From the IMG/VR virus record IMGVR_UViG_3300034027_000006, positions 1 to 60,105 of that record: a stretch of DNA of 60,105 nt; one strand, written 5' to 3'. This DNA comes from a virus (lineage: Duplodnaviria > Caudoviricetes). The notes beneath the pieces are model-generated. The model did no database searches and was not told where the DNA came from. It saw only the letters and a list, made by a program, of their open reading frames with translations. The position numbers and the translations under genes were made by a program. Positions 1-60,105 of the stretch are shown here, piece by piece (positions within the stretch are counted from its first letter, which is position 1; each line of letters begins with the position of its first letter).

Positions 1-127
1 CATAGCAACCGCACCCTAAGCACTGGCTAAACGCATCCCAAACGCATCCTAAACGCATACTAAACGCCAGCCAATCTCACCACATCCTCACCCCGCCCCA
101 CACTTCCCTCTACATAATAAAAAACCC
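1..127. repeat. Left terminal inverted repeat (putative telomere arm)
   Basis: Bases 1-127 are the exact reverse complement of 59979-60105; identity stops at position 128. Confidence 0.97.
28..71 (+). repeat. Four tandem 11-bp repeats inside the terminal repeat
   Basis: TAAACGCATCC / CAAACGCATCC / TAAACGCATAC / TAAACGCCAGC at 28, 39, 50 and 61. Confidence 0.9.
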
Positions 128-275
128 TAGATCGTGCAGAGATCTAGAGGCCGTAAAAATTGGGGTTTTTGAATTGTACCTTTTAAGTGACAGAAAAACC
201 CGCTAGGTTGGCTCAGCGGGCAAAGCGAATCAGATCTAATCTCTCACTCTAGATCTTCCTAGTTATTCTATAGGT

Positions 276-866
276 TTAATAGCCAGTCGGTCGGCTCCTG
301 GTTTTACATCTGTCATTAACTCGGCGTATCACTACGCCTTCGGCATTAGTTGCTAGCCCGTGACCCGGACAAGCAAACGCACAGCGATCACGATTTTCTA
401 TGTCATCTTGCGGTACTGGCTGCAATCTGTAACCCTGATGAGGACACTTAAAGTTCTCGACTTTTTGACCTAAGTAGTGATCTTCTATTGCTACAACAAA
501 ATCTAGGTATTTGCCCGCGATAGGCATAGATCGATGACACTGCAAGATTTTATAGAATGGCTCGCCGATAACTTCCTCTGCTAATAAAATCCTAGCAGGC
601 CACTCGCTCGGATCAAACTGCTCCCAGTAAGGTATTAATTGCTCGATTACTTCCCATTCTAAAAACCTGTAATCGTAATGAAAGTGAATCGGGTCAAATT
701 TTATTATTTTGCTGTCTGAGTGTGGCGGTGCGTCTATAATTGGCAACGCTTCATAAGTTATATAATCCCTTGCTCTCTCGCAATAGGTTGCCGCCTTAAC
801 ACATTTTACGCGAGCGTAGTCACCAGTTTTTACATTGTCTGATTGAGTCAGTTTAGTCTCGATCAT
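276..866 (-). CDS. Protein with C-terminal Rieske [2Fe-2S]-like motif
   Basis: CPHQG...CPGHG matches the Rieske CxH...CxxH ligand pattern. Confidence 0.6.
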   Translation of the reverse strand: MIETKLTQSDNVKTGDYARVKCVKAATYCERARDYITYEALPIIDAPPHSDSKIIKFDPIHFHYDYRFLEWEVIEQLIPYWEQFDPSEWPARILLAEEVIGEPFYKILQCHRSMPIAGKYLDFVVAIEDHYLGQKVENFKCPHQGYRLQPVPQDDIENRDRCAFACPGHGLATNAEGVVIRRVNDRCKTRSRPTGY

Positions 867-921
867 GTCGCTTTGTTTGTTTGTTTGCTTATCCTATCCT
901 ATACAATGTTATCCTGATTTG

Positions 922-1263
922 TCAAGACCTGCCAGAGTTTTTTAAGTAACTCTTAATTTTCTTTAGCGCGGGGCTGTTGTTTATAACATTAGCGACCGTT
1001 GGATGGTAACTTGCTAGATCGTCCGCTTGTCTGTCTAGCTCTTGCATCCGCTGATAGAGACTACCTTTTTTGTCGTTTATCTCGCGGTATAATTCTATTA
1101 TCTTGAACAAATAGCCAGCCGAATAGATGATCAAAACTGTTGCGGTGCAAACTGTGATCAAGTCAATAGCTGAGTAATTATCCGGTTTGGATACCACGAT
1201 CGCAGATACTACACCGATGGCTAAGCCTCTGGCTAAGATTGAAATATTTTTTTCGTTCATCAA
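922..1263 (-). CDS. Two-TM membrane protein with coiled-coil tail (holin or lysis accessory candidate)
   Basis: Two hydrophobic segments; lies downstream of the putative endolysin. Confidence 0.4.
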   Translation of the reverse strand: MMNEKNISILARGLAIGVVSAIVVSKPDNYSAIDLITVCTATVLIIYSAGYLFKIIELYREINDKKGSLYQRMQELDRQADDLASYHPTVANVINNSPALKKIKSYLKNSGRS

Positions 1264-1475
1264 CTTAAGTCTTTATTAGGATCAAAAATGCGACTACCCA
1301 AAAAAGTAGCAATAAAGAAGCGGGTAAAACCTCTAATTTTCCATTTGTCAACACTACTAAACCGACGCAAACGCCGACAAGAATTGTATAAGTAAAAGCG
1401 ATCCTGGTTTTTTTTGTTGCCATTTTTACCGATTTAGTAGTGATTTATTGTGCCGATGCTTTGCCGATGATTTAG

Positions 1476-2276
1476 TTAGTTGTCAGCAAAAACAGTCGGG
1501 ACACCGTTAACATGAGTAGGAATTCGCCCCCAACCTAAGCTACCACGAGGGAACCACAGGCGCTCGAAAGTGGCTATACTACACCTATCGTTTTTACCCG
1601 CTTCGGGTAAGTTTGAGATCCATTCGTCACTAGCTCCAAGTCTTGCGCCATTTGGATCGTGTATTTCTATGACACCAGCAAGCAGATTAAAGCCTTTACC
1701 TAACACGATGTGACCTTGATCCGGCCCTTTGTAGTCAAACCCCATAACGAGAGGAATATCATTCCTGATAGCTATATAAAAATCCTCTAACGTCAAAGAA
1801 GTAGACCAAAAAGATTCTATCCCGAACTGCCGCAGTGTTGCGGTGTTTGCGTCGTGATTTGTGGTGTCGCCGTGGCGATCTAATTCTGCTAAGTATATAC
1901 TTTCTGGCTGTTTAAACCCTCGCTTAATTGCCTCGGCGTCTAACCAGCCATTCCGCAATTTGTTCAACAGCATCGCGTTACAAGTTGCGTTACATTCCCT
2001 TGAACCATAACCACCGGGATTATCCCGTTGATAGTAATAGCTAACATCTAGGCTTATTATTTCTTGCTCAAAATTCCAGTGATGGACGTAAATATAAGCT
2101 CGATCAAACTCGTGATTGATTAGCTCAATCAATAGGTGATCGTTTAGCGCTGGTGTCACTTTAGACACTTGTAATGCCTGACCCTTTTGGATCGTTATTT
2201 TCTCGTGACTTGCTAGACTTTTGGAGTCTTTTAGCTTGGTTTTTAACACTGTTGAGACTCTTGCTTGTATGGTCAT
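1476..2276 (-). CDS. C39-like cysteine peptidase, probable endolysin
   Basis: YYQRDN...ECNATCNAM (Cys), GHIVL (His), IHDPNG (Asp); N-terminal SH3-like segment. Confidence 0.75.
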   Translation of the reverse strand: MTIQARVSTVLKTKLKDSKSLASHEKITIQKGQALQVSKVTPALNDHLLIELINHEFDRAYIYVHHWNFEQEIISLDVSYYYQRDNPGGYGSRECNATCNAMLLNKLRNGWLDAEAIKRGFKQPESIYLAELDRHGDTTNHDANTATLRQFGIESFWSTSLTLEDFYIAIRNDIPLVMGFDYKGPDQGHIVLGKGFNLLAGVIEIHDPNGARLGASDEWISNLPEAGKNDRCSIATFERLWFPRGSLGWGRIPTHVNGVPTVFADN

Positions 2277-2408
2277 ATTTTTAGATCCTTTTTGCTCAAT
2301 ATTTGCCCGGATAACATCGGTGTGTTATAGTAGGATAAGATTAGCCGATGGGGTGCGGTGAACACCCCATAAACTCGGCGGCCAGTCCCAAAACAAACTA
2401 ACCTAACC

Positions 2409-2777
2409 ATGAGCTTAACACAAACGATTCGCACAGCAATAGAGCAAGATAAACACGGAAACACGCACCCGATTGACTTTGATCACGTCTGGCGCGAGTT
2501 GGGTTACGTGCAGCGTAACCGAGCAGGGCGTCAAATTATCTTTAATCTGAGCGCGGGTGATGATTACATCCTGCTAGTTGATACCGATGCCACCAAAGGC
2601 CGCAAAGGTCGCAAAGCGCCACTAAATCGCATAACTTTGACTCTTAAAGGTTTTGAAAAATTAGCTCGCCTCACCAAAACCGATCGAGGTCGTCAAGCGC
2701 TTGCAAATTTTACCGAGCTACAAGCAGAATTGAGACGAGCGTATATTGACGCATTAGAGCGCGCTTATGGTCTATAA
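2409..2777 (+). CDS. Antirepressor-like DNA-binding protein (AntA/KilA-type N-terminal domain)
   Basis: PIDFDHVWRELGY...GDDY motif; operator half-sites upstream. Confidence 0.55.
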   Translation: MSLTQTIRTAIEQDKHGNTHPIDFDHVWRELGYVQRNRAGRQIIFNLSAGDDYILLVDTDATKGRKGRKAPLNRITLTLKGFEKLARLTKTDRGRQALANFTELQAELRRAYIDALERAYGL

Positions 2778-3082
2778 CGTGTAAACACTCTTAAGCCCCG
2801 TTTAACCCGCCTTAGTAGCGGGTTTTTTAATGGCTGCTTGGCTGATAAGTCAAACTCTAGCTCGTGCCTGTCGAGGTGTTGCAATATTTGGCGAGCATCT
2901 AAGTTGTAGATGTGGCGACCGTCTTTGCAACCCAAATATTTAAACTTTACTGGGAAGCTAAAAACTTGCTGACGCGAATATACCTGTACTACTGGCGTTA
3001 AGTTCAATTGTCGCGTAAACGGGTTAGATTGTATCGCCGCAATCGATTTAACTGCTTGTTTTCTCAGTTCCACTGTATCCAT
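2765..3082 (-). CDS. Hypothetical protein
   Basis: ORF packed in the terminase operon. Confidence 0.6.
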   Translation of the reverse strand: MDTVELRKQAVKSIAAIQSNPFTRQLNLTPVVQVYSRQQVFSFPVKFKYLGCKDGRHIYNLDARQILQHLDRHELEFDLSAKQPLKNPLLRRVKRGLRVFTRYRP

Positions 3083-3086
3083 AGTT

Positions 3087-3305
3087 TTAACCTCTGTCTA
3101 GTGGGTAATACTTGATAATAAGCGGAAATAGTGGCAGAAAGCAAATATAAATTGCTAATGTTTTGCCGCCGTCCAAGTCCGTCTCTAAATCCCAGAACAT
3201 CCCTACCCATAAATCGCGAATCTCAAACTTTAGATATACGGATATCAAGCCTCTGAGAAAATACGCGCTGCGACAAAACCAGAAAGTATTTTTAGATTTG
3301 TCCAT
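3087..3305 (-). CDS. Small hydrophobic hypothetical protein
   Basis: ORF spaced 4-5 bp from its neighbours; DLWVG motif and hydrophobic C-terminus. Confidence 0.55.
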   Translation of the reverse strand: MDKSKNTFWFCRSAYFLRGLISVYLKFEIRDLWVGMFWDLETDLDGGKTLAIYICFLPLFPLIIKYYPLDRG

Positions 3306-3310
3306 TTTCT

Positions 3311-4774
3311 TTATGTACTCCCCATTGGTAAACGTTTAGGTATATATTCGCTCGCCATCACAGCTAGAGCTAAAGCAAACGCGCAATCGTCGCGCTTACC
3401 TTTTTCGAGCGCTCCTAGCTTTTTATCTTGCCGCCTAAAATCTCGGAGTTGTTTAGCTAATGGTGGATCTCGCAATTGGTCAATGTATGGCGGTATTTTT
3501 ATTTTTCTCTCTTCCAGCAGCAATCCTAAGCTCATTATTGCATTAGGGATATCTGATTCGGTTATGTCTATTACCCGGCTGGATTTGTTCGCTTCCCTTA
3601 ATCTACTGGCTATTTCCTCGCCGCCGTCAGCACGTTTTAAAACTATTGCTGCGGGGTAATAACCTCGCGTAGCCGCGTTAACTAGAGCGATCGCTGTATT
3701 CGCGGATCTACTACGCTCGCTGACACACTTAACCACAATACCATCAACTAAGCATACTGCGGCTGTATGTGTCCCGTTGAAATATAAACCGATAGAGCAA
3801 CTTTTGACCGAGGGATCAGGCCTTCTATCTCTGATTTCAGCATCGGCAATCGATTCGGCGCTGAAGACTTCGATCGCTGCGTCCGAGAATTCGAGATTAA
3901 ATTCTCGTTTTGCGTCCACTAGATCCATGTTTAATTTTTTTGCCATATCCTCCACAAAATTGTCGTTTTGAGAGTATTTAGGGTGACACTTCCAATGTAT
4001 AAAAACTTTGGCATTGCCGTTCCCGTCTTTAAACCAGTAAAATCCGGGCAAATTGTCAGAGTATAACTCACCTTTTGCAACTTGCGAGCAGATATCCTCA
4101 ATATCCCGATCGCCGTTGTTTTCGGTTAGTTTATCCCAGTACCAGCCCGACTTAGCTGACGGGGTAGATACTATAATCACCTTTGCATCGTCACCCGTTA
4201 GAATTGTCGATCCTACCGATGCCGAGTAAATGCTTGCAATATTAGCTTGAAACGCCGCCTCGTCAAAAAACAAGTACATTAGAGAATCTGCGGATCTGTT
4301 TCCTTCTTTGCTGCTGTTGTGAGTCCTGATCTCGGCTCCATTTATTAGCCTGATTAACTTGCTTTCTTCCTTCTCTCTATCTAGTCTCGCTTGCTCTGCT
4401 AGCCATCGAATACGGCTATTTATGGCTGTTGCGTCATCCTCGTTACGCATAAAACAGCTAGCTGCGAAAGCGGGGTTTTTAGCTGCCTCGTGCAACAGTA
4501 ACGCGATGACCGATTGAGTAGTGCCTAATTGCCTTGTTTTTACTACTATGGTCGCAGGGTGTGCGGCAATTATTCGGGCAAGTAAGACTTGATATATATA
4601 AAGGTTGAAAGGCAGCATTTTGCCGCCCGACCGCATTACAATACTAGAGCAAAAATCATCGAGTTTGTCCGGGACTATTAGTAGTTTAGTCTCGTTTTTT
4701 CGAGTAGAAAGTTGCTCTAGTTTTAATTGTACTTTTGCTAGTCGGTCGCTAAATGCTCTTAAGCTTGTCGGCAT
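3311..4774 (-). CDS. terL: Terminase large subunit (ATPase intact, nuclease motifs degenerate)
   Basis: Walker A KTRQLGTT, Walker B FFDEAAF, coupling motif STP, C-terminal DD..ALALA. Confidence 0.9.
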   Translation of the reverse strand: MPTSLRAFSDRLAKVQLKLEQLSTRKNETKLLIVPDKLDDFCSSIVMRSGGKMLPFNLYIYQVLLARIIAAHPATIVVKTRQLGTTQSVIALLLHEAAKNPAFAASCFMRNEDDATAINSRIRWLAEQARLDREKEESKLIRLINGAEIRTHNSSKEGNRSADSLMYLFFDEAAFQANIASIYSASVGSTILTGDDAKVIIVSTPSAKSGWYWDKLTENNGDRDIEDICSQVAKGELYSDNLPGFYWFKDGNGNAKVFIHWKCHPKYSQNDNFVEDMAKKLNMDLVDAKREFNLEFSDAAIEVFSAESIADAEIRDRRPDPSVKSCSIGLYFNGTHTAAVCLVDGIVVKCVSERSRSANTAIALVNAATRGYYPAAIVLKRADGGEEIASRLREANKSSRVIDITESDIPNAIMSLGLLLEERKIKIPPYIDQLRDPPLAKQLRDFRRQDKKLGALEKGKRDDCAFALALAVMASEYIPKRLPMGST

Positions 4775-5064
4775 TTTTCCTCTAAATGCTTTAGCAGTGG
4801 CAGATCTTCTACGACCTTAACCTCGGCTATTTTCATCAGGATTTCTAACAGCATTTTCGATGCTGCGATTTTATCTTTGTTGTCGCTCCCCTCGTCGCTG
4901 ATTATGTCGGTCATTTTTTCGACGCCAAGCGCTACGCCTTCCAGCGCATCACTTAGGATCGTGTCATAACTAACACTGTTCTTTTTGCCTTGCCCTTTTT
5001 CTGGTTGTGTCTCTAGCTGATGCACTTGCGGTTGCACCAGTTGAATCGGCCCTTTTTTTCGCAT
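4759..5064 (-). CDS. Probable terminase small subunit
   Basis: Small helical protein overlapping the terL start; DKIAASKMLLE motif. Confidence 0.55.
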   Translation of the reverse strand: MRKKGPIQLVQPQVHQLETQPEKGQGKKNSVSYDTILSDALEGVALGVEKMTDIISDEGSDNKDKIAASKMLLEILMKIAEVKVVEDLPLLKHLEEKCRQA

Positions 5065-5076
5065 TGTATTAGCCTG

Positions 5077-8000
5077 TTAAATCGTCTCGACAATTATTTC
5101 TACTTGCGATAATTTTAACAGTATTTGCCCGACTGTGTGCTTAACCCAGACTAGCCAATCCTCAGTATTTACAAGTCTTCTAGGTTTGCTCAGGAGTTTG
5201 ACGCGATCGCCAATCTTGATCTCTGGATTGCCTACCTCTGATTTTATGGCAAACTCAAACTCGCGCCAGTTAATGCCGTCTAGTTCTGGCGGTACGGTTG
5301 CCAAGTCTGAGACTTGGGCGAGACTTGGCTCGGACTTGGCGACCTCGATCGGCGCTTCCTGTGCCTTCGCTTCTACTTGCTGTTTCAACACTTCGGGTAA
5401 TACCCAGTCGGTGTTAAATTGCACGTAGCGACGCTCTACCGCTTCATTTATAGCCATCCTGACGGGGCTATCGAGCCAAGTGTCATCTAAGGCATAAGTG
5501 TTAAGTCGCTCGCCGTCTTTCTGCACTTTTTGGCATGGCCCCAATTTTAGGCCCACAACCTCTAAAACTTTCCGCAGGTATTTAATCGAGTCCGTTTTGC
5601 CCTTGTTTGCTCCTTTGGCTATTACTGGCACTTTAAAGCCAAGTGCTGCAATAATTCGCTCGCGCCTGCCGAGCTTGCATAACTCAACTAATTCGGGGCT
5701 ATCTTTATGCCAGACTTTCTCACGGTCTAAAAAGCGCTCTATTTTTAGGTATTGTAGGGCTTTGATTTTTAGATTAGGTGAGTAAAGGTCAGGCAAGTAT
5801 ATAGCCCGTTGAGTCGCGATTTTTGCCCAGTTGTTTTGTTGTCTTTTGTTGGCAGTATCGGGATTGTGGAACATATAGAAAAACTCAGCGGCTCTTATTG
5901 CCTTCGGATCGTCATATTTCAAAAACTCGATAAAATCAGCACTCCAAAGATCGGTTAACTCTATACCTGGTAGCAAGTTTTTGTAACTGTGTTTGATCAG
6001 CTTAACTCGCTCTGGCCAGGTAACATTCCAGCCGCCTGTTAGTTTCTCTGCTTGTTCGTCGGTGATATCTGCGGCCTCGAATATCTCTTTTGCGGTCGTT
6101 TTTTTGACTTCCTCAGATGCCATTTTTAACGCGGCTTCTACTTTCCCATCTGCATAGATAAACTTTTTCTCTAGCTCGTGGCCAGCGTCTTCTAATGCAA
6201 AAATCAAACACTCTTGTAGATTCTTGCGCTCGAATGCTTCTTTTTGAGCGACAGTGATAGCAAAAAGGTTATCAGGATCGGTTTGAGCTTCTGCTATTAG
6301 GTCTAAAAATTGTTGACCTAGCCAGCCTTTATTTAGTCTGAGGTGCGAGATATCCATCTCGGCTAACTCTACTAACTTAGAGGCTGCTGCGTTAATTGTG
6401 TCGAGGTTTGCGTCGGTATTTCCTCTTAAAAATGACTGCTTAGGTATTGATATATGCCAGATACTTTCAGGGCATCGGTTTCGAGCCATTATCTGCATAG
6501 AGTTATCTGTACCGATTACACCTCTAAATAATCCGTAGCTGTGGGCAAAATAGCCGGGGCGATTGAAGTCTATCCCGCTCTCTGCTGTAGGGCTACACAA
6601 TATATAAAAAGGTTGGTGAGCGTCGATCCATTTATTAGCATCATCAAGGCATTTTCTTGCTTCTGTACCAGGGCTAACCGTTTTAGAGTCAATACGCAAA
6701 CCCTCTAGCCCCGCTTCTATTAGTAGTAACTCGATTTGCTCTAACAGTTTTTGTGAGTCACTAAAGACGATAAATGGTTTTGTCGCGGATAACATCGGGG
6801 CAACAAAAGGTGAGAGGTTTTTGTCGTCAAATTTACCCGATTTTGTGGGAGTGCCAAGCAGTATCTCGACTTTAGCTTTAGGTCGCTGCTTTTTGTTTTC
6901 TAGCTTGACTAGCTTTTTGTTTGGCGCTTTGTCTGCCAACCATTTAGCTACCCAGTCAGCAAAATTACCGTCTAGGAATATACAGCAATAAGACAGATCG
7001 ATCGCCTGCCTAAAAAGTTCTAAAGATTCGATCCTATCCTTGCGGTGTGTAGCACTTGCTGCAATGTGTAAAGCTACTGACATCGCCTCATCAATTATTA
7101 CTACTTTATTCCTAAACCATTCGGGATTAGAAAACTTTTTGATCGAGTTCGTACAAAGCGCGAGGCGACTTTGTGGATCTTTCATCATGATCAAAAGTTC
7201 TTCGCGTAAGTGAGAAAAAGACGGGATTCTAGTAGTGAAGTTGTAGATCAGCGAATTGCGAGCAAACAGTGCGATCGCGCCTTTATCCTCAAACGGCCCA
7301 CCCTTTGCGAACAGTCCCTCTAGTTGGCGAGTTTTCCCAGAACCTAGCCCCGATTTTACGGCTAGCATAATGCCTTCGGATGGAGCATCAAAGCTTACAA
7401 ATTCTGACTCTTGGACTAGATCAGGAGTAAATTCTCGCTTATGTATCCACCAACCCCAATCATTAGGACGCTCTGGCGCTTCTGTTTTTGACTGTTCAAC
7501 TGCCTCTAATGCTTTGCGCTCCTGTCGTGGCAGTGTTGACGATTTACGCTTTGGTGGCTCTATTTCTTTCGGCTTTTTATACTGTTCTACAATTTGCCAG
7601 AATTGGTGTAAATGCAGTATTTTAACACCGTCAAAATTTTCTAGTTCGTCTATATCATCAGCAGTTTTATCGACTTGTCCCCACCAAGCAATTAAAGGTC
7701 GGTATCCCTCACGCTCTAACCAATTTATTTGACGTTCTAGCCTGTCAGTAACATGATGGTTAATCACGTCGCCCGCGTCAATTGTCATTATCAATTCACG
7801 GGTTTGATACTTGTCTGTCAAATGTTCAAGCGTGGCTCGTGTGTTTTTTGGCGAGCTTGCATATAAGCCGCCAGCCGCTCCAATTACCGGGGCCTTCAAT
7901 CTTAGATTAGCGATCGCTGGTTTCATGCCCGCGCTGTCTGTTAGCCAGATCTTATCCTGTGGCCCTTCTATCGCCTCGTCGCAACAGGTGATCGGGTTTT

Positions 8001-8685
8001 CCCCGTTGAGATAGGCTGAATTGTCGCGAGATAACCATCTATGGCGGCCCTGACCTTCTGTCACTTCACTAAATCGGACTTGAGCGCCCACTATGCGACC
8101 AAGATGATCGCGCACAGGGCAAAATATGCCCGCGCTCTTGACTTCTAGTTGCCCGCTCCCAAATTTGAAACAGTAGCCGGGTAAATTGTCCGGGTAGCGG
8201 TTGCGTAACTTGTGCCACTTGTCAACTGACCGAAAACCGATTTTTTCGATCTCAGCGTCGCTGAGGCCTCGCGCCCGTAAGCTAGCCCGATCGCTCGCCG
8301 ACAGGCTTAACTCTGATAAAAGTTTTTTATAGTGCAGATCTCGCTCGGCCGCTGGCATCTCATTCTTTAATGCCTCAGCTCGCCGTTTTTCGTCTTCGGC
8401 TTTTATCGCCTCGATTTTTTCCCGATGTGCCGCTCGTGCTTCCTCCGACAATTCTTGCTCGCGGTGAGGGTGAAACGTCGCCCAAATTCCGCTACCCATA
8501 GGAGCCGAGCAAAACCAGACTTGACCGTCAAAACCGTGTATTTTGTCAAATTTTGCCGAATCCGCGTAAGTCTTGCATAAATACGTTATCTGATCGAAAG
8601 CGTTTAGTTTCTCTCGACAGCCCCCGCGAGCGTTACCGCAAACGGGGCAAGGATTGGAGACGCCTGTTGGTCTAAAATCTGGCAT
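5077..8685 (-). CDS. repA: Primase-helicase plasmid replication initiator, CyRepA-like
   Basis: N-terminal Zn finger CPVCG..C, TOPRIM-like DAGD and DDIDE, Walker A GLGSGKT, Walker B IIDEA, SF2 motifs SPTAESGIDF and QIMARNR. Confidence 0.8.
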   Translation of the reverse strand: MPDFRPTGVSNPCPVCGNARGGCREKLNAFDQITYLCKTYADSAKFDKIHGFDGQVWFCSAPMGSGIWATFHPHREQELSEEARAAHREKIEAIKAEDEKRRAEALKNEMPAAERDLHYKKLLSELSLSASDRASLRARGLSDAEIEKIGFRSVDKWHKLRNRYPDNLPGYCFKFGSGQLEVKSAGIFCPVRDHLGRIVGAQVRFSEVTEGQGRHRWLSRDNSAYLNGENPITCCDEAIEGPQDKIWLTDSAGMKPAIANLRLKAPVIGAAGGLYASSPKNTRATLEHLTDKYQTRELIMTIDAGDVINHHVTDRLERQINWLEREGYRPLIAWWGQVDKTADDIDELENFDGVKILHLHQFWQIVEQYKKPKEIEPPKRKSSTLPRQERKALEAVEQSKTEAPERPNDWGWWIHKREFTPDLVQESEFVSFDAPSEGIMLAVKSGLGSGKTRQLEGLFAKGGPFEDKGAIALFARNSLIYNFTTRIPSFSHLREELLIMMKDPQSRLALCTNSIKKFSNPEWFRNKVVIIDEAMSVALHIAASATHRKDRIESLELFRQAIDLSYCCIFLDGNFADWVAKWLADKAPNKKLVKLENKKQRPKAKVEILLGTPTKSGKFDDKNLSPFVAPMLSATKPFIVFSDSQKLLEQIELLLIEAGLEGLRIDSKTVSPGTEARKCLDDANKWIDAHQPFYILCSPTAESGIDFNRPGYFAHSYGLFRGVIGTDNSMQIMARNRCPESIWHISIPKQSFLRGNTDANLDTINAAASKLVELAEMDISHLRLNKGWLGQQFLDLIAEAQTDPDNLFAITVAQKEAFERKNLQECLIFALEDAGHELEKKFIYADGKVEAALKMASEEVKKTTAKEIFEAADITDEQAEKLTGGWNVTWPERVKLIKHSYKNLLPGIELTDLWSADFIEFLKYDDPKAIRAAEFFYMFHNPDTANKRQQNNWAKIATQRAIYLPDLYSPNLKIKALQYLKIERFLDREKVWHKDSPELVELCKLGRRERIIAALGFKVPVIAKGANKGKTDSIKYLRKVLEVVGLKLGPCQKVQKDGERLNTYALDDTWLDSPVRMAINEAVERRYVQFNTDWVLPEVLKQQVEAKAQEAPIEVAKSEPSLAQVSDLATVPPELDGINWREFEFAIKSEVGNPEIKIGDRVKLLSKPRRLVNTEDWLVWVKHTVGQILLKLSQVEIIVETI

Positions 8686-8709
8686 AAATCAAATGGCTCC
8701 TTTTTGGTA

Positions 8710-8738
8710 TTGCCAAATGATTTCCCAGCCCGTATAAT
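8710..8738 (+). promoter_or_regulatory. Sigma70-type promoter, antisense to the rep leader
   Basis: TTGCCA-17 bp-TATAAT. Confidence 0.75.
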
Positions 8739-8744
8739 GTAGAC

Positions 8745-8836
8745 ATATTGATAAACATAATTTTCGCTTTGTTTGTTCGCTTGGGTTTTCTGGTGTGACC
8801 GCTGATAACGGTTACGGGCTAGGAAACCATTTTTTT
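8745..8836 (+). ncRNA. Putative ~90-nt counter-transcribed antisense RNA controlling rep
   Basis: Follows the consensus promoter; ends in a long hairpin (GGTTTTCTGG..GTGACCG/CGGTTAC..CTAGGAAACC) plus a T run. Confidence 0.6.
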
Positions 8837-8944
8837 GTCTATTTGAGCATCACCCAAACGCTTCTAAATTCATTGTGACTTAAGATCGAATCGAGCGCAA
8901 GTCCTGCCAGTCCTTGATCTTTTCGTCAACCATTAACAAAATTT

Positions 8945-10336
8945 ATGCAAAACGACCCGTCAAAATATCCTGATTTTTCCTCTACCGAAAGCGGGTGGCA
9001 ATGGTACACAGGCGAGGTTTTTCTCCCTCACTGGCTAGAATCGATACTAGACCTGAGTATCCCAGACAATCAGCGAACCTCACGGGCTATAGCTGCAAAT
9101 TTTCAATCTTGCAACCGTATCGCTGAAGTTATAGATCGTCATATAGCTGCGTTGTCACCCTCTAGCCTCAGCTTTGATAACCCTTTGTTACAAAGCTTAA
9201 TAGAAAAGTGGGAAAGAGAAAACTCCGGCATTTTTGGGCATCCACTTGAGGAAGCTGCGTTAAGAGCCAAAATTGACGGGCGAGCATATCTGCGACTATT
9301 TTTTAAGCAGTCTTATGCAGGGCAAGAGCCGCTTGATTTCCTAGAGGTTCATTGTCCGCCCGCTGAGAGCGTGAAACCCTATCGCAATAATGATCGCTTT
9401 CTAACTGGTTTTGAATATAACTATGTTGAGGATGGCGAACAGTACACCGAAAAACAGTTTTTAAAGGGATCTTTAACTGTTTTTCAAACTATCTATAAAG
9501 GTGAGATAATAGCAGAGAAAACTTTCGAGCGTGATCTTGGTGGGGGTTTTAGCATTGTTGAGATAAATTTAAAACCAATGCTAACCGAATCAATAAAAGA
9601 AAACCAGAACGGCATAAACTTCGCATTAACCTTATTACCGACAAACCTTGCTCGCAATGGCTGGCTGCAAAAAACAGTCTTAAACGGTCAACCGCCCGGA
9701 AAATGGGATTTTGACGACAAAGGCCGAGAGGTCTTTACCCCAAGCAAAGACGGATTACCAGCAGGCCCCGGTATAACTCAATTTATACAAGGCTTGCCAA
9801 TAACTGATGAGCGCGGCGTTATGACAGGTTACACCGTACCCGATATGAGGTCAGAGCAACCCATTAGCCCCGAAACTTTCACTGCAACAGTTAGAGCATT
9901 TTCTCAGTTGATCTATGAGCAAGTCGATCAGAGTTACATTCTAGCCAGCGATCTAGTTTTAAGCGGGGTTAGTCGCGAACAATCAAGACGAGATTTTGCA
10001 GATATAGTTAATGCTGACGCTGTTAAGCTGGGTTATGTCTACAGTGATTTATTAACTGTTTGTAATTACTTTCTGGGAGTTAAGCAACCAATAAAAGCAC
10101 AGTTAAAACCTAGGATAGATAGAGGCATAGAGCATAAGAAATTAGTGCTAGAAGCTCGATCGCAAGGGCTAATAACTAAACGCACAGCAATCGAGGCGTT
10201 AGGGTTTGAGATTGACATAGATGCAGAGCTTGCAGAGCTAGAAAAAGAGGCACAGAAAGCAGCAGAATTAGAAAAACCGCCAGAGACAGTCAAGCCGTCC
10301 GGCGGTGCTATTAAAGACGAAAAAACAGCCGATTAA
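8945..10336 (+). CDS. Probable portal protein
   Basis: 463 aa; N.I.EV.DRH, DGRAYLRL, SGVSREQ and C-terminal GLIT..TA...LG..D.DAEL patterns typical of portals. Confidence 0.7.
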   Translation: MQNDPSKYPDFSSTESGWQWYTGEVFLPHWLESILDLSIPDNQRTSRAIAANFQSCNRIAEVIDRHIAALSPSSLSFDNPLLQSLIEKWERENSGIFGHPLEEAALRAKIDGRAYLRLFFKQSYAGQEPLDFLEVHCPPAESVKPYRNNDRFLTGFEYNYVEDGEQYTEKQFLKGSLTVFQTIYKGEIIAEKTFERDLGGGFSIVEINLKPMLTESIKENQNGINFALTLLPTNLARNGWLQKTVLNGQPPGKWDFDDKGREVFTPSKDGLPAGPGITQFIQGLPITDERGVMTGYTVPDMRSEQPISPETFTATVRAFSQLIYEQVDQSYILASDLVLSGVSREQSRRDFADIVNADAVKLGYVYSDLLTVCNYFLGVKQPIKAQLKPRIDRGIEHKKLVLEARSQGLITKRTAIEALGFEIDIDAELAELEKEAQKAAELEKPPETVKPSGGAIKDEKTAD

Positions 10337-10881
10337 TTGTCTTTTACAAGGTCGTTAGCATTGTGATAGATCGTCGGATCGCTGATTCTGGCGGTTAATC
10401 GCCTCATTCGATCGTAACTTGTCTCTAATTTTTCGCCTGTCGCTTCTGCCTCATTATTAAGATAGTCGAGCAAAAAGTCCTCGTCAAAACTAAGAGTAAA
10501 TAGCTCCTCAATCGCGCCTTTTTTGCGCTTCTTTGGCTGCACTGGGTTTGCTTTGCCATTAGCTTTAGCTTGCTCGGCTCTCTCTAGCTTTAGCTTTAAA
10601 ATTTCGGCTCTTTCTTCAGCTAGTTTGTCCCTTTCTTCCTGTTTGCGTTGTAGTAACTTTTTAAGCTCGCCTCGGCTGCATTTTCTAGACCTCTCGATCA
10701 GTGGACTGGTTATCAAGCAATGATCACACCAGCGATCGAAAACACTTTTATCAAAGTTAGAGGGTTTTTCTGCGGGCGGGCGAGGGTTTACATGGCATCG
10801 ACTACACCATATAAAACAGCGTTTAGCGGTCGGCTTAGGTTTATTGCCTCTTGCTTTCTTTGCCTCTTTAAAGTATCCCAT
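10333..10881 (-). CDS. Hypothetical protein with CxxC...CxxC zinc finger and coiled coil
   Basis: CSRC and CDHC pairs. Confidence 0.6.
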   Translation of the reverse strand: MGYFKEAKKARGNKPKPTAKRCFIWCSRCHVNPRPPAEKPSNFDKSVFDRWCDHCLITSPLIERSRKCSRGELKKLLQRKQEERDKLAEERAEILKLKLERAEQAKANGKANPVQPKKRKKGAIEELFTLSFDEDFLLDYLNNEAEATGEKLETSYDRMRRLTARISDPTIYHNANDLVKDN

Positions 10882-11704
10882 TCGTCAACCCTCCACTGAT
10901 ATTGTCCTCGCTAACAGGGATATAGTTAGCATAGATAATACCATCCTCTAACTCGATGGTTTTACCTTCTAATTTGTATCTGATGCCTTGATCTGTGAAA
11001 AATGGCGGGGCTTTTACTAGCTGCAATCTTAATTCATTGACTGGTAGCCATCGCTGTAATCCGCCATTGTTTCGCCTGTAAGTTCTTAGTACAAATTCGC
11101 GCTCTGTTTCCGATCCCTCGCTTAAGATATAGATACAATGTATTGCCCCATTCTCTAACTCTTCCGTCCTTGCTAAGCTATATGTTGCTTTGTCGCGAGT
11201 ATAACTTTGTGGTGCTTCTGTCAGCTTAAGCTCTACTGTGTCAACCGAAAAATAGCGTCTGGTAAAAACATTCATCCAGCACAATTCAAGAATGAAATCG
11301 CGCTCAATTCGACCATCTAGAAAGCAATTGTAAACACCCTCTATTAGTGCGTTGTGTGAAAAGTTCGCTAGCTGCACTTTTGCCTGGTTGAAGCCTTCAT
11401 CGCCTATAAATTCAGCCTTTGAAGCGTGAAAACTCGGATCGGAAATTTTAACAAAAGTCGGTTTTGTGGCTTGTTTCTCGCTGCGAGCTAACATTCCGAT
11501 AAGTTTATTGTCGGCTGTCCCAATAGGTGTATTGTACTTTGTCTCATACACCTCGATATAAGCCTTTAAAACTAGCTCATATCGGCTGTCGGTTGGACTT
11601 GTAACCGAATCTTTCTTTTTAGGATATTGGTAGCCTTGAACTTTGAAAAAATACACACTATTAGCCAATTCTAGCGACCGCGTGGTATTATCGAATATGC
11701 TCAT
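10868..11704 (-). CDS. Hypothetical protein
   Basis: 278-aa ORF; operator half-site upstream at 11807. Confidence 0.65.
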   Translation of the reverse strand: MSIFDNTTRSLELANSVYFFKVQGYQYPKKKDSVTSPTDSRYELVLKAYIEVYETKYNTPIGTADNKLIGMLARSEKQATKPTFVKISDPSFHASKAEFIGDEGFNQAKVQLANFSHNALIEGVYNCFLDGRIERDFILELCWMNVFTRRYFSVDTVELKLTEAPQSYTRDKATYSLARTEELENGAIHCIYILSEGSETEREFVLRTYRRNNGGLQRWLPVNELRLQLVKAPPFFTDQGIRYKLEGKTIELEDGIIYANYIPVSEDNISGGLTNGIL

Positions 11705-11852
11705 GAGTTTTTTCTATCCTGTCTAACTTGTGGGCTGTGTTGGCTGTTGAGGGTTTGGCTCATTTGTTGTCGCAAGTGAGCAAACCGGCCGACGCTTAAC
11801 TAGCTTATCTTATCCTACAGCATCGCGCAAGGTGATCCGGTTTGGCTCCTGC

Positions 11853-12143
11853 CTAAATTACAATAGCCCCGACATCTTGCACGGTTATAGTAATAGACTT
11901 TTCCCTGATGTCTATCTCGCTTACCCTGATATCAGGGCAATATAACCCAATCGCTCGCATAATCTCGCTTATGATTTTCGGGCGCTGCTCGTCGGTGTAC
12001 GGGACACAATCAGCGATCGCTGTTCCGTATAGCGGATCGCCTGGTACGCTCCCCCGATCGGTTAGTAATAGCAGCTTGACCCGCTGGTATAGTTCCGGCA
12101 GGCCTTCTACTTCCTCGTTTAATCCCCCAAGCTTAAAAGCCAT
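11853..12143 (-). CDS. Baseplate wedge protein (gp25/GpW family)
   Basis: LLLT.RGSVPGDP.YGT motif. Confidence 0.85.
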   Translation of the reverse strand: MAFKLGGLNEEVEGLPELYQRVKLLLLTDRGSVPGDPLYGTAIADCVPYTDEQRPKIISEIMRAIGLYCPDIRVSEIDIREKSITITVQDVGAIVI

Positions 12144-12146
12144 ATT

Positions 12147-12608
12147 TTAGGCAATTGGTAATAGGTAACAACCAGACTCGATCCAAGATTGCAACCGCTC
12201 TAGAACTCCGGCTGCTGTGTGACCGTCCCACTCTGGGGCATATTCCAAGTGTTTAAGATTTAGTGAAACTAAATCTAGAAACTTGTTAGGCAAGTGGTAG
12301 GTTATTTGCTCACCCTCCATCAATTCAACCCCAGCAATAAACCAACCATCGAAGCGAGAACCGTCATGATGTTGCTCGCTATACCAACCATTATTTACAA
12401 GATTTAAAAAGGCAATAAACAATAGGTTTCGATGTTCGTACAGTTCATCAAAACTATGATCGCCGTCGTTAACGGCTCCTACTGGACAAGGTAAAATCAG
12501 ACTTTTTTTGTCTTCGCCGATTCTTGTCGCTGTCACCGCACAAGGTAGATTTAAGATGTTGTTGCTCATTCGTTTAGATCCCTGGTATACCTGGTATATC
12601 AATGCCAA
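12147..12608 (-). CDS. WDGH-motif phage protein (start may be 12569)
   Basis: HSFDELYEHR...GWFIAG...QITYHLP...EWDGHT. Confidence 0.7.
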   Translation of the reverse strand: MALIYQVYQGSKRMSNNILNLPCAVTATRIGEDKKSLILPCPVGAVNDGDHSFDELYEHRNLLFIAFLNLVNNGWYSEQHHDGSRFDGWFIAGVELMEGEQITYHLPNKFLDLVSLNLKHLEYAPEWDGHTAAGVLERLQSWIESGCYLLPIA

Positions 12609-13677
12609 ACCCGCCGATCGAGCCGCGAGCTATCTCTAACATATCATACCAGGTGAATTGTATTTCCCCTGCTCTAACTGGTAGCCACTTAACTTTACAT
12701 TCACAACGCCAGCCCACATCCTTGTTAAAACGATGTCTAGCTGTCTGTATTTGATAGCTGCCATTGAATCGATTGCCGAGTAACTTAATGTTATTTAAAG
12801 CTACCAATTCGGGTCTACCTATCGAGGTTAGACTGCCTGTTATTTGACCATTATTAGCCCTAATTAATTTCTCTAAACCTGCATAGGCTGCATGGTATGG
12901 GGACACTACAGGAAATTTCATCTCGTGATTGAGTCGCCGCCCCGATCTTAGACTAACCAGATTGTCAGTAAAAACGGCCCAGTCTTTGACAGTTAACTGC
13001 TTAGACTCACCCAACCAAGTATAACTAACCTCGCACTCAGAAAAAGTATTATAGCCGCTATGCTCTAAATCTAGGGTGTGGTATTCGCTTCTACCCATAG
13101 TTAAAATCGGGGGGATAGTCCTAAAATATGCGTCGCCCGCCATGACAAGCGACCCGTTATCAATCGTAAAAGATAGCCCCCACTGTCCGGCTATCATTCT
13201 TAAAAACTCTAAATCCGATTGCTCTTGCTGCTGTACATTTACGAACAATTCAGGCACTTGAATCTTTGGCGATAATCTTAACCCGAGAGCTTTGTCTCGC
13301 AATATAGACTCTAGACTTACCCCCTGAAAGTTTAGATTTTTCTTCTCGAAAATTCTGCCTATTATGGGAACAGAGATCGCATTGATCTCTATCACGTCGT
13401 AACTATTTCCAATTTGCTCTCGGACGGATTCAATCTGAAAATTGCCCGCGTTGAGTTTAGCAGAATCGCCAATATAGAAAAATTCACATTTTATATATTC
13501 TAATGGTTTTGGTATCCATTCCGCATTGAAAATATCTGGGGCTGAGCGAACTTTTAGCCTTAGACTCGATGCGCTATCGCCCTCGTTATTATACTCGATA
13601 TCTAACAGATGTGGTAGAATATTTGCGCTGATATCAGCGTTCTGCAATAAAAGTCTAATACTTGGCTCTAGCAACAT
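12574..13677 (-). CDS. Baseplate hub / late control D (P2 GpD-like)
   Basis: QSDLEFLRMIA..WG..F and G.Y.I..ARH.F....GW motifs. Confidence 0.85.
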   Translation of the reverse strand: MLLEPSIRLLLQNADISANILPHLLDIEYNNEGDSASSLRLKVRSAPDIFNAEWIPKPLEYIKCEFFYIGDSAKLNAGNFQIESVREQIGNSYDVIEINAISVPIIGRIFEKKNLNFQGVSLESILRDKALGLRLSPKIQVPELFVNVQQQEQSDLEFLRMIAGQWGLSFTIDNGSLVMAGDAYFRTIPPILTMGRSEYHTLDLEHSGYNTFSECEVSYTWLGESKQLTVKDWAVFTDNLVSLRSGRRLNHEMKFPVVSPYHAAYAGLEKLIRANNGQITGSLTSIGRPELVALNNIKLLGNRFNGSYQIQTARHRFNKDVGWRCECKVKWLPVRAGEIQFTWYDMLEIARGSIGGFGIDIPGIPGI

Positions 13678-13685
13678 ATTAATTA

Positions 13686-14804
13686 TTACTCTATATATTC
13701 AATTATCAAATAAAAAGGTCTGCTCAATAGATTGCCTGAGTTTCCAGTCTCATTTATTACGCTTATATTCGCCGAACTTATATTAAACAAAGTTGAGAAC
13801 CCGGCTTGTCTGCCACCAAGCGGAACAGATGGCAAGTCAAGGGCTAACGGAAAGGTTGTAGCCGTGTAAAAAATAACCCCTGTGACGCTGGTTATTTTAG
13901 TCGAATTGACCCCGTGAGCGATCGCCACTTGTGCGCCTTGTGTTGCTGCGGTTGTAGCCGTGATCATCTTCTTTTTGCTGGCGTAAGTAGTGCCAAGACC
14001 AATAAAACCAGTAAAGCTTTTATTGCCGTCTATGCTCTCGGTCGCTGTCTTACTTACACCGCCTAAACTTGTTAAAGTTGGGTAAGCTGGCAGGAAAGTA
14101 GAGGGAACTACACTATCCGCCCCTAGCGGTGCTACACCGTTCGCCGCACTTCTTGCACTTGTATTAAGTTTGCCTCCAAGCGCCGTGTTAATACCTGCAA
14201 TCGTTGTATTAAATGTCGAATTAGAAACAGCATCAAGACTCGCTAGGGTTGGATAAGTTGGCAAATAACTAGATGGAACTAGACTATCCGCTCCTAATGG
14301 TGCGACCCCGTTTGCTGCACCTCTAGAGCTAATAGACAGGCTGTTGTTAATGGCAGCTATCATTGACGCGATCGCACTGTCAAAGGTCGCTGTTGACACT
14401 CCCCCTAAACTTGTTAATGTTGGTGGCGGCGGCACTACCGGATAAGGTGGCAACTTAGAAAATGGCACGACTCCATCCTCTAATGGTGCAACAGTGACGC
14501 CGATCGCGCTTAACGGGACAAAATCACCAACAACCCCGCCGCCTGTAGGTAATGGCTGTCGCGTGTTTGGAGGCAATGGCAAAAAGTCGCCGTCATCCTC
14601 GCGGGCTGGATTTGCCGCTGTTAGAGGTCGCCGCAGTGAGTTTAAGTCAGGTATATTTAATGCTATCCCAGTAGGCAGGATAAGATCGCCAGCAAGTAAT
14701 GGGTTAGCCTCAGCGATCGCCCAAGCTAGATCCGGAACACCATAGACGCGCTCGGCTATTAAGTCCCAGCGATCCAGTGGTTTAGTTAATATCTCTACTG
14801 CCAT
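13686..14804 (-). CDS. Tail protein X (LysM-like) fused to a repeat-containing fibre-like region
   Basis: N-terminal DRWDLIAERVYG...EANP...LP.G..L.IP; three VAPL...VP...LP.YP repeats. Confidence 0.75.
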   Translation of the reverse strand: MAVEILTKPLDRWDLIAERVYGVPDLAWAIAEANPLLAGDLILPTGIALNIPDLNSLRRPLTAANPAREDDGDFLPLPPNTRQPLPTGGGVVGDFVPLSAIGVTVAPLEDGVVPFSKLPPYPVVPPPPTLTSLGGVSTATFDSAIASMIAAINNSLSISSRGAANGVAPLGADSLVPSSYLPTYPTLASLDAVSNSTFNTTIAGINTALGGKLNTSARSAANGVAPLGADSVVPSTFLPAYPTLTSLGGVSKTATESIDGNKSFTGFIGLGTTYASKKKMITATTAATQGAQVAIAHGVNSTKITSVTGVIFYTATTFPLALDLPSVPLGGRQAGFSTLFNISSANISVINETGNSGNLLSRPFYLIIEYIE

Positions 14805-15028
14805 TTTTTAGCGCTCAATGTAATGTGCAACGGATCGCCGTGTTCAACATACCTATTAACCCCAAAAACTGCCTCGTCTTTGCCATCAAAAATATTGTTA
14901 ATGACCTGCGTTAAAACGAGTTTTCGCAGCCTTATAGAATACGCCGAGACTATCGCGTTATATTGCGACCAAGTGCCGCTCGGCAAGTGTTTACCGTTAG
15001 GATAACAAACCTCGATAGAGTAGCCCAT
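14795..15028 (-). CDS. Hypothetical protein
   Basis: Translationally coupled within the tail operon. Confidence 0.55.
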   Translation of the reverse strand: MGYSIEVCYPNGKHLPSGTWSQYNAIVSAYSIRLRKLVLTQVINNIFDGKDEAVFGVNRYVEHGDPLHITLSAKKWQ

Positions 15029-15029
15029 A

Positions 15030-15506
15030 TTATTTAACTCCTAGCCAACCTAGAGCGGCTTTACTTAGTCCAGATATGCCCGCCTCTGCTGTTTTTCTAA
15101 CAGTAGGTGGCGGCTCATACGGGTTATAATTGCCAGCCCATAAAAACGCGCCAACCTCTTTAAAAGTAACGCGCAAAACAACAAAAAGAATACGATCGTC
15201 GATCGCTCGCCTTATTTCCTCAACAACTGCGACTATAAGCCATTCGCCTTCTGGTCTTTTTCCTATTGTTAGGATTTCCGGTTTGCGACTTTTTCCGGCA
15301 TTTATCCAGCGCATAGCCTCGGCTGGTGCTGTTTCACCGTAAAAACTTAAAGCTATCTCTAGATCCTCTAATTTGCTACTGACTAGCTGCGAGGATGCTT
15401 TGCCGAGTGCGACTTCTGCCTCGGCTACTGGGAAAAAATAACCTTTCTGGGTTTGTGTTGCATTCTTTATGGGAAGCAAGCCAAAGCTGCCGAATATCTT
15501 AGCCAT
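15030..15506 (-). CDS. Tail tube initiator (P2 GpU-like)
   Basis: Position after the tape measure gene; L.IG....GEWLI..V.E and V.FKE motifs. Confidence 0.7.
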   Translation of the reverse strand: MAKIFGSFGLLPIKNATQTQKGYFFPVAEAEVALGKASSQLVSSKLEDLEIALSFYGETAPAEAMRWINAGKSRKPEILTIGKRPEGEWLIVAVVEEIRRAIDDRILFVVLRVTFKEVGAFLWAGNYNPYEPPPTVRKTAEAGISGLSKAALGWLGVK

Positions 15507-15603
15507 AAAGCCGATCTACTTTAAATCTGGCGTATAATGCGAGGAAGCATCGGCGGTATCAGTCGCCGATGCTTCTAGTCTAACCCTTGAGAGGTAATGT
15601 TTT

Positions 15604-16053
15604 ATGATACTAGCACACAGCAGCCAGCACTTACCCCAAAGCTTCAAAAGTCGCAAGCAGCTAGCGCCAGCCCATGACGATCCGCAGTTCCCCTATGATG
15701 TCAATCAATTTAAGCAGATTGTCTGCTTGAGTTCGCGGCGCTCGCGAGTCTTTATTCGCTCTAACTTTGAGCTTGGCACTGACTACAAAGTCATCGGAAC
15801 TAAGCACACAATGATGCTGTCTCGCCAGTGTCTAGCCGTTGCCGTGGCTATGCAGTTTAAATTCTCTAATTTTCCGGGTTTGATAGATCAGGATTATCTA
15901 CCACATTATAAAGAATACCAAACCGAGATTCTAGCGGCTGTGGCTCGCAAGCAGTCTCGGCGAGGTGCTGGGCGTCGCAAGGTTTCGCCCGGTCAGCTTA
16001 GTTTTAAGTTTGTTGGTTCTGCTGCTATTATAGTGTTATCCGATCTTGCCTGA
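15604..16053 (+). CDS. Antirepressor-like protein, paralogue of 2409-2777
   Basis: FPYDV...NFELGTDY motif; own -10 box (TATAAT 15533) and leader hairpin; terminator near 16099. Confidence 0.5.
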   Translation: MILAHSSQHLPQSFKSRKQLAPAHDDPQFPYDVNQFKQIVCLSSRRSRVFIRSNFELGTDYKVIGTKHTMMLSRQCLAVAVAMQFKFSNFPGLIDQDYLPHYKEYQTEILAAVARKQSRRGAGRRKVSPGQLSFKFVGSAAIIVLSDLA

Positions 16054-16211
16054 CTGACAACAGGCGATCGAGTAATTGGCAAAGGAAACTAGAACACCAA
16101 GCGCCCTTAATTGGGCGTTTTTATTGATAATTTGTGCGGCGTTTATCGAGGTATTGACATATTTTTTGTACCTGTATAAGCTCATAAAAACACCTACCGA
16201 GGATTTTAATT

Positions 16212-16556
16212 GTGGAAATTTTCAATCGATTTCAGCCTAATGATTCAGATCGCCTGTGGGCTTATCTAGACGAGGCACAAAAACAACTTGCAATTTATGA
16301 CCCTTTTGTGTCGAAACTCCCAGATAGTAAAGAGGTCAAAGCTATTGGCGTTATGCTCATAGAAGCCCTTAGAACCCGTAACAAGGCTGCTGAGATTTCT
16401 TGTTTGTATTTTGATGTCCCAGATCCCAAAAATCCTACTAATGGAGTTTTCAGATCTGTTATGCCAGTCTGGTTAACTGAAGACCTGAAAGAATACGGAC
16501 TATATCAGACATTATCTCAAGACCTCGCGGATCTAGTCCTAGAAATGGTAGGATAA
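16212..16556 (+). CDS. Moron-like hypothetical protein
   Basis: TTGACA at 16154, GAGG RBS, terminators on both sides. Confidence 0.6.
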   Translation: MEIFNRFQPNDSDRLWAYLDEAQKQLAIYDPFVSKLPDSKEVKAIGVMLIEALRTRNKAAEISCLYFDVPDPKNPTNGVFRSVMPVWLTEDLKEYGLYQTLSQDLADLVLEMVG

Positions 16557-16578
16557 ATTTAACGGTAACGACGAGTAG

Positions 16579-16600
16579 AACCCGCGAGAGCGGGTTTTTT
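16579..16600. terminator. Intrinsic terminator between convergent genes
   Basis: AACCCGC-GAGA-GCGGGTT followed by T run. Confidence 0.8.
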
Positions 16601-16605
16601 ATTGC

Positions 16606-19600
16606 TTAATATCTACCTCGACTAAAACGATCTTGAGTGCGCTCTAGCCAGTCCATGAACGAGCGATCGTGTTTCTCTAGTTCGGCTATTAAATTTTCTG
16701 GTTGCCCGCTTACATTGTAAGTCGGGGAATAAACGGCGCTGTTACTGCCTCCTTGACTTCCTTCGCTTGCCTTCATGCTTAGATCTGCGAGTTTACTTGG
16801 TGGGTTTAGCACTTCCTCAAACTTGCTTTGTATGGCGCTGCCATCTATGCCCTTTATAAACTCTTGCGTCAAACCGAACCCAGTTTTATCTAAATCTGAA
16901 AGCGGGCCACGTTCGGCCGGCGATCTAGGTAGATAACTGCTGACAGATTGAGCTAACCCCGCCGCTGCAAGTTCTGCTTGTGGTTTGCTTGCGTCTATAC
17001 CTTTGGCTAAACCTTCCCCAATAGCTCGCCCGCTTGCGTTACTAGACCTAACTAGAGGCACGATGTTATTTTTTGCACTGGTTGCAATATCTGCCGCAGG
17101 TGATGGAGTTTCGGCGGGTAGTGCAACAGATGGCGGCTCGACTGTCAGCGCTCGCCGTTTAAACGGGGTGATTTGGTTTTGGGGAAGCGCGGCAGGTGCT
17201 GGTGTTGGTGTTGCTGTAGGCGCTTGATTTTGACCCGCTAACGCGGCCGCGCCAACTGTGCCGGCCAGACTTGTAGCCACAGGCACGGCAAGTTTGCCCG
17301 CAGGTGAGGCGGCTAATTTGGAAGCTTCGCCGATCGCTCCTGATAACGCATTTTTAGCCGTGCCAGCAATCCCCGATATTGACTTTGTAAAGGTCGATCC
17401 TATCCCGACAGTCCCGGTGTTTCCGGGTGCTAGGACGTTACTGATCGCGCCTGTGGCTCCTCTCATTGCCGTGCCTGTAACGTTGGCTGCTTTTTGTACC
17501 TTTGACCAAGCTGTCGCAGTATTTGCGGCGGCTCCATTGGCAACACTACCGACGCGAGCAACACTACCAGAAATAGTGTTAGCAGCCTTACCAAACGAAC
17601 CCATAATGCCGGAACCCGCAGAATTAGCCGCCGCCCCGAGTGATTGAGTACCCTTGATCGCGCTTCCCATCGCTTGACCAATTGCCGCGCCGGAATCCTT
17701 TGCAGTTTGCCCGATCGCGCCAATAGATTTGATAGTGCCGCCGATAGAAGTACCCGCAACCTCGCCGACTCCTTTTGCTACTGAATTGGCGGCTTGAAAA
17801 CCTCGAATACCTGTCCCAATAGCCCCACCAGCCACGCCACCAACACCACGGGCTACCTGGTTGCCTTTGTCTATGACAGTGCCAACCCCGCCCGCAACTT
17901 TCCCAACCCCGCCCGCAACTTGTCCAACAGCACCCGCGACGCTTTTAGTAGCATTTAGTAGCCCACCAACAGCCCCGCCTAACCCCCCGGCTACTTTCGA
18001 CACTGCAAATGCTACACCGCCTAAACCAATCGCGCCAGCCCCCAACATCGCCGCATTTTTCAAAAGGCCACCTAACCCGCCGCCCGACTTTTGCGCGGCT
18101 GGTTGTGCTGGTGCTGAATCTTCTACCGGGGTAAAGTTTCGATCCGCCTCTGCCTTTGCTGCCGCTGCTGCTTGTAAGTCTTTCTCACGTTGTGCCGCTT
18201 CTGCTGCTGCTGCTTGTTCAGCAGCGGCGGCGGCTGCTGCTCGGCGATCGTTATCAGATTTTAATTGAGTCGCGGCAATAGCCTGAGACTCTGCGACGCC
18301 TGTTACTGCTGTTTGTGTCTTTGTTGCTGCGGCGATCGCTGCGGTAGTTGCGGCCGCAGCGACCTGTTGCGCTGTCACCTGTCGAGTTTTTTCTACTTCT
18401 ATCGCCGCGCTCGCCTGCTGTGCTGCAATCTGAGCTTGTGCCGCTTGTGCCGCTAGTTGATTGCTCGCTTGCTGTGCCGCTAGTTTCCCCGCCGCGATCT
18501 TGTCTGCTGTTGCGATTTCTGCTGCTTGGTTTGCCTGTGTAACAGCGGCAAGGGCTTCGGCTCCGGCTAGCCTTGTCTGATTGAGTTTATCGGCGTTAGC
18601 TTGCTGCGTAGCGGCAATTTGTTGCTCGTTTTGTTGTTGAATGGCTCCGAGTTCTGTAGCTTCCTCCTGTGGGGTTTTTTGAGAGGTTAGAATATCTTTT
18701 GCTGCTAAGCCAGCGCCGATCGCCGTAGCCGCGCTGATTACTTTTTCGCCCAGTCCTGCGTTACTATCAGTTAGTTTTTGAATAGCAAAAACTGTCGCAC
18801 CTAAAGCAGCTATTAGCATCGCAATCTGTGGAATACTTAACCCTTTTTGCTCTGGTTTTTTCTCATCTTCGCCTGTGGTGACTGGTGCAACGGCTGGCAC
18901 TTCTAAGGGTGCAATAGTTGTCGCGGTTTCCTTTGGTTTTGCTATTTCTTTAGGTAACGCTCGATCCGCTTGTGTCGCGGGATTTTTGTCGTTTTCTTTT
19001 TCTTTAGTTGGTAGCTTGCCGCCTTCGCAGATTTCAGGGCAAATGCAGACGGGGATACAATAATCGATTTTTGCTGCGAGTGCTTTTAACTTGTCCTCGA
19101 AACCGTCGCAGATTATCGGCTCTATACAGATCGGTAAAGTCTCTTTGACTTTTGGCAATTTTCCGACTTCTGGTGCTTTTACGTCTTCGGCTGCTTTACC
19201 CATCCCTAGCAGTCGTTGATTGCCTAAAGCGAGCCAATTTAAAAATCTAGAGATAGGATTGCCCACACCTAAAAATTGATTGCTCAATCGCGAGATTATA
19301 GGTATCCCAGCGCTAAAGATTCCCCACGCTTTCGCTAGTGTTGCCAAACCGAAGAGTAAAGGCCCGATAGAAATAGCCAGCCCTGCAAGTGCCGATCCAA
19401 GTCTTACTATGTTCGGATGTTTTGCGGCGAATTCTGTCATTTTGTTAATAATAGGAGTCAAGAAAGCAGCAAAGGCTTTAACCGCTGGCAGTAACGCCAT
19501 CCCAATCTCGATCGCTAACTCCTGAAAGGAGTTATTTAACATTTGCATTTTTGACGCTGTAGTGTCTAATTGCGTCGCAAAAACCTCGTTATATCTGTTT

Positions 19601-20574
19601 ACATTTGACTGATCATCTGCTATCCCTCCAAGAGCGGTTTTAAAAACATCCATTCTGTCAATGAACACGCCGACATTATCGCTATGTTCAGCCCCGAACA
19701 TTAAGCCGATCGCCTTAGCTCTTTCTTGCGGATCTAGCTTGTCTAACGCATCGCCGAGGGTGAATATGGCTTGTGTACCATTCTCGGCTGTCAGGTTTTG
19801 TAGCTCTTTGCCTGACATTCCGATCATGCCTAGACCTTTTTGAAATCTAGCGCTTTGTATTTCTGCGGTAGTCATTCTAGACAAGAGTGCATTTATTGCG
19901 GTTGCGGCAACTTGTGGAGCCATGCCCAAACTGACAAAGGAAGCACCGAGCGCCGCGCTATCCTTAGCTGTTAGATTAGCCTGTTTTGATAGTGCCGCCG
20001 TCCTCATAATTACGTTTAAAATTTCTTTCTCAGACGCTACCGAAGTGTCGCCGAGTACGTTAATAGCTGCGGCTAATTTTGGGATCTCAGCATTGCTCAT
20101 GCCGTAAATATTTGTAAGCCTGCCGAAAGCTAAACCTGCCGCGTCTGTATCAACAGCGAGAGCGACACTTGCTTTAGATATATCCTTAATGTATTGCGGG
20201 ATCTCTGCCATAGCTACACCGCTCTGACCTGCCGCAACACCGATCTCGGTAAGCTGTTCTGTAGTTAAGGGGATTGTGCGAGATAACTTTTTAATCTCGC
20301 CGCCTAATTCTGCGGTTTTTTCGGCACTTAATCCCGTCGTTTTTCTAACTTCGGCCATTCCCGACTCGAACGAGATCGCAGCGCCCTTGCTGGTTTCTAA
20401 ACCCTTAGCTAATGGTTTTGTAAACTCGCTCGCAGCTTCACCAAGATCGCTTAATGTGTTCGCTGTGTTATTAAGTTTTGCCGCCATTGACTCGCTATTG
20501 TCTAACACGCCTCTAAACGTGTCTGACGCTTCATCTATGGCAGTTATAAGAATAGTTACGTTAGAGTCCGCCAT
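16606..20574 (-). CDS. Tail tape measure protein (TP901-type core)
   Basis: 1322 aa, Ala/Gly-rich; FESGMAEVRKT; C-terminal LP.SPAERGPLSDL. Confidence 0.93.
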   Translation of the reverse strand: MADSNVTILITAIDEASDTFRGVLDNSESMAAKLNNTANTLSDLGEAASEFTKPLAKGLETSKGAAISFESGMAEVRKTTGLSAEKTAELGGEIKKLSRTIPLTTEQLTEIGVAAGQSGVAMAEIPQYIKDISKASVALAVDTDAAGLAFGRLTNIYGMSNAEIPKLAAAINVLGDTSVASEKEILNVIMRTAALSKQANLTAKDSAALGASFVSLGMAPQVAATAINALLSRMTTAEIQSARFQKGLGMIGMSGKELQNLTAENGTQAIFTLGDALDKLDPQERAKAIGLMFGAEHSDNVGVFIDRMDVFKTALGGIADDQSNVNRYNEVFATQLDTTASKMQMLNNSFQELAIEIGMALLPAVKAFAAFLTPIINKMTEFAAKHPNIVRLGSALAGLAISIGPLLFGLATLAKAWGIFSAGIPIISRLSNQFLGVGNPISRFLNWLALGNQRLLGMGKAAEDVKAPEVGKLPKVKETLPICIEPIICDGFEDKLKALAAKIDYCIPVCICPEICEGGKLPTKEKENDKNPATQADRALPKEIAKPKETATTIAPLEVPAVAPVTTGEDEKKPEQKGLSIPQIAMLIAALGATVFAIQKLTDSNAGLGEKVISAATAIGAGLAAKDILTSQKTPQEEATELGAIQQQNEQQIAATQQANADKLNQTRLAGAEALAAVTQANQAAEIATADKIAAGKLAAQQASNQLAAQAAQAQIAAQQASAAIEVEKTRQVTAQQVAAAATTAAIAAATKTQTAVTGVAESQAIAATQLKSDNDRRAAAAAAAEQAAAAEAAQREKDLQAAAAAKAEADRNFTPVEDSAPAQPAAQKSGGGLGGLLKNAAMLGAGAIGLGGVAFAVSKVAGGLGGAVGGLLNATKSVAGAVGQVAGGVGKVAGGVGTVIDKGNQVARGVGGVAGGAIGTGIRGFQAANSVAKGVGEVAGTSIGGTIKSIGAIGQTAKDSGAAIGQAMGSAIKGTQSLGAAANSAGSGIMGSFGKAANTISGSVARVGSVANGAAANTATAWSKVQKAANVTGTAMRGATGAISNVLAPGNTGTVGIGSTFTKSISGIAGTAKNALSGAIGEASKLAASPAGKLAVPVATSLAGTVGAAALAGQNQAPTATPTPAPAALPQNQITPFKRRALTVEPPSVALPAETPSPAADIATSAKNNIVPLVRSSNASGRAIGEGLAKGIDASKPQAELAAAGLAQSVSSYLPRSPAERGPLSDLDKTGFGLTQEFIKGIDGSAIQSKFEEVLNPPSKLADLSMKASEGSQGGSNSAVYSPTYNVSGQPENLIAELEKHDRSFMDWLERTQDRFSRGRY

Positions 20575-20640
20575 AGTGGTTAAAATGCGATATTATGACA
20601 ATATCTAAGGGTTTTTAGCCAGACTCAAGGATCTCTGAGA

Positions 20641-20675
20641 AAGTAGCCCGCTAACCACTTGCGCGGGCTACTTTT
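20641..20675. terminator. Hairpin terminator
   Basis: AAGTAGCCCGC...GCGGGCTACTTTT. Confidence 0.65.
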
Positions 20676-20820
20676 ATTTTTGACGTTTTTTCGTCTCGGC
20701 TTCTTGCTCCATCAATTCGACAACTTCGGCGATCCATAGTTGGAACTCTTCGCACGACATATACTTTATGTCGCTGTAAGTCCAGCCCGTGTATTTCGTA
20801 TAGCAAACGATGTCTTTTTT
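20674..20820 (-). CDS. -1 frameshift extension of the tail assembly chaperone (G-T / E-E' type)
   Basis: In-frame slippery A AAA AAG at 20820-20814; the -1 frame reads DIVCYTKYTGWTYSDIKYMSCEEFQLWIAEVVELMEQEAETKKRQK* with the typical GW..S.I..M...E...W motif. Confidence 0.85.
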   Translation of the reverse strand, partial: KKDIVCYTKYTGWTYSDIKYMSCEEFQLWIAEVVELMEQEAETKKRQK

Positions 20821-21473
20821 CGTTGGAATGAGGCGAGCAAAAAATTAACCTTTGCCGCCAGTAACACAGTTATAGCAAAGTCTAGTTTTGTCTTGAAATC
20901 TTCCTCGCTGATTCGCTCGTCGTTAATAGTCATTCTTTCAGTTATTAGCCAGCGAGTTAATTTTACGCCTGTCGGATCATCTCGGCTAATTGTTTGCAGT
21001 TTGACGCCTTTCTCTACCGATAGCTTTTGCACTCTAAAACGCAAAGCCCGCTCGGTTATTTCAAAGTAATTGCTTGTTTTCAAGTCTTCATTGCCATCCA
21101 AAAAGTTAACTTTATAGCTAACTGACATAACATCGGCTATTCTAAAAGCTAATTCCTCACCCTCTAAGCAAGCAATATCTTCTAGCCCCAAAGGTCGCCT
21201 TGATGCGTCTGGTAATTCTACTTCATAGATTTGACATAATAACCAGACTTGAGCATTGTAAATAGCTCGGATCTCCCCTTCTTTATCTAGTGCATCGGCA
21301 ACACCTTTGTTAAGGATATCTTGATAGTCAAAATACGTTTTTCCTGGTACAAACTCCTTTAAGACGGCCTCGCCTATAAGCTCATCTTCTAGGTTGTCTA
21401 TCTCTGGAACCACGGGCAAGGCTTCATCGGCTGGATTGAGTGAGAGTATAGCTGATTCTGTTTTTCTTGTCAT
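20766..21473 (-). CDS. Tail assembly chaperone
   Basis: Lies between tube and tape measure genes; carries the slippery site. Confidence 0.75.
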   Translation of the reverse strand: MTRKTESAILSLNPADEALPVVPEIDNLEDELIGEAVLKEFVPGKTYFDYQDILNKGVADALDKEGEIRAIYNAQVWLLCQIYEVELPDASRRPLGLEDIACLEGEELAFRIADVMSVSYKVNFLDGNEDLKTSNYFEITERALRFRVQKLSVEKGVKLQTISRDDPTGVKLTRWLITERMTINDERISEEDFKTKLDFAITVLLAAKVNFLLASFQRKKTSFAIRNTRAGLTAT

Positions 21474-21474
21474 G

Positions 21475-21981
21475 TTATCCGACTAGGTTGTAATTGTTGG
21501 ATCTGCCTTTTGCCTTAATTGACATATTCTCAACTGAAAAAGTGTAATCAGTTGATTGAGCGTTACCCGCTTCTAGATTGAATACGTCCCCACTAATGAA
21601 TCGCCCAAAGGTTATAACTTGAACGTCTTCTCGCTTTGCCGATCCCTGTTCTTCGAGTATTCCTCTTATCAGGAAAGTTACAGGTTTCGAGTAGATGCGA
21701 TCATTCTCGTCGCGCCCAATAATTGCGTCTAAGAAGTCCAGCGACCAATTATTAATGGTCATTTCCATATCGATCGGCTCTGTACCCATAACCTGAGTGT
21801 AAGAGCCATTTGTACCGAGGAATTCTACCTCATCCGTTTTCATTTCTAACGGTATTTTAACGCTCGCAGCATAGAGCGGTGTCCCCATCTGCGAAGCATT
21901 TTCTAAATTCCCCTCGGCAGGGTTAACGCTTGCAGGATTTACCAAAAAGATCTCGGCTCGTGCTATGTAAGTGCGTGGCAT
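21475..21981 (-). CDS. Tail tube protein
   Basis: 168 aa, beta-rich, directly after the sheath gene. Confidence 0.75.
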   Translation of the reverse strand: MPRTYIARAEIFLVNPASVNPAEGNLENASQMGTPLYAASVKIPLEMKTDEVEFLGTNGSYTQVMGTEPIDMEMTINNWSLDFLDAIIGRDENDRIYSKPVTFLIRGILEEQGSAKREDVQVITFGRFISGDVFNLEAGNAQSTDYTFSVENMSIKAKGRSNNYNLVG

Positions 21982-21990
21982 CTTGTCTCC

Positions 21991-23370
21991 TTAAAGTGCA
22001 AATACTAAATCGACCGAGATAACGTCTAAAACGTCGGGGATTTTGACCTCTAACCGAAAAGCGAGTTTTCTGTTAGGCAAGTCAGAAGCGAGCGGCATAT
22101 ATTCAATTTTGCCGCTGTCTACGCCTTCATTCTCTCCAATTATTCGAGAGATAGAAGCCTCGATCACTGCCACAGCAGAACCCCAAGCCATGCCTAAACG
22201 CATCCCGACATAGCTTGCTAACTCTAGATCGACTTGATCTTTGATTGCGTCTACGATCCGCAAAAAATGAATCCTATCGAGTCCTTTTTCGGCTGGATTC
22301 TCGATAGGATAGGCGGCATTAAAATGCCCCCAAAATACAGGAGTTCGGCCGTTTCTGTTTCTGTAACTAACAATGCCATTATCGGCAAGTTTCTGATTGT
22401 CGGCTAGAGGGTCACTAGCCGAAGTTAATAGCGAGGTTTTCCAGCCTGTAACGCCTTTTATTTCTAGGTTTGTTAAAGATCTCCAGTTTGGGTTAGTAGC
22501 CATCGCCTCGGCTACGTGAATAGAAAACCATTCCTCTTTGGCTTCCGATCCTATCCCGGTAATCGGGTTAGGATAACATAATATTGCTCGCTTGTCTCGT
22601 GTGGCAAAATGTGCCACGGGCGCAGCTCCTGCCGTGCGTCCTGCTTGAACTTCGGCGATCGTAGCCGTCGCTGGTGCATCTAGAACATATTCTGCCCGCA
22701 AGCGATCGCTAAGTGTGGAAAGTTTCGCGATCACTGTTGGCAGCGTACTAAAACCAGGGGCGATAATTATGCCAATGTTGCTCGGCGATAAATCAACAAA
22801 TTCAGCATCGATTAGGGCTTCTAGCCCTTCGCGTTTGCCTGTCCCCGCGTTTACCCCGCCGACGATTTGTGTCGCTGTTACCGCAGCAAAATCAGGGCGA
22901 CTATAACCAGCGAGGACAGTTGCCCCAGCCGGAATCGCTGACCCTTTACGCTGTATAATTCCGCGAACTAAATCGACAGTGTAGTCAGTGTCTAACACAT
23001 AAACAGGCGTACCGCCGACCGCTGTTACCACTGGTGTAGCGATGTGCCTGTGTGGTAGTTGGATCTTGTCTTGATTGTTAAAGGTGTAAGAGGTCGGAGC
23101 GACCGCCACCACTGCCGGGGCCGCGACGTTTACAACTACAAATCTGATTTGCCCATAACTAGAATAGGCACGAGCTAAAGCGTTCGGGATAGTTGCCCCA
23201 GCAGTATTGTAGCCAAAACGAGCGATCGCCTCGGCCATTGACGTTATCAAAAAAGGCACGTTAGGCGTACCGATCGCAGCAGTGCCGACTATCCCTATCA
23301 CGGTGCTGCTTTCGCCCGTGGCTAGTACCTGAGAACCTTCTGTGAACTGTAAGCCGATAGTTACTGGCAT
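21991..23370 (-). CDS. Contractile tail sheath protein
   Basis: STVIGIVGTA, IIIAPGFS, NQKL..NGIV, FWG motifs. Confidence 0.92.
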   Translation of the reverse strand: MPVTIGLQFTEGSQVLATGESSTVIGIVGTAAIGTPNVPFLITSMAEAIARFGYNTAGATIPNALARAYSSYGQIRFVVVNVAAPAVVAVAPTSYTFNNQDKIQLPHRHIATPVVTAVGGTPVYVLDTDYTVDLVRGIIQRKGSAIPAGATVLAGYSRPDFAAVTATQIVGGVNAGTGKREGLEALIDAEFVDLSPSNIGIIIAPGFSTLPTVIAKLSTLSDRLRAEYVLDAPATATIAEVQAGRTAGAAPVAHFATRDKRAILCYPNPITGIGSEAKEEWFSIHVAEAMATNPNWRSLTNLEIKGVTGWKTSLLTSASDPLADNQKLADNGIVSYRNRNGRTPVFWGHFNAAYPIENPAEKGLDRIHFLRIVDAIKDQVDLELASYVGMRLGMAWGSAVAVIEASISRIIGENEGVDSGKIEYMPLASDLPNRKLAFRLEVKIPDVLDVISVDLVFAL

Positions 23371-23373
23371 TTA

Positions 23374-23610
23374 TTAAACCTCTGGTGTTGGTGCGGGTGC
23401 AGGTGCAGGTGCGGGCGCTGGTGCAGGTGCGGGCGCTGGTGCAGGTGGTTTTGACACCGCTTTTAATAACCCGTTTTGTATCATGCGAGCAACATAGGGA
23501 AACTCGACAAGGTTGTCGGGTAATTCTACTTCAGTCTGTGGATTAAAGTAATAATTTTTGTTGTCAAAAGCAATGCAATCGGTCATCTCTCCGACGTATC
23601 TGTACAGCAT
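23374..23610 (-). CDS. Small virion-associated protein with (PA)n tail
   Basis: Just upstream of sheath; PAPAPA repeat. Confidence 0.65.
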   Translation of the reverse strand: MLYRYVGEMTDCIAFDNKNYYFNPQTEVELPDNLVEFPYVARMIQNGLLKAVSKPPAPAPAPAPAPAPAPAPAPTPEV

Positions 23611-23614
23611 TTTG

Positions 23615-24151
23615 TTACCTCAAAAACGGCTCGAAAGTTGATAAATCAGTCTGAGTTTGTTTTACCTCTGCAACGGCTAAGATCGGCGTTGGTTCTCTGT
23701 GGTAATCAAGATAATCAGAAAATGAAAAAGTGATTACCTTTTCCCATTCCCCCTCCTCTGGCGCTGAAAGTCTGCCATTTTTCAAGAATATTTCAGTCGC
23801 TGCCGTAGGAAGTAAAACGCCAAGTAATAGCCTGATCACCTCTTCCTCAACCCAGTCTACAGCCGCCGCTCGTGAGGCTGGATCGAGCGGCGGTTGTGGT
23901 TCATCCTCATAACGCTTAGCTAGTCGAATGTAAACAGATAGGTCAATTTCTCGCTCTTGACCGCTGGTTGTAACCTTTTTACCTCGGTAGCTGTGGCCGA
24001 CCAATACTCGCAAACTACCGGGGTATTTTTGGGTAAATTTACCAGCCTCTTTTGGTAAGGTTGCGATCGGAATATTGCCAGCCGCTAGCCGATCGCGTAG
24101 CGGTTGCAAGTGGGTAGATATTTCTACCTCATACTGCGAGAATTTGCCCAT
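23615..24151 (-). CDS. Tail terminator / completion protein (Mu Gp37-like)
   Basis: Synteny between the morphogenesis gene and sheath; size. Confidence 0.6.
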   Translation of the reverse strand: MGKFSQYEVEISTHLQPLRDRLAAGNIPIATLPKEAGKFTQKYPGSLRVLVGHSYRGKKVTTSGQEREIDLSVYIRLAKRYEDEPQPPLDPASRAAAVDWVEEEVIRLLLGVLLPTAATEIFLKNGRLSAPEEGEWEKVITFSFSDYLDYHREPTPILAVAEVKQTQTDLSTFEPFLR

Positions 24152-24152
24152 C

Positions 24153-24581
24153 TTATCGACTCCCCTTTACATAGCCACGAACTAGACCCGCTATCTCGTT
24201 TTTATCCTCTGGGTTAAGCCCTAAGATTCGGCGTTCTGGCATTGGTAAAACACCCTCGTTATGCACCTCGAAAACTGGGGAAGTAGATCCAACCTCTAAA
24301 GTTTTCCCGTTCACGACAAAAGTAAAACTATCACGCAAAGCGCCAGTTTTTACAAGTATGCTGCCACCTTCTTTCTGTTTTAAGGTTGTTGGGTGTAACT
24401 CTTGCCACGGATCGCCGTCTGGGTCTGTTTCTGTCGCAAACTGTCGCTCGACTTTTGCCTCTATTAAATTGCCAGCCGCCGTCAAAGGTGCGCGTAGATC
24501 TCGCAGGCGATCGGTAACTTTTCCGGTGTAGCGTTTAAGGTCGCTATTGTCTACTTTGAAGGCAAGTTTAGACTTAGACAT
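24153..24581 (-). CDS. Virion morphogenesis protein (Mu gpG / P2 gpS-like)
   Basis: F.TETDPDG.PW..L...T, IL..TG.LRDS, H..G...MP.R..LGL. Confidence 0.9.
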   Translation of the reverse strand: MSKSKLAFKVDNSDLKRYTGKVTDRLRDLRAPLTAAGNLIEAKVERQFATETDPDGDPWQELHPTTLKQKEGGSILVKTGALRDSFTFVVNGKTLEVGSTSPVFEVHNEGVLPMPERRILGLNPEDKNEIAGLVRGYVKGSR

Positions 24582-25029
24582 TGTATGTATTGCCTATTGT
24601 TTCTAATTGAATCACTCTACCTAGCTGGCGATTGTAAGGTTCTAAAAAGCTTCTAGCAATCGATACCAATCTGACTCTACTTGTCACGCCGTTTATGGTA
24701 GCTTCGCCCATAATTTCGCCTTCAGATACAGAGATTTGAGTCTGTATGTCACTAGGGAATTCTAGCGGCTCAATTATGTTGCCTTCGTATACGTCATAAC
24801 TAGAGACTCGATCGAGTCGCTGCATAACTTTATTGATTCGGGGCTTTTTGTAAAGCACCGCTTTTATAGTCACCAGTGTTACGGGATAGATTGGATTGCC
24901 TCGGCTATCTGTGCCAGTCTTCGGCCCGTTAATCTGAAGTACGATCAAGCTATGATTAAAAATCTTCGGGTCATAGTAGCCCGGAATAGAATTTTTAGTC
25001 TTTTTAATCAAGCGATCGAGGTAAGTCAT
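24574..25029 (-). CDS. Probable head closure / head-tail joining protein
   Basis: Synteny; D.RGNPIY motif. Confidence 0.5.
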   Translation of the reverse strand: MTYLDRLIKKTKNSIPGYYDPKIFNHSLIVLQINGPKTGTDSRGNPIYPVTLVTIKAVLYKKPRINKVMQRLDRVSSYDVYEGNIIEPLEFPSDIQTQISVSEGEIMGEATINGVTSRVRLVSIARSFLEPYNRQLGRVIQLETIGNTYNV

Positions 25030-25438
25030 GCCAGTTACGTTTACATTGTTTAAAACTAAATACGTTGATTTTGTCGATTTGCCAGAGTCACAGTTTAATG
25101 CGTTTTTACCTGATGCTATTGCAGAGGTTAATCGCTACAAATGGGAATTGTTAGGCGCAGGTTTTCAGGTTTTCAAAGACAAAGCTATCGAAAGTTTAAT
25201 CGCTTGCCAATTGTCTAGACTTAACCCCGAATACCTAGGATCTGCTGGTTTAGCCGAGTTTGAAGTTAGAGAGGCTGGGTTTAAAATTAAATACCTGTCT
25301 AACTCTGGAGGCTCTAAAAATAATCCGTTCTGTGATGAATATCAGCGGCTACTTTCAGAAGTTCAAACGCTCGATCCATCTATGTTAACTTTGCCCGCTT
25401 GCACTACTGGGATAAGAAATAAAACCGTCTGGGATTGA
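25028..25438 (+). CDS. Head-tail adaptor-like protein (DUF4054-like)
   Basis: F...Y.DF..LP......FL.DA..EV...W and NPF..EYQRL motifs. Confidence 0.6.
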   Translation: MPVTFTLFKTKYVDFVDLPESQFNAFLPDAIAEVNRYKWELLGAGFQVFKDKAIESLIACQLSRLNPEYLGSAGLAEFEVREAGFKIKYLSNSGGSKNNPFCDEYQRLLSEVQTLDPSMLTLPACTTGIRNKTVWD

Positions 25439-25439
25439 G

Positions 25440-25619
25440 CTATTTTGAACCTTTCGGCGGTGGTGGCGGTGGTGGCGGCGGCGGTGGCTCGGCTTCAACC
25501 TCTGGCACTGCCACGCCTTCGGGTAACGCCGCCGCAGTATCAGGATCTATCTCTACAACACTACCCTCGGGATAATAGACACCACTAAGGCTAAACCCCA
25601 TTAGAAAGCGATATTTCAC
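25440..25619 (-). CDS. Small capsid-associated protein with poly-proline tail (not in ORF track)
   Basis: GTG start with AGGGAGG RBS; MKYRFLMGFSLSGVYYPEGSVVEID... ending in a proline run then KGSK*. Confidence 0.7.
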   Translation of the reverse strand: MKYRFLMGFSLSGVYYPEGSVVEIDPDTAAALPEGVAVPEVEAEPPPPPPPPPPPKGSK

Positions 25620-25679
25620 AATCGGAACCCTCCCTGCTAAATTTGATAAACGCTTTACACAAATGGCGTTAATTGTTCG

Positions 25680-26861
25680 TTACGCTGTCGGCTTAGGCAC
25701 TCTTAAAATGCTGATCGGATTGCCAAACGCAAGCAATCTAGCATCAACAACAGGCAACCCCTTAGCAACAACTTCGGCATATATTGACGGGGGGTATTTT
25801 TCATCATGTAAAATGACTTTTGCTACCTTGCCAAATTCTGTTTGCCCTTCGGGTCTACCTAGTGCATAACGTCCGATGGTGTTAGGTAACGTTAAAATGC
25901 CATTGTCTCGACCAAGATCGATTTGAGCTTCTATCGTTGTCGAAGCTAGTAAAATAACTGGATCGAATGTAGCACGATCGAGATAACCGACAGAGGTTAA
26001 AACTTTAGCGTTAGACGGGTTTCTGTATTTAAAAACGCCGTCGTAAGTTTCCCAAGTTGGTAATTCGTGCGCTCGCAATAATGCGTCAATATCTGCCTGT
26101 GTAGTCGATCTAGTTGCTCCATCGGGCAAAGCGTTTCTACGGACTTTACCATTCCGCATAAATACGCTGCGGATCGTACTGCGGCTAATAATTCGATTGA
26201 GTGTAAACCCATTATCAGCAAGCCGTTGCTTAGCTGCTAACAAGTCCTCTAGGGCATCGGCGGCGGTTACAGGGTCGCGGCTATACCAGCCGGCCGGCGC
26301 TGCGAGTGTACCGCTTGCTGCTACTACTGTGGTATGTCCAGCCGGGAAGGGATAGGCAACATCTTCGGTGTATCCATTAGCCCCGCGACGTTTTACAACA
26401 CCGTCTATAATAGCCTGCCATCTTTGATGTTCGATAACTTTAGCCAAACTCGCAGAGACACCCCGATCAAACCAGGTATTTATGATGCCAGCACTCGATC
26501 CGACTGGATCGGTAGACGGCCGAGCTTTGCTCAAATATTGGATTATCGCCTCGATATCCCGTCCGACTAATTGCGTCGCCGCGTCAATTTTTCCCAACCT
26601 GTAATCAAAGCTAAAGTCGCCGAAAGCTTTGCTAAGTTGAGCAGGCGAATAATCAGCACCAGAATTGCCGATTTCGCCTTCTATAGCCATGCCATCATCA
26701 GACGAACTGTTTTCGGTTTCTTGCACTTCTGGCATGATAGTAGCACCGAGCAATCGGTCATTAACTGTGCCAAATTGTGTCAAGTTGCTATTAGCTAAAC
26801 TCGAAAATTGCCCGGTGTCCCTCATCCATGAGACTAGATCGCCTAGGTTTCTAACGTTCAT
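25680..26861 (-). CDS. Major capsid protein (HK97 fold, lambda E-like)
   Basis: 393 aa; E.QRWQAI..G.V; follows decoration and scaffold genes. Confidence 0.8.
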   Translation of the reverse strand: MNVRNLGDLVSWMRDTGQFSSLANSNLTQFGTVNDRLLGATIMPEVQETENSSSDDGMAIEGEIGNSGADYSPAQLSKAFGDFSFDYRLGKIDAATQLVGRDIEAIIQYLSKARPSTDPVGSSAGIINTWFDRGVSASLAKVIEHQRWQAIIDGVVKRRGANGYTEDVAYPFPAGHTTVVAASGTLAAPAGWYSRDPVTAADALEDLLAAKQRLADNGFTLNRIISRSTIRSVFMRNGKVRRNALPDGATRSTTQADIDALLRAHELPTWETYDGVFKYRNPSNAKVLTSVGYLDRATFDPVILLASTTIEAQIDLGRDNGILTLPNTIGRYALGRPEGQTEFGKVAKVILHDEKYPPSIYAEVVAKGLPVVDARLLAFGNPISILRVPKPTA

Positions 26862-27301
26862 AATGCAACCTTCCTAGATACGATCATCTGATATTTGGCT
26901 CTGACTAGCACTTTTTGAGCGACTGTCAGGGCTTGATAGGAAGCGGGGAGCCGATCCTCATAAAGCATGGTTTGCCACCTCAGAGCGTTGCAAGCTCGCT
27001 CGCCAGTGGCTTTTTTGTCTATACCTGCCAAGTCATCAACAGCAAAAGGCACGATATAGAATTCCTCTAAAGCTTCAGCCGAGGCAGTAGTCCAGAGTTT
27101 AAAGCCCTGTGTGGTTTGGTTTGCCCATAACCTATTGATAATTGCGCCTGCCTCGATCGAGTGCTTACCATCTACCGGGGTAATAGAGGTTAAATCAAGC
27201 GGCACACCGGCCGGCACAAGGTGATCGAATCCTGATCCGATAGACTCGGCTAAAAATTCGATTGAAAAACTGGGAAGCGTTACTGCTGAAATCTTTGCCA
27301 T
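26858..27301 (-). CDS. Probable head decoration protein (start revised to ATG 27301)
   Basis: Stop overlaps the capsid start; the longer ORF-track start lies inside a terminator hairpin. Confidence 0.6.
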   Translation of the reverse strand: MAKISAVTLPSFSIEFLAESIGSGFDHLVPAGVPLDLTSITPVDGKHSIEAGAIINRLWANQTTQGFKLWTTASAEALEEFYIVPFAVDDLAGIDKKATGERACNALRWQTMLYEDRLPASYQALTVAQKVLVRAKYQMIVSRKVAL

Positions 27302-27437
27302 ATAGGGGCCATAAGGATCGATTGTGGTGTTTGAGCGCTTGCTCTGTCCTTTTGGCCTCTCGCCTATCCAGTCACTAGCTGGCACGTTCTGCGATCTCAA
27401 GTCTCGGACTTTGTGCAGACTTTTAAAGCCTAACACC

Positions 27438-27473
27438 AAAAAACCCGTGAGTGTCAAGTCTCACGGGTTTTTT
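27438..27473. terminator. Bidirectional intrinsic terminator
   Basis: AAAAAACCCGTGAG...CTCACGGGTTTTTT. Confidence 0.85.
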
Positions 27474-27485
27474 GTTGATCTGCTT

Positions 27486-27998
27486 TTAGGGTATGTTATC
27501 CTGCTCATCTTGTCCTGTAATGTCGTCAATGTTTACCGCTACTGTTGGAATTGTGCCGCGAGTCCTACTTCTATGCTCTAACTGTTCCCGAAAATTCTCA
27601 AAGGTGATAAAAGAATATTTAAAAACAAAGTCTCGCATATCATCCCAAAAATAATAACTCTTGTTAACATCTCCATACAATTCTATAATCAATCTTGCCA
27701 GTGATTCGCCCCGCAAATTATTAAGAATACACCAGTTAATCAAATCTTGACGCCCTGGTGTTTTATCTGCGAAAACGTACAACCCATCGACTATTGAAGC
27801 CCCGATCGGGCTATTAGGCGAAAATCCTAACTGCTCGCGTTTGTTAAAGGGTAATTTTATAGAGGTAAAACATTCTACTATATCCAAAGGTATTTTAGAA
27901 AAAGTTTCGTCAGAGACTAAATAGTCGCGGTTATTCTCGTAATAAATCCCGGCAGTAGTAAAGCATTGAGACAGCTTGATCCTGTAAACTTCTTGCAT
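27486..27998 (-). CDS. Hypothetical protein (AT-rich, flanked by terminators)
   Basis: 170-aa ORF. Confidence 0.6.
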   Translation of the reverse strand: MQEVYRIKLSQCFTTAGIYYENNRDYLVSDETFSKIPLDIVECFTSIKLPFNKREQLGFSPNSPIGASIVDGLYVFADKTPGRQDLINWCILNNLRGESLARLIIELYGDVNKSYYFWDDMRDFVFKYSFITFENFREQLEHRSRTRGTIPTVAVNIDDITGQDEQDNIP

Positions 27999-28071
27999 TG
28001 GTTCCCTTTTTTTTAGTAAAGCCCGCGAGGTTAAATTCTCGCGGGTGTTTCAATCAGTGAGGACTTTTATT

Positions 28072-28626
28072 CTAGTCGATAGGTTTCATGCCTTTGACGG
28101 CAACCGGAACATTAGATCGAGAAATAGGGCCTAAACATCTATAGCTGCCATCCCAAAGCGGATGTGTAAGGATGCTAACGGCAAACCTGCCGGGATATGC
28201 GGTTCTAACTATCTTCTTGCTAGTCTGTTGCCCTTTTGCGTCTTTTAATGGCCCTATAACTAACCAGGCCTCGCTAGTCGGTCGCGGCTGTACTTTTACC
28301 GACTGTAACTCCAGCCCGTGCGCTCCTTGAACAATCATGATCGAGTCAAAATCTTTAAACTCGCTTAATAGTTTTATATTCTCTAGCGCTCCCTCGTGTA
28401 GCCCGGTGTTGACATGATAGTAGTCACATTCTGGAGCGTGTACATTTGGTATTTTTTCGGCTTCTGGTAGCTTGCGCCAATCGAGCGCGGCTAGTTCTTG
28501 CCAAGGCATAAATCGCCCCCACTGCGAGCCGCTTGGTCGATTTTCAATATCCCGAAGCCATTGCCGATCCGTAACTTCTAGCAGACTAAAAGCGCTGTGA
28601 ATAGATTGCACCTGATCAATACTCAT
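28072..28626 (-). CDS. Hypothetical protein
   Basis: GAGG RBS; two operator half-sites upstream; VRTAYPG motif. Confidence 0.65.
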   Translation of the reverse strand: MSIDQVQSIHSAFSLLEVTDRQWLRDIENRPSGSQWGRFMPWQELAALDWRKLPEAEKIPNVHAPECDYYHVNTGLHEGALENIKLLSEFKDFDSIMIVQGAHGLELQSVKVQPRPTSEAWLVIGPLKDAKGQQTSKKIVRTAYPGRFAVSILTHPLWDGSYRCLGPISRSNVPVAVKGMKPID

Positions 28627-28671
28627 TAGACACCTCGAATGTTATCCCGTTATCTTATCCTAACACGCTCT

Positions 28672-29295
28672 TTAAGTTGACTTGGTGATAGTTGCACCTA
28701 ACATTTGAGCAACATCAGCGGCGCGTCTCTTTAAGTGAGCATCGGCAGGGGTTTCTTTCGTGTTGTCTGGCGAAGCGCCCCCAGTGGGTACGCCTTCGGG
28801 TGTGCTGGGGCTTCCTGTAAAGAGCGCTCGTTCCCAAAACTGACCTTGCTCGATCGCATAGTCTTTTAATGGTTTACCCTCTACCGTTACATCCTTCTCG
28901 CCTACGGCTATTTTTGCGGTGTCTACAGACTTTAAAAGCTCGGCGAGCGCCTTTGGGTCGGCTCCCGATTTTTGTGAGGCACTAACAAGCAATAACTCCC
29001 GCTCTGAGGCAGCGGCCAAAGCTAGCGCCGCGTCTAATTTTGCCTGCATATCGGCGATCGTTGCGTCGCTCGCCTCAGCTTTTTTCTTGGCTTCCCCAGC
29101 GAAAATAACTAGATCCGTATCATCTCCGGCTATAGCTTTTAGGGCTTTTATGGTCTCCTCAGCCTTGACAAGATTAACGCGACGCTCTGCACTCTCAGAG
29201 TTTAATTTTGATATTAAGGTTGTAAGTTCGGCGACTTGATCTGCTGAATCTGGCGACTTTTCTAGAATTAGAGCTAGCAATTTTTTGTAATCCAT
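28672..29295 (-). CDS. Capsid scaffolding protein
   Basis: LNSESAERR coiled coil; G/P-rich C-terminal linker. Confidence 0.7.
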   Translation of the reverse strand: MDYKKLLALILEKSPDSADQVAELTTLISKLNSESAERRVNLVKAEETIKALKAIAGDDTDLVIFAGEAKKKAEASDATIADMQAKLDAALALAAASERELLLVSASQKSGADPKALAELLKSVDTAKIAVGEKDVTVEGKPLKDYAIEQGQFWERALFTGSPSTPEGVPTGGASPDNTKETPADAHLKRRAADVAQMLGATITKST

Positions 29296-29363
29296 AATCG
29301 ATCGATCCTGAGTAGAAATAATCGCATTCTAACACTAAGATCGATCAATTATAAGTAAAAAAA

Positions 29364-29802
29364 TCAAACCAGCCAAACAAGTAGCAACAGTATTAAAACA
29401 ACTACTGCAATCGGCATCGAAGCGAGACAGCGTAACCAAATATTAAATTTGAAACATTCCCAGTGAAGCACTGCTATCATTACCCACCCTGTTAAAATGT
29501 CGGCTCTGTGCCATTCTGTCCAGCCTGTCTTGGTTTTGTCTCTCAAAACATTTAAAGGTTTGTATCGCCGGAGCATCCGACGTTCTAACCAGCCACAATT
29601 TAAGCAGTGGACGCGAGCCATTTTTGTTAAAGGCCCGTAGGCTGCTTGTAAACGTCTAAACCGATAATCGGTGGGATTTTCAGTCAAACCGACTTTTACC
29701 ATGCCACCGTCGCGAACTAGGTAAACCCAGCCCGGACGGTTGTGATCGTCTTGATAAAAATGCCTTTCTCTGCTTGTTTTGCCTTACTATTGGTTTAATC
29801 AT
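29364..29802 (-). pseudogene. GIY-YIG/T5orf172-like protein with C-terminal TM helix, split by a frameshift
   Basis: PGWVYLVRDGGMVKVGLT...E...WTEW frame has no upstream start; ATG 29802 joins it if one base of the run at 29756-29760 is removed. Confidence 0.6.
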
Positions 29803-29834
29803 GTTCGCCTGCCGAATAGGTGGACTTGACAGCA

Positions 29835-30137
29835 TCAGCCGCGAGTTACAGCTTGCGGCTGTTGTGTTCTGCGTTTCAGGTACTTTAACACAGATCGATC
29901 ATATCCGATCGATCTTGCGTCTTTGACCTCTACTGCTTGTAGCAAAATACGAACTCGCAACACTCGCGCTAGTATTACCATCCGCAAAACTTCCGAATCA
30001 ACATCAAATCGCCGACCGTAGGTGATACAGGCTAATAGATAACCGCGATCCGTGCTTAAGTTAATCAAGCAGTCGAGGAGTGTATCGATCGATGTATTCT
30101 CATTCTCTAACGCTCTAACTGCTGGAATAATTGACAT
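29835..30137 (-). CDS. Hypothetical protein (start revised to 30137)
   Basis: TAATG coupling with the upstream gene. Confidence 0.55.
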   Translation of the reverse strand: MSIIPAVRALENENTSIDTLLDCLINLSTDRGYLLACITYGRRFDVDSEVLRMVILARVLRVRILLQAVEVKDARSIGYDRSVLKYLKRRTQQPQAVTRG

Positions 30138-30367
30138 TAGCTTTGTTGTGTTGTTTCGTTCTCGCTTGTACTTATCGTGTTTAGTTTGGTCGGAACCAAC
30201 AGCCCCGCCGTGATGCCACCTAAACCCGGAATCATGCCGCCTAGATTGCCCGTTGGTTTCTCGTTCCATAATGCCAGACAGTAATAAGCTGACATCATTA
30301 TGACGGCGACAGTAAAGCCGTAAACCGTAAACTTTACTGGATCTGTGTATGCTATTTTTTGGCTCAT
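30137..30367 (-). CDS. Small two-TM protein, holin candidate
   Basis: 76 aa with two hydrophobic segments. Confidence 0.5.
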   Translation of the reverse strand: MSQKIAYTDPVKFTVYGFTVAVIMMSAYYCLALWNEKPTGNLGGMIPGLGGITAGLLVPTKLNTISTSENETTQQS

Positions 30368-30371
30368 TGTT

Positions 30372-30698
30372 TTAGGTAAAATCTGTTGTGTTTGAGTTAT
30401 AATGTTCGAGAGTTTTTTGACTTAAATTAGACAAAGCGCTAGTCGGATAAAAGCGTCTGTTATCTCTCTCTTTAGGGTCTAGAGAAAGAAAGTTTTGCAT
30501 TTGTTTTATCTCCTCGGTCTGCACTTTTACTAACTCTAGTAAGTCACTGATTCGGGCATCTTGTGCGCGTTCTTTAGCATGGCTCGCCCTGATATTGAAA
30601 ACCAACAATTTAAAAAACTTGTAGATAATAGCTAATATGCCGAGCAACAGCGAGATAGCCGTCAGGATGCCGATTATCGTAGCCAGATCGATTTTCAC
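30372..30698 (-). CDS. Single-TM coiled-coil protein (lysis accessory candidate)
   Basis: N-terminal TM followed by heptads. Confidence 0.5.
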   Translation of the reverse strand: MKIDLATIIGILTAISLLLGILAIIYKFFKLLVFNIRASHAKERAQDARISDLLELVKVQTEEIKQMQNFLSLDPKERDNRRFYPTSALSNLSQKTLEHYNSNTTDFT

Positions 30699-30794
30699 TA
30701 AAAATACTAGAACGGGTTAACAGGCGGCTCGGTGGGTGCTTGTTATTCTATCTACATGGTAACGTAGTTCTATATCTCGAATCGGGTAAAACTT

Positions 30795-31475
30795 ATGGCT
30801 TTACAGGAAACTTTACAGAAACTAGAAATAGAGGCGATCGCAATTTGGGAGTTTTTGACAAATAAGCCGAGCTTGCCTTCGCAGCTAGAGCGCCTATATC
30901 TAAAGCCCTTGATCTACCTTGTCGGCTCTTTCCTAAATGCTCGTGCGGCAATAGTTGCAACGGCTAAACCCGGCATAATCAACGGTAGCAGTCAAGCTTA
31001 CCGCGATCGCGTCCTCGCCATCAGTTCCGATCTTGTCGATGCCTCAATAACAAACCCAAGCGGCAACAATATCACTATTCACTTACTGGCTAAAGCGGGG
31101 CAACCGTCTACAACGCTTTTAAACTTAGTCTTAACAACGATGCAAGCCGATCCGAATCGGCTGATCTGTGACACAATCGCGGTGCAACCCGCAAGCGCCG
31201 TCAATTACACGATAAACGCTGCTTTAACGCTTGATTTCACCGCAAACGAGCAAATCATACTCGCGGCGGCGACAGTAGCCTTAAATGAGTACACAGCCAA
31301 CAAGCAATCAACTCTAGGCGGTGATATTATCCGCACTGACTTGATCGACATTTTGCGAGATTTTGTCGAGATCAAGGATGTGATCTTAACAGCTCCAGCA
31401 ACAAATACAGTTATACCGCCGCAAAGCTACGGGGTTGCCACTTCAACAGTCTTAACTGTGTCTGGCAGATCTTAG
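30795..31475 (+). CDS. Baseplate J-like protein (short)
   Basis: GS..AYR...L, R.ICD.I.V..A..V.Y.I.A, LG.DI..T motifs. Confidence 0.8.
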   Translation: MALQETLQKLEIEAIAIWEFLTNKPSLPSQLERLYLKPLIYLVGSFLNARAAIVATAKPGIINGSSQAYRDRVLAISSDLVDASITNPSGNNITIHLLAKAGQPSTTLLNLVLTTMQADPNRLICDTIAVQPASAVNYTINAALTLDFTANEQIILAAATVALNEYTANKQSTLGGDIIRTDLIDILRDFVEIKDVILTAPATNTVIPPQSYGVATSTVLTVSGRS

Positions 31476-31526
31476 ATATCCCATTAACCGCAACCTAAGC
31501 CCCTCTAATAAACCGACTCTAAATCT

Positions 31527-33092
31527 ATGCCTATTAGCCTCGCTGATGCTTTAAAATTGCTGCCTAGCACCCTCCGAGATACACGCAGCGACAATTTTAT
31601 TAAAATTGTTTTTTGGATGTGTGCAGAAGCGGATCAAATCAATCCTTTAGAGATTCCGCCGTCACTTATCCCATATAAACTCGATCAATATGGGTTAGGT
31701 CAAATTGCCGGACTAGCCAGCCGCTTACCTCTGGCTAGTCAGCGTGTTTTATTGGGTGAGGCGAGCGAGCTTGTCAGGCTGGCGGGTACACCAAGATCTA
31801 TAAAAAGGGTTTTAGAATTGTTCGGCTATCCTAATGCGGTAATAGAGGAGAATCCGACAATAGACGGCGTTAAGCGCTGGGGAGAGTTTAGCGTTGTAAT
31901 GTCGCAAGCTTTCAGATATCAAGAGACTGAGGCGATAGTAAATGCACTTAAACCAGTCAGTCGGAAATTAATATCGATTCGCTTTGCAAATGCGATTTTA
32001 CTGAACGGCTCGCAACTTTTGAACGGCTCAACAATTCTAGAGGGTTTAGAAGGAATAGAGGACTCGCCCGCGCCGTGGTTTGACGTTGCAACCTCTTTTA
32101 TCCCAGTATCAGCACAATCGACAGTACCCGATCTATTGACAACTAATAACAACAATGCAAACCTAACTTTTAATCCTCAACTACAAGCGATCTTAAACAA
32201 TATTTACTTTAACGATCAATCGTTGATTGCTTTAACAAACAGAGTAAACGCACTTAATAGCCAAATAATCCAGATCGGCGGTGGCAGTATAGCCCCACAG
32301 TTGGCGGCAATAAATGCAGGGTTAGTTACTCTTTCAAATAGTAACGCGGCATTGGCTAATAGAATAGGAGCGCTAACAGGTTCAGTTAACAATCTAGCGA
32401 CCAAAGCTAACACGTTAGAGGCAGACACGGCGACCATTGTAACAGCGTCTAACGCTCGCGTTTTAGATGTGACTGTACAGCGCAAAAATGCAGATCTAAC
32501 AGCTATAGCAGATCTCGCAGGTAATGCACCCTTTCCTGCAAATAAAGTTATAGCCACCTCGACAGATAATGAGATTATCTTAGCCGACGCGCCAGCCTTC
32601 GGCGCGTTTGTGCCACAAGTTGCAAACCTAGAATTTAAGCAGCCAGCCGGATCGAATGCTGGGAACTACCCGACCGCCGACGTATGGGCGGCGATGCCGT
32701 TCTCTGTAATCTCCAATGATGACAACTTTCTCGCAACTGTCTCAGCATCCCGTTACACTTTGCCCGCAGGTACTTATTTTATTACTTACAATTGGCAGGG
32801 GTGCGGTTGCTTAGGGTTTGGCGGTCGGATTTTTAACCAGACGGCAGGCACTGTTATAGAGCAAGGATCGCCCGGTGTAACTGTGACGGGTGGCGGCAAT
32901 GTTGGCGACACTTGGGCGGCAGAAGGCTGTCTCTTGGCGGCGTTTACTCTGACGGCTAGCGCAAATATAGAATTTCAATTTAGGGCTAAGATACTGCATC
33001 CTGTCGGCGCTGCGTTGACCGCAGGACAAAGCACAACTAATGCAAATGAGCAGGTATATCAAGAGGTGGTAATAATTCGCATAGCCAACTAA
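31527..33092 (+). CDS. Baseplate wedge (GpI-like) fused to a fibre domain
   Basis: AGTP.SIK.VL...GY...LKP.SR N-terminus; coiled coil; LPAGTY beta head. Confidence 0.75.
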   Translation: MPISLADALKLLPSTLRDTRSDNFIKIVFWMCAEADQINPLEIPPSLIPYKLDQYGLGQIAGLASRLPLASQRVLLGEASELVRLAGTPRSIKRVLELFGYPNAVIEENPTIDGVKRWGEFSVVMSQAFRYQETEAIVNALKPVSRKLISIRFANAILLNGSQLLNGSTILEGLEGIEDSPAPWFDVATSFIPVSAQSTVPDLLTTNNNNANLTFNPQLQAILNNIYFNDQSLIALTNRVNALNSQIIQIGGGSIAPQLAAINAGLVTLSNSNAALANRIGALTGSVNNLATKANTLEADTATIVTASNARVLDVTVQRKNADLTAIADLAGNAPFPANKVIATSTDNEIILADAPAFGAFVPQVANLEFKQPAGSNAGNYPTADVWAAMPFSVISNDDNFLATVSASRYTLPAGTYFITYNWQGCGCLGFGGRIFNQTAGTVIEQGSPGVTVTGGGNVGDTWAAEGCLLAAFTLTASANIEFQFRAKILHPVGAALTAGQSTTNANEQVYQEVVIIRIAN

Positions 33093-33118
33093 AAACCCGC
33101 CTGTTATAGCGGGTTTTT
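33091..33118. terminator. Bidirectional terminator
   Basis: AAAAACCCGC...GCGGGTTTTT. Confidence 0.85.
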
Positions 33119-33136
33119 AGCTGAGAATCAAAAGGT

Positions 33137-33589
33137 TTAAACTTTTAGAGACTGCCTAAAATTTTCTATCAGTGAGCTATCAGCATAACGATCGGGAATC
33201 TCGCGGATCATATTCCAGCCGCTAAACGATTCGCCGTCATAGTAGAAAATCGGTTTTTGCCTGTACTTGGCGAAGGCTATTTCTTCCGTTGTAGATTCGC
33301 CATAATACAAGGTTTTATCAGTGACAACCACAATCGCATCGGCTTCTAAAATCTTGTGAAAATGCAGCCGTTTAACTAGACTGTAATCTTGGCTTATTGG
33401 TTCGACATCTTTATGGTAAGAATTAGCCCAACTACCACACATTAAAACGATCCAATTCTCAAAAGTCAAAGCCCTGTTAGCTTCCATACACTCGGGGAAA
33501 AAACGGGTAGGCCCGCAGAGCGTAACAATGCCAGATCCCTTCTGGAAATATGTCTGAGCCGATACATTTTGCATTTGTTCTATTCTCAA
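33137..33589 (-). CDS. Nucleoside 2-deoxyribosyltransferase-like fold protein
   Basis: TLCG.TRF...H..KI..ADAI.V....Y.GEST..EI.FA. Confidence 0.65.
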   Translation of the reverse strand: MRIEQMQNVSAQTYFQKGSGIVTLCGPTRFFPECMEANRALTFENWIVLMCGSWANSYHKDVEPISQDYSLVKRLHFHKILEADAIVVVTDKTLYYGESTTEEIAFAKYRQKPIFYYDGESFSGWNMIREIPDRYADSSLIENFRQSLKV

Positions 33590-33677
33590 GAAGTAAAAAG
33601 CGATCGCTCTGTTTGCGATGGCTCCCTACAATATACCCCATATCTGGGGTATATCTGGATTAGTTTGTAGATTTTCT

Positions 33678-35906
33678 CTACAGTATTGCCATAAGCTGAC
33701 GAGCTAGATCCGCTGCTGACTTGATATTTTTTAGGGTTTTTTTCTTACCCCTCATCACTATGTCGATGTTATCCTGCTTTAAGTGAATAACCCCGTCGAT
33801 CGCAGCATCGATCGCCCCGTATTGCAGCCAAGTAGCGAAAACAGGGTTTTTCTGGCCTAGTCGGTGCGCCCTGTCTTCGGCCTGCTCGGTATCGCCCGGA
33901 GTCCAGGGCCGATCGACGAGGATAACATCGCTAGCCGCTGTTAAAGTCAACCCTACCCCGCCAGCCTTGATCGTGCCGACGATCGCTTTGTGCTGACCGC
34001 TCTGGAAGCGATCGCACATCGCTTGTCTGTTTTCTGGCGGTGTCTCACCTGTCAGTAACTCAGCCCCCAACGCCTCGGCTATAAGCTTCGCGGACTCCAA
34101 AAACTCAGTGAAGACAATCACCTGCGAGCCGGCCTCTATTGTCTCACTGGCTAATTCTACCGCCGCCTCTGCCTTTGCCAACGATCCGACACGTCGCAAA
34201 ATATTAAGCGTCGCCAATGCTTCAGAGTTTGGATCTACTAATCCATCCTTAGCCCGCTGTCTGTAGTCTGCTACCAGGCGATCGATCTCTTGCTTGTAAT
34301 TCCTCGCGGTCGCATCGCTTATTTCTGCTTCTTTAAACAGGCGAGTTTTTTCGGGCAATTCTGGCAAGCAATCCGCTTTAGTTCGCTGCAAAATAGCGTC
34401 TTTAGTTGCCTCTGCTAACTCATTCAAGTGTGCAGATCCGCTAACATCCCAAACACTCCTACCCGCTTTGTTTATAGTTCGATATCCAGCATTACAAAAA
34501 TAACGCTCATAGTGCTTTTTATCGCGGGCTAGCGGGTGATCTACCGCTTCTAACAGTGGGAACAGATTAATCGGGCGACCATTCTTTATTGGCGTACCAG
34601 TCAAGGGCCAGACGGCGATACAGTTAGGATGCTTTGCTAGCTCTAAAAATGCGATTGTACACTGTGCCTTTGGGTTTTGGAACCTGTGGGCCTCATCTGC
34701 GATTAACAGATATTCGCGATGCTGTAGCGGTTTAAAAATCTTTTGGTGCGAGTTTGTTGTTATTTCAACCTCTACCTCTACAATTTCCGCAGTACGGGCC
34801 CACGTTTCTTGTAGACTGACCGGGGCAACAATCAAAACGGCACATCCTGTTTGTTGCTGTAACTTCTTAGCGGCTACTGCTGCGGTTAAGGTTTTGCCTA
34901 AACCCATCTGATCGGCGAGGATACCGCCTCGCATGATCCGACCTTTACCGTGAGAGATAAGCCACTCTACCCCGCGTTTTTGATACTCTCGCAAACTCCA
35001 GCCATTTTTGAACTGTCCATCTAGATCGCCAACTAGATCACCTATGGATTTAGCCACATCTAGCGCGGCCGCTTCTTGTTTGGCTATCTCTGCTAGGCGA
35101 TCGCTTTCAAGTGCTGCTATTACGCCAAAAATAGCCGGATCGTGATGATATGTCGGCTCTGGCCATTGCCTCAAAACCTTGCTGATTGTTTCGAGGTCAA
35201 GAGAAAACCGCCAGCTATCATCACCGCCGAGCTTTTTATAGTTAAAAGTCCCTTTGAATGTGCGAGCGATTAATTGAAATTGTCCGCTCACATCGTAAGG
35301 GGTAAACACTGCTAAGTTTTCGCCGCGTACTTCGATCCGACGCTGCGGAATACATAACTCGCCGTTTATGACTTTTTTAAATGTCACTTGATCGGGGTAG
35401 TGTTCGGCGATCTCTTCCCATTCTGGCAGGATTATGCCCGCTGGTTTTAGTTGCGTTCTTTTGTACTTCTGAAGCATTTTGTAAGCTCGCACCGCGTGAT
35501 TTTGCAACAGCGGATCGCCCGCTCGCAAGCGTTTAGCTAGCCATTTGCCAAAACCTGTATCGGAACCGTTAAAGCCTCGGCCGTCCTCTGTCTCGCAACC
35601 GTCGCACTGCGAGTCTAGATAAGCGATCGCTCGCTCAATAGTGCTAACAGCCTTGTTATTTGGTGCGACTTGCTCGACTTCGGTTATGGGTTTAAATTCT
35701 GCGATCGCCGCCGAGCCGATGACGCGCCGCAACCATGCCGACTTTTGCCCGCCGTCTGGTAAGTTTTCACCGATCAGCCGATGGATAGACTCTGGGAGTC
35801 TAACAGCAGTCATCGCCGAGGCTAAAGGTTCGTTAGGGCTGTCCACTGTCTTAAACTTGGTGTGCTGAATTTTTGCAGTCTGTGGGCGAGGCGTCTTGAG
35901 TGTCAT
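33678..35906 (-). CDS. SNF2-family helicase/ATPase with N-terminal ribbon-helix-helix
   Basis: LADQMGLGKT, DEAH, LTGTP, GVGLTL, QAEDRAHRLGQ. Confidence 0.92.
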   Translation of the reverse strand: MTLKTPRPQTAKIQHTKFKTVDSPNEPLASAMTAVRLPESIHRLIGENLPDGGQKSAWLRRVIGSAAIAEFKPITEVEQVAPNNKAVSTIERAIAYLDSQCDGCETEDGRGFNGSDTGFGKWLAKRLRAGDPLLQNHAVRAYKMLQKYKRTQLKPAGIILPEWEEIAEHYPDQVTFKKVINGELCIPQRRIEVRGENLAVFTPYDVSGQFQLIARTFKGTFNYKKLGGDDSWRFSLDLETISKVLRQWPEPTYHHDPAIFGVIAALESDRLAEIAKQEAAALDVAKSIGDLVGDLDGQFKNGWSLREYQKRGVEWLISHGKGRIMRGGILADQMGLGKTLTAAVAAKKLQQQTGCAVLIVAPVSLQETWARTAEIVEVEVEITTNSHQKIFKPLQHREYLLIADEAHRFQNPKAQCTIAFLELAKHPNCIAVWPLTGTPIKNGRPINLFPLLEAVDHPLARDKKHYERYFCNAGYRTINKAGRSVWDVSGSAHLNELAEATKDAILQRTKADCLPELPEKTRLFKEAEISDATARNYKQEIDRLVADYRQRAKDGLVDPNSEALATLNILRRVGSLAKAEAAVELASETIEAGSQVIVFTEFLESAKLIAEALGAELLTGETPPENRQAMCDRFQSGQHKAIVGTIKAGGVGLTLTAASDVILVDRPWTPGDTEQAEDRAHRLGQKNPVFATWLQYGAIDAAIDGVIHLKQDNIDIVMRGKKKTLKNIKSAADLARQLMAIL

Positions 35907-35994
35907 AATAAGATCGAAGAAACTGTCATTTTCTATTTACACTATACACTACCTGACCCTGATATCAGCGTGATATGGTGTAAATTTTTTAATT

Positions 35995-36999
35995 ATGCCA
36001 ATAACTCCGATCGCTAGCCCGACTTTTTTGATACCTCCAATGCTTGAGCGCGGGCAACTTGCAAGCGCTCCCACTTTTAACAATCTTGCTCAAATCGTAG
36101 TAAATAGCAACAGAAACACGGCTAACGCGATCGCCGCGCTCGAAACACAAATAGCCGCGCTCGAAAGTCGCATCGCCGCCGCCGCTCCAAACTCTCAGAC
36201 ACTGGTAAATAATGCAAATACTTTACGGTCTCAGGTTAACGCAGCGATCGGCAATAATGAAGGGAGCGACACAGCGCTCGATAGCATTCAAAATAACCTA
36301 ACAACCAACAATCAAAACGCAGATATTCAAGCGGCAAGAATATCACCTTTAAACAGCCTTATAGATGCTCTAACTATTGGCGGCGAGATCCAGGGTTTTT
36401 CTGATTTGTTAACACGTATTGCAGCCGCCACGCGAGTTAGCAGTCGCATCCTAGGAACCGATGCAAACAGTAATATAGTCTGGAGAACTCAAGGATCGGT
36501 GGGTTCAGGTGTCTTGTTAAAAATGGCTCTACTGAGTCGCAGATTGACAGATACAGGCAATGGCGGCGCGGCTACTTCCTTGCAAGCTTGGAATCCTATT
36601 TTATTAGACAATCCGACGTTTAATAATATTGGAATTATCTTTAATAACACCACTAAAGAATTCAACATCCCCGCTGGGGAATACATGGTTTTTGGGTTTA
36701 CTACAGGAGCGTCTAACGGTCTAAAATGTAGATTGCGAAACATAGGAAGCGGGGCGATCCTGCTAACCGGATCGCCAGCAAAAGGCACAACGGCGACGGC
36801 TGTTGTAGGCAGTGAACCTGTTAATTTTATAAGCAGAATGCTCGGCACTTTTTACACCAACACACTGATCACGGCTATTTTTGAGAGCTATTTCGACACT
36901 GCGGCCACCATCGCAGGAAACACTCGCAGCGCATCACCTAACCTATCAGGATACACCCCGCAACAATCAGCCCTCGCCTTTATCCGAGTTATTTACTAA
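35995..36999 (+). CDS. Tail fibre-like protein (paralogue 2)
   Basis: Coiled coil plus IPAGEY beta head, similar to the C-terminal part of 31527-33092. Confidence 0.65.
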   Translation: MPITPIASPTFLIPPMLERGQLASAPTFNNLAQIVVNSNRNTANAIAALETQIAALESRIAAAAPNSQTLVNNANTLRSQVNAAIGNNEGSDTALDSIQNNLTTNNQNADIQAARISPLNSLIDALTIGGEIQGFSDLLTRIAAATRVSSRILGTDANSNIVWRTQGSVGSGVLLKMALLSRRLTDTGNGGAATSLQAWNPILLDNPTFNNIGIIFNNTTKEFNIPAGEYMVFGFTTGASNGLKCRLRNIGSGAILLTGSPAKGTTATAVVGSEPVNFISRMLGTFYTNTLITAIFESYFDTAATIAGNTRSASPNLSGYTPQQSALAFIRVIY

Positions 37000-37377
37000 C
37001 TTCTCAGTCAAAGTTACTTTAACTTGTAGACCTGCCAATTCATAAAGATAGATAGACGCACCAGCCGTACCGATAACGATTGCTTTCTCGATGTTATCCC
37101 TAAACATCCATTCAAGTACAATATGTGCCGGGATAAGACTAATATAACGACAAAAAACAGCCTCGCCTGTTACAGCGTCTGTTATGGCTCCTGGTTTGCA
37201 GTGCCTCAAATCGTATTTACTACAACGGCGAGCAATCGTTTGAGGCGATCGCCCGCTTAGCTTAATGTAGCCGCTTTGCGTTGTGTAAGCTTGCCAATTC
37301 TTGCGATTTAACACCACCTCGGAACCGCCGGGGTTATATAACACAAAATCATTCATATATAGCCTTAAACGCTGCAA
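36967..37377 (-). CDS. KilA-N/antirepressor-like DNA-binding protein
   Basis: AYTTQSGYIKLSG....TI.RRC. Confidence 0.55.
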   Translation of the reverse strand: MQRLRLYMNDFVLYNPGGSEVVLNRKNWQAYTTQSGYIKLSGRSPQTIARRCSKYDLRHCKPGAITDAVTGEAVFCRYISLIPAHIVLEWMFRDNIEKAIVIGTAGASIYLYELAGLQVKVTLTEKLVNNSDKGEG

Positions 37378-37726
37378 TTAATTGAGCTATCTCGTCGGCT
37401 AATTCTGGGTTATCCTTTTTTATCCAGATTGCGACATCATCCATAGATATTAACAACGTCCGAAAAACACCGCGCCCGGTGTCTAATTGTATAGATCGCA
37501 TCGCATCCGACCAGCAAAAGGGCTTAGCGGTAATTTTGGATGACTTGGGGTTTTGACGTTTTTTTGCTATCATTCTCCGGCATCTTTGACGGATTGTGGC
37601 GTTAGCCTTACCAGTTAGCCGACAATAGCCCGCTATTGTGATATATTGCTCGCCTGTTTCTTCATCAAAAGCGATCTCGATTTCATTCTGTTTAACGTAA
37701 ATTAGTTTACCCATTGATTGATCCAA
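37349..37726 (-). CDS. KilA-N/antirepressor-like DNA-binding protein (tandem paralogue)
   Basis: ETGEQYITIAGYCRLTG....TI.QRC...WI.KDNP.LA. Confidence 0.6.
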   Translation of the reverse strand: MDQSMGKLIYVKQNEIEIAFDEETGEQYITIAGYCRLTGKANATIRQRCRRMIAKKRQNPKSSKITAKPFCWSDAMRSIQLDTGRGVFRTLLISMDDVAIWIKKDNPELADEIAQLIAAFKAIYE

Positions 37727-37768
37727 TTAATTGTTAGTTTATAATATAACAACTATTAGAGGTTTCCT

Positions 37769-38785
37769 ATGGCTCCTTTTATCCCTTCGGCTCGCCCTGC
37801 AAATGTCCGAAAACTCACAACGACAGACGAGCAGTTAGCCTCGGTCTTTAATCAAAGCTGGCAAGGTCTAATAGACTATTTGCAGTATAACGCCAACAAC
37901 GTAGCACAGCTAACACAACAGATAGCAAGCATTTCTGATAACGTCACTACAATAGAAAATAACTATAATTCACAGTTAACAGCGCTGGAAGATGCACAAT
38001 CAGCAGCCTCGCCTATACTTGCTACCTCAACGCTGCGTAACAGTAACGTTAACACCTTAAATAGTAGCAATAGTAGTGCCACATCGAAAATAGCAGCAGC
38101 CAATACAGCTTTAACTACTGCTAACACAAACCTAACTAGCGTACAGAATAACTCACAGCCTTTTGATTCTTTCTTAAACGCTATAGCTGCTTTGAATCGC
38201 CCTATTAATTCAATGTTTGGCACTAACCTTGCGGGGTCGGCTGTCCTGTTTTCATCTAGCGGTCAAAGCTTCACTATCGAGATGGCTAGCGCAAGATTAG
38301 ATAGAGCTTCGGCTGTTGATGGTGGTGGATTGGCTACGGGTGCATTTTCAACAGTGCCACTCAATACCGAAGGGTTTATAAATACTAGAAATCAATTCGG
38401 CTTAGAGGAAGTAAACCTAGACACGACCACAGGTGCGATCGTTGTGCCTTGTACGGGCGGCAATTGCCTCTACTATGTTTTTTCACTGTCGAGTTTTTGT
38501 GGTATTGGCGGCGGTAATTCCAAAATAACTTTAAACGGGGCAACAGTAGCCCTTGGCACTACAGTACAGTCAATTTCTGGCCGTTCAAATGCCGCCGAGG
38601 ATTTTAACCAGACTTCGGCGGCTTTTGGAGCGTTTGCGGTAACAACTAACTCGCCAGAATTGAGAATAGAGGCGATCGCACAGGCAGTACACCCTAATCA
38701 AGCAAGCGCGGCGCTCGGTCGATCTGTGGGCGGCGGTGTCGAGCGTTATTCTAGTCTTTTGCTGTTTCGGCGACGTATTCTATAG
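37769..38785 (+). CDS. Tail fibre-like protein (paralogue 3)
   Basis: Same architecture as 35995-36999. Confidence 0.65.
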   Translation: MAPFIPSARPANVRKLTTTDEQLASVFNQSWQGLIDYLQYNANNVAQLTQQIASISDNVTTIENNYNSQLTALEDAQSAASPILATSTLRNSNVNTLNSSNSSATSKIAAANTALTTANTNLTSVQNNSQPFDSFLNAIAALNRPINSMFGTNLAGSAVLFSSSGQSFTIEMASARLDRASAVDGGGLATGAFSTVPLNTEGFINTRNQFGLEEVNLDTTTGAIVVPCTGGNCLYYVFSLSSFCGIGGGNSKITLNGATVALGTTVQSISGRSNAAEDFNQTSAAFGAFAVTTNSPELRIEAIAQAVHPNQASAALGRSVGGGVERYSSLLLFRRRIL

Positions 38786-39023
38786 AGACATTAGATTTGC
38801 GACCTCTGGATGGGCCCGCGAGTGCTTTGTCGCGGGTTTTTGCTGCTTGGGCGAGTATAGCCTCGCACTCTCTGCGGTCAATGATCAAACTCTTGACATA
38901 TACCGCTATCCCAAGCTCGATCGCTGTTGCACCTAGCCCCGATTTTGAGATCTTTAGCTCAGCGCTAAGGGTTTCGAGGTATTGATCGACATGATCCGGT
39001 AGTGTGACTGATAACTGAGCCAT
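38751..39023 (-). CDS. Ribbon-helix-helix (CopG/Arc-like) regulator
   Basis: QLSVTLP...YLE.LS....ISKS......AI; divergent from the 39234 operon. Confidence 0.75.
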   Translation of the reverse strand: MAQLSVTLPDHVDQYLETLSAELKISKSGLGATAIELGIAVYVKSLIIDRRECEAILAQAAKTRDKALAGPSRGRKSNVSIEYVAETAKD

Positions 39024-39233
39024 AACGCGCCAACCTGAAAAAACTTTTAAACGTCTAGATTAACCATATCACGCATATCTCACGCATTTTACTAGACGGC
39101 ATTTTTGACAAAGTAAGTGAGATATACTTGACAAGCTTTTTAGGTTGCGGTAGATTCTTGATATACACCAAGTCCGAGACTTGGCCCGGACTTTAGTAAA
39201 ATCTGAGGATAACATCATAAAAAGCAGGACAAG

Positions 39234-39449
39234 ATGAGCGGAAACATCAAAACACCGGATCAGTTGAGAGTAGGGGACAGGATCGAGGTTATGCCCGGTT
39301 TGGCGATCGCCGAAGTGACAGGAATCAAACAAGGTCGGAACCCAAACGAGACTTACCTCGCGCTCAACGGTGAAACATTGAAAGAGGCGTTAAGCTGGCC
39401 CAATACAACCGAGTTCACAGTAGTAGAGGGTGAGGTTAACTACTTATGA
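39234..39449 (+). CDS. Small SH3/KOW-like protein
   Basis: QLRVGDRI motif; first gene of the rightward operon. Confidence 0.6.
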   Translation: MSGNIKTPDQLRVGDRIEVMPGLAIAEVTGIKQGRNPNETYLALNGETLKEALSWPNTTEFTVVEGEVNYL

Positions 39450-39700
39450 ATGTACACGAGCTAAGATGCACGATCACCGTTTTAACAGGGTTCAAGTTAG
39501 GGATTCATCATCTGATTGCCGCAGGGTTTGCAAAAGTCGAACAATCCGAGGAATTCAAGGCATCAGGAACAGAGAGCAGGCTCAGCAAAATCCACTTAGA
39601 GTTAGACCACTATATAAACGCACTGGAAAGCGCTTTATATAGACATGAACACGGCGACGAAGAAACACTAGAAACCATCCGAAACAAAAAGGACTTTTAA
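39446..39700 (+). CDS. Hypothetical protein
   Basis: ATGA coupling; resembles the N-terminus of the next ORF (EQ.E.F.A...L..H..Y.NAL). Confidence 0.65.
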   Translation: MNVHELRCTITVLTGFKLGIHHLIAAGFAKVEQSEEFKASGTESRLSKIHLELDHYINALESALYRHEHGDEETLETIRNKKDF

Positions 39701-39703
39701 CTA

Positions 39704-40111
39704 ATGAAACGAGAAAATTTAGAGCTAGCCACGTCAGTCATTAAAGGAGCCGCAGCAGCTCTCGACATGATTAGTAGTGAGGAGTTGGTTAACCTAGAAC
39801 AAACAGAACTTTTTCAAGCCTTGACTTCCCACAATTTAGCTCAACTACACTCTGATGTAAGCAGCTATGTAAACGCATTGAAACAAGTCAAGGAGATTAT
39901 GGACAGAAACGGTGGCGAGCTTCCTAGCGACGATCCAAGTATCAAGCAGCAGCTTATCGATCTAGGTATGATCGGTCAAGGTTCAGGCGGTGATGATGAC
40001 ATCGAAGCAACCCCACAGAGTCTCGGCGAATCGAAATCTAAAGCTTATGACAATACAGAGTTTGATCAAGCCCTAATCGGCGCTGTTGGTTTTAATCCTT
40101 TTGCATTATAA
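39704..40111 (+). CDS. Hypothetical protein
   Basis: Operonic ORF. Confidence 0.65.
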   Translation: MKRENLELATSVIKGAAAALDMISSEELVNLEQTELFQALTSHNLAQLHSDVSSYVNALKQVKEIMDRNGGELPSDDPSIKQQLIDLGMIGQGSGGDDDIEATPQSLGESKSKAYDNTEFDQALIGAVGFNPFAL

Positions 40112-40213
40112 AGAGCAATAGCCAGCCCCTCGGCTGGCAAGATTTAATCCCTATTAGGGATTGCCTGCAAGTCAGGCAATGTAAAAAGCATCTAATCATA
40201 GGAGTCTAAAAAT

Positions 40214-40579
40214 ATGCCAACTCTAGCCCCATATTCGGGGTCGGTTTGTGTTGCTTACGACACGCAAAGAACCACAGATCGAGAGCAATCCGCCTCGGTT
40301 TCGATCGATGGATGGATGACTCGCCAGCAAGCCGCAGATCGAGTCGGGACTACTCCTCGCAATCTTTCTCGCTGGCTAGAACTCTTAATGGTTCACTCTG
40401 AAAACTTTTTCGAGTTCGAGCATCCGGTCACTGGGGGAGTTAACGGCAGAGTAAAAATCGCCGAGCATCACATCCCAGAATTACTTGACATTAAAGAGCG
40501 GTTTGCTCGCACTCATAGCACCGAATTAGTCCGCCTCGAATTACGCGCCAAACATTCGACACAAACTCAGGAGTATTAA
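40214..40579 (+). CDS. MerR/excisionase-like HTH protein
   Basis: MTRQQAADRVGTTPRNLSRW; AGGAG RBS. Confidence 0.7.
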   Translation: MPTLAPYSGSVCVAYDTQRTTDREQSASVSIDGWMTRQQAADRVGTTPRNLSRWLELLMVHSENFFEFEHPVTGGVNGRVKIAEHHIPELLDIKERFARTHSTELVRLELRAKHSTQTQEY

Positions 40580-40581
40580 AC

Positions 40582-41121
40582 ATGAACGCCGTTAAAATGA
40601 CTGTTGCAGAAGCCGCTAAACAGCTTAATGTAGCCCCTAAGAAGCTCTTAAATGAGTTAGAACGCCGCACCGCTGACAAAGGTATTAAATGGAGCAATGA
40701 GAGCGTTTTGCCCGATGGTCTATTTGAGCAGTTGAGCAAACTTTCGAGCGAGTACGTCCAACAAACAACACCGCCCGAAGTAGCCGGATCTATGACTGTC
40801 GCAGAGGCTCGGGAGATTGTCGCAGAGTCAATCGAATATGCGTTTTTAGAAATTGGCGAAAGCAACCTCGGCGCATTTGAATATCTCGGACAATTGACAG
40901 CCGCTCGACAAATTCAGTCGCTACAAACTGGCAAGCGCTCGGCTTGGTCGGCGTACTATCAATCAGAAGACGCGCTCTTAAATGGCTGCTTAGATCAAGC
41001 CGAAAAACTGGCTAAGGATTTTTTGCCAGCCGCTCAAAAAGTGCAAGCCCTGAAGGTAGGAATGAGCCAAACATCGGCAGCGACGAAAAACCGTCTAGCG
41101 AATATGCCCAAGCTGTCTTAA
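40582..41121 (+). CDS. HTH-containing protein with a candidate -1 frameshift extension to 41324
   Basis: MTVAEAAKQLNV HTH; in-frame T TTT TTG at 41019-41025. Confidence 0.7.
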   Translation: MNAVKMTVAEAAKQLNVAPKKLLNELERRTADKGIKWSNESVLPDGLFEQLSKLSSEYVQQTTPPEVAGSMTVAEAREIVAESIEYAFLEIGESNLGAFEYLGQLTAARQIQSLQTGKRSAWSAYYQSEDALLNGCLDQAEKLAKDFLPAAQKVQALKVGMSQTSAATKNRLANMPKLS

Positions 41122-41301
41122 ATCGCCCGCTAGCGCCAATTGCTTTTAAGCACAGCGGCGCTAGTAACTTTAAGGCATATCAGGACGGTTTAAAACAGAT
41201 AGCTAAAACACTCTGGAGCAAGTACGAACAAACCGACGATCCAGAGTTCGAGAAACTTTCAAAATCCTACTCTAACGCCTATCTACAAGGAGAGATCGAT
41301 C

Positions 41302-41451
41302 ATGTTGACACCTTCACACGCTAGTTATTTGTTAAGTCAAAGCAGCAGCAACAAACCCCCCTTAATCTACCGGGACTGGCTAGCTTTGAAAGTATCAGTT
41401 ACATCTACCGTCAAGACTGTCTGGCAAGCGTTACACACAAAAATCATTTAA
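41302..41451 (+). CDS. 49-aa small protein (not in ORF track)
   Basis: AAGGAGAG RBS; MLTPSHASYLL...WQALHTKII*. Confidence 0.5.
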   Translation: MLTPSHASYLLSQSSSNKPPLIYRDWLALKVSVTSTVKTVWQALHTKII

Positions 41452-41469
41452 CTTTAGGAGTCTAAGATC

Positions 41470-42315
41470 ATGGGTAGAAAAAGTAAAGCTCAACTAGCAC
41501 TAGAAGCGATCCAGAAGCAAGTCAAAGCCGAGCCGGAATTTGGAGGCGATAACGCGCTCGAATATGTCGAGACAGAAACCTACCAACCAGTGAAAGACTC
41601 GCCCGAGACAAATCAATCTCAAAGCAGTATTGACGGATTAGACGACTGGCAACCAGGCGAAACATATCCGGCAGGGGCTGAATGGCCATTACAGCAAACC
41701 GGGTCGATCGGGATTTCCCAGAATGCAGGCGGCGGGCAAACAAATTTTGGCAGAAACTTAAGCGGGCCGGCAAGTACAACGACAGCCCTAGATATGTCAG
41801 CTTTGCCCCTGAATTACAAAGTAACAATACCTACGGGGATTTTTGACGGGCTTTTTAACATCTCAGATCCGGGTGATCCGGGTGCATTTAGTGCGGCTGG
41901 ACTTAAGCGGGTCACAGAGCAACAGCGCGAGGCAGATAAAACAACTTACCAGGAATTCAAAAATTACCTGTTAAATGTTACCGACGGCCTCGGCGTAATG
42001 GAAACCGGAATGAGTGCAGCAATTGCTGCGGCTAAACTAGGTCAATCGGCTGTTAAGTATGCAACCGAGCGCGAAAAAATTAACGGTCTTCAGTGGGGCT
42101 ATAAAGCAGAGCAAACTAAGACGTTACAAGCAGAGCAAGCTTATAACGGCGAAGTTATAAAGCTTAACCACAGCACACAGAAAAACATGGTACAGGCGGC
42201 AATCTACAACACTCAAATCGGCAGTTTACGCGCCGACCTTCAGAAAGAACAGGAAGCATTAAAGCTCAAACGTGCTGAGATTGCCAAATTGATAGACGCC
42301 CCGGTTACTTACTAA
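41470..42315 (+). CDS. Coiled-coil protein
   Basis: AGGAG RBS; disordered N-terminus and long helical C-terminus. Confidence 0.7.
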   Translation: MGRKSKAQLALEAIQKQVKAEPEFGGDNALEYVETETYQPVKDSPETNQSQSSIDGLDDWQPGETYPAGAEWPLQQTGSIGISQNAGGGQTNFGRNLSGPASTTTALDMSALPLNYKVTIPTGIFDGLFNISDPGDPGAFSAAGLKRVTEQQREADKTTYQEFKNYLLNVTDGLGVMETGMSAAIAAAKLGQSAVKYATEREKINGLQWGYKAEQTKTLQAEQAYNGEVIKLNHSTQKNMVQAAIYNTQIGSLRADLQKEQEALKLKRAEIAKLIDAPVTY

Positions 42316-42414
42316 CCCACCATATATAAGCAAAATTGGGGTGCATCTACCCCTATTTTTTTTAACACTTTACCAAGTCCGAGCCATGTCTCAGACTTTC
42401 TCGGAGAAAAACTT

Positions 42415-44817
42415 ATGAGCGCCAAAAATGAAATTGCAAAATTCGCATCAGCAATCGGATCGTTAGGTTTCGGCGGTGTTGGTTTAGCGGCACTTTGTGG
42501 GGCTATCCCGGCCGCCCCGCTCGCGGTAGGTGGCATAACCTTAGCGGCTGGTTTTTTGTCGGGTGCTAGCTTTGTCAACTGGGGAGCGCAAGACGCGATC
42601 GGATTGCTAGAGGATGAAAAGTTAGAGCTAGGAGCCGAGTTAGAAATTGCCAAAAACAAACTAACAATTCTAGAGCGTGATTTGCTAGAACAATTAGCCG
42701 AAGTCAAGGCAGAAAGAGACAGGCACATAGCAGAACTAGACAAAACAAAGCTAGAGATAAAAGACGAGATATTGAGACTGAAAAAGAGTATAAAATACTG
42801 GGAAGATGGCAAAAACCCTGATATTTTAGAAGTGCCACCAGTCAAGCAGCTAGTCGAAACACTCCGAAACAAGCTGGCTGAGAATACTAAAAAGTTAGAC
42901 GATACACTCGCAGCACTAGCGCATCAAAAACAAGTTAACGAGGGGCTAGTTGTAACCATAGACGAGCTAGAACAAGCTAACGAGGATTTAGACGCTCAAT
43001 TAGCAAATACACTGCTAGAACTCGACAAACTAAAGCAAAATTTCAATTACAAATTAGAGGTCGAATTAAACCGAGCAATAGAACCTAGATTGAGCAAGGC
43101 AGTAGAGCGGGCTATCGGTAGGAAGCTTGCAGAAATAGCCAACCTAAAGAAGGCTATCGGAATGTTACAAAGCGAGTTAGATAATAAAGATGCGGTGATG
43201 CAACTATTAGAGCGAGAAAAGTTGCCAGAGATAGAAACCGCCTACAATAACGAGCTAAGCGCTCGCGATCAGGAATTGCTCAGACTATCAGGAGAAAACG
43301 ACGTTTTAAAACGCCAACTTGCAAAATATAACGAACCTCGGCATTTTGCCGGGTACACTTACCCCGATCAAGTGGGCAACCAAATTATCGATCACTTCTT
43401 TAACCACGGTGTGATATTTGATGCACACTGTACTGAGCTAGTGATCGACGGCTACACCCTTAAATTCAAAATCGATCGCAACCCAGATCAGACAAAACTG
43501 TCAACAGAGGAAATAAACAAACTCACAAATCAAGTCGGCTTAATGGGTTTATCTCGGAAGGAATTAAAATTTGAGTTGCACCCTAATGACTTTCTGGTTA
43601 GTGTCAATATTTACCCTGGTAGCTTTGAAAGTCCGAGACTTGGGGCGGACTTGGCCGCCAAGTCCGATCGAAATTTATCGACTGTAAACGGCAATTTTTC
43701 GGATGGATTGATCAATCTCAAGACGGCTAAAACTCCGACAGATAAAGGCAAGTCCGCCCCAAGTCCGATCGACAAACATAGACAAAGATTTGTAGATCTC
43801 GACTGCTACCCGAAGGATCAATTTGCAGAGCTAGTTAAGCGCCGAATAAAAGAACGCGCCCGGATAATTGCTGGTAGTGCTGGCGGCAAGTCGCCACTAA
43901 ACGAGATTTATTCGCTAACGACTGCGAAAATGTTCGCACAGACTCGAAAGAACGGGGCGATCGTATACTTTCCGAATCCTTTGCCGGGTGGCGATAAAGA
44001 CTGGTTTACAACACCCTCAATCGTCAAATCTGGCGAGGGTGGAGTCGCAAAAGTAGCCGAGTGTCTAGAGGAATTGCTAGAGGAAGTTTTGAGGCGATGC
44101 GCTAGCGGGGCCGAGTCCGACGAGTGGCCTTACATCCATCTGATGCTAGATGAAGGTAACATGATAGCCCGTTATTTCAGTCGGCAAGGGGAGCTAATCA
44201 AGCAAATATTGCAGGCTGGATCTCACGCCTATGTCGGGTTAGGAGCAAGCGGCCAAGGGCTAGAGATCACAGGCTGGAGCGGTGGCGGCGGATCACCTGC
44301 TAACACGCTGCGGGCTAACGATTTTATAGTCGGCGCGGCTCATATCCTGATAGACGAGGCGGCGCTGTTGTGGATCAACAAATATTTTGTCGGTCAGGAG
44401 CGCGAAGACCTTCGCGAGCAGTATTACAAGCTCGCCGAACTCTGCGAAGAGTTAAACGAGCAAGAAGGGCTAATAAACAAGCCAAATACGGGCGACGAGC
44501 GCATAGTCAGTCCTAACGCCTACCGATTCGCTTTCTGCACAGTCCCAGCGGGCAAACCCTTCTTTTTTCAGATCCCAAGTTACGGATCGGTGTCTATCGA
44601 GGGTTTAAGTTTTCCAGAAGGGGCCGAAGTAACATCGCGTTACCACAACGCCGAACAGGATAAGATCGACCAAAATAGCGATCGCACAACTGACGCGGTT
44701 TTTGCCGCGTGTCCGTACTGCTTATCGACTAACTTTAAACAAATGGAACCCTACAAGGACGGGCGATCTAGATACGTTTGCGGATCTCGCAAATGTCGCA
44801 AAAAGTTTAGCCTCTAG
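42415..44817 (+). CDS. Membrane-anchored coiled-coil FtsK/HerA-like P-loop ATPase with C-terminal Zn ribbon
   Basis: Two N-terminal TM segments, ~250-aa coiled coil, IIAGSAGGKS (Walker A variant), LMLDEG (Walker B), SGQ, CPYC...C....C. Confidence 0.6.
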   Translation: MSAKNEIAKFASAIGSLGFGGVGLAALCGAIPAAPLAVGGITLAAGFLSGASFVNWGAQDAIGLLEDEKLELGAELEIAKNKLTILERDLLEQLAEVKAERDRHIAELDKTKLEIKDEILRLKKSIKYWEDGKNPDILEVPPVKQLVETLRNKLAENTKKLDDTLAALAHQKQVNEGLVVTIDELEQANEDLDAQLANTLLELDKLKQNFNYKLEVELNRAIEPRLSKAVERAIGRKLAEIANLKKAIGMLQSELDNKDAVMQLLEREKLPEIETAYNNELSARDQELLRLSGENDVLKRQLAKYNEPRHFAGYTYPDQVGNQIIDHFFNHGVIFDAHCTELVIDGYTLKFKIDRNPDQTKLSTEEINKLTNQVGLMGLSRKELKFELHPNDFLVSVNIYPGSFESPRLGADLAAKSDRNLSTVNGNFSDGLINLKTAKTPTDKGKSAPSPIDKHRQRFVDLDCYPKDQFAELVKRRIKERARIIAGSAGGKSPLNEIYSLTTAKMFAQTRKNGAIVYFPNPLPGGDKDWFTTPSIVKSGEGGVAKVAECLEELLEEVLRRCASGAESDEWPYIHLMLDEGNMIARYFSRQGELIKQILQAGSHAYVGLGASGQGLEITGWSGGGGSPANTLRANDFIVGAAHILIDEAALLWINKYFVGQEREDLREQYYKLAELCEELNEQEGLINKPNTGDERIVSPNAYRFAFCTVPAGKPFFFQIPSYGSVSIEGLSFPEGAEVTSRYHNAEQDKIDQNSDRTTDAVFAACPYCLSTNFKQMEPYKDGRSRYVCGSRKCRKKFSL

Positions 44818-44875
44818 CCAGAGCAATGTAAACCGCGATCGGCACTGGCGCGGTCAAGCCTAGATCGTGCCAAGC

Positions 44876-45044
44876 GTACACACTTTTAACAAACCAACAC
44901 CCCGCAAGGCTTACAGCAATTTTCGATCTTATCCTGCCACACTTTTTCTGGCTTCTTTTTTTTACCGCGCCATTGTAAAGAAATTGTTACAAATCAAGAA
45001 AAACGTTGTAAGCCTTGCGGGGTGTTGGTTTAGCCAGTGTGTAC
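44876..45044. repeat. Long inverted repeat
   Basis: Perfect 25-bp arms at 44891-44915 and 45007-45031; outer 9-bp arms at 44876-44884 and 45036-45044. Confidence 0.9.
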
Positions 45045-45141
45045 ACTGTGTATCTAAGGGTTTGAAAATGGCCAAAAACCACGCCAAAAAACCGCGCCAA
45101 GTGTACACAAAACCCCAAAAAACCACTAAAAACGTTGAATT

Positions 45142-46083
45142 ATGAAAATAAAACCCCGATCGATACTCTCACGCTTGACACAGTTTTTGCCATTGCCGCC
45201 ACAGCCTCGGCTTATGATTTTTAACTGTGAAATAAAGCGCGCCCCAGAATACCCCGAGGACTGGCAAGACTACGAACTGCTAGGCTTAAGCGTGTTTGGC
45301 TGCTACTGCGACTGGCTACCAGAGAACCAACGCTGGCAAGTCTTTACAGAGGACAATAATTTTGCGGGTGTTCAGGACTTGATAGATCAAGCTGAGATAA
45401 TCGTCGGATTTAACTCTCTATCCTTTGACGATCGCCTCTGCAAGGCTCACGGCATTAATATCGCGACAACATTCGACTTAATGGTAGAGGTACGCCGAGC
45501 GGTCGGTCAGCCTTTATCTGGCCCGTGTACACGAGGGTATAAACTGCTACATATAGCCGAAAGCAACCTCGGAGCCAACTCGCCCGAAGTCCTACTAAAA
45601 GAAGCCATCCGTCCCGGTCAAGTCCCGGACTTGTGGCGATTAGGTGAACGAGAAAAAGTTATCACCTATTGCCTAAACGAGGTTTTCTTGACGTTTGAAT
45701 TGTATAAGCGCCGCCGAAAATTAGTCGATCCAGTAAGGCATAATCGATTACTGCACTGCGATCCAGATAGTCGAGACTGGCGAGAAATAAGGGCGACTAT
45801 CAAGTGGTTTTTAGCCGAGCAAGTCTTTAGCTTTAGTGTAGATAGGGTAAGCCATTGGCGGGGTGTGGACATCTTAAAAGCGCGTTTAGCCATAGCAGAA
45901 AGCGCCGTTTTAACCTTCCCTGTCTGGATTTTCCCTCAGCACGACTGGCGAGTATATACGGGATTACCCTTTAGACTCACTTCGCAGAATTCTGTCAAAA
46001 CTGATCGCCAGCGCGAGCTTGACGTGATTTATAAACGCCCAACAGACAGCGAGGGAGAGGACGCCGATCCTATTCCGTTTTAA
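45142..46083 (+). CDS. RNase H-like DEDD 3'-5' exonuclease-fold protein
   Basis: FNCEI, IVGFNSLSFD, YCLNEV motifs. Confidence 0.7.
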   Translation: MKIKPRSILSRLTQFLPLPPQPRLMIFNCEIKRAPEYPEDWQDYELLGLSVFGCYCDWLPENQRWQVFTEDNNFAGVQDLIDQAEIIVGFNSLSFDDRLCKAHGINIATTFDLMVEVRRAVGQPLSGPCTRGYKLLHIAESNLGANSPEVLLKEAIRPGQVPDLWRLGEREKVITYCLNEVFLTFELYKRRRKLVDPVRHNRLLHCDPDSRDWREIRATIKWFLAEQVFSFSVDRVSHWRGVDILKARLAIAESAVLTFPVWIFPQHDWRVYTGLPFRLTSQNSVKTDRQRELDVIYKRPTDSEGEDADPIPF

Positions 46084-46098
46084 GGCTGTTTAGGCACT

Positions 46099-46130
46099 AA
46101 AAAACCGCCGATCGTAGGATTGGCGGTTTT
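46099..46130. terminator. Bidirectional terminator
   Basis: AAAAAACCGCCGATC...GATTGGCGGTTTT. Confidence 0.8.
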
Positions 46131-46146
46131 CGACTTTTAGCGTGGC

Positions 46147-46590
46147 TTAATGGCGTCTATAAGGCTTGTATAGCATCATGTCAGCACTGACAAACTCAAA
46201 ACCCATCAATTTAAAAACTTCGACTCTTTTGTCAAAATGACCGTCGCTATGTTCTGGATACAAGCAACACTCTAGAAGCTCAAAACCGCCTAGCTCGTCT
46301 AACATATCAGCCCAAGCAGCCACAAACCAAATCCAGATCGCACGGCCGACGCTCTTGTCTACGGGTGGATTTTGCGGGGTATGTCTAGCCGTCGATCCGT
46401 TGACCCTTAAAAACAATTCGCCGTCATAAATATAAATCATTACGGATCGACCGCCGATAATATTATGCCGCCACGCTAGAAAAACATCATCTAGCGTTTG
46501 ATCCTCGTCTAAAAAAATCCCGCAATCCTCTGCAATGGTTAGCTGCTCAGCGAAAGTATACTCATCGGCGGGTTTTAATGTTTCAACCAT
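46147..46590 (-). CDS. Hypothetical protein
   Basis: 147-aa ORF; operator half-site upstream. Confidence 0.6.
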   Translation of the reverse strand: MVETLKPADEYTFAEQLTIAEDCGIFLDEDQTLDDVFLAWRHNIIGGRSVMIYIYDGELFLRVNGSTARHTPQNPPVDKSVGRAIWIWFVAAWADMLDELGGFELLECCLYPEHSDGHFDKRVEVFKLMGFEFVSADMMLYKPYRRH

Positions 46591-46709
46591 GTCTCGGCTC
46601 GCTTTGTAAGGTATGATATCTTATCCTACAACATACGACAGCTTTAATCCGTCACCCTGATATCAGGGTAAACTATGGCATTTTACTAACCTATAACAAA
46701 CACTGATCG

Positions 46710-46745
46710 ATCTTGTCCTGATAATCTAGGATAGGATGGTATAGT
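46710..46745 (+). promoter_or_regulatory. Palindromic operator plus extended -10 (copy 1)
   Basis: ATCTTGTCCT-8-AGGATAGGAT-GGTATAGT. Confidence 0.8.
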
Positions 46746-46818
46746 TAAATAGTTGGGGCGAGTCACAGCAACTGACCCGCCCCACAGATAAGTCGAACCC
46801 ACCGAGATTAAACTCATC

Positions 46819-47646
46819 ATGTCTACATCTTACACAACCAGCGAACTTTACACCCTCTCGATCCGCGAACTGAAAGCAATCGCAGCAGCCAAACAAGTTA
46901 CACCCGCCGAGGATAAAGACAAGCGTTTTAAAGAGAATTGGATCGAGGCTATCCAATTTGCAGAGATCGGGGCAGTCCTGACCTCTGAATGGCTGGCTGA
47001 GGAAAGTCTCGCCGAAGTCTCGGACGTGACAGCAGCAGATGAGGCGACCGAGATTGAGCAAGACTTGCTGGCTAGTCTTAATCAGCTAGCCGACGCGGAA
47101 CAGGCAGCGATCCTCGAAAATCGGCAAGAAGATGCCCGCAAATATAGCGAGGCTTACGACGAAACACTCGCGCAATATGAAGCGGTGATCAATGCGTCGA
47201 TCGAGTCGCTGGCCAGCGAATCTATGGCTATCTGTGAGGCGGTGCGCGTGGATTGGCACGGCGAGAATATCGGCACAGTGTCGATCGACTACGGGGCAAC
47301 CGCTCGCGTGTTTCACGTCCTCGACTTGGTAACGACTAACCCAGTAATCAAGGTCATTACTAGCAACGGAACCGAGATCGATAGCCGTTGGCAATCTACT
47401 GCAAATAACCGCTATATCAAAGCGGTGCGCGAGGCTATACCAGCAAAAATCGCCGACATGGTAAATGCCATTTGCGAGCATTCTATGTCGAGGCACGGTC
47501 AGCACGTAGCCCCGCCCGATTACATTTATGCAGGCGGTGACGGTGAAGGCGAGCGACGGGGTGGCAACGGTAACGGCGACGATCGCGGGCGACTGACTAG
47601 CATAGTCACCTCTAGCGATTGGCCCTATGAGATCTACTTGTTTTAA
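46819..47646 (+). CDS. Early protein with Rho-N/HEH-like N-terminus
   Basis: LSIRELKAIA...K...IEAI. Confidence 0.65.
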   Translation: MSTSYTTSELYTLSIRELKAIAAAKQVTPAEDKDKRFKENWIEAIQFAEIGAVLTSEWLAEESLAEVSDVTAADEATEIEQDLLASLNQLADAEQAAILENRQEDARKYSEAYDETLAQYEAVINASIESLASESMAICEAVRVDWHGENIGTVSIDYGATARVFHVLDLVTTNPVIKVITSNGTEIDSRWQSTANNRYIKAVREAIPAKIADMVNAICEHSMSRHGQHVAPPDYIYAGGDGEGERRGGNGNGDDRGRLTSIVTSSDWPYEIYLF

Positions 47647-47713
47647 GACTTAATAAGTCCGACCTGAGCAAGTCGCGATAAAGGCTCGCCCGCCATCTTA
47701 AAGGAGCAAAAAA

Positions 47714-47947
47714 ATGGCCTTAGCAGTCTATAAGCACACTTACGACAAAGCGATTCGATTTGTGCGATTGACACCTCGCCAAAAATTCAAACAAGCGATT
47801 ATTGCTCTAGAGTATGAGTTGCCACATCACGGGGTAGACCTGGTTTGGTCTAACAGAAAAAGGATTTACAGGCTACTCGGTCAAGTGGGCTGGCACTGGG
47901 AGAAACACAACAAACGACTCGGATTTTGGTCAGGTGTACCATTCTAG
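47714..47947 (+). CDS. Hypothetical protein, paralogous to the C-terminus of the next gene
   Basis: AAGGAG RBS; TPRQKFKQA...GVPF. Confidence 0.7.
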   Translation: MALAVYKHTYDKAIRFVRLTPRQKFKQAIIALEYELPHHGVDLVWSNRKRIYRLLGQVGWHWEKHNKRLGFWSGVPF

Positions 47948-48028
47948 CGAGTCAAACAGGCACAGATAAATCCGACCTGAACAAGTCGCAACAAAGGCTC
48001 AAAACAAACATTTTAGGAGTTAGAACAA

Positions 48029-48640
48029 ATGGCGATTAAATGCTTGGCTGGTGTAATGATTTTGAAGTCCTTAGCCGAATCAATCGCGCTCTGTGAAGCG
48101 ATGCACAATCAAGATATCGATACTTTGGCGGGGGATTTTATTCGAGAATTAGTCCAGTTTTCCTTACAAGTGTTAACAGATCCTGATGCGTTTTATCACG
48201 ACTCAGACAAAGCAGGGGTTATTGTTAACCTCATTTACGAAAATAGCTGTAGCAACGATTTACAAAGCGAATGGGATGAGCTAGAACACAGGCTGCACAC
48301 TATAGAAGGGCGAGACGAGTTAGACAATCTGCTTAATAGTGTTGTAGAGTCGGTTGTATTTACAACCGAAAACATTAACTTTAACAACATTCATTCGGCT
48401 TATAGCGCTTTCTACCAGTTTGCTGTAAATCGATTTGATCTAGCAGCAGCAGATTGTAGAAATACACCCCGCCAAAAATTCAAACAGGCGGTTATCGCAT
48501 TGAATTATGAGCTACCCGGTCACAGATTAGATCTAGTCTGGACAAACCGCAAAAATATCTATAAAGCCCTGAAAAAAGCGGGCTGGACATGGTTTGCGAA
48601 AGGATCGACCGGATCGTGGTATGGTGGCGTACCATTTTAA
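48029..48640 (+). CDS. Hypothetical protein with duplicated C-terminal domain
   Basis: AGGAG RBS; TPRQKFKQA...GVPF. Confidence 0.7.
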   Translation: MAIKCLAGVMILKSLAESIALCEAMHNQDIDTLAGDFIRELVQFSLQVLTDPDAFYHDSDKAGVIVNLIYENSCSNDLQSEWDELEHRLHTIEGRDELDNLLNSVVESVVFTTENINFNNIHSAYSAFYQFAVNRFDLAAADCRNTPRQKFKQAVIALNYELPGHRLDLVWTNRKNIYKALKKAGWTWFAKGSTGSWYGGVPF

Positions 48641-48649
48641 GGGGGAAAA

Positions 48650-48907
48650 ATGCAGAGTCAAAGCTATTTTTACCAACGATTGAGACTAAGCTCAAACGAC
48701 AATATCAAAGCAGCGCTTGCAACGATGCCCGCGATCTCAGAGAAGACTAAAGCGTTAATCATAGAGGCTTTAGACGCAGGTAACGACCATTACGGACGGC
48801 ACGAGCTAGCAAACTGGTTACACAGTAGCCTGACACTAAAGGAGCTAGGCATTGAGCTAGAGTCTGCCATCTGGAAACAGTGGGGAGATCTGATAAACAA
48901 AAAATAA
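48650..48907 (+). CDS. Hypothetical protein
   Basis: Operonic ORF. Confidence 0.6.
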   Translation: MQSQSYFYQRLRLSSNDNIKAALATMPAISEKTKALIIEALDAGNDHYGRHELANWLHSSLTLKELGIELESAIWKQWGDLINKK

Positions 48908-48931
48908 TCTCTGAATAGTCCCGCTTTTTAC

Positions 48932-48958
48932 ATCTTATCCTGTATACTAGGATAAGAT
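48932..48958. promoter_or_regulatory. Palindromic operator upstream of the protelomerase gene
   Basis: ATCTTATCCT-7-AGGATAAGAT with perfect arms. Confidence 0.8.
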
Positions 48959-51900
48959 GTTTTTTATGACAGTTCAGATCATGGCAGCTAAATCGACAGA
49001 ACCCAAAAGACCATTGTTTAAGTCAGGCGATATAGTCTACTACCGCAACGGCAACAAATTTGAGCAGGCAACAGTAGATCAAGATCAGCCTTCACGCATG
49101 GCTAAAATTATCTGGATTTACTACAATCGCCCCGGCAATAGAAACCCGCATAAATTCAAGGCTTTTTTACAAGAGGTTTACACGGTCGCCGAGTATGAAG
49201 CCCTAAAAGATCAGCCAGTCGCAGCACTCTACAAAAAAGGCGACGCTCTGATATTGACTGAGGACGGCGAATCGTACCCGGTACGCTGCGAGCGAGATCA
49301 AATTTCAGCCAGTAGCGATCGGCTTTATGTAAGCGGTTATCACCTCGAAAACACTTGGGTAGATATCGCCAAGCTGTCACCAGCAGAGGAAGTCACACCA
49401 GCAGAGGAAGTCACACCAGCAGAGGAAGTCACACCAGCAGAGGAAGTAGCACCAGTCGCACCAGTCGCACCAGTCGCACCAGTCGCACAGACTAAAACAG
49501 TCAAGAAACTTTTTGAAAAAGGAGATCTAGCCTATTTAAAAACGCCTACAGATTACACCCCGGTGACTGTAACTATTAGCCAGCGACATAGCAAATCTAA
49601 AAAAATCGAGGTCTTATCCTTTGGTCGCAAGATCGACGTTCTAGTCAAAGACTTGATAACAGTTGCAAAATATCAAGAAATCACAGGCGATAATAGCCCT
49701 GTGCAATTAGACAAACCGCGCCGCTTATTTCAGGCGGGTGACTGGTGTTACTGGCAAGCTCGCCCCGGCAATGAACCCCACAACAAAAGGATCGTCAAAT
49801 GCGACCACAACCAGCACAAAAACGATCATATTGTCTGGGTTGTGGAACTTAAAGGCAATTGGCGCGATCGTTTTGGAGTCGATAGCAACTTACTCGGATT
49901 GATCACAGATCCGGCAAAGCTAGCCGAGCTAGACGCTAACGAGAAAGCGATCGAGGCAAGGGTAGACGAGATCAAGCGCAAGGAAGCAACAGACACAGAG
50001 GTAGCGCTCGCCGATGTTATTCCGATAGCAGAAACGGTCGCCGATGCTATCCCAGCAACCGAAACAGCGATCGCAGAGGTCGCAGCAGTTGCCGGCCCGC
50101 CTGAGTGCTACCCCGATGGCATCCGACGCGATAGCGCGATCGGGCGGATACGGGCTGAGGATGAGCGAGCCATTGCTGCAATGTTGAAAGCAGGCGATCG
50201 CCGTTGGTGGCGAGCAAGTGTCGGTAATTATCGATATGCTTGCGTAGAAAAAGACCAAAAAAGTCCAACCTCTAAAAAAGTTCAGATCTTGCACTGGCGC
50301 GACGATCGCCCCGGCGTTAGTCCCGAAGGCGTGGGCCCGGTTTGGGTAAACATCTCTGATCTACTGACAGAGGAGCAATATAAAGAACAAAAGCAGAATG
50401 AGGCTAAAAAGCGCGTTGAAGCTTTGTTACCTGCACGGGATGAGGAAACACCAGCCGAAAGCGTGACGGTAGCCTTCACGTCGCCGGAATCGTTCGCTAA
50501 AGTAATGTTGAAGGCTGGCAACAACGCCGGAGAGATTAGCCGACTGTGCGATCGATTGCTAGCCCTGCCAATGTTCGATAGAACTCGGATTAACGAGCGC
50601 ACAAAATTAACTCGCCTCGGCCCTTATAGTCGAGCGCTAGAGGCAGAGATCAAGCAATCAGGGTTTGAGCTTATTCGCCATACAAACGCGGTAGTCTGGC
50701 GAAGAAAAGACGGCAGCGAGCAGTTACGTCACTATTACTACAAGCTCGTCGGGCTGATGGATTATGACTGGGACGCTGACAACCAAAAAGCAGCCGAGAA
50801 AGTAATCGCAAAGCTAGACAATCAAGTCGCAAATATTGACAGCGAGACTTACATTAAGACTGTTGAGACTCTGCTATGGTTTGACGATCCGATAAAAGTT
50901 TTAGGCGGTCTAGTTGGCGCTAGCGGTCGCCGGATTGTGGAACTAATAACGCTCGGAAATTTCACCGAGATCGAGAATCAAACCGATCGAGTAGTGTTTC
51001 ACGGGCAAGCTAAAAAGCGAGATAAACCGAGCGATCCTTACGAGATTTATTTGCTCGGATGCACCGCTAAAGACTTTTTAGCTAAGCTTGATTTTGTGCG
51101 CGACAGTGATGAGATGAAAGCAGCCTATGAGGGTCTAGACCCCGATAGCTCTGATTTCTTAAAGAGACTATCAGATCGGCTGAGGGTGCAAGTCAATCGC
51201 GAGGCGGTCGGCCCTGCGTTTGAATGGCTACAAAGTCGCGAGGGTGAGGAGCGAGCAACAACTAAAACACTAAGATCGACTTGGGCTGCTGTTGTCACTA
51301 GCAAGTATTGCCCGCCAGAAACTAACCCGCTGCTGTTTACTAGCCGACTGCTCGGACACTTTACGGGGTCAGTTGAAAGCATGGCAGACACGCTGAACTA
51401 TATCGACAGCGTGGCCGCCAAGTCCGACGAGCCAAACTTAGAAAAAGTCGAAGAGGTTCAAAGATGGCAGAGCATTGTAGACGGAATAATAGTCAAGCAA
51501 CCTAACGCGACATCAGGAGTCGAAACAGCGACAGCAGAGACAATCCAAGATCCAACAGAAACAGAAGAGGAAGCAACGCCAGCGCTCGATTATGTTCAAT
51601 TTGTAGAAGATGAAGCGGGCGATCGTCACAAGCGCGATTTTTACGAGTCGCCAGTCTGGGCATCTCTTGCGATGCTCGAATATGGCGGAATCACCGGGAC
51701 TGTCGGCGAGTGCTGCAACGGATACGGGGCAATAAGCCGAATATTTCAAAAGGCAAATTATGCAGTCTGGACTAATGATATTGACCCGGAGAAACCCGCA
51801 GATCACCATATAGACGCAACTGTCGAGGAATTGTGGGACAGCTTACCTGATGCTGACTGGATTATCTCAAATCCACCTTACGGGAAGCTATCAGCCCCCA

Positions 51901-52661
51901 TCGTTATCAACGCTTTCAAAAAAGCCAAAAAAGGCATCGCAATGGTTTTAAAGATGAATTGGTGGGAGTTATGCCAAGATCGCAAGCAGTTCTTAAAAGA
52001 ACATCCACCAACAGGCTTTATAAACCTGCCGAGATATTGTTACCGCAAGGCTACCGCGACCGGGAAGTGGGCAACAGATGAAGCGCCGACAGTGATCTAT
52101 ATCTGGGATAAATCAATAACCCACGGGCTAACTCAAACGATACCTTTACCAGCCGACGAGCTTAGACTGTTTTATCGCACACCTGACGAAACACCAGAAC
52201 TCGAAAAAATCGAGACAGAGATAGCCGACATCATGGCTAAAAAGCTAGAGGCGGTCAAATCTGTCGAAGTCAAGCCGACTGTAACGATCGATGTGGCAGA
52301 AAGTAAACCAATCGAAACAATAAAAGCAACTAAAACCGAACCTGTAGAAACTGATCCGGCTTCAGTGCCGAAAGTAAGTCGAAAGGCGAAGGAAGTTAAG
52401 CCTAAAAAACCACGCTTAACGATGGAAGAAAAGCTCGAAAAAGTTAGCGAAAAAATGCGAGCTTTCTTAGAGAAAAATGCAGCGTTAGAGAAACCCGATC
52501 GCTGGTTTGTTAGTCAGAATATTATAGCCCGTGTCGCCGGAGTAGGTCACGATCTGGCTAACGAATGGCTTAACTTGAATAAGCCCTTACTTGACGCACA
52601 CAACCTCGGCTTAAACCGCTCGGAGCAAAACCGGGGGCGAAAATTCGAGAATCTAAATTAG
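48957..52661 (+). CDS. Protelomerase (telomere resolvase) fused to N-terminal KOW/Tudor-like repeats and a C-terminal amino-methyltransferase domain
   Basis: SGRR.VE (aa ~657), F.GQAKKR (~686), LRS.WA (~773), LLGH (~801), TLNY (~815); then DFYESP, ECC.G.GAI, NDID, IISNPPY (~972). Confidence 0.85.
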   Translation: MFFMTVQIMAAKSTEPKRPLFKSGDIVYYRNGNKFEQATVDQDQPSRMAKIIWIYYNRPGNRNPHKFKAFLQEVYTVAEYEALKDQPVAALYKKGDALILTEDGESYPVRCERDQISASSDRLYVSGYHLENTWVDIAKLSPAEEVTPAEEVTPAEEVTPAEEVAPVAPVAPVAPVAQTKTVKKLFEKGDLAYLKTPTDYTPVTVTISQRHSKSKKIEVLSFGRKIDVLVKDLITVAKYQEITGDNSPVQLDKPRRLFQAGDWCYWQARPGNEPHNKRIVKCDHNQHKNDHIVWVVELKGNWRDRFGVDSNLLGLITDPAKLAELDANEKAIEARVDEIKRKEATDTEVALADVIPIAETVADAIPATETAIAEVAAVAGPPECYPDGIRRDSAIGRIRAEDERAIAAMLKAGDRRWWRASVGNYRYACVEKDQKSPTSKKVQILHWRDDRPGVSPEGVGPVWVNISDLLTEEQYKEQKQNEAKKRVEALLPARDEETPAESVTVAFTSPESFAKVMLKAGNNAGEISRLCDRLLALPMFDRTRINERTKLTRLGPYSRALEAEIKQSGFELIRHTNAVVWRRKDGSEQLRHYYYKLVGLMDYDWDADNQKAAEKVIAKLDNQVANIDSETYIKTVETLLWFDDPIKVLGGLVGASGRRIVELITLGNFTEIENQTDRVVFHGQAKKRDKPSDPYEIYLLGCTAKDFLAKLDFVRDSDEMKAAYEGLDPDSSDFLKRLSDRLRVQVNREAVGPAFEWLQSREGEERATTKTLRSTWAAVVTSKYCPPETNPLLFTSRLLGHFTGSVESMADTLNYIDSVAAKSDEPNLEKVEEVQRWQSIVDGIIVKQPNATSGVETATAETIQDPTETEEEATPALDYVQFVEDEAGDRHKRDFYESPVWASLAMLEYGGITGTVGECCNGYGAISRIFQKANYAVWTNDIDPEKPADHHIDATVEELWDSLPDADWIISNPPYGKLSAPIVINAFKKAKKGIAMVLKMNWWELCQDRKQFLKEHPPTGFINLPRYCYRKATATGKWATDEAPTVIYIWDKSITHGLTQTIPLPADELRLFYRTPDETPELEKIETEIADIMAKKLEAVKSVEVKPTVTIDVAESKPIETIKATKTEPVETDPASVPKVSRKAKEVKPKKPRLTMEEKLEKVSEKMRAFLEKNAALEKPDRWFVSQNIIARVAGVGHDLANEWLNLNKPLLDAHNLGLNRSEQNRGRKFENLN
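49378..49488 (+). repeat. In-frame tandem repeats, 18 bp x4 and 9 bp x4
   Basis: Encode (PAEEVT)n(PVA)n, a linker. Confidence 0.9.
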
Positions 52662-52671
52662 CCCAAAAAAA

Positions 52672-52708
52672 ATATTATCCCGACATACTAGATATGTTGG
52701 GATAAGAT
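52672..52708. promoter_or_regulatory. Operator variant with 17-bp spacer
   Basis: ATATTATCCC-17-GGGATAAGAT; the spacer is itself partly palindromic. Confidence 0.65.
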
Positions 52709-52723
52709 AACCACAGAGGTATC

Positions 52724-53698
52724 ATGAGCGAATCACAGCAAGTCCTCGAACACATAAAAATTTTAGATCCTCTAGGGATCTATAGGTCTATGGATGAAGT
52801 GACGGCTAGAAACTTAAAACCTGAACATTATAAACAATGGCAACAGGTTCAAGCCCTTTTTAGCTACCTGCTAGAACTACACAACAGATCAACAAAGGAG
52901 AATACAAAAATGCCAGAATTAACACCGGATCAAGTTGATATTTTGTCAGAGATTGAAGAGACGATCCAAAAACTGACTACAATAGCTAGCCGAGTAGAAA
53001 GGGGTAAACCTATAGGTAGCTTATTGTCGATAAAGTCTAATCGACTAAATTATTTATTTGGTCGGTATCAAATGCGTTTAGATCTAGAGTCAAGCCTGGA
53101 ACCCCGCAAAACAGCCGAGGAAATTACATCCGAAGCGTTGAGAGCAGCCGAAAAACGCGAACTAGCCGCAGAAATCAAAAAACTGGAGGCTGAGAAAAAA
53201 GAGCTAGAGGCAGAGAGATCGCAGATAGAAGTAGAAAGGAAACAGTTAGAGGCAGAGCTAAGGGAGTTAGAATCGGAAATAGAAGGAGCCACCCCAGAGA
53301 GCGAAGAAGACTGGTTAAAACGTATAGGAGGGGAAAACACAGAGCAACAAATATCGAGAATCGTTGAGGAGTGCATAGAAAGAACTAAGAGAGCATACCC
53401 GGAGATCTGCAAAGCGTTTCAAGACATCAAAATCAATTATGTCTTTAAACCGTCTGATGAAGTCCCAACCGTGACAACCGAACAATTAATAGAAAATCAC
53501 GAGATCTGGGAAAAAGAACAAAGGGCTAAACGGTCAAAAAAAGCAGAGGAAGACGAGGCGAAAGACGATCGAATCTCTGTTGAATCACTAGCTAATATGT
53601 CAGCGGCTGACGCACTAGCACTCGATCCTAAACAGCACAAAAAATGGCTCGAAATACAGCGAGAGCGCTATAACTCTCAGTATGATGATTTTCAATAA
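52724..53698 (+). CDS. Coiled-coil protein with a repeated terminal motif
   Basis: Charged heptads; M....A..L.P..(Y/H)K.W...Q at both ends. Confidence 0.7.
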   Translation: MSESQQVLEHIKILDPLGIYRSMDEVTARNLKPEHYKQWQQVQALFSYLLELHNRSTKENTKMPELTPDQVDILSEIEETIQKLTTIASRVERGKPIGSLLSIKSNRLNYLFGRYQMRLDLESSLEPRKTAEEITSEALRAAEKRELAAEIKKLEAEKKELEAERSQIEVERKQLEAELRELESEIEGATPESEEDWLKRIGGENTEQQISRIVEECIERTKRAYPEICKAFQDIKINYVFKPSDEVPTVTTEQLIENHEIWEKEQRAKRSKKAEEDEAKDDRISVESLANMSAADALALDPKQHKKWLEIQRERYNSQYDDFQ

Positions 53699-53703
53699 TT
53701 GAC

Positions 53704-53748
53704 AAGTAAATAGCCGTAGCGTTTGCCAATCGCTACGGCTATTTACTT
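53704..53748. terminator. Long hairpin between convergent genes
   Basis: AAGTAAATAGCCGTAGCG...CGCTACGGCTATTTACTT. Confidence 0.8.
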
Positions 53749-53759
53749 AGTAGGAAGCT

Positions 53760-54821
53760 TTAACGATCGGTTGCAAGTTCTGCCGACATACTCCAACAAA
53801 AAACAATCTCTCGAACAATCTGGAAAAACCGCCCGTCTAGATTAGATTCCTCGCGCTGCTCGTCGGTACTATAAAAAGCCTGGGTGAGGTGATCGACGGC
53901 TTCAGTAACTGCACTCGAATAGTCTAGGCGGGTAGCACTGTTAAGAAAGTCAGACAAGTCTAGAGGCGGTTGGCTTAAAGATACCTCAATCGGGCGAGCA
54001 AAATTTTGAGCTAGGTAGCCTTTAAAACGTCTTACTTTCCCCATCATTTTTAAGGCTTCTAGCTCCTCAAAAAATGCGTTAAACTCTGCTAGTCGTTCAG
54101 CCGCCTGCTCGCGATAGACTGGCAAAATTCTGTAGTATTCCTCGACAAGTGGATTAGATTTATCGGCACGATCTAACGCGGGCGAGGTTTGAAGTTCGCC
54201 GCCTGCTGCCTTCTTTTGTCGTGCCAACCTGCGAGCGTTTTTAGCTTGTCGCCTGCCGCTAGCGTTCGATACTGACTGGCTAGTCAATGGCTGGCCGATG
54301 TCTACCCCATCCGCCACCAAGCAAGCAAGATCATTTTTAGCGCCTGGTATATTCTGGGCCGCTTCCTCTTTAACCCAGTTGATATATTGCCGCTCGTCAA
54401 AGCTAGGATTCTTAGCCGCCGCCCAATCAAGCCAAGCGCGAGTAAAAGTCGGTGGCTCGACATCATTGACAGCGATAGCACTTGCAGCGGCTGTCGATGC
54501 CTCCATCTGGACTTGTTCGTTATCGGCTCCGAGTCTTTCTGCCTTCGATTCTGCGATCGCTGTCACTAACTCATCAGGAAGTGGATCGCCCGGTTGATGC
54601 GTGGCCGGTAGCCCTAAAACTTCATTAGCCCAAGATTGCTCGGACTGTTCAGCCGACGAGTTAACGCCGATAGTGATGCGTAGCTCCTGCACTCTCTGAT
54701 TAACCATACTGATCACCCAATCTTTTAATTGTTCTGGCACTCTGACCGGGGCCGTTTTATAGCCCTCCCACTTCGGGACGTTTGGGATCAAATTGTCTAA
54801 GGAAGCGGCGGCAATACTCAT
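53760..54821 (-). CDS. Protein with N-terminal ribbon-helix-like motif
   Basis: PKW...KT.PVRVPE.L...V. Confidence 0.65.
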   Translation of the reverse strand: MSIAAASLDNLIPNVPKWEGYKTAPVRVPEQLKDWVISMVNQRVQELRITIGVNSSAEQSEQSWANEVLGLPATHQPGDPLPDELVTAIAESKAERLGADNEQVQMEASTAAASAIAVNDVEPPTFTRAWLDWAAAKNPSFDERQYINWVKEEAAQNIPGAKNDLACLVADGVDIGQPLTSQSVSNASGRRQAKNARRLARQKKAAGGELQTSPALDRADKSNPLVEEYYRILPVYREQAAERLAEFNAFFEELEALKMMGKVRRFKGYLAQNFARPIEVSLSQPPLDLSDFLNSATRLDYSSAVTEAVDHLTQAFYSTDEQREESNLDGRFFQIVREIVFCWSMSAELATDR

Positions 54822-54882
54822 AAAACCTTAAATCCCGATCAAAACACCAATTCGCAGATCATACACCCCCACAAAGTCCGAG

Positions 54883-55068
54883 TCAAGTCTCGGACTTGCT
54901 GGCATCCTCCTGAACACTGGAATAATGCAGCTTAGCATACTCGGCAATAAAAGCTTTTATCCGAGGGATTAATTCAACTGGTACGCGGATCGATTCCGTC
55001 TTGATACCGGGCCCGTATTTAGCTTTACCCGGTCTAAGATTCTTGATCGAGTTTTTGTGTACTGGCAT
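54883..55068 (-). CDS. Small ribbon-helix DNA-binding protein
   Basis: NS.KNL.P...KT.SIRVP.EL...I; GACTT array overlaps its 3' end. Confidence 0.6.
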   Translation of the reverse strand: MPVHKNSIKNLRPGKAKYGPGIKTESIRVPVELIPRIKAFIAEYAKLHYSSVQEDASKSET

Positions 55069-55214
55069 AGGTTAACGTCTCCTGTTCGCCGGATTTGAGG
55101 TCATGGCGGCTATGGTATGAGCAAATATAGCCCAAGTCAAGGCACGATCGCCGAAAACCTTGAGAACGAGCGATCGCAGCGCTCTAAGGCTAAGCTCGCA
55201 AAAAAATATTTTCG

Positions 55215-55251
55215 ATCTTGTCCTGTTTTTTGCAGGATAAGATGATATATT
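55215..55251 (+). promoter_or_regulatory. Palindromic operator plus -10
   Basis: ATCTTGTCCT-9-AGGATAAGAT-GATATATT. Confidence 0.75.
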
Positions 55252-55286
55252 GAAATTGTCCACAGTTGACCCACCGAAAAACAATC

Positions 55287-55943
55287 ATGATTGACACCAT
55301 AAAGGCAAACCACGACGGGCAAGGCAATTTTGAGTCTCGCAGCTATAAAATAGAGCGCTTATTTGATGCTGAGGCTAAGCCATCTCACGAGTATCTGAAA
55401 TTAACCCAATCAGTGAAAGGCGATTATTCTGTCGGGGTTTTTAACTCGATAACAGGTACGTCTTATTACACAACCTTTCACGATAATTACGCGGCGGCTT
55501 ATTACACTTTCAAGACAAAGGCGATCGAAAGAAACGGCGGCAACGATCTCTATAAAAGTCAATACGGCGAGACTCGCGAAGAAAGGCAGCAAGCGCTCGG
55601 CCTCTACTTCGATCGGCTTTGTTACAACGGTCGATCTATAACTGAATTCGAGGATTTTTACGTCGGCAGTTACACCAGTCGGCTTCAATTTATCCACAAT
55701 GGTTTACTCAGTGCCTTTGCAGCCTCTGACTTTCCTAGCCTTAAAGTAAGGTATACCGATTTAGACTTCAAAAAGATAGAGGATCGATGGTTCGATGAAG
55801 TATCGGGCGATCTGACTGATATCGCAATAGAGAGAGCGTCCGGCATCGTTTACCATATCTACCAGATCCCCAAAAACCGAGCTATAGAGCTAGGGAATAA
55901 CGAGAAAGAATCAAGTAAGTTATTTGACATACTAGGAACCTAG
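55287..55943 (+). CDS. Early protein with ArdA-like (antirestriction) C-terminal similarity
   Basis: FED.Y.G.Y.S...F...D...I..R.F pattern; start revised to ATG 55287. Confidence 0.45.
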   Translation: MIDTIKANHDGQGNFESRSYKIERLFDAEAKPSHEYLKLTQSVKGDYSVGVFNSITGTSYYTTFHDNYAAAYYTFKTKAIERNGGNDLYKSQYGETREERQQALGLYFDRLCYNGRSITEFEDFYVGSYTSRLQFIHNGLLSAFAASDFPSLKVRYTDLDFKKIEDRWFDEVSGDLTDIAIERASGIVYHIYQIPKNRAIELGNNEKESSKLFDILGT

Positions 55944-55966
55944 AGCGCGAAATAAGAAGTAGCCAG

Positions 55967-55991
55967 AAGCCCCGCAGATAGGGGCTTTTTT
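55967..55991 (+). terminator. Intrinsic terminator
   Basis: AAGCCCC...GGGGCTTTTTT. Confidence 0.8.
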
Positions 55992-56022
55992 AATTGGCAA
56001 GTAAAGTTTAAAAAAGTTTTCG

Positions 56023-56058
56023 ATCCTATCCTGAGTTTCTGGGATAAGATGGTATAGT
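56023..56058 (+). promoter_or_regulatory. Palindromic operator plus extended -10
   Basis: ATCCTATCCT-8-GGGATAAGAT-GGTATAGT. Confidence 0.8.
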
Positions 56059-56095
56059 GGAAGAGACAGGACAAAAAAAACAAAGCGAATCAATT

Positions 56096-57562
56096 ATGCC
56101 TTATCGTGAAATCCTCGAAAGAATTGCTCGCGCCATCGCAAAAAATCACGGTTTCGACTACACCGGATCGGATATGTTGGCGATACAATCCCCGCGAGCA
56201 TACTTGTACACATCCGACGCTGAAGTCGCTTTAGAAGTAATCGATCAATACCTCGGAGAACACGAGATCGGGTTTGCAGATCTAAAGGTTCCCAGAGATA
56301 ACGTAACGCCTGTGACGCCTACTTCGGCTAGCCAATCAGATCAGGTTTTCCCAACTTGGGAGCAACTGACAGAATGGGTAGAAAAACTTTACAAATTCTG
56401 GAATTGTGACGCGAGCGATCGTTTCTTGTGTGAACAATACGAACTCGACAGAAAGGAGGCTTTAAGGGCTTACTTAAACCCAGAGGAATTAAGCGCTTTT
56501 TATGACCACTTAACTACTCGCGCCAAACACTTACACGAGACAACCTCAAGAGGTGATATCGACAAACTGACCTTATGTATTGTCAGAATGTTAAACCCTT
56601 ACCCCAACAAAATCGAGGTCAAGCTTTATTTTAACGATGAGATGATCTGCGTTGGTGGCAAATGCTGCGACCACTGGGCAACTAGCCACGGCGGACGCTA
56701 CACCCGCGAGATTAATTGCGTTATTCCGACAGGACTAAACCCGATTCTAATGTCATTAACCGAGATATTGCAGCATGGTAAAGACGCATCGATCGAAGTT
56801 TGGCAAGCGCCACAAGTCGAACCGGAAAAACCGAAAAACGCAACAAAAACAAAACCTACCGAGCAGTCAAGGATAGAGTTGTATAAAAACGGCAAATTGC
56901 TAGAGGTACAGCTTTACTTTGACTCTGGCGATATCTGCCTCGGAGTGCATGGCAAAAATTTTCTAATCAGTTATAAAGGTATGTTCGCTTACTCTTGGGC
57001 GGGTTACATCAAAACAGGCTTTAACCCGATTGGTAAGCATATCGAGGCAATTGGCGCGGACGGTACACACAAGACGCTTAGACCAGAAAAAAGACCGCAA
57101 CATACCCATTACAAATCGCTTACAAAATCCGAGCGAGAGCTACTTAATTGCTTTGTAGGACGCGAAATCGAGTTTGAGCGCTTCCGAGTCATTAAGCGAC
57201 ACTTGCTAGAGGTTGAAGGCTTTAAGGTTGGCGGGCTAATTTCTAGTCAGTCAGATTGCAAGGGCTGGTTTGTAACCGCTGGCAAGGATAAGGCCGCGCT
57301 GTTTTGGACTCCCTCGAATGGCTGGCAAATTGAGCCGAGACACAATCAAACTGAGTTAACCGGAGCGTTTGAAGGTTACGACTTAATCGAGGCTCTAGAG
57401 GCTAACAATATCGAGGTCAACGGAGTATCGGCTAATGACTGGAATAACGCCCGCGACGAGGAAGCCGAGGCCGAGGCGGTTGCCCTACAAATGAAAGAAG
57501 CCAAAAAAACCACGAAAAAACAGCCTGTGTTAGATATCCCGTGGGTTGATCTTCAGAAGTAG
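56096..57562 (+). CDS. Early multidomain protein with two copies of a LYF..IC.G..G(F/L)NP domain
   Basis: Start revised because the track GTG lies in the -10 box. Confidence 0.7.
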   Translation: MPYREILERIARAIAKNHGFDYTGSDMLAIQSPRAYLYTSDAEVALEVIDQYLGEHEIGFADLKVPRDNVTPVTPTSASQSDQVFPTWEQLTEWVEKLYKFWNCDASDRFLCEQYELDRKEALRAYLNPEELSAFYDHLTTRAKHLHETTSRGDIDKLTLCIVRMLNPYPNKIEVKLYFNDEMICVGGKCCDHWATSHGGRYTREINCVIPTGLNPILMSLTEILQHGKDASIEVWQAPQVEPEKPKNATKTKPTEQSRIELYKNGKLLEVQLYFDSGDICLGVHGKNFLISYKGMFAYSWAGYIKTGFNPIGKHIEAIGADGTHKTLRPEKRPQHTHYKSLTKSERELLNCFVGREIEFERFRVIKRHLLEVEGFKVGGLISSQSDCKGWFVTAGKDKAALFWTPSNGWQIEPRHNQTELTGAFEGYDLIEALEANNIEVNGVSANDWNNARDEEAEAEAVALQMKEAKKTTKKQPVLDIPWVDLQK

Positions 57563-57635
57563 ATAACACGCCTCAAATCGCAAAATAGCCTCGCTCGCGG
57601 GGCTATTCACAAACCTAACAACCTTACCTAAAATA

Positions 57636-57923
57636 ATGTCAAAAATTCAAGACAGGCCCGATAATCATTTGATCGCTACTATGCTCTGTATCAGCTTAGA
57701 AGCACGGCGAATCACAAATCATCTACAAGCGGTAGCCCCTGAGAATAAATCTAAGCTCAAAAGACTGCAAGGCGAGGACGCCAAAATTGGGGCTAATCCT
57801 AGGCAGTGGATCGAAACTTGGATCAAGATGACTAGAGAGCGACTAGACAAAATTGAGCAGCTAGTTAGCGAAGTTTGGCCAGACAAGCCACAGGAAGAAA
57901 ACGACGAGATAGAAGACAGTTAA
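57636..57923 (+). CDS. Hypothetical protein
   Basis: Flanked by hairpins at 57584-57607 and 57951-57973. Confidence 0.65.
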   Translation: MSKIQDRPDNHLIATMLCISLEARRITNHLQAVAPENKSKLKRLQGEDAKIGANPRQWIETWIKMTRERLDKIEQLVSEVWPDKPQEENDEIEDS

Positions 57924-58020
57924 AAAACTAACCCGTGTCAACGCTTCAGCCAGCCCCGATCGCGGGGCTGTTTCTATTGTGGCTACCATGCCAACCGCGA
58001 GAGGTAAAAAAAACTTTTTG

Positions 58021-58056
58021 ATGTTATCCTGAGAATTCAGGATAGGATGGTATACT
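58021..58056 (+). promoter_or_regulatory. Palindromic operator plus extended -10
   Basis: ATGTTATCCT-8-AGGATAGGAT-GGTATACT. Confidence 0.8.
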
Positions 58057-58088
58057 AGAATAGACGGACAAACAAAGCGAGCAAAAAA

Positions 58089-59096
58089 ATGACTAATCAA
58101 AAACCCGTAGGCTATACCCGGCAAATCTTAAAGCTTAACAGCTTGACCTCTAAAGAGCTTGATAAAGAATTGTCAGCAGCAAAAGTCAAAGGCCGTTCTA
58201 CAGCTAAAACAAAAGTCGAAAAAATCGAGCTTTTAATGGTCAATGTTTACGGCTACCCCGCTGGCTATAAAGGCATCGGATATACAGGCGACTTCGGCGA
58301 GCCAAGTTTTAACTCCCCCGAAGTTAAACCAACAATCACGCCAGAAACCGAAACAACAGCCCCGGCAAAAGTTGAGCGCGTCCGAGTCAAGCTATATTTT
58401 GACATTAACAATATTTGCCTCGGCGGTTGCTGCGATGATTGCTGGCTACCTCTTTACACGGGCGAGGAGTATGTCGCTAGTGAGTTTTTCAAGCTCACAC
58501 CCGGTTTTAATCCAGTGGGAAAAACTGTTAAAGAACTGCAACAAATTGAGCAAGACAGCAACCCATATAAAATCGCAGCAACAGCAACAGCGGTCGCGCT
58601 AGAGGCAAAATTAACAGCCGAGAAAGCAGCATATATCGCAGAAGTAGAATCGAACGGATTAGAAGCCAAAGCAGAAGCGACAAGAGCAGCCGAAATCGTA
58701 GCAACAGCCAAAGCGCAAAAGACAGCCCGAAGCGTTGCAGCTATAGAGGCTATGGGCTTAGACGTTCAAGAAGCAAACCATCTAGCCGAGGCAGCTAAAA
58801 AATACCCTGCACTGGCAAAAATCAAAATCGATTATCCTAACCTAGATATTTCTGAGCTAGAGGCAGCTTTTAACAATGATGAGATTTTAGAGATCAAACA
58901 AATTCAAAAAGGAGCTATCCCGATTTTTTTAGTGTTGCGAGTTTGGGGTAAAAATGAATGGGTAACACATCACTACAACGCAGCAAATAACGGGTTTTCG
59001 CTCGGCTGGTATTTTAAAGATCTCCAGAAGGCACAGGATAACTATAGGAAGCGCAAGCGGGGCGAATGCTCACCACTTGGCCCGGTAACAAGATAG
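58089..59096 (+). CDS. Early protein: Rho-N/HEH-like N-terminus plus a third LYF..IC.G domain
   Basis: LTSKEL...K.E.IELL; VKLYFDINNICLGGCCDDCW...GFNPVGK. Confidence 0.7.
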   Translation: MTNQKPVGYTRQILKLNSLTSKELDKELSAAKVKGRSTAKTKVEKIELLMVNVYGYPAGYKGIGYTGDFGEPSFNSPEVKPTITPETETTAPAKVERVRVKLYFDINNICLGGCCDDCWLPLYTGEEYVASEFFKLTPGFNPVGKTVKELQQIEQDSNPYKIAATATAVALEAKLTAEKAAYIAEVESNGLEAKAEATRAAEIVATAKAQKTARSVAAIEAMGLDVQEANHLAEAAKKYPALAKIKIDYPNLDISELEAAFNNDEILEIKQIQKGAIPIFLVLRVWGKNEWVTHHYNAANNGFSLGWYFKDLQKAQDNYRKRKRGECSPLGPVTR

Positions 59097-59124
59097 AAAA
59101 CCAAACAGTCAGACAAATAATATC

Positions 59125-59160
59125 ATCCTATCCTGATAACACAGGATAGGATGGTATACT
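59125..59160 (+). promoter_or_regulatory. Palindromic operator plus extended -10
   Basis: ATCCTATCCT-8-AGGATAGGAT-GGTATACT with perfect arms. Confidence 0.85.
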
Positions 59161-59198
59161 ATATTAAGCAAACAAAATCACTCACCGAGAATTACATC

Positions 59199-59867
59199 AT
59201 GACCACTGAAACCGCCTCAGCCCCTACCGCTAAATTCATCAACTGGAATAAAGCTATTCAAGTTAAAAACGGATTTTTACCCGCTGACCTCTCTGTCGCT
59301 TTAGGTTCTGAAAAGTTACAGAATATCTGGTTAAACGTCCGCAAGCGAACAATCGCCGAAGTAGCTAACGAAGTAAGAACACTCTGGATCGAGGCTGTAG
59401 CAATCGAAAAAGGTTTGGACATCACGACAGCAACTAAGCGAGTAGAGGCTTACATCGAACGCTATGATAATCCGGTTAACTGGATCTATGTAGAAGCCGA
59501 TGGATCGTGGGTTATGCCTGGTGATCCAATGTTCGCTAGCACTCCAGACACTGAAGTAGCAGCCGAAGTCGCCGAAGTAGCACCCCTGACAGAGAAAGAG
59601 ATCAAAAGCGCCAAAAAGGTTAAAAAACTAATCAAGTCAGATCCAGTAAACGAGCAAATTTTCTGGTATATCATCCAAAATCGCCCTATTCACTCGGTCG
59701 GATTTTGCAACACTGCCGGAATCGACACTAGAACAATGCAAGCAAGGGCCCGCACCATACAATCAGCAATTAAAGACTCAATCAAAAACGAGACTGTTGC
59801 GACTCATCTAATCCGCATTATGGGTATCGAGTCAAAAACCGAAGGCGGATGGCTTAAAACGCGATAA
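59199..59867 (+). CDS. Hypothetical early protein
   Basis: Start revised to ATG 59199 because the track start lies inside the promoter. Confidence 0.65.
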   Translation: MTTETASAPTAKFINWNKAIQVKNGFLPADLSVALGSEKLQNIWLNVRKRTIAEVANEVRTLWIEAVAIEKGLDITTATKRVEAYIERYDNPVNWIYVEADGSWVMPGDPMFASTPDTEVAAEVAEVAPLTEKEIKSAKKVKKLIKSDPVNEQIFWYIIQNRPIHSVGFCNTAGIDTRTMQARARTIQSAIKDSIKNETVATHLIRIMGIESKTEGGWLKTR

Positions 59868-59978
59868 ACTGACCGTAGCAGAATCAAATAGAAGCCCCGC
59901 TCTGTCCAGTGCCGGGGTTTTATTATGTAAAATTTAAAAGCATTTGTTCTAAAGTCAGGCCCACCGAGTCGTAACGGC

Positions 59979-60105
59979 GGGTTTTTTATTATGTAGAGGG
60001 AAGTGTGGGGCGGGGTGAGGATGTGGTGAGATTGGCTGGCGTTTAGTATGCGTTTAGGATGCGTTTGGGATGCGTTTAGCCAGTGCTTAGGGTGCGGTTG
60101 CTATG
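59979..60105. repeat. Right terminal inverted repeat (putative telomere arm)
   Basis: Exact reverse complement of 1-127. Confidence 0.97.

Follow-up and report, generated by a model that had tools for sequence, protein, structure and literature searches.

The record IMGVR_UViG_3300034027_000006 raises the question whether a tailed phage of cyanobacteria could live in its host as a linear plasmid with hairpin ends, and whether the ends of the record are those of the molecule. The whole stretch analysed here, 60,105 nt assigned to the Caudoviricetes (Duplodnaviria) and 72% complete according to CheckV, is called the window. It carries a full virion module of terminase, portal, capsid, neck, contractile tail, baseplate and endolysin genes, to which genes for a CyRepA1 replication protein and a protelomerase are joined, and no integrase gene. 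The record is the 60-kb core of a tailed virus that infects cyanobacteria of soil crusts; as it carries genes for plasmid replication and for making hairpin ends, the virus probably lives as a linear plasmid, although the record does not reach the ends of its DNA. At a probability of roughly 0.6, we regard the window as the unique core of a phage-plasmid whose hosts are filamentous cyanobacteria of soil crusts, probably Microcoleaceae, and whose longer terminal arms were cut off, and we read it as a known type of element, the telomere phage-plasmid, in a phylum that is new for it.

Virion genes, replication protein and protelomerase

The head and tail genes that the first-pass annotation had ascribed to a myovirus were identified individually. 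The portal protein (8945..10336, plus strand) was recognised by its fold, as all of the top 10 Foldseek matches of the model (mean pLDDT 63.7) were portal structures with E values of about 1e-10 to 1e-8, and its profile matched the SPP1 portal at E 0.023. On the minus strand, profile matches identified a gp25/W-like baseplate protein (11853..12143), a WDGH-domain protein of the baseplate/tail block (12147..12608), a phrog_52 tail protein (12574..13677) and a tail-X-domain protein (13686..14804), and the same strand encodes a tape measure protein of 1322 aa (16606..20574; PF10145 E 7.5e-25, phrog_28 E 8e-56), the tail tube (21475..21981) and the contractile tail sheath (21991..23370), the block 21475..23370 matching PF04985 (E 6.6e-7) and phrog_23 (E 3.8e-35). 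It also encodes a tail completion or Neck1 protein (24153..24581; phrog_26 E 8.2e-27) and the major capsid protein (25680..26861; phrog_29 E 1.4e-13, with PF03864 at 19 bits, under the cut-off of 22.9), which is 70-72% identical in three IMG/VR relatives and had no match in the phage collection. A P2 gpI-like (Tail_P2_I) baseplate or tail protein is encoded on the plus strand (31527..33092; PF09684 E 9.2e-8); an endolysin candidate (1476..2276; phrog_10051 endolysin E 1.9e-25) and an SNF2-family helicase (33678..35906; PF00176 E 1.1e-25, PF00271 E 1.2e-16, phrog_62 E 6.7e-80) lie on the minus strand.

The CyRepA-like replication protein seen on first reading is borne out by the profile search. 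The 1202-aa product of 5077..8685 (minus strand) scored 286.4 bits against the NCBIfam model NF042913 CyRepA1 (cut-off 200) over model positions 5-592 of 595, and also matched phrog_4913 'replication'; by tblastn it matched 107 plasmid records, and among the matches listed all 25 were cyanobacterial. Beside it lies the gene for the large terminase subunit (3311..4774, minus strand; PF03237 E 2.9e-7, phrog_2 E 4.3e-21), homologues of which, 30-35% identical, adjoin Rep in seven records of small cyanobacterial plasmids.

The protelomerase domain reported from the first reading lies within a 1234-aa protein (48957..52661, plus strand) in which a repetitive N-terminal part is followed by the protelomerase core (residues ~600-820) and an NPPY N6-adenine methyltransferase-like domain (~880-1095). 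Profile, structure-linked and fold searches agree on the core: PF16684 (ResT-TelK_cat) matched residues 625-808 at E 3.1e-23 and 82.7 bits (cut-off 27), phmmer matched Agrobacterium TelA structures, and Foldseek with the core model (mean pLDDT 73.6) placed TelA and TelK at ranks 1-7 (E 1.6e-10 to 1.4e-8; target TM for TelA 0.53-0.57) and ResT at rank 15. Residues R659, K686, R773, H801 and Y815 are invariant in 13/13 sequences of the protelomerase family. In the pairwise alignment with TelA, the catalytic R, R and H fall on the active-site region and the tyrosine lies 3 residues off, so the nucleophile Y815 was assigned by its invariance in the family. At the level of sequence, the catalytic residues are shown to be intact. 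The methyltransferase-like domain is predicted to methylate adenine, probably in the element's own DNA.

The combination of phage and plasmid genes is real and not chimeric, since a 52.5-kb relative, G147, is collinear with the window over its whole length, from protelomerase to TerL, and a fragment, G146, carries the same block of portal, Rep and TerL. As stated in the first-pass annotation, no integrase was found: six-frame searches of the whole record with PF00589, PF00239 and PF00665, covering integrase, resolvase and DDE transposase, gave nothing at E <= 1, the same profiles being found in 14, 13 and 11 of 14 control genomes, respectively. That annotation had further proposed an independently assembled cyanobacterial counterpart of N15, joining a plasmid replicon to a P2/Mu-like tail. 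The union of CyRepA1, protelomerase and tailed phage stands, and an assembly independent of N15 fits the tblastn results, in which the protelomerase core matched cyanobacterial plasmids (8/25 among the matches listed) and none of 17 matching records among 50,697 phage records was matched on the core; the 127-bp repeat as its telomere does not stand.

The terminal repeat and the ends of the record

The perfect terminal inverted repeat itself is present as described, positions 1..127 being the exact reverse complement of 59979..60105, and the two ends diverge completely from base 128. The core thus has one and the same sequence on its two flanks, in opposite orientations. Within the repeat, four tandem 11-bp units resembling (T/C)AAACGCATCC (28..71, mirrored at the right end) are candidate protein-binding iterons; similar arrays were found in seven metagenome contigs and two genome contigs, and related arrays extend outward over 270-2100 nt.

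Taken literally, the first-pass annotation would make this repeat the telomere and the contig ends those of the molecule. The 127 bp would then make up the entire terminal repeat, the hairpin would turn at base 1, and the tel palindrome would form where the two ends are joined; this agrees with the IMG/VR class of the record ends, inverted terminal repeats, and would place ...GCTATG next to CATAGC..., an alternating pyrimidine-purine centre as in known tel sites. Against it, the perfect repeats of the two records classed as 'ITR' measure 127 nt in the window and exactly 99 nt in G147, lengths that equal assembler word sizes. Moreover, each end of G147, the only relative collinear with the window in full, starts partway through an inward-reading ORF. 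A 1698-nt contig from the run X2 has a 97%-identical copy of the repeat as its last ~127-128 nt and so runs 1570 nt outward of position 1; as its sample lacks most of the phage, it illustrates possible joins of the 127 bases and not the joins in this element. Related iteron arrays run outward as well, and the window ends show no local fold-back such as a Calothrix plasmid has. Given the word-size length, the 99-nt repeat and ORF-cutting ends of G147 and the outward continuation in X2, we are almost certain that the telomere is not this 127-bp repeat, and consider it very unlikely that base 1 is a hairpin tip.

Being of assembler word size, the repeat would mark a break in the assembly graph and not a physical DNA end, and in our reading its left copy is what an assembler overlap retained of a longer terminal arm, namely the 127 bases nearest the core. 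The X2 extension, the G147 ends and the word-size lengths together indicate that the recorded sequence is a unique core with a longer inverted repeat on either side, so that the tel site and both hairpin tips lie outside the record. No hairpin, fold-back or tel palindrome occurs in the 60,105 nt. Two Logan contigs of a source-like run, X1, run over the ends of the stretch; searches for outward arm sequence gave 0 matches, and the arms were not recovered. The distance of about 7.4 kb noted between the protelomerase gene and the nearest end is correct as a count (7444 bases to the right contig end) but is a lower bound only, because the contig ends are not those of the molecule.

In the proposed arrangement, the flanks would be terminal arms whose length far exceeds 127 bp and is perhaps 1-3 kb, collapsed and cut off by the assembler, and the outer tips of these arms would be covalently closed hairpins. 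In the cell, replication would start at an internal origin that depends on CyRepA1 and, on passing through the hairpins, would give inverted-repeat junctions; the protelomerase would cut these and reseal them to form two hairpins, in the manner of TelN in N15; virions would be built from the same genome by way of the terminase encoded beside rep. Arms of such length fit the terminal repeats of the four cyanobacterial Rep-plus-protelomerase plasmids examined (4/4, all Nostocales; 1057, 1491, 2832 and about 1455 bp), one of which, from Calothrix, has a 49-nt fold-back at both ends.

A circle, or some other topology in which the arms form a large inverted repeat between the core and a second segment (core, arm, second segment and inverted arm) and the protelomerase is inactive or repurposed, would look the same in the assembly, as a unique edge with a single repeat, in its two orientations, at either bound, and the CheckV completeness leaves room for further unique sequence. 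We consider it rather improbable: the catalytic residues are invariant across the family, the same end topology recurs in G147 with unrelated arm sequence, and all four comparable plasmids have terminal repeats, one with fold-back read-through. That the genome is linear with terminal proteins capping open ends, and replicates by protein priming like tectiviruses or phi29, seems hardly credible. Terminal inverted repeats are a hallmark of such genomes, but the window has a protelomerase and an initiator-helicase instead, and a six-frame search with PF03175, the profile of protein-primed family-B DNA polymerases, found nothing at E <= 1; its control was weak, with matches in 4/14 control genomes and none past the cut-off.

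Host and lifestyle

The cyanobacterial host proposed in the first-pass annotation, which had called for a match to host CRISPR spacers, is corroborated by four of them, each from a different genome of the family of Microcoleus vaginatus. Their protospacers lie at 8062..8103 (37/42 bases; genome G044), 15010..15044 (33/35; G078), 32911..32951 (40/41; G091), within the Tail_P2_I gene, and 42793..42827 (33/35; G070). When positions 1-20000 were compared with the spacers of 401 genomes from across the phylum, the sole match came from one of these four genomes. The HIP1 motif occurs 27 times against 1.2 expected, an enrichment of about 20-fold, and a protelomerase domain is present in 8 of 144 genomes of the M. 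vaginatus family. From the spacers and HIP1, the host is a cyanobacterium, probably one of the Microcoleaceae of biocrust and soil. Microcoleus is a keystone organism of desert soil crusts.

Neither ParA nor ParB of the SopAB or ParAB kind was matched in the record at E <= 1 (PF02195, PF13614, PF01656), and no CI-type repressor was recognised, an HTH_3 match at 40316-40378 reaching only 11.9 bits (cut-off 23). Stable lysogeny as a low-copy plasmid is therefore unsupported by the gene content. These absences favour a phage that replicates in a linear, hairpin-ended form but sets up no stable plasmid prophage, be it virulent, pseudolysogenic or in a carrier state, in which Rep and protelomerase would serve lytic growth only. 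The low depth of about 5x in total-community DNA and the lack of a copy among 144 genomes of the presumed host family, where no capsid relative was found, point the same way, and no resident prophage copy is known from an isolate. However, CyRepA1 is an initiator of plasmid maintenance, carried by the 107 cyanobacterial plasmid records mentioned above, the partition genes could sit in the missing arms, and four operator-like palindromes in the window indicate repressor control. The absence from the 144 genomes is weak evidence, because plasmids are usually lost in the binning of metagenome-assembled genomes. On balance, a phage of this kind is unlikely, and we retain the phage-plasmid reading.

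Tentatively, and at somewhat less than even odds, the window may represent the first cyanobacterial family of telomere phages, a Mu-like-tailed Microcoleus myovirus kept as a hairpin-ended linear plasmid on a native backbone of CyRepA1 plus protelomerase, whose telomere arms are exchangeable with other linear replicons of the community and whose protelomerase has gained an adenine methyltransferase domain. If so, such phages would have their satellites or remnants in the cyanobacterial plasmids of 14-27 kb that carry only a terminase homologue, Rep and the protelomerase.

Comparison with known systems

In published descriptions, N15, PY54, phiKO2, VP882, VHML and phiHAP-1 are, like the window, tailed phages with a protelomerase, a large initiator of their own and no integrase, and VP882, VHML and phiHAP-1 are also myoviral; by this likeness, a linear hairpin-ended plasmid prophage would be expected for the window. 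The window differs from the N15 type in its host phylum, Cyanobacteriota, in a Rep that is by name CyRepA1 and not of the N15 RepA family, in the methyltransferase-like domain of its protelomerase, in that no SopAB-like partition genes were found and in that no tel site adjoins the protelomerase gene in the record. Neither the protelomerase core nor the capsid gave a match indicating kinship with the N15 or VP882 groups in the phage records searched.

By tail sheath, the nearest phages are BcepMu, phiE255 and their relatives (33-35% identity over 73-88% of the length), and the tube, gp25 and tail-X genes are likewise of the P2/Mu kind. Unlike these Mu-like phages, the window has no recognisable DDE transposase; its replication strategy differs, and its capsid is unmatched in the phage collection.

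According to a preprint (bioRxiv 10.1101/2024.11.13.623437), a cyanobacterial protelomerase makes hairpins in vitro, Leptolyngbya ohadii TelT and telomeric transposons exemplify cyanobacterial protelomerases that keep hairpin telomeres, and inverted repeats at contig ends are read as sequencing read-through of hairpins. The L. ohadii elements are described there as Tn7-like and one-ended, with TnsB, TnsC and TniQ, whereas the window is a phage without an rve-type transposase.

The cyanobacterial linear protelomerase plasmids compared were Nostoc N6 pNPM10 and pNPM8, Fischerella NIES-4106 plasmids 4 and 7 and Calothrix NIES-22 plasmid 8. They measure 21-67 kb, their hosts are Nostocales, and their protelomerases, of about 600 aa, lack the methyltransferase domain. 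When 64 window proteins were searched against them by tblastn, the capsid, portal and tail genes had no match. By contrast, Rep (26-30% identity) and the protelomerase core (27-30%) were matched on 5/5, and a terminase homologue lies beside rep on 2/5, as it does in the window. Plasmids of the pNPM10 kind have inverted terminal repeats; the window record includes only 127 bp of such a repeat, and its relatives point to a longer arm.

Protelomerase, replication protein and virion genes

The 1234-aa ORF at 48957..52661(+) contains the ResT/TelK catalytic domain (E 3.1e-23), which bears out the protelomerase domain reported in the first-pass annotation. In an alignment of 13 members of the protelomerase family, that of the window included, residues R659, K686, R773, H801 and Y815 are invariant and lie in the region aligning to the TelA active site; we take them to be the counterparts of the TelA active-site residues. 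When the predicted model of residues 560-1100 (mean pLDDT 73.6) was compared with known structures using Foldseek, TelA and TelK occupied ranks 1-7 and ResT rank 15, and the second half of the same model matched N6-adenine DNA methyltransferases, such as M.TaqI and type I M subunits. This methyltransferase-like half also matches phrog_799 'DNA methyltransferase' (E 9.5e-21) and, within its NPPY motif, NPP is invariant in 13/13 sequences and Y nearly so. The protelomerase-methyltransferase fusion is present both in the window and in G147, an IMG/VR relative (locus L042, 1375-4224), and is common to a small family of 13 proteins, counting that of the window, at E <= 1e-5, drawn from 7998 candidates scored out of a collection of 5.8 billion sequences; several of these proteins are encoded on contigs of 43-59 kb. 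Judged from its sequence and modelled fold, the protelomerase of the window looks functional. Single-protein patterns retrieved no close relative of the protelomerase or of the terminase from viral or genome contigs. In the N-terminal half of the protelomerase, a ~55-aa module with a (K/Q)xGD motif is repeated about five times, and tandem PAEEVT and PVA repeats also occur (DNA 49360-49485).

The ORF at 5077..8685(-) passes the curated CyRepA1 model with 286 bits for a cut-off of 200, as expected for the CyRepA-like primase-helicase proposed earlier. Regarding the myovirus head and tail genes, their presence was confirmed: capsid, neck, sheath, tube, tape measure and baseplate are encoded on the minus strand, from ~30.7 kb down to 10.9 kb. 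The large terminase is found at 3311..4774, an endolysin candidate at 1476..2276 and the portal at 8945..10336, the latter assigned from its predicted fold (portal structures in 10/10 of the top-ranked Foldseek hits, E about 1e-10 to 1e-8). A WDGH-domain protein (PF25311, E 3.7e-28) sits within the baseplate gene block at 12147-12608; a homologue with 68% DNA identity was detected in one Microcoleaceae genome (G031). A (GGTGCx)n repeat occupies 23382-23447, in a small ORF adjoining the sheath gene. DNA matches to this stretch in 101/144 Microcoleaceae genomes were discarded as low complexity, as were those of 49445-49501 to collagen-like genes in four genomes; a further DNA match, to G138, reached 72% over 101 nt. 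A six-frame search of the record detected no tyrosine integrase, serine recombinase or rve transposase at E <= 1, the respective controls being positive in 14, 13 and 11 of 14 genomes, in agreement with the integrase-free gene content first described. The tRNA and Rfam scans of the window gave no matches, and most proteins of the right arm are without a family match.

A chimeric join between plasmid and phage was considered for this combination of genes. Searching with the capsid identified three IMG/VR relatives at 70-72% identity, and an alignment-based capsid search of viral contigs returned the same three and no others. The window and G147 (52.5 kb) are collinear between the protelomerase at one end and the terminase at the other, and the fragmentary relative G146, whose record includes five runs of N, shares the block formed by portal, Rep and terminase. 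A chimeric join is therefore ruled out. No DNA near-identical to window 1-25000 was found among 72,556 plasmid and 50,697 phage records. It should be noted that the last 1.55 kb of G146 (L046), a lysis-like cassette, are 99.5% identical to G147 (L044) 50804-52355, the other proteins of these two genomes being ~27-76% identical to those of the window; either a module was exchanged recently or the shared cassette is an artefact of scaffolding.

The terminal inverted repeat

The window is the complete IMG/VR record, a single contig of 60,105 bases with ends classed as 'inverted terminal repeats' and a CheckV completeness of 72%. Bases 1-127 and 59979-60105 are exact reverse complements of each other; from base 128 on, the two ends are wholly different. 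The perfect 127-bp repeat of the first-pass annotation is thus present in the record, but its reading as the telomere was not upheld. G147 is likewise labelled 'inverted terminal repeats', and there the perfect repeat measures exactly 99 nt. The values 127 and 99 are standard word sizes of SPAdes-family assemblers, the assembler of these two records not being recorded here, and a unique graph edge lying between opposite copies of a longer repeat is output with one word length kept at each end. Each end of G147 opens in the middle of an ORF reading inward (PANLAGKTQAEII...), so that the sequence of G147 must continue outward. Among public contigs aligned to window 1-20000, one of 1698 nt from metagenome run X2 matched bases 1-127 through its final 128 nt (3 mismatches, 1 gap), ended exactly at base 127 and had 1570 nt outward of base 1. 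Run X1, which is probably the source of the window, covers the whole stretch at 99% or above, and at least two of its contigs overrun the stretch ends; alignment of Logan contigs does not separate a hairpin from a head-to-head junction. In addition, related 11-bp iteron arrays occur in metagenome contigs that extend 270-2100 nt past the equivalent of base 1, and one iteron-array contig starts near the equivalent of base 127.

Taken together, the repeats of word length, the interrupted ORFs of G147 and the outward extent of the X2 and iteron contigs argue that the 127-bp repeat is almost certainly not the telomere. From these comparisons we conclude that the window most probably corresponds to a core between inverted arms longer than 127 bp, the tips of which are missing. 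The ends of the window show no local fold-back, and the alternating centre of its hypothetically joined ends is probably a coincidence. The protelomerase gene stops 7444 bases before the right contig end; the 7.4 kb previously given as its distance from the nearest end therefore holds for the contig and is only a lower bound for the molecule. More generally, an 'ITR' label combined with a repeat of assembler word size designates truncated, not complete, metagenomic virus genomes.

The topology of G147 is the same as that of the window while its arm sequence is unrelated, which argues for functional terminal repeats and not for flanking by insertion sequences by chance. A 45-bp near-palindrome at 53704-53748 was set aside as an internal tel site because it sits between convergent genes, a location that suggests a candidate terminator. 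As exact patterns, bases 1-30 of the repeat gave 0 matches in metagenome and viral contigs and bases 96-127 gave 0 matches in viral contigs. A degenerate iteron pattern retrieved 2 genome and 7 metagenome contigs, which share with the repeat just 42-67 nt at 80-88%; one of these contigs is from mid-chromosome in M. vaginatus and another from a Vibrio MAG. Loci L006, L009 and L011 display no likeness to the window beyond the iteron pattern and were left out of the argument. The repeat produced chance-level matches only (E >= 0.4) in M. vaginatus HSN003, and the end region of G147 had no match in the 144 family genomes. In the HSN003 chromosome, at about 3.585 Mb, locus L004 contains at 1425-1475 three tandem copies of CAAACGCATAC, an 11-bp unit also found in the terminal repeat of the window; they lie directly upstream of a short open frame, the frames of this unannotated locus being judged by eye.

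Host and lysogeny

Matching of host CRISPR spacers, suggested in the first-pass annotation, identified four spacers in genomes G091 (32911-32951, 40/41 bases), G078 (15010-15044, 33/35), G070 (42793-42827, 33/35) and G044 (8062-8103, 37/42). Each of them lies inside an array of 37-nt repeats. The search covered 144 genomes of the GTDB family that includes Microcoleus vaginatus HSN003, and the four genomes with matching spacers are all members of it. When 401 genomes drawn evenly from the phylum were compared with window 1-20000 (one third of the window), G044 was again the only one to match. The HIP1 motif (GCGATCGC), a cyanobacterial hallmark, occurs in 27 copies versus 1.2 expected and at most 6 in any of 200 shuffles, and in 26 copies in G147. 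The runs in which window sequence occurs are biocrust and soil metagenomes; run X4, from a different study, contains 13 contigs at at least 99% and run X3 a relative at about 94%. Microcoleus is the likely host. A protelomerase domain is encoded in 8/144 genomes of the family; these loci, ~25% identical to that of the window and for 7/8 without a tblastn match, were dropped as evidence on shared arms, being too distant.

The capsid profile had no match and no resident copy was found in the 144 family genomes, and ParA, ParB or a clear CI-type repressor were not recognised in the window, so that stable plasmid lysogeny would remain what we infer from the Rep, the protelomerase and the absent integrase. 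Four copies of a ~69-nt promoter-like unit (46693-46761, 56006-56074, 58004-58072 and 59108-59176), each made of an ATCCTGA-N-TCAGGAT palindrome beside GGATGGTATAxT, are located upstream of the rightward genes 46819, 56057, 58089 and 59151, one each, and look like putative operators of one repressor. A second palindrome, CCCTGATATCAGGG, is found at 11924-11937 and 46655-46668, with a variant at 35953-35976; one copy precedes gene 46819, in the spacer between divergent genes, and the variant precedes gene 35995. A short GC-rich palindromic repeat (AAGTCCGAGACTTGG...) occurs six times, inside as well as between genes (5300-5338, 39167-39194, 42372-42399, 43626-43653 and 54871-54898).

Comparison with linear plasmids and telomere phages

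The protelomerase core matches cyanobacterial plasmids (8/25 among the matches listed), and 33 of the 36 matching plasmid records are cyanobacterial; in the phage collection (tblastn, 50,697 records), 0 of the 17 matching records matched on the core. Nostoc N6 pNPM10 and pNPM8, both linear according to their database records, each encode a protelomerase; the Rep of pNPM8 belongs to the CyRepA1 family, and pNPM10 has a Rep homologue annotated as helicase. The terminal repeat of pNPM10 is 1057 bp long, 957 of them perfect. Repeats of 1491 bp, 2832 bp and about 1455 bp terminate Fischerella plasmids 7 and 4 and Calothrix plasmid 8, respectively, all three annotated 'circular', and Calothrix plasmid 8 exhibits a 49-nt palindromic read-through (fold-back) at both ends. 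At its tip, this fold-back agrees in sequence with the start of the linear pNPM10. The 'circular' NIES records AP018305.1, AP018302.1 and AP018215.1 associate a protelomerase homologue with 1.5-2.8-kb terminal inverted repeats and are, on this pattern, probably hairpin-ended linear plasmids. Resolution of its palindrome into hairpins has been shown for one cyanobacterial protelomerase (bioRxiv 10.1101/2024.11.13.623437). The window still fits a linear hairpin replicon, as far as its sequence can tell.

Terminase homologues are carried by seven cyanobacterial plasmids of 14-27 kb (30-35% identity over 80-95% of the query). The two examined, AP018305.1 17431-18846 and AP018215.1 2390-3745, are both near a Rep gene, and the capsid, portal and tail genes of the window are unmatched on these two plasmids (tblastn). 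Such small terminase-carrying plasmids may be phage satellites or remnants.

In the sources consulted, telomere phages have so far been described from Proteobacteria, and the main texts of a 2021 phage-plasmid survey and of a 2025 telomere-phage paper make no mention of cyanobacteria. A cyanobacterial telomere phage was not found in the literature searched, part of it at the level of title and abstract, and supplements may list such phages; the hairpin state of the window is put forward here as a proposal. If true, a cyanobacterial counterpart built of unrelated parts would imply more than one origin of the hairpin-plasmid lifestyle, and the recently recognised cyanobacterial linear replicons would be tied to phage spread. 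For filamentous cyanobacteria, which are hard to engineer, it would also be a source of a natural linear vector and of a new protelomerase.

The proposed joining of a cyanobacterial plasmid replicon to a phage, without kinship to the proteobacterial N15, is consistent with these comparisons. The N15-type telomere phages resemble the window in working mode and not in descent: its protelomerase, capsid and Rep have no matches in that group, the Rep differing by family name, and partition genes, given as a defining feature of the N15 group, were not recognised in the window. As for the P2/Mu-like tail, the nearest one is that of BcepMu-like phages, whose transposase is absent in the window. The cyanobacterial linear plasmids have the same backbone as the window.

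Follow-up and report, generated by a model that had tools for sequence, protein, structure and literature searches.

The large terminase (TerL) encoded in the window, meaning here the whole of a 60,105-bp IMG/VR virus record, retains the fold of a terminase nuclease on its predicted structure, yet two of the three acidic residues that bind metal in the nuclease site are replaced, by Tyr and Lys. The replacement is shared by a clade of terminases in which it had a single origin and is held by purifying selection, and the same record encodes a protelomerase. From these observations we infer that this TerL would be unable to cut DNA, that the protelomerase would supply the genome ends, and that the virions would hold hairpin-ended DNA.

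The record is classed with inverted terminal repeats and carries a completeness rating of 72%. Pfam and PHROG matches identified genes for a sheath, tube, baseplate, tape measure, major head protein, Neck1, and endolysin, so that, judged by its sheath, tube, and baseplate genes, the phage is predicted to be contractile-tailed. The octamer GCGATCGC, which we take to be the cyanobacterial HIP1 signature, occurs 27 times in the window, compared with ~0.9 occurrences expected. Four sequencing runs matched the window, none of them recorded as RNA, the best being a biocrust metagenome; filamentous cyanobacteria of biocrusts are likely hosts. Features discussed below are collected in Table 1.

Table 1. 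Positions of the terminase, its neighbors, the protelomerase, and the terminal repeats within the 60,105-nt window
Feature	Position	Strand	Evidence or remark
Left arm of the terminal inverted repeat, apparently cut short at the contig end	1..127		11-nt repeat, x3.7, at 27-67
Large terminase (TerL), 487 aa, of the clade with a substituted nuclease site	3311..4774	-	Pfam, PHROG, fold
Nuclease-like (RNase H fold) domain, residues 300-476, without two canonical catalytic carboxylates	3347..3877	-	
Asp462-Asp463, retained pair (T4 D541-D542)	3386..3391	-	Profile alignment
Lys380 codon (AAA), T4 gp17 E458 position	3635..3637	-	Profile alignment
Tyr331 codon (TAT), T4 gp17 D401 position	3782..3784	-	Profile alignment
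ATPase domain, residues 36-299	3878..4669	-	Z 22.1, rmsd 2.8 over 222 residues, versus P74-26 TerL ATPase domain
101-aa protein just upstream of TerL, overlapping the TerL start	4759..5064	-	Position kept in G001 and G002
Replication protein, 1202 aa	5077..8685	-	phrog_4913 'replication', 3.8e-15; phrog_3712, 1.1e-08
Probable portal protein	8945..10336	+	phrog_64, 1.3e-4 (weak); 63% identical homologue at the equal position in G001
Protelomerase (ResT/TelK domain, residues 625-808) fused to a DNA methyltransferase-like part (887-1059), 1234 aa	48957..52661	+	
Right arm of the terminal inverted repeat	59979..60105		100% complementary to 1-127

A T4-type large terminase with a substituted nuclease site

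TerL scored 30.8 bits against Pfam Terminase_6N (PF03237; cut-off, 22) and matched phrog_2 at 4.3e-21; as a single sequence, it scored 17.5 bits against Terminase_6C (PF17289), under the cut-off of 22.6, while its family profile matched 5tge at 3.8e-18. An AlphaFold model was built from a 59-sequence alignment (mean pLDDT, 88.4). In this model, the nuclease-like domain superposed on the nuclease of G20c TerL (5m1f) with a Z of 17.9 and an rmsd of 2.6 over 165 residues (21% identity), and residues 300-476 also matched the terminase nucleases of Sf6, RB49, P22, and herpesvirus. On the evidence of the model, then, the protein is a T4-type large terminase that has kept the nuclease fold.

A sequence-only reading of this DNA had described the ATPase motifs as intact, which is borne out except in one detail. 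All 59 sequences have the same Walker B (D171-E172) and C-motif (S203-T204-P205); the Walker A-like stretch (K79-T-R-Q-L-G84-T85-T86) deviates, with Thr at the position of T4 Lys166. Because the P-loop VK[ST]RQLGTTQ is common to the substituted clade and its sister clade (8/8 sequences checked), the Walker A variant is the family norm and is unrelated to the change in the nuclease. The invariant K79 at the start of the P-loop presumably resembles the deviant Walker A of lambda gpA.

The catalytic triad of T4 gp17 consists of D401, E458, and D542 (PMC3074133). In the alignment of the family profile with T4 gp17, a conserved Asp column was matched with D401, a Glu column with E458, and 'HDD', through its second Asp, with D542. 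The corresponding residues of the window TerL are Y331, K380, and D463: two ligands are replaced. The sequence-only reading had placed a Tyr at about 331, a Lys at about 380, and the last DD at about 462, and these numbers proved exact by codon and by the alignment with T4 gp17; to its claim that two of the three acidic metal ligands are gone can be added the deletion of a conserved loop Asp. By the secondary structure of the model, Y331 ends a strand (325-332), K380 ends another (373-380), and D462/D463 start a helix (463-476). Such strand ends and helix starts are the usual sites of catalytic residues in the RNase H fold.

Single origin and selective maintenance of the substituted site

The alignment of the window TerL with 104 homologues comprised 105 sequences, 30 of which combine an aromatic residue at the first site (27 Y, 3 F) with K, R, or Q at the second (24, 4, and 2 sequences, respectively), a division well beyond chance; a three-residue 'GxD' loop is absent from all 30. 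The remaining 75 sequences carry D (75/75) and E (75/75) at these sites, and the loop Asp is present in 73/75. When the comparison was widened to 216 sequences, each 420 aa or longer, D was found in 182 and E in 184. The FastTree tree of these 216 sequences placed the 27 substituted sequences in a single clade (support, 1.0; stem, 0.57), the sister of which comprises 70 D/E sequences (support, 0.937), and the outer ancestors were D/E-dominated as well. Because one substituted clade is nested among D/E terminases, the loss of the nuclease site had a single origin. Identity to the window TerL spans 42-95% among clade members, and the substitutions are the same throughout.

The canonical sister clade includes terminases of Nostocales elements (Pelatocladus, Fischerella PCC 9431, and Nostoc XA010) and of the Nodularia siphophages vB_NspS-kac65v151 and relatives; the named terminases nearest to the window TerL likewise came from Nostocales and Nodularia phages. 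Most of the 30 tails in the substituted clade bear an LPxGS motif at the extreme C terminus, which is not conserved in the sister clade. A role for Tyr331 as a catalytic nucleophile was considered and rejected, the residue being Phe in 3/30 clade members.

The nuclease-like domain is under strong purifying selection. Among three clade members at unsaturated distance, dN/dS by the Nei-Gojobori method was 0.090, 0.065, and 0.062 for this domain and 0.068, 0.026, and 0.028 for the ATPase domain. Within the clade, pairwise identity averaged 0.49 in the nuclease-like domain and 0.64 in the ATPase domain (sister clade, 0.55 and 0.64, respectively), whereas between the two clades the ATPase domain was 0.43 identical and the nuclease domain just 0.21. 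The two clades also differ in charge: the net charge of the nuclease-like domain averaged +3.8 in the substituted clade (sd 1.9, n=24 full-length) versus -0.8 in the sister clade (sd 2.4, n=67), a gain of ~4.6 positive charges, while that of the ATPase domain was unchanged (-3.6 versus -4.1). K441 and R444 are specific to the substituted clade, where they replace D/E and L. Since the substitutions are kept, the domain is under selection, the fold persists, and positive charge has been gained, the nuclease-like domain appears to have changed its function rather than to be in ongoing loss. Simple decay, which the sequence-only reading had named as its own alternative, is thus argued against by a loss that is clade-wide, traces to a single event, and is held by selection.

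Protelomerases in the terminase family

The protelomerase domain encoded in the window scored 82.7 bits against PF16684 (cut-off, 27), and the methyltransferase-like part of the same protein matched phrog_799 at 9.5e-21. A single-sequence scan of viral contigs yielded no relative of the window; a search with the clade alignment yielded two IMG/VR records, G001 and G002, with clade terminases ~64% identical to the window TerL. G001 (52.5 kb, classed with inverted terminal repeats, and rated 79% complete) is syntenic with the window nearly throughout and has its protelomerase-methyltransferase gene at 1375-4224, so that both near-complete clade records (2/2) carry a protelomerase. None was found in G002, a 34-kb fragment rated 38% complete, or in the clade record L023, a 4.7-kb fragment. 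In addition, a protelomerase homologue (P0252) lies on a 58,715-bp contig and a clade terminase (P0009) on a contig also of 58,715 bp; judged by that equal length alone, the two probably represent a third co-occurrence.

Protelomerases are not confined to the substituted clade. Pelatocladus (L006) and Fischerella PCC 9431 (L007) each have a sister-clade TerL with the canonical D/E/D triad, preceded by a small terminase gene and, directly upstream of this pair, by a protelomerase gene; in Nostoc XA010, the protelomerases are on contigs other than the terminase's, and none was found in the 145-kb record G003. The proposal that loss of the residues co-occurs with the protelomerase therefore stands for those clade members with enough sequence but fails in the converse direction, in that sister TerLs with an intact triad adjoin protelomerases, too; for the same reason, a protelomerase does not by itself make the nuclease dispensable. 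The terminase family thus resides largely in cyanobacterial telomere elements, and loss of the nuclease site is a derived step inside that family.

Contig ends and genome termini

The terminal inverted repeat of the window is exactly 127 nt long, its arms diverging abruptly at base 128, and neither window end has a local palindrome. A de Bruijn assembler that collapses a longer inverted repeat or palindrome leaves exact repeats of the size of its largest word. In another soil metagenome, a 1698-nt contig at a depth of 113 ends with the 127 nt of the window (3 changes, 1 gap) and runs 1570 nt outward past the repeat; the rest of the 6-kb end stretch had no cover in the run that holds this contig. 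Because the repeat is exactly 127 nt and the 1698-nt contig continues outward, the repeat looks to have been cut short by the assembler, with the true ends lying outside the window contig. These two observations contradict the earlier suggestion that the contig ends at the telomeric arms. The terminal repeat of G001 comprises 99 exact nt inside 177 nt at 91.5%.

The shape of the contig fits equally a hairpin-ended plasmid and circular or concatemeric DNA in which a palindromic tel site is left uncut, and since both forms would yield the same shape, it is uninformative on the packaged DNA. Among 301 cyanobacterial genomes, the 127-nt repeat gave one 21-nt match only (E 4.8e-4) and is thus not a common host repeat in that set; an exact 28-nt piece of it had no match in viral contigs, and no joints were seen within contigs of the 4 matching sequencing runs. 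A near-perfect palindrome with 22-nt arms (53704-53748) was considered as a candidate internal tel site; situated between convergent genes, it bears more resemblance to a terminator. The distance from the TerL gene to a contig end is 1.7-3.3 kb in the window and in both G001 and G002, and in five sister-clade loci the contig end falls 1.1-5.1 kb past TerL; placement of TerL near an end is thus a trait of the family and not specific to the clade.

The small subunit and other possible sources of cutting

The gene preceding TerL encodes 86-101 aa in the window, G001, G002, and L023 and has no family match, the 101-aa protein of the window having none in Pfam or PHROGs. Its counterpart by position in the sister clade is recognizable as a small terminase and carries a helix-turn-helix at the N terminus (phrog_2538, 5.6e-6). 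BLASTP between the 101-aa protein and the sister small terminase gave no match; hhalign gave a weak alignment of residues 33-93 with residues 61-121 of the sister protein (probability, 55.7%; E 1.2e-4; 61 columns). The 101-aa protein may tentatively be read from this as the C-terminal half of a small terminase that lacks the helix-turn-helix domain. If the match is real, the small subunit of the clade has lost its DNA-recognition domain, which would fit an altered start of packaging.

A nuclease-dead TerL might also be accommodated if a separate endonuclease, whether encoded by the phage, by a gene in the missing repeat, or by the host, cut concatemers into virion DNA of the cos or pac type, as in N15-like phages. 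We regard this as unlikely. Dozens of window ORFs have no family assignment, and the contig is rated 72% complete with a repeat that continues past its ends, which leaves room there for a nuclease gene; six-frame searches of the window, though, found no HNH and no second Terminase_6C-like domain, TerL itself being the only match to the latter (20 bits). Among 42 otherwise unassigned ORFs (Pfam, E <= 0.5), no endonuclease family was detected beyond a sub-threshold MUG113/T5orf172 (GIY-YIG-like) match in the ORF at 29364-29702, for which no match was reported in G001 or G002. The nuclease of the sister elements that bear a protelomerase still looks functional, which implies that cutting was part of the ancestral life cycle; even so, we know of no tailed phage that has moved the terminase cut to another protein while retaining a dead TerL domain.

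That the domain still cuts through a non-canonical site, for example with one metal at D462/D463 helped by other residues, seems to us distinctly improbable. D462 is indeed kept in 28/30 clade members, with D or E at the position of D463 in 30/30; the strong purifying selection on the domain and the basic residues R447, R448, and K452, common to the substituted and canonical clades, also agree with retained cutting, and other acidic side chains (E386/E387, D436, E307, and E313) might come close to the old metal site. Three acidic positions were, however, lost together (the equivalents of D401 and E458 and the loop Asp), and D436 and D462 are the only acidic residues within 320-487 with a conservation of >=85% in the clade. 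Moreover, Phe at position 331 in 3/30 sequences implies that the hydroxyl is not essential, and the basic residue or Gln at position 380 would repel or replace a metal.

A decaying or domesticated prophage or plasmid that makes no infectious virions, with the nuclease loss as tolerated decay, is highly implausible: although the clade is known from metagenome contigs only and includes no cultured phage (the top match among 533 phage records, at 37.6% identity, falls in the canonical clade), dN/dS is 0.03-0.09 in both TerL domains, equal substitutions recur across homologues that are 42-95% identical, and the window, G001, and G002 share syntenic head, tail, portal, and terminase genes at 44-75% identity.

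Proposed packaging by a terminase that does not cut

The reading that we prefer, in which the role of TerL is limited to translocation and the genome ends are made by the protelomerase, has in our judgment an even chance of being correct. TerL would still use ATP to drive DNA translocation in a cyanobacterial phage with a contractile tail, with its C-terminal nuclease domain turned into a non-cutting, more basic module that binds DNA or the portal. K380 probably pairs with D462/D463 and thereby occupies the old metal site. The altered domain may retain DNA-holding and portal-docking roles, as proposed for the phi29 domain in PMC7672431. The protelomerase would resolve replicated inverted-repeat junctions into molecules of unit length that bear hairpin ends and long inverted terminal repeats, and the motor would package these ready-made molecules, as phi29 does, no terminase cut being made at either the start or the end of packaging. 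More tentatively, and with somewhat less than even confidence, we propose that the lineage as a whole gave up cutting: the protelomerase would have become the maturation enzyme, and a pseudo-nuclease motor with a stripped small subunit would thread closed, hairpin-ended, unit-length genomes.

Vestigial terminase nucleases are already known in phi29-like phages, as are telomere phages. Our literature search found no protelomerase phage reported to have a T4-type terminase of full size in which a pseudo-nuclease site is conserved and under selection, and no report of cyanobacterial telomere phages (myophages). If the proposal is true, the packaging strategy would be one undescribed in tailed phages, and nuclease-free packaging would have arisen independently a second time, apart from phi29. 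A conserved pseudo-nuclease in a full-sized T4-type terminase would constitute a natural experiment in which translocation, DNA gripping, and portal docking are separated from cutting, with the sister clade and its intact triad as a built-in control. If the protelomerase supplies the ends, then hairpin telomere resolution and capsid packaging would be linked, and virions of a tailed phage with covalently closed DNA ends are predicted; such ends would resist exonucleases on entry and need no circularization.

Comparison with known systems

One close parallel is phi29. In PMC7672431, the C-terminal domain of phi29 gp16 is described as a vestigial terminase nuclease, for which DNA-holding and portal-docking roles are proposed, in a phage that packages unit-length DNA; terminase nuclease domains outside the phi29 group are there regarded as working enzymes. 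The window TerL resembles gp16 in having an RNase H-like nuclease fold without the catalytic residues, and phi29 is regarded as having no need of cutting, since its genome is produced at unit length. The two differ in other respects. In phi29, unit-length DNA arises by protein-primed replication with a terminal protein, and a pRNA is used, whereas no family B polymerase was detected among the 56 longest ORFs of the window (Pfam, PHROGs), where just a weak match to an exonuclease-like protein appeared at 45142-46083 (Pfam, E <= 0.5). The phi29 domain is strongly reduced, with one helix lost, whereas that of the window TerL is full-sized and 21% identical to the G20c nuclease, and the fold of the window TerL is nearer to those of T4 and P74-26 (Z 20-22) than to that of the phi28 motor (Z 14.5).

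With T4 gp17 and G20c/P74-26, the window TerL shares the two-domain architecture, the fold, Walker B, and the C-motif; it departs from them in having Tyr and Lys as the D401 and E458 equivalents and in the deletion of the loop Asp. The Thr at the Lys166 position of Walker A, also unlike T4, is a trait of its whole family. The sister-clade TerLs are 33-38% identical to it overall and have identical ATPase motifs, and at least two of them adjoin a protelomerase gene; unlike the window clade, they keep the D, the E, the loop Asp, and HDD, and they are accompanied by a small terminase with a helix-turn-helix.

In telomere phages of the N15 type and the PhiHAP-1/VP882/VHML type, a working terminase cuts cos or pac DNA, and the virion DNA is permuted with respect to the prophage. 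The window phage differs from the N15-type telomere phages in that the cutting site of its TerL is gone and its protelomerase is fused to a methyltransferase-like part. A further point of difference is its inverted repeats of at least 127 nt. No ParA/SopA-type gene, or any other plasmid partition family (SopA/B, ParA/B), was detected at E <= 0.001 among the 56 longest ORFs of this contig, which is rated 72% complete and has many ORFs without an assignment. What it has in common with the N15-type and PhiHAP-1/VP882/VHML-type phages (for telomere phages, see PMC12042878) is a protelomerase and a large replication protein, and by analogy with them the window phage is likely kept as a linear, hairpin-ended plasmid.

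Terminal inverted repeats and the telomere-resolving protein

The window ends in an exact terminal inverted repeat, within which an 11-nt unit, CTAAACGCATC, was repeated 3.7 times at positions 27 to 67. In each arm, the inner boundary lay within a hairpin that resembles a terminator and belongs to the last inward gene. A soil metagenome sequencing run (X2, record 9) contained a 1,698-nt contig with a depth of 113 that terminated in the same 127-nt end (3 changes, 1 gap); across window positions 1 to 6000, no coverage from this run was found outside the terminal 127 nt. Another, abundant element seems to share the terminal module of this phage.

The protelomerase carried a C-terminal DNA methyltransferase-like part. 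Its 949-aa homologue in G001, a 52.5-kb IMG/VR relative, aligned with the catalytic part as well as with the methyltransferase-like one, and a query with residues 460 to 1230 identified 6 further homologues of 1,020 to 1,310 aa.

Features located in the window
Feature	Position	Strand	Description
Terminal inverted repeat arms	1-127 and 59979-60105		Exactly 127 nt
Endolysin candidate	1476-2276	-	Peptidase_C39-like domain PF13529, 6.6e-9; phrog_10051, 1.9e-25
Replication protein	5077-8685	-	1202 aa
Protelomerase with C-terminal DNA methyltransferase-like part	48957-52661	+	phrog_799 at residues 887-1059
Near-perfect palindrome	53704-53748		45 nt; 22-nt arms, one mismatch, 1-nt centre
Operator-like inverted motifs	56015-56050, 58021-58056, 59120-59157, 2308-2341, 46618-46651		Built on ATCCTATCCTGA / AGGATAAGAT

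Putative accessory region, lysis genes, and host

From the protelomerase gene to the right end of the window, a stretch of ~7.4 kb remained. The ORFs at 52724-59867, for which neither a match in G001 nor a family assignment was reported, look like a variable accessory region adjoining that end. Roughly 1 kb past the 3' end of the protelomerase gene, and flanked on either side by convergent genes, the 45-nt palindrome may represent a terminator, or else a protein-binding or tel-like site. The repeated motifs built on ATCCTATCCTGA / AGGATAAGAT preceded several genes, both close to the right end and elsewhere in the window, and may be sites for one common regulator.

Toward the left end, the endolysin candidate was followed by two small proteins (922-1263 and 1265-1423) that, judged by eye, contained long hydrophobic stretches; the three together would form a lysis cassette. 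The whole window contained 27 copies of GCGATCGC (HIP1) versus ~0.9 expected, an excess pointing to a cyanobacterial host. No tRNA genes were identified anywhere in the window.

Terminase tail and gene neighborhood

At the extreme C terminus of the large terminase (TerL; window 3314-3334), an LPxGS sequence was conserved in most of the 30 tails of its clade, the aligned homologues with Y/F and K/R/Q substitutions; no conservation was observed among the canonical D/E/D terminases of the sister clade. LPxGS may be a docking motif. The replication protein gene was flanked by the portal gene on one side and the terminase genes on the other, as was also the case in G001 and in G002, a 34-kb relative fragment; this placement is unusual. 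In all five sister-clade loci, the contig stopped 1.1 to 5.1 kb downstream of TerL, and the loci of Pelatocladus (L006, 8237-11476) and Fischerella PCC 9431 (L007, 7802-11458) shared the order protelomerase, small terminase, canonical large terminase.

Follow-up and report, generated by a model that had tools for sequence, protein, structure and literature searches.

The window, by which we mean the whole 60,105-nucleotide stretch of viral DNA that was analysed, carries a protelomerase, inverted terminal repeats, a plasmid-type Rep and a tailed-phage gene set; it is a cyanobacterial phage able to live as a linear plasmid, and the linear element assumed in an earlier sequence-only reading is thus borne out. 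The genes of interest here lie on the + strand between positions 39,234 and 44,817, where all the open reading frames of that reading are present (Table 1): five small genes are followed by a gene for a 281-aa protein, c1, and by a gene for an 800-aa ATPase. Comparison of 63 ORF translations with Pfam found no ParA, ParM, relaxase or T4SS family, as had been said of relaxase, T4SS and ParA, and cluster HMMs built from the ParM-like and ParA proteins of relatives matched none of the window's ORFs.

Table 1. Features of the gene run and of its surroundings in the window (aa, amino acids; coordinates are those of the window)
Position	Strand	Feature	Remarks
27..67	.	Left terminal 11-nt tandem repeat	Inverted copy at 60039-60079
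5077..8685	-	CyRepA1-family plasmid replication protein	Contains the largest GACTT array (5303-5337)
38751..39023	-	90-aa gene, divergent from the operon	ORF; homologues in the same place in L048 and L049
39128..39156	+	Promoter-like site TTGACA-17-TAGATT	10/12 positions; scan overall no better than shuffles
39170..39193	+	GACTT array: palindrome plus one direct unit, 11-bp phase	Interval between promoter-like site and first gene
39234..41121	+	Five small genes: 71, 84, 135, 121 and 179 aa	39234-39449, 39446-39700, 39704-40111, 40214-40579, 40582-41121
41470..42315	+	281-aa partner gene c1	Directly upstream of the ATPase gene in 42/50 sources
42338..42353	+	Terminator-like hairpin, then T8	
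42375..42398	+	GACTT array, degenerate	Just 5' of the ATPase start codon
42415..44817	+	Membrane-tethered FtsK-like ATPase, 800 aa	
42442..42579	+	Gly/Ala-rich hydrophobic anchor	Residues 10-55; room for two membrane helices
42607..43314	+	Coiled coil	Residues ~65-300 (~230 residues)
43348..43614	+	FtsK-alpha-like domain	Residues ~312-400
43629..43765	.	Two GACTT arrays in opposite orientation (43629-43664, 43750-43765)	In linker codons 405-451
43780..44622	+	RecA-type beta (ATPase) domain	Residues ~456-736
43870-43893	+	Walker A	
44149-44154	+	Walker B (DE)	
44710..44796	+	C-terminal four-Cys zinc ribbon	Residues 766-794
44880..45050	.	Large imperfect inverted repeat, intergenic, downstream of the ATPase gene	34-nt arms, 91% complementary
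45142..46083	+	DnaQ-like exonuclease, 313 aa	Contains GACTT palindrome 45620-45632
48957..52661	+	Protelomerase (ResT/TelK catalytic domain)	Fused to a methyltransferase-like region
27399-27422, 47004-47019, 54874-54897		Other GACTT sites	

Beyond the window, conservation of the five small genes is confined to L048 and L049, its two closest relatives. Of the small paralogous proteins that had been claimed, the 84- and 135-aa products align weakly with each other (26% over 61 aa, E 7e-6) and appear to be weak paralogues; the 71-aa protein shows no alignment to either of them. The 121- and 179-aa products, previously called HTH proteins outright, are at best possible members of that class: their Pfam matches are all sub-threshold (HTH_Crp_2, E 0.024; IF2_N, E 0.026) and they have no PDB sequence match. 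The divergent 90-aa gene product has no Pfam or PDB match, and from its N-terminal sequence pattern alone it is a possible ribbon-helix-helix regulator. Because the terminator-like hairpin separates the 281- and 800-aa genes a single operon is not assured, and the unit that is conserved is the two-gene pair of c1 and the ATPase gene, not the whole 5.6 kb. In the AF2 model the 281-aa protein has a basic, short N-terminal helix, a disordered middle and a single long helix at residues 150-276, which confirms its predicted nature as a coiled-coil protein. No membrane protein other than the ATPase was found in the operon.

The order of membrane segment, coiled coil, P-loop and zinc ribbon described earlier for the 800-aa protein is correct. 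Its hydrophobic stretch (KD19 maximum 1.78) is retained as an N-terminal anchor in 40 of the 42 full-length homologues, and its coiled coil matches SMC proteins at residues 69-310. In the model a disordered linker of ~50 residues (405-451) joins alpha to beta, and the beta domain holds a helical insert. Invariant among the homologues are AGSxGGKSP (486-494), D579-E580 and cysteines 766, 769, 789 and 794; the Walker A, which had been misread as atypical, has the sequence AGSAGGKS and conforms to the canonical [AG]x4GK[ST].

The ATPase domain is recognised by none of the Pfam, PHROG and PDB sequence models tried, the curated models PF01580, PF17854 and PF09397 included. The AF2 model, which covers residues 301-800 (pLDDT 82.9), nevertheless presents these C-terminal 500 residues as an FtsK-type alpha+beta motor, as the FtsK/HerA-like fold suggested from the sequence would have it. 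Its best Foldseek matches are the FtsK motor (2ius, 6t8g and 6t8b; E 4e-6 to 1e-5) and TcpA, with TM-scores that are low (0.28-0.40) because the domain orientations differ. In VIA-align the alignments with TcpA (Z 13.1) and FtsK (Z 12.9) take in both alpha and beta (model residues 12-436); Z was 11-12.4 for EssC/EccC (rmsd 3.3-4 A), 10-11 for HerA and about 9 for RecA. The margin of the FtsK clade over HerA is only 2-3 units, which weighs against the FtsK assignment. Against two cyanobacterial FtsK proteins in which PF17854 and PF01580 are both present, hhalign of the family profile gave a probability of 66-77% (E 2-5.5e-5, 252-261 columns); the alpha domain and the Walker A, Walker B and GQ/TQR motifs were all in register, and the controls gave 0.1% (terminase) and 12% over 34 columns (ParA). 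Judged by predicted structure and profile alignment, the protein is a new, sequence-divergent FtsK-clade member of the FtsK-HerA pumping ATPases, and its family is previously undescribed.

Its parts come in the order known from the septal DNA translocases FtsK and SpoIIIE: a membrane anchor, a long spacer, the alpha domain, the RecA-type beta domain with its Walker A and B motifs, and a C-terminal DNA-reading module. FtsK is the best or near-best structural match over alpha and beta. FtsK has four hydrophobic helices and the window ATPase at most two; it also differs in having a coiled coil for a spacer, a zinc ribbon in place of the gamma winged helix, and the modelled linker and helical beta insert as additions, and it resides on a mobile element beside a protelomerase, whereas FtsK is chromosomal. 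TcpA of Clostridium perfringens pCW3 (PDB 6o1x, 6o1z), which scores highest in the structural comparison (Z 12.8-13.1, model residues 12-432), is likewise a plasmid-borne FtsK-like coupling protein with an N-terminal membrane anchor, but it has neither coiled coil nor zinc ribbon and acts in a multi-protein Tcp conjugation locus, nothing of which is seen here.

The c1-ATPase pair is intact in 42 of 50 sources, and six of the eight misses are contigs that end within ~1.2 kb upstream. A protelomerase lies no more than 10 kb away in 20 of the 50; of 401 cyanobacterial genomes sampled evenly, 8 have the ATPase family, and in all five of these that were tested each copy (six in all) shares its contig with a protelomerase 2.6-8.3 kb away. 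CyRepA1-type Rep genes are found near the pair, which in many relatives is flanked by the replication gene on one side and the telomere gene on the other. ParM-like or ParA genes adjoin it in relatives, and it therefore lies in a stability region. It is present on plasmids without annotated phage structural genes, namely Calothrix PCC 7716 p8 (16.4 kb), pANACY.06 (22.8 kb) and pNPM10 (21.9 kb, recorded as linear). In PLSDB 17 plasmids match, every one from a filamentous cyanobacterium, and the named hosts of the genomic loci are nearly all filamentous as well. The pair is a constant backbone gene set beside Rep, Par and Tel, not variable cargo; it is part of the hairpin-telomere replicon backbone of filamentous cyanobacteria and is not among the virion genes.

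The GACTT arrays reported upstream of and inside the ATPase gene are real and far above chance: AAGTC-N3-GACTT occurs 6 times (0.09 expected) and GACTT-N6-GACTT 8 times (0.07 expected). These dispersed, 11-bp-phased arrays are predicted to be genuine protein-binding sites, which the zinc ribbon of the pump or a small regulator may read. Since they are scattered genome-wide they are not special to the ATPase gene, and the chances are about even that they have no connection with the pump and are operators of a phage regulator (an immunity repressor or activator). Several adjoin promoter-like elements (the contexts of 39170-39193, which lies between TTGACA-17-TAGATT and a AGGATAACAT motif, of 54874-54897, in a divergent intergenic region, and of 5303-5337, upstream of the terminase genes), and such positions fit ordinary repressor operators; cooperative dimers would fit well on a palindrome with direct units one helical turn apart, the main site has a small divergent gene beside it, and plasmid prophage P1 reportedly has many dispersed operators. 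On the other side, searches of the small ORFs against Pfam and PDB sequences found no regulator, three of the ~9 sites are in or adjoin the pump gene, and four sites inside coding regions, that in the pump-gene linker included, keep their positions in L049. That relative carries its own, different motif at the equivalent relative positions (6 matches, 0.00 expected), among them 33-49 nt 5' of the ATPase start and the equivalent of the 39170-39193 site, and in L048 array positions are likewise conserved with diverged sequence.

What, then, does the pump do? Many small hairpin-ended plasmids have the same pair in their backbone, so its role is probably in plasmid upkeep or spread and not in virus particle assembly. 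We tentatively favour, at somewhat less than even chances, a role in the plasmid state of hairpin-telomere replicons, with the protein as a membrane-tethered dsDNA translocase. Anchored in the membrane, it would assemble into a ring on the double-stranded DNA of its own element and would spend ATP on pulling or holding this DNA while the element is a plasmid; its likeliest task would be to separate and place sister replicons after replication. Replication of a hairpin-ended replicon first produces an inverted dimer, still joined, which the protelomerase has to cut. Several points count against this role. Relatives with ParM or ParA already own a partition motor, and since those genes stand beside the same ATPase it is probably not simply a partition motor; a 16-kb plasmid would hardly need septum clearance; and the link to the protelomerase may come from descent of one plasmid lineage and not from function. 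The window resembles the N15-type telomere phage-plasmids in its tailed-phage genes, protelomerase, plasmid-type Rep and inverted terminal repeats and differs from them in having no recognisable ParA or ParM; N15 and its kin use SopAB/ParAB partition and are not known to have an FtsK-like gene. Hairpin-telomere replicons such as those of N15, Borrelia and Agrobacterium are not known to carry one, so the pump is not an intrinsic need of such replicons.

An unlikely alternative is that the pump acts like TraB of Streptomyces plasmids: needing neither relaxase nor type IV secretion, it would pass the double-stranded element to a neighbouring cell through the septa of a filament or from one filament to another, and prophage and small plasmids alike would gain a virion-free route of spread. 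According to PMC4447253, TraB is a plasmid-borne FtsK-like motor of multicellular, filament-forming hosts, its clt sites are direct 8-bp repeats, and traR and traB form a kil-kor pair. In both systems such repeats lie close to or within the motor gene, and the carriers lack a relaxase. The window likewise has a membrane-associated motor of this kind with a C-terminal DNA-reading module, short direct repeats beside and inside the ATPase gene, and a promoter-like site, array and divergent small regulator gene that resemble the traR/traB pairing. However, TraB reads clt through a C-terminal winged helix where the window ATPase has a zinc ribbon, the arrays are dispersed and not a single clt locus, the one membrane protein of the operon has no Spd-like partner, and the ~230-residue coiled coil would keep the motor off the membrane. 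The filamentous hosts speak for transfer, as does the absence from the 17 PLSDB matches of five protelomerase plasmids from unicellular or colonial genera, but descent of one plasmid lineage could explain the restriction, and the unicellular plasmids are large, with distant protelomerases (25-29% identity). Sixteen of the 17 plasmids are typed non-mobilizable, which leaves them without another known transfer route, and those of 16-22 kb devote ~10-14% of their length to the ATPase gene; against this, small plasmids retain a small-terminase-like HTH gene and could move as phage-form satellites instead. A further point against it is that no report of DNA transfer between cyanobacterial cells is known.

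Still less probable is a replication or DNA-end motor that works with Rep or with the adjacent DnaQ-like exonuclease in the style of HerA-NurA, tethering replicating DNA to the membrane or feeding ends to the nuclease. In the window, as in L048 and L049, the next gene 3' of the ATPase is that of the exonuclease, and the two bona fide cyanobacterial FtsK_SpoIIIE proteins found in the analysis are fused to exonuclease and PD-(D/E)XK nuclease domains; but the neighbouring nuclease is not conserved across the ATPase family, ParM-like genes taking its place in most relatives, and a membrane anchor is odd in an end-resection machine. HerA itself, of the same superfamily, scores below the FtsK clade, is soluble, and has an N-terminal barrel that is not seen in the window ATPase. 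The location of the pair between replication and telomere genes would suit a replication role, and the linker-codon arrays, with their perfect 17-nt inverted repeat and AT-richer 95-nt spacer, resemble origins inside initiator genes (reportedly found in lambda O and N15 repA); however, a dedicated CyRepA1-family Rep means that an initiator is not missing, and FtsK-clade motors are not known as replicative helicases.

That the motor acts elsewhere than on the element's own DNA, in EssC/EccC-like protein export or in exclusion or HerA-type defence against incoming DNA, is very improbable: the membrane-anchored, FtsK-clade EssC/EccC domains do superpose tightest as single domains (Z 11-12.4, rmsd 3.3-4 A), HerA defence complexes match too (Z ~10) and the partner is a long helical protein, but EssC/EccC have three or four tandem ATPase domains and protein substrates where the modelled window protein has one such domain and no FHA, its PADLOC match (LmuB, E 7.5e-5) is confined to the coiled coil, its alpha domain and zinc ribbon indicate DNA, and its gene belongs to the constant backbone.

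The 800-amino-acid protein encoded by the last gene of the 39234-44817 operon has a conserved Gly/Ala-rich hydrophobic stretch at residues 10-55 that would anchor it, a coiled coil from about residue 65 to 300, an ATPase domain and a C-terminal four-Cys zinc ribbon. First 13 homologues and then 47 genomic plus 2 viral loci were collected, and residues 301-800 were aligned in 32 sequences; the motifs AGSxGGKSP, DE, GQG and AYRxA and the four Cys are invariant in the family. The sequence-only reading had called the Walker A motif (GSAGGKS) atypical, but AGSAGGKS fits the regular [AG]x4GK[ST] pattern, so the supposed anomaly was a mis-registration. To what is this ATPase domain related? Sequence searches of Pfam, PHROGs, NCBIfam, PADLOC and the PDB left it unmatched, the only matches being to coiled-coil (SMC, LmuB, NudE) and zinc-ribbon models. 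PF01580 did not match the window protein at E <= 0.1 and, in a Pfam scan of the 32 family members at E <= 1, was absent from the list of the 25 families matched most often; FtsK families matched 0 of 39 family representatives in a Pfam scan, and PF17854 (FtsK alpha) gave no direct sequence match. Zn_ribbon families match 14-18 of the 32 members, and the Calothrix homologue matches the IS1/IS1595 Zn domain (E 5.8e-10).

Comparisons of structure and of profiles were more informative. The AlphaFold model of residues 301-800 has a mean pLDDT of 82.9, with a low-confidence linker at residues 105-148 (numbered within the model). In Foldseek against the PDB, the FtsK motors of E. coli and P. aeruginosa rank first (E 4e-6 to 5e-5), followed by TcpA and EccC/EssC. 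VIA-align gave Z scores of 13.1 for TcpA and 12.9 for FtsK across model residues 12-436 (alpha plus beta domains, aligned with FtsK 332-718), 11-12.4 for EssC/EccC (rmsd 3.3-4 A, about 200 residues), 10-11 for HerA and about 9 for RecA. A structure search independent of Foldseek left the ranking unchanged with the FtsK clade on top, and FtsK, TcpA, EssC and EccC hold the top ranks in three fold searches. When the family profile was aligned by hhalign with two cyanobacterial proteins bearing PF17854 and PF01580, the probabilities were 66% and 77% (E 5.5e-5 and 2.1e-5; 261 and 252 columns), in a register that aligns the alpha domain, Walker A, Walker B and the GQ/TQR motif and places ATPase residues 315-400 on the PF17854 region of both FtsK proteins; the controls gave 0.1% for the window terminase and 12% for ParA (34 columns around the P-loop). 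In the ESM Atlas the nearest clusters are cyanobacterial hypothetical proteins, and the named neighbours include FtsK/SpoIIIE clusters at 0.80, which counts only as a lead. From the model and these searches, which bear out the FtsK/HerA-like fold proposed earlier, we conclude that the ATPase is a predicted new family in the FtsK clade of the FtsK-HerA superfamily.

The architecture parallels that of FtsK, including an alpha domain directly N-terminal of the RecA-type beta domain, but the spacer here is a coiled coil, and a zinc ribbon replaces the gamma winged helix (PF09397-type) that reads polar DNA motifs. EssC and EccC have several tandem FtsK-like ATPase domains behind a membrane anchor, whereas this protein has a single P-loop domain, and its FtsK-like fold is unlike ParA, with its deviant Walker A, and the actin-like ParM. 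A profile search of 1.84 billion representative proteins found 652 members at E <= 1e-3 and 274 at E <= 1e-10, mostly of 700-850 amino acids and matched over their C-terminal 450-480 residues. This large family is unnamed and recognised by no curated model, and our literature search found no paper on it. Among the sequencing-run matches listed are five DNA metagenomes (biocrust and soil) and no RNA set. Neither of two family members used as queries matched the phage collection of 50,697 records. Foldseek matched one BFVD entry by structure at E 8e-6: A0A482MIE7, a 712-aa protein of Nodularia phage vB_NspS-kac65v161 that is uncharacterised and, judging from predicted folds, may be a very distant family member in a cultured cyanophage; tblastn of the phage collection gave no sequence match. 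According to a review (PMC7766704), Anabaena is so far the only cyanobacterium known to have a canonical FtsK homologue. The only clear PF01580 proteins in five cyanobacterial genomes (loci L051 and L052) are not classical septal FtsK; they have a 3'-5' exonuclease and/or PD-(D/E)XK nuclease fused to FtsK alpha and motor domains.

The genetic setting of the ATPase gene is that of a predicted linear replicon. The window (60,105 bases) is a complete-looking virus record with inverted terminal repeats and a CheckV completeness of 72%. Its ends carry 3.7 tandem copies of an 11-nt unit in inverted orientation, and its products include those of myovirus-type particle genes (large terminase, capsid, sheath, tube, tape measure and baseplate J/I) and an SNF2 helicase. 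The 1202-aa protein whose residues 441-1048 match CyRepA1, encoded next to the terminase genes, is by homology the predicted Rep of this replicon, and a reading of the ATPase as a replication initiator was downgraded because of it. Some 440 residues at the N-terminus of this Rep have no assignment. A protelomerase, terminal inverted repeats, a plasmid Rep and tailed-phage structural genes are all found on a single replicon, and therefore the element is read from its gene content as a phage-plasmid with hairpin telomeres, a nature that the sequence-only reading had assumed and that PF16684, CyRepA1 and the inverted ends now support. HIP1-type GCGATCGC words are common, so a cyanobacterial host fits. 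The protelomerase fusion is 1234 aa long with the DNA-methyltransferase-like region at residues 887-1059, and its gene contains in-frame 18-nt and 9-nt tandem repeats at 49378-49502. A 17.3-kb Scytonema contig (L024) similarly terminates in inverted 13-nt tandem repeats.

Coordinates of replicon genes, the ATPase and its partner, and GACTT arrays in the window
Feature	Position	Strand	Remark
Terminal tandem repeats	27-67 and 60039-60079		inverted orientation
CyRepA1-family plasmid replication protein, 1202 aa	5077-8685	-	286 bits, cut-off 200
GACTT array	5303-5337	+	3' end of Rep gene, 5' of terminase genes
GACTT array	27399-27422	+	
GACTT array	39170-39193	+	immediately 3' of promoter-like site
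Coiled-coil partner gene, 281 aa	41470-42315	+	
Terminator-like hairpin and T8	42338-42353		between 281-aa and 800-aa genes
GACTT array, degenerate	42375-42398		between terminator-like hairpin and ATPase start
ATPase gene, 800 aa	42415-44817	+	
GACTT arrays	43629-43664 and 43750-43765	+ and -, respectively	codons of disordered ATPase linker
GACTT site	45620-45632	+	inside exonuclease gene
GACTT array	47004-47019	-	
Protelomerase fused to methyltransferase-like region	48957-52661	+	PF16684 E 3e-23
GACTT array	54874-54897	-	

All seven plus-strand ORFs claimed for the operon are present. Its small proteins had been called paralogous, which holds weakly for the 84- and 135-aa products (E 7e-6) and fails for the 71-aa product, which aligns with neither; the two proteins called HTH have only sub-threshold Pfam matches, and neither found a match in a PDB sequence search. 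The model of the 281-aa protein has a short N-terminal helix, about 85 disordered residues and a single 127-residue helix, and a complex prediction of this protein with ATPase residues 85-800 scored 0.00, which is evidence neither way. All ORFs of 49 loci plus the window (50 sources) were clustered. The 281-aa gene family lies directly 5' of the ATPase gene in 42 of the 50, and in six of the eight sources without it the contig is cut within about 1.2 kb on the 5' side. The other operon genes are common only to the window and its two closest relatives (L048 and L049). A protelomerase is inside the 10-kb flanks in 20 of the 50 sources, and CyRepA1-type Rep, small integrase-like, T5orf172/GIY-YIG-like and terminase genes are recurrent neighbours. 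The family is present in 8 genomes of an even sample of 401 cyanobacterial genomes, and in 5 of 5 carriers tested from it all six copies lie 2.6-8.3 kb from a protelomerase on a shared contig; in five further genomes reached via the loci, a protelomerase lies on the contig of 3 of 10 copies, at a distance of 14-32 kb, and the remaining copies are on other contigs, mostly short. Two CRISPR-like arrays (15187-15807 and 16494-16823; units of about 37 nt, period 71-73 nt) separate the maintenance genes of a related Brasilonema element (L026) from its protelomerase.

Partition genes vary around this constant pair. In Nostocales-type relatives the ATPase gene is followed by an actin-like ParM-type gene (ALP_N E 2e-7) and then an 80-90-aa gene, and Leptolyngbya-type relatives have ParA (AAA_31 E 4.5e-48) close by; both are separate neighbours of the ATPase gene, and a reading of the ATPase as the partition motor was downgraded because these relatives have ParM-like or ParA genes of their own. 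The window itself has no ParM- or ParA-like ORF, in agreement with the earlier statement that no ParA is recognisable.

The distribution on cyanobacterial plasmids, suggested earlier as a check, was surveyed in PLSDB with a Nostoc family member as query: 17 plasmids matched, and every host genus is filamentous (Nostoc 9, Leptolyngbya 3, and Calothrix, Anabaena, Rivularia, Tolypothrix and Fischerella 1 each, the Fischerella match being limited to the coiled coil). What is conserved is the two-gene pair and not the whole of the proposed operon. Sixteen of the 17 are typed as non-mobilizable, and one protelomerase query also matches at least 11 of them, pANACY.06 being a twelfth through its annotated protelomerase. 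Protelomerase plasmids of unicellular or colonial genera in PLSDB match the ATPase family in 0 of 5 cases versus about 10 of 20 for filamentous genera, a comparison of small numbers that is confounded by lineage. Three small plasmids have Rep, the pair and protelomerase and no annotated phage structural genes: Calothrix PCC 7716 p8 (16.4 kb, which also has ParM-like and 80-aa genes), pANACY.06 (22.8 kb) and pNPM10 (21.9 kb, recorded as linear). The Scytonema contig (17,259 nt) combines the same set with its inverted terminal tandem repeats. Since the small plasmids carry the pair without annotated phage structural genes, the pair is, as far as gene content tells, part of the plasmid backbone and not of virion production.

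GACTT arrays had been reported 5' of and inside the ATPase gene, and they hold up: GACTT itself occurs 181 times versus 124 +/- 11 expected, an excess that is partly coding-strand bias, but the composite site is far above expectation (palindrome AAGTC-N3-GACTT, 6 versus 0.09; direct GACTT units at 11-bp phase after the palindrome, 8 versus 0.07). The two arrays in the linker codons form a perfect 17-nt inverted repeat with a 95-nt spacer. Orientation of the composite site switches near 46 kb, with too few sites to call polarity. Arrays of a relative are of CCGGACATGA type and differ from GACTT; L049, whose ATPase is 46% identical, has its own 11-bp unit, CCGGACATGAC (6 versus 0.00 expected), in the same relative places as the window, namely before the operon, 33-49 nt before the ATPase start, at linker codons ~407-416 and in the exonuclease gene, and L048 has single or paired sites of similar motif in the matching four places. 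This keeping of position while the sequence diverged marks the arrays as real, predicted protein-binding sites. What might bind them? They could be the ordinary operators to which a small regulator binds, or sites at which the ATPase loads or that act like a centromere for it. The 90-aa protein encoded divergently from the operon (38751-39023, minus strand), a putative RHH protein with no match in a PDB sequence search, has alternate residues of its presumed N-terminal strand identical in three homologues though the array motifs differ, and the zinc-ribbon residues of the window ATPase differ from those of L048 and L049, a comparison confounded by relatedness. Arrays fixed in position but diverged in sequence offer a handle on the DNA-recognition step.

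What, then, does the ATPase do? We envisage that it would form a ring on double-stranded DNA, be tethered to the membrane and act on the DNA of the element itself during the plasmid state. Because the pair stays the same while the partition genes change, has Rep, Par and Tel genes as neighbours and survives on minimal plasmids, we tentatively prefer a function in which the ATPase separates or positions sister replicons once they have replicated, to which we give rather less than an even chance. A bolder reading, by analogy with FtsK and XerCD, is that the ATPase would deliver the fused telomere junction of the replicated dimer to the protelomerase for cutting. A TraB-like machine that needs no relaxase and carries double-stranded DNA of plasmid or prophage from one filamentous cyanobacterial cell to another (TraB biology as in PMC4447253 and PMC3429521) would fit the filamentous hosts, the small plasmids that lack a relaxase and the repeats close to the ATPase gene, but the operon encodes no further membrane protein as its partner. 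TraB binds direct repeats of a cis-acting transfer locus on its own plasmid; the repeats here lie beside and inside the gene and are also dispersed genome-wide. We regard transfer as unlikely. Less likely than either are a role in replication or end processing with the adjacent exonuclease, which seems improbable, and a non-DNA or defence role, which seems more improbable still.

The sister-replicon role, if correct, would make this maintenance pump a new solution to keeping linear replicons, and the gene is a constant backbone gene for a whole class of hairpin-ended plasmids and phage-plasmids of filamentous cyanobacteria. Cyanobacterial protelomerases are treated in 10.1101/2024.11.13.623437, in which "FtsK" has 0 occurrences. 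A transfer pump would make a group that is difficult to engineer accessible to gene transfer and vector design, and a TraB-like one would give the phylum its first native conjugation-like route, by which a temperate phage could colonise a filament without a virion. Because culture-collection strains (Anabaena cylindrica PCC 7122, Nostoc sp. N6, Leptolyngbya boryana and Calothrix PCC 7716) carry homologues on small plasmids, function is directly testable.

Several other features of the region were seen. The 324-bp gap 3' of the ATPase gene contains an imperfect inverted repeat (44880-45050; 34-nt arms, 91% complementary, 73-nt spacer) with three TGTACAC words, which may be a cis-acting site such as an origin, centromere or structured RNA; the matching gap of L048 (12380-12680) contains an array of ATGATCAT palindromes. 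A second dispersed motif, AGGATAASAT, has 18 sites in the window versus 0.2 expected (for example 39206-39215, 46618-46627, 48949-48958 and 55234-55243), mostly 25-40 nt 5' of start codons and oriented with the gene, and looks like a phage promoter or translation-start element. The SNF2-type helicase (33678-35906, minus strand) matches DpdE, ZorD and DrmD defence-system helicase models with E down to 3e-39. Two plus-strand genes (35995-36999 and 37769-38785), between which two small genes lie on the opposite strand (36967-37726), encode paralogous ~335-aa proteins with coiled-coil N-termini, and both are 46-59% identical to L048 and L049 genes in the matching position.

Follow-up and report, generated by a model that had tools for sequence, protein, structure and literature searches.

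A telomere resolvase fused to a predicted DNA methyltransferase in a myovirus-like telomere phage

Does a single gene of a tailed virus encode both a telomere resolvase (protelomerase) and an amino-methyltransferase (MTase), and, if so, do the two parts work together? The question is raised by one locus of the IMG/VR record IMGVR_UViG_3300034027_000006, analysed here over a stretch of 60,105 nucleotides (hereafter, the window). A first-pass annotation had read the locus as one uninterrupted open reading frame (ORF) of 1234 amino acids (aa), and both the ORF list and the translation confirm this reading. The encoded protein, P0001, comprises, in order, Tudor/KOW-like beta-barrel modules, a ResT/TelK/TelA-type resolvase core, an NPPY amino-MTase, and a C-terminal helical domain, with the following features:

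48930..48960 (no strand): 31-bp palindrome with the core TATCCT-N7-AGGATA, a candidate operator, overlapping the annotated ATG of P0001
48957..52661 (+): whole gene of the multidomain protelomerase-MTase P0001 (ORF list, translation, 12 homologues)
49017..49187 (+): beta-barrel module 1, aa 21-77 (profile i-E 3.8e-8; model strands 26-70; Tudor/Agenet/KOW fold matches)
49221..49376 (+): beta-barrel module 2, aa 89-140 (profile i-E 4.9e-11; model strands 97-142)
49378..49502 (+): tandem repeat in the DNA, coding for a disordered PAEEVT/APV linker (TRF periods 18 and 9)
49509..49661 (+): beta-barrel module 3, aa 185-235 (profile i-E 6.5e-6; model strands 191-235)
49725..49901 (+): beta-barrel module 4, divergent, aa 257-315 (model barrel 263-315, pLDDT ~86-94)
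49911..50090 (+): long predicted helix between modules 4 and 5, aa 319-378 (DSSP of the model)
50175..50375 (+): beta-barrel module 5, aa 407-473 (profile i-E 1e-31; model barrel 415-465)
50469..51422 (+): protelomerase core, N-core plus catalytic domain, aa 505-822 (PF16684, TelA sequence matches, Foldseek)
51423..51623 (+): disordered acidic linker from resolvase to MTase, aa 823-889 (pLDDT <50, model residues 304-392)
51624..52268 (+): inserted amino-MTase domain with gamma-type motif order, aa 890-1104 (PHROG 799, fold, invariant motifs)
51870-51881 (+): NPPY motif within the MTase domain, aa 972-975
52428..52649 (+): C-terminal helical domain, aa 1158-1231 (helices with pLDDT ~90, conserved)

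The window derives from a metagenome assembly, and the tandem repeat within the ORF breaks other assemblies, as might be expected if an error of sequencing or assembly had run two or more adjacent genes together or if the ORF were a decaying pseudogene. We regard such an origin as extremely improbable, and the fusion is genuine, being neither an assembly nor a frameshift artefact. Identical stretches turn up in run X3, and run X4 contains a strain, ~95% identical, in which the frame is intact and the only indels within the ORF, of 9 nt and 3 nt, are in frame (an additional 1-nt indel lies 4 nt beyond the stop). The linker between resolvase and MTase holds no in-frame ATG, GTG, or TTG, and the catalytic residues are invariant in the aligned family members. 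The domain order is repeated in proteins from other assemblies: 12 homologues of P0001 were found, all 9 of those scanned carry both the resolvase and the MTase parts, and 17 of the 158 collected proteins, counting P0001 and its 99% twin, have the full order from modules through resolvase and MTase to the C-terminal domain. One full-order homologue sits on G001, a viral contig 52.5 kb long, and a further fused protein, P0018, is N-terminally truncated and lacks only the barrel modules. Identity to P0001 is 35-45% among the 11 more distant proteins aligned. Where the first-pass annotation had allowed for domains that are always encoded separately and for a stop or frameshift at this position, we found fused homologues and an open frame. 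Because the annotated ATG lies within the 31-bp palindrome, the true start of P0001 may be ATG 48966 or ATG 48981; the palindrome core occurs again at 58025 and 59129 (3 matches versus 0.03 expected).

P0001 carries a complete resolvase core of the ResT/TelK/TelA type with its active-site set intact. PF16684 (ResT-TelK_cat) matches aa 625-808 with 82.7 bits against a cut-off of 27 (87.2 bits in a search of the window's own record), the best PDB sequence matches are TelA chains, and Foldseek relates the core to TelA (4f41, E 1.5e-9, TM-score normalised to target 0.53), TelK (2v6e, 6.6e-8), and ResT (8vs5, 1.1e-4). The ordered R, K, R, H, and Y that had been picked out earlier correspond to R658/R659, K686, R773, H801, and Y815, all invariant in 13 aligned family members, with K770 also listed in the active site. 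In a mapping based on published passages on TelA and on a phmmer alignment, TelA residues R255, K286, R366, and H394 align with R659, K686, R773, and H801. According to the same mapping, P0001 resembles TelA in having an invariant Tyr close after the His and differs in having Lys (K770) in place of Tyr363; phmmer pairs the TelA nucleophile Tyr405 with T812, three residues ahead of Y815, and the His-Tyr spacing is 14 residues in P0001 versus 11 in TelA.

The characterised hairpin resolvases TelA (Agrobacterium), TelK (phage phiKO2), TelN (phage N15), and ResT (Borrelia) have PF16684 in common with P0001, but what matches TelA, TelK, and ResT in fold and sequence is the resolvase part only, at ~20% identity, and P0001 is about twice as long as the four enzymes, with five N-terminal barrels and an MTase after the catalytic domain. 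The earlier statement that characterised protelomerases lack an MTase still stands, whereas the size range of 440-640 aa given with it is slightly dated, since TelT, the characterised cyanobacterial protelomerase of the telomeric transposon LoPAST of Leptolyngbya ohadii, has a mass of 81.7 kDa (bioRxiv 10.1101/2024.11.13.623437). Passages of the same preprint describe a C-terminal extension of TelT predicted to bind outer DNA and say of cyanobacterial protelomerases that they "have different domain architectures"; its main text contains no word beginning with "methyl". LoPAST is a Tn7-like transposon, whereas the element encoding P0001 is a tailed phage.

The MTase domain is matched at aa 887-1059 by PHROG 799, "DNA methyltransferase" (E 9.5e-21), and also by PHROG 11619, and it contains the motifs VGECCNGYG (916-924), NDIDP (940-944), and NPPY (972-975), which bears out the SAM-binding, NPPY-type domain of the first-pass annotation. 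In gamma-type enzymes, SAM motif I precedes the catalytic motif IV, (D/N)PP(Y/F). The alignment shows no change at E918, C920, G922, D941, D943, and N972-Y975, which belong to motifs I, II, and IV, and the MTase is the best-conserved domain of the protein (mean pairwise identity of 0.62 versus 0.45 for the resolvase core); on these two grounds, we take it to be probably active. The record is otherwise without a recognisable DNA MTase (no match to PF00145, PF01555, or PF02086).

Sequence comparisons further indicate that the MTase is a mobile phage module. Its own family, PHROG 799, includes stand-alone proteins of ~180-230 aa with NPPY, annotated as "DNA methyltransferase", such as those of Rhizobium phage vB_RleM_PPF1 (NC_025427) and Listeria phage LMSP-25 (NC_024360), which are free-standing, whereas the domain lies within the resolvase in P0001. 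The module occurs without a resolvase core in 95 of the 158 collected proteins, the closest stand-alone forms being 42-45% identical and located in viral contigs, and two 100%-complete phage genomes that carry it have no PF16684 match and no protelomerase. Other fusions of the module, scanned in 10 proteins, include a C5-MTase (6/10) or RNase HII (1/10), and in P0023 it is joined, in our reading, to a ParB-like segment.

At the N-terminus, a profile made from module 5, the conserved final one, and run against P0001 recovered modules 1, 2, and 3, whereas its match to module 4 is weak (0.054, aa 257-289). The AlphaFold model has five separate small beta-barrels at the spans listed above. Thus, of the five KOW/Tudor-like modules originally proposed, four are backed by sequence and the fifth, module 4, by the model only. 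Module 5 is kept in every complete fused homologue (17/18 fused proteins, the exception being the truncated P0018). The best fold matches of the array are the AGDP3 Agenet array, the Spt5 KOW arrays, and the Tudor domains of SETDB1 and 53BP1; the likeness consists in tandem small SH3-like beta-barrels (best Foldseek E 7e-7), but the P0001 barrels have no sequence-family match and share 8-17% identity with these proteins, and aa 1-500 gave no Pfam match to KOW, Tudor, or Agenet at E <= 1. The PAEEVT/APV linker is predicted to be disordered (pLDDT <50 at aa 145-180) and is polymorphic in length, being 15 aa shorter in P0002 and lacking 9 nt at 49418 in the X4 strain; the confidence of the helix at aa 319-378 drops toward its end.

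The C-terminal segment, previously called HTH-like, is a conserved helical domain, whereas the HTH label is backed only by a weak language-model lead (score 0.84). A profile of the domain matches the C-termini of 28 of the 43 stand-alone resolvase relatives and is found in only 2 of the 97 proteins that have the MTase module but no resolvase core, namely P0019, a fragment of a fused protein, and P0065, of 124 aa. Since so many stand-alone relatives already own this domain, the MTase was inserted between it and the resolvase core rather than appended. Among relatives, the resolvase-MTase linker varies from 6 to 609 aa and in some contains an ASCH domain, and the linker from the MTase to the C-terminal domain measures -6 to 52 aa in most members. 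In P0001, the linkers flanking the MTase are 66 aa and 52 aa long, both disordered, and the inter-domain geometry is predicted without confidence (pTM 0.39). Disordered linkers of such variable length suggest beads on a string rather than a fixed two-site machine. In the resolvase tree, the fused resolvases form a single branch, the 17 fused rows making up one side of it (SH-aLRT 98), which points to one fusion event on the resolvase side; the MTase tree has no clean single clade, with 4 non-fused rows within the fused group and starred branches that force at least 3 changes.

What kind of replicon carries this gene can be judged from the remainder of the record and from the ends of the window, which have the following features:

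1..127 (no strand): left arm of the 127-nt terminal inverted repeat, pairing at 100% with the complement arm 59979-60105
27-67 (no strand): 11-nt tandem repeats in the left arm (TRF)
59979..60105 (no strand): right arm of the 127-nt inverted repeat, not a true end (X2 contig)

A 1698-nt contig from X2 carries the terminal repeat, stops at 59979, and extends 1570 nt past 60105. Because the 127-nt repeat has what we take to be an assembler word length and because this contig continues past the window, the window reaches neither the true ends nor the tel site. The syntenic relative G001 likewise ends in inverted repeats, of 99 nt, and the protelomerase gene is 7.4 kb from one contig end in our record and 1.4 kb in G001. 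The record encodes a terminase, a portal (weak match), a major head protein, a sheath, a tape measure, and a 1202-aa replication protein; a single replicon thereby carries the structural genes of a tailed phage alongside a protelomerase and a large replication protein. There are 27 copies of HIP1 where 0.64 would be expected, and 27 of the 64 six-base palindromes are absent, compared with none in 20 shuffles. The cyanobacterial host is assigned from HIP1 and from the nearest relatives of each half of the protein; a sample of 401 cyanobacterial genomes did not contain the fusion. We conclude that the record represents a myovirus-like telomere phage, rich in HIP1, that infects a cyanobacterium and probably lives as a linear plasmid.

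The N15-like telomere phages N15, PY54, phiKO2, VP882, phiHAP-1, and VHML have prophages that are linear plasmids with hairpin ends. As in our record, they combine a structural module with a protelomerase and a replication protein of very large size, and ORF1 of VHML is a fold neighbour (BFVD), but the window record differs in its cyanobacterial host signature, in the position of its protelomerase gene, and in its ends, which are long, incompletely assembled inverted repeats, and none of the six phages matches the P0001 resolvase part (tblastn, E 1e-5). The fused form is absent from 50,697 GenBank phage records and from the BFVD fold matches, and, in agreement with the earlier assertion that no example had been described, we found no description of a resolvase-MTase fusion in the searched literature. 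The fusion is a conserved, unusual, and undescribed design.

How, then, might the two parts relate? The reading we prefer, to which we give an even chance, is that P0001 is truly bifunctional, serving a temperate telomere myophage in the style of N15, and that its MTase protects or marks the replicon independently of resolution. The resolvase core would cut and reseal the palindromic junction formed when a hairpin-ended linear replicon is copied, with Tyr815 as the nucleophile in an active site built by R659, K686, R773, and H801. Into a flexible linker between this core and a C-terminal DNA-binding domain of ancestral origin, the mobile phage family would have contributed, once, an active N6-adenine DNA MTase that depends on SAM; the N-terminus would have gained between one and five Tudor/SH3-like barrels; and the chemistries of methylation and resolution would be mechanistically independent. 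With no other recognisable DNA MTase in the phage, the enzyme would ride on a gene that must be switched on for as long as the linear plasmid is kept and, tethered to phage DNA via the DNA-binding parts of the resolvase, may protect or mark the replicon in a host lineage under very heavy restriction pressure, to which the missing six-base palindromes point. The presence of the MTase alone in complete phages and its union with other partners favour methylation as such a general phage function. The coupling of resolution to methylation, put forward in the first-pass annotation, is so far unsupported, in view of these same observations and of the disordered linkers. In a machine of that kind, the MTase would methylate adenines in or near the telomere junction, and the methylation state would license or block resolution, replication initiation, or end protection. 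We judge this to be rather unlikely, although the placement of the MTase exactly between two DNA-binding parts of the resolvase, the short MTase to C-terminal domain linker of most members, the high conservation of the MTase, and the union of reader-like Tudor/Agenet folds with, in some relatives, an ASCH domain in one protein all speak for it. Coupling would likewise predict that the fusion is kept at 35-45% identity on one old branch and that the MTase abuts the C-terminal domain in most members; the module joins unrelated partners, however, and in P0001 it is flanked by long, flexible linkers with no confident arrangement of the domains.

The preferred reading also assumes a DNA substrate. 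The MTase domain has a class I Rossmann fold, and its Foldseek matches TrmM (7wm5), KsgA, METTL5, and CamA include, at the top, tRNA and rRNA m6A MTases, so that an RNA substrate is possible; the label of one BFVD neighbour reads "predicted RNA methylase", none of the curated MTase models of Pfam and NCBIfam matches the domain, and among the Atlas neighbours with a family only a minority of members carry MTS, Eco57I, or N6_Mtase. A domain that modifies RNA or protein, or that serves as a structural or nucleic acid-binding spacer and methylates no DNA, nevertheless has, in our estimate, a small probability: a dead spacer would fit poorly with SAM-binding and catalytic motifs that are all invariant in the most conserved domain, the family is found in phages, where it is repeatedly joined to C5 DNA MTases, its relatives are annotated as DNA methyltransferases in both PHROG and GenBank, and CamA and phage N6-adenine DNA MTases (BFVD) are among its fold neighbours.

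A more specific proposal, which we hold to be doubtful, is that the MTase deposits m6A on or next to the telomere junction, while the barrels, and the ASCH domain of some relatives, help to recognise the DNA or its modification state. If this were true, the enzyme could distinguish resolved ends from junctions that have just been replicated and are hemi-methylated or unmethylated, and methylation would act as an epigenetic licence for telomere resolution or for replication of a linear prokaryotic replicon.

The fusion gene (48957-52661, plus strand) forms one open frame of 1234 codons in both the ORF list and the translation. A soil-metagenome strain about 95% identical to it keeps this frame: the ORF itself differs by two indels, of 9 nt and 3 nt, and a third, of 1 nt, falls 4 nt past the stop codon. 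The linker between the resolvase and methyltransferase (MTase) parts of the product (P0001) contains no in-frame start codon, so the MTase would hardly be made alone from there. None of the runs listed as holding the sequence in an expression look-up was an RNA run. The main features of the gene and its product are:

49378-49502, within the ORF, between modules 2 and 3: tandem DNA repeat of 18-nt and 9-nt units
aa 505-822: resolvase core (PF16684, 82.7 bits; cut-off 27)
aa 823-889 and about 1105-1155: disordered segments in the structure model
aa 890-1104: amino-MTase (PHROG 799 match, Rossmann MTase fold)
aa 1158-1231: C-terminal domain, helical and confidently modelled

Upstream of the core, the module that every relative retains served to build a barrel profile, which found 4 significant copies in aa 1-473 (aa 21-77, 89-140, 185-235, and 407-473). 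In the AlphaFold model covering aa 1-508, with a mean pLDDT of 79, there are five small beta-barrels, each separate from the others, together with a long helix at aa 319-378. The five KOW/Tudor-like modules described in the first-pass annotation are thus recovered in the model, but by profile only four of them are, the copy at aa 257-289 being weak (i-E 0.054). The best PDB folds for the barrels are tandem Agenet/Tudor arrays (AGDP3, SETDB1, and 53BP1) and Spt5 KOW arrays. The tandem repeat encodes copies of PAEEVT/APV in a disordered stretch and varies in copy number, the 99% identical twin (P0002) lacking 15 aa and the approximately 95% identical strain 9 nt; other assemblies end at this repeat.

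The nearest solved relative of the resolvase core is TelA by sequence, and TelA, TelK, and ResT by fold. Using the TelA active-site residues listed in the available text of PMC3558466, we mapped the core by sequence alignment, in which chain index and TelA numbering differ by 20 throughout; on this footing, six of six TelA residues fit their letters. TelA R255, K286, Y363, R366, and H394, as named in that text, correspond to R659, K686, K770, R773, and H801 of P0001, and the listed Y405 aligns 3 residues before the invariant Y815, within a small alignment uncertainty. The MTase motifs VGECCNGYG, NDIDP, and NPPY are invariant across the family, although this domain had no match among Pfam or NCBIfam models. 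The family matches, folds, and conserved residues bear out both the resolvase core and the SAM-binding, NPPY-containing MTase domain of the first-pass annotation.

A word-indexed search recovered 12 relatives of 807-1283 aa, and all 9 of these that were scanned carried both MTase and protelomerase-like PHROGs. When 1.84 billion cluster representatives were searched exhaustively with a profile, 4203 matched at E <= 0.001. When the 158 proteins in hand were classified with four domain profiles, the complete order of modules, resolvase, MTase, and C-terminal domain was found in 17, including P0001 and its twin. The single fusion ORF is thereby confirmed, and the architecture does occur in other relatives. 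The rest comprised proteins with the resolvase and C-terminal domain (28 of 158), the resolvase alone (15), the MTase module without a resolvase core (95), the MTase with the C-terminal domain (2; P0019 and P0065), and the resolvase, MTase, and C-terminal domain without modules (1; P0018). Each of these three unusual proteins is short or incomplete, P0065 being 124 aa long. We considered P0019 (338 aa) as a split or minimal gene form and rejected it as a fragment, since its first residue falls within what is the ASCH segment in P0011-like proteins; P0018, which begins with Leu, was likewise set aside as a fragment. One fused relative, P0009, is already in NCBI and JGI, under the JGI name “hypothetical protein.” A Pantanalinema MAG (G002) carries a large unfused PF16684 protelomerase in an 838-aa frame (C2:23666-27196; L078) and, on another contig, an unfused MTase module within an 832-aa frame (C73:95823-99266; L089).

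The C-terminal domain occurs in 28 of 43 stand-alone resolvases and in 2 of 97 MTase proteins without a resolvase core, and by this distribution it is a part of the resolvase. The MTase therefore sits as an insert between the core and the C-terminal domain, rather than having been added by a tail-to-head fusion of two genes. The spacers of 28 stand-alone relatives were searched for a degenerate MTase, which was rejected (best E 0.19 with the MTase profile), and blastp gave no match between fused linkers and these spacers. In a tree of 60 resolvase cores, from which the near-duplicate P0002 was left out, a branch with an SH-aLRT of 98 separates the 17 fused rows from all others. The MTase tree, built from 111 rows, resolves less cleanly: the minimal group that takes in every fused row has 21 tips, 4 of them non-fused (one being a fragment of a fused protein), and its starred branches force at least 3 changes. 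Mean pairwise identity falls from 0.62 for the MTase to 0.45 for the resolvase core, 0.38 for the C-terminal domain, and 0.30 for the last N-terminal module. The linker between core and MTase ranges from 6 to 609 aa across relatives, and that between MTase and C-terminal domain is short (-6 to 52 aa). In one sub-branch (P0008, P0009, P0011, P0012, and P0016), the former holds an ASCH domain (PF04266/PHROG 3193), accompanied in P0008 by a C5-MTase-like piece (PHROG 1008), and we read this linker as a landing pad for nucleic-acid-related domains. P0013 has an aligned insert resembling the extra MTase-like piece of P0008, as judged from the alignment only. The fusion is real and old.

Outside the resolvase, the MTase module is found free in viral contigs as proteins of 205-217 aa with 42-45% identity. 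PF16684 did not exceed its cut-off in any of five viral records with the free module, two of which are 100% complete. Among 10 longer proteins scanned, the module is joined to C5-cytosine MTases in 6 and to RNase HII in 1; in P0023, by our reading of the sequence, it appears to be joined to a ParB-like segment. The 13 matching records of GenBank phages all fall within aa 887-1062, that is, in the MTase part only, and the matches of a genome-contig search also cover only that part. Among 401 sampled cyanobacterial genomes, no match spanned both parts; 15 genomes carried an MTase or a resolvase separately. Fold matches in BFVD covered one part or the other, never both.

The window corresponds to a complete entry of the IMG/VR virus collection (60,105 bp), whose ends are classed there as inverted terminal repeats and whose completeness CheckV estimates at 72%. 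It encodes a large terminase, major head protein, tail sheath, tape measure protein, and helicase, the portal match being weak. Near the left end lie two adjoining genes, an arrangement kept in the related 52.5-kb viral contig G001:

3311-4774, minus strand: large terminase
5077-8685, minus strand: replication protein of 1202 aa (PHROG 4913 and 3712)

G001 is collinear with the window (35 of 81 window ORFs have a counterpart), and its own copy of the fused gene lies 1.4 kb from one end. At the left end of the window, 3.3 kb have no match in G001. The 7-kb right arm from the fusion gene to the right end (52724-59867) also has no counterpart there and almost no family matches, and looks like a variable cargo region beside the end. 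None of the 10 ORFs surrounding the fusion gene had a Pfam match, no PHROG matched the two ORFs at 58089-59096 and 59151-59867, and weak PHROG matches were polymerase/exonuclease-like (45142-46083) and RecE/SbcC-like (52724-53698; E about 2e-3). The cyanobacterial marker HIP1 (GCGATCGC) occurs 27 times in the window versus 0.64 expected, and 26 times in G001 versus 0.53 expected; the runs holding window sequence are labelled biocrust and soil metagenomes. Avoidance of restriction sites has shaped the genome to an extreme degree: 27 of the 64 possible six-base palindromes do not occur, whereas none is missing in 20 shuffles, and GGCC, CCGG, GCGC, and CATG are depleted. GATC (462 observed versus 373 expected) is the sole over-represented 4-bp palindrome and hence a first candidate for the target motif of the MTase. 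Models of C5, N6_N4, and D12-class MTases gave no match against the whole record.

The terminal inverted repeat of the window (1-127/59979-60105) is exactly 127 nt long and stops abruptly, and that of G001 is perfect for 99 nt and then imperfect to about 175 nt. De Bruijn assemblers commonly work with a maximal word length of 127 or 99, and repeats of these lengths are expected if a unique segment is flanked on both sides by a longer inverted repeat. A 1698-nt contig from another sequencing run (X2) carries the terminal repeat, ends at the inner boundary 59979, and extends 1570 nt past the window end; thus, the window falls short of the full replicon, and any hairpin apex or tel site lies outside it. 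This contig has a depth of 113, while X2 reaches just 2 of the 30 depth bins into which the compared stretch was divided, which suggests that the terminal repeat is common to another abundant element. In a search for the true telomere, no viral or metagenome contig contained an exact match to the window's first 38 nt. Two further features are of interest as possible protein-binding sites:

27-67 and 60039-60079, within the terminal repeat: tandem array of an 11-nt unit (CTAAACGCATC), 3.7 copies
53704-53748, 1 kb past the fusion gene and flanked by convergent ORFs: nearly perfect palindrome of 45 bp with two 22-nt arms separated by 1 nt

The 11-nt unit has 9 matches window-wide (<= 1 mismatch) versus 1.49 expected, and the array is also present with different flanks in contigs of two other runs (X1 and X4). 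A telomere-associated protein is a candidate for binding to this array. The palindrome was rejected as an internal tel site; lying between convergent ORFs, it is more likely a bidirectional terminator, although a consensus terminator scan did not list it, and it is possibly a protein-binding site. The motif TATCCT-N7-8-AGGATA (3 matches in the window versus 0.03 expected) stands directly upstream of a gene at 48936-48954, 58025-58044, and 59129-59148, and looks like the operator of a shared regulator. A 31-bp palindrome includes the first copy and extends over the annotated ATG of the fusion gene, which may therefore truly begin at 48966 or 48981. Looser TATCCT/AGGATA copies occur at 2308-2341, 46618-46651, and 56015-56050.

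Taken together, the results establish a bifunctional architecture, with predicted activities, under purifying selection. We favour, with about an even chance of being right, the reading that the resolvase and MTase activities are independent, because the MTase is a mobile module, is present in resolvase-free phages, and is attached through floppy and variable linkers, in a genome under restriction avoidance. To judge from N15 biology, the tel gene would be constitutively needed, and the sole recognisable MTase of the phage would then be lodged in a gene expressed whenever the linear plasmid is kept. The first-pass annotation had instead proposed that telomere resolution is coupled to methylation. 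The conserved fusion architecture behind that proposal stands, and coupling would suit the placement of the insert, which has a DNA-binding part on either side, the tight junction of the MTase with the C-terminal domain, and the high conservation of the MTase; nevertheless, we rank it below independence and consider it rather unlikely. Less likely than either are an MTase-like domain with an RNA or structural role, which we judge improbable, and an artefactual fusion gene, which is barely credible given the frame kept in the approximately 95% identical strain.

Telomere resolvases are key enzymes of hairpin-ended replicons and serve as tools, for example in closed linear DNA production; to our knowledge, all those characterised are single-function. 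Consistent with the first-pass annotation, which knew of no described example, we found no description of the resolvase–MTase architecture in the literature searched on protelomerases with methyltransferases, cyanophages, and Tudor domains, although the supplementary tree and tables of bioRxiv 10.1101/2024.11.13.623437 might list it. According to the available text of that closest work, cyanobacterial protelomerases differ in domain architecture and an 81.7-kDa TelT was characterised; its main text, as available, holds no word starting with “methyl.” A conserved lineage with a built-in MTase and a Tudor-like array offers a natural test of the interplay between end resolution and DNA modification, and points to undescribed telomere phages or plasmids of cyanobacteria in soil crusts. 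The analysis also defines a small, phage-abundant MTase family that curated Pfam and NCBIfam models did not recognise here. If the two activities are independent, the fusion would be a clear case of a defence-related module carried in a constitutively needed maintenance gene.
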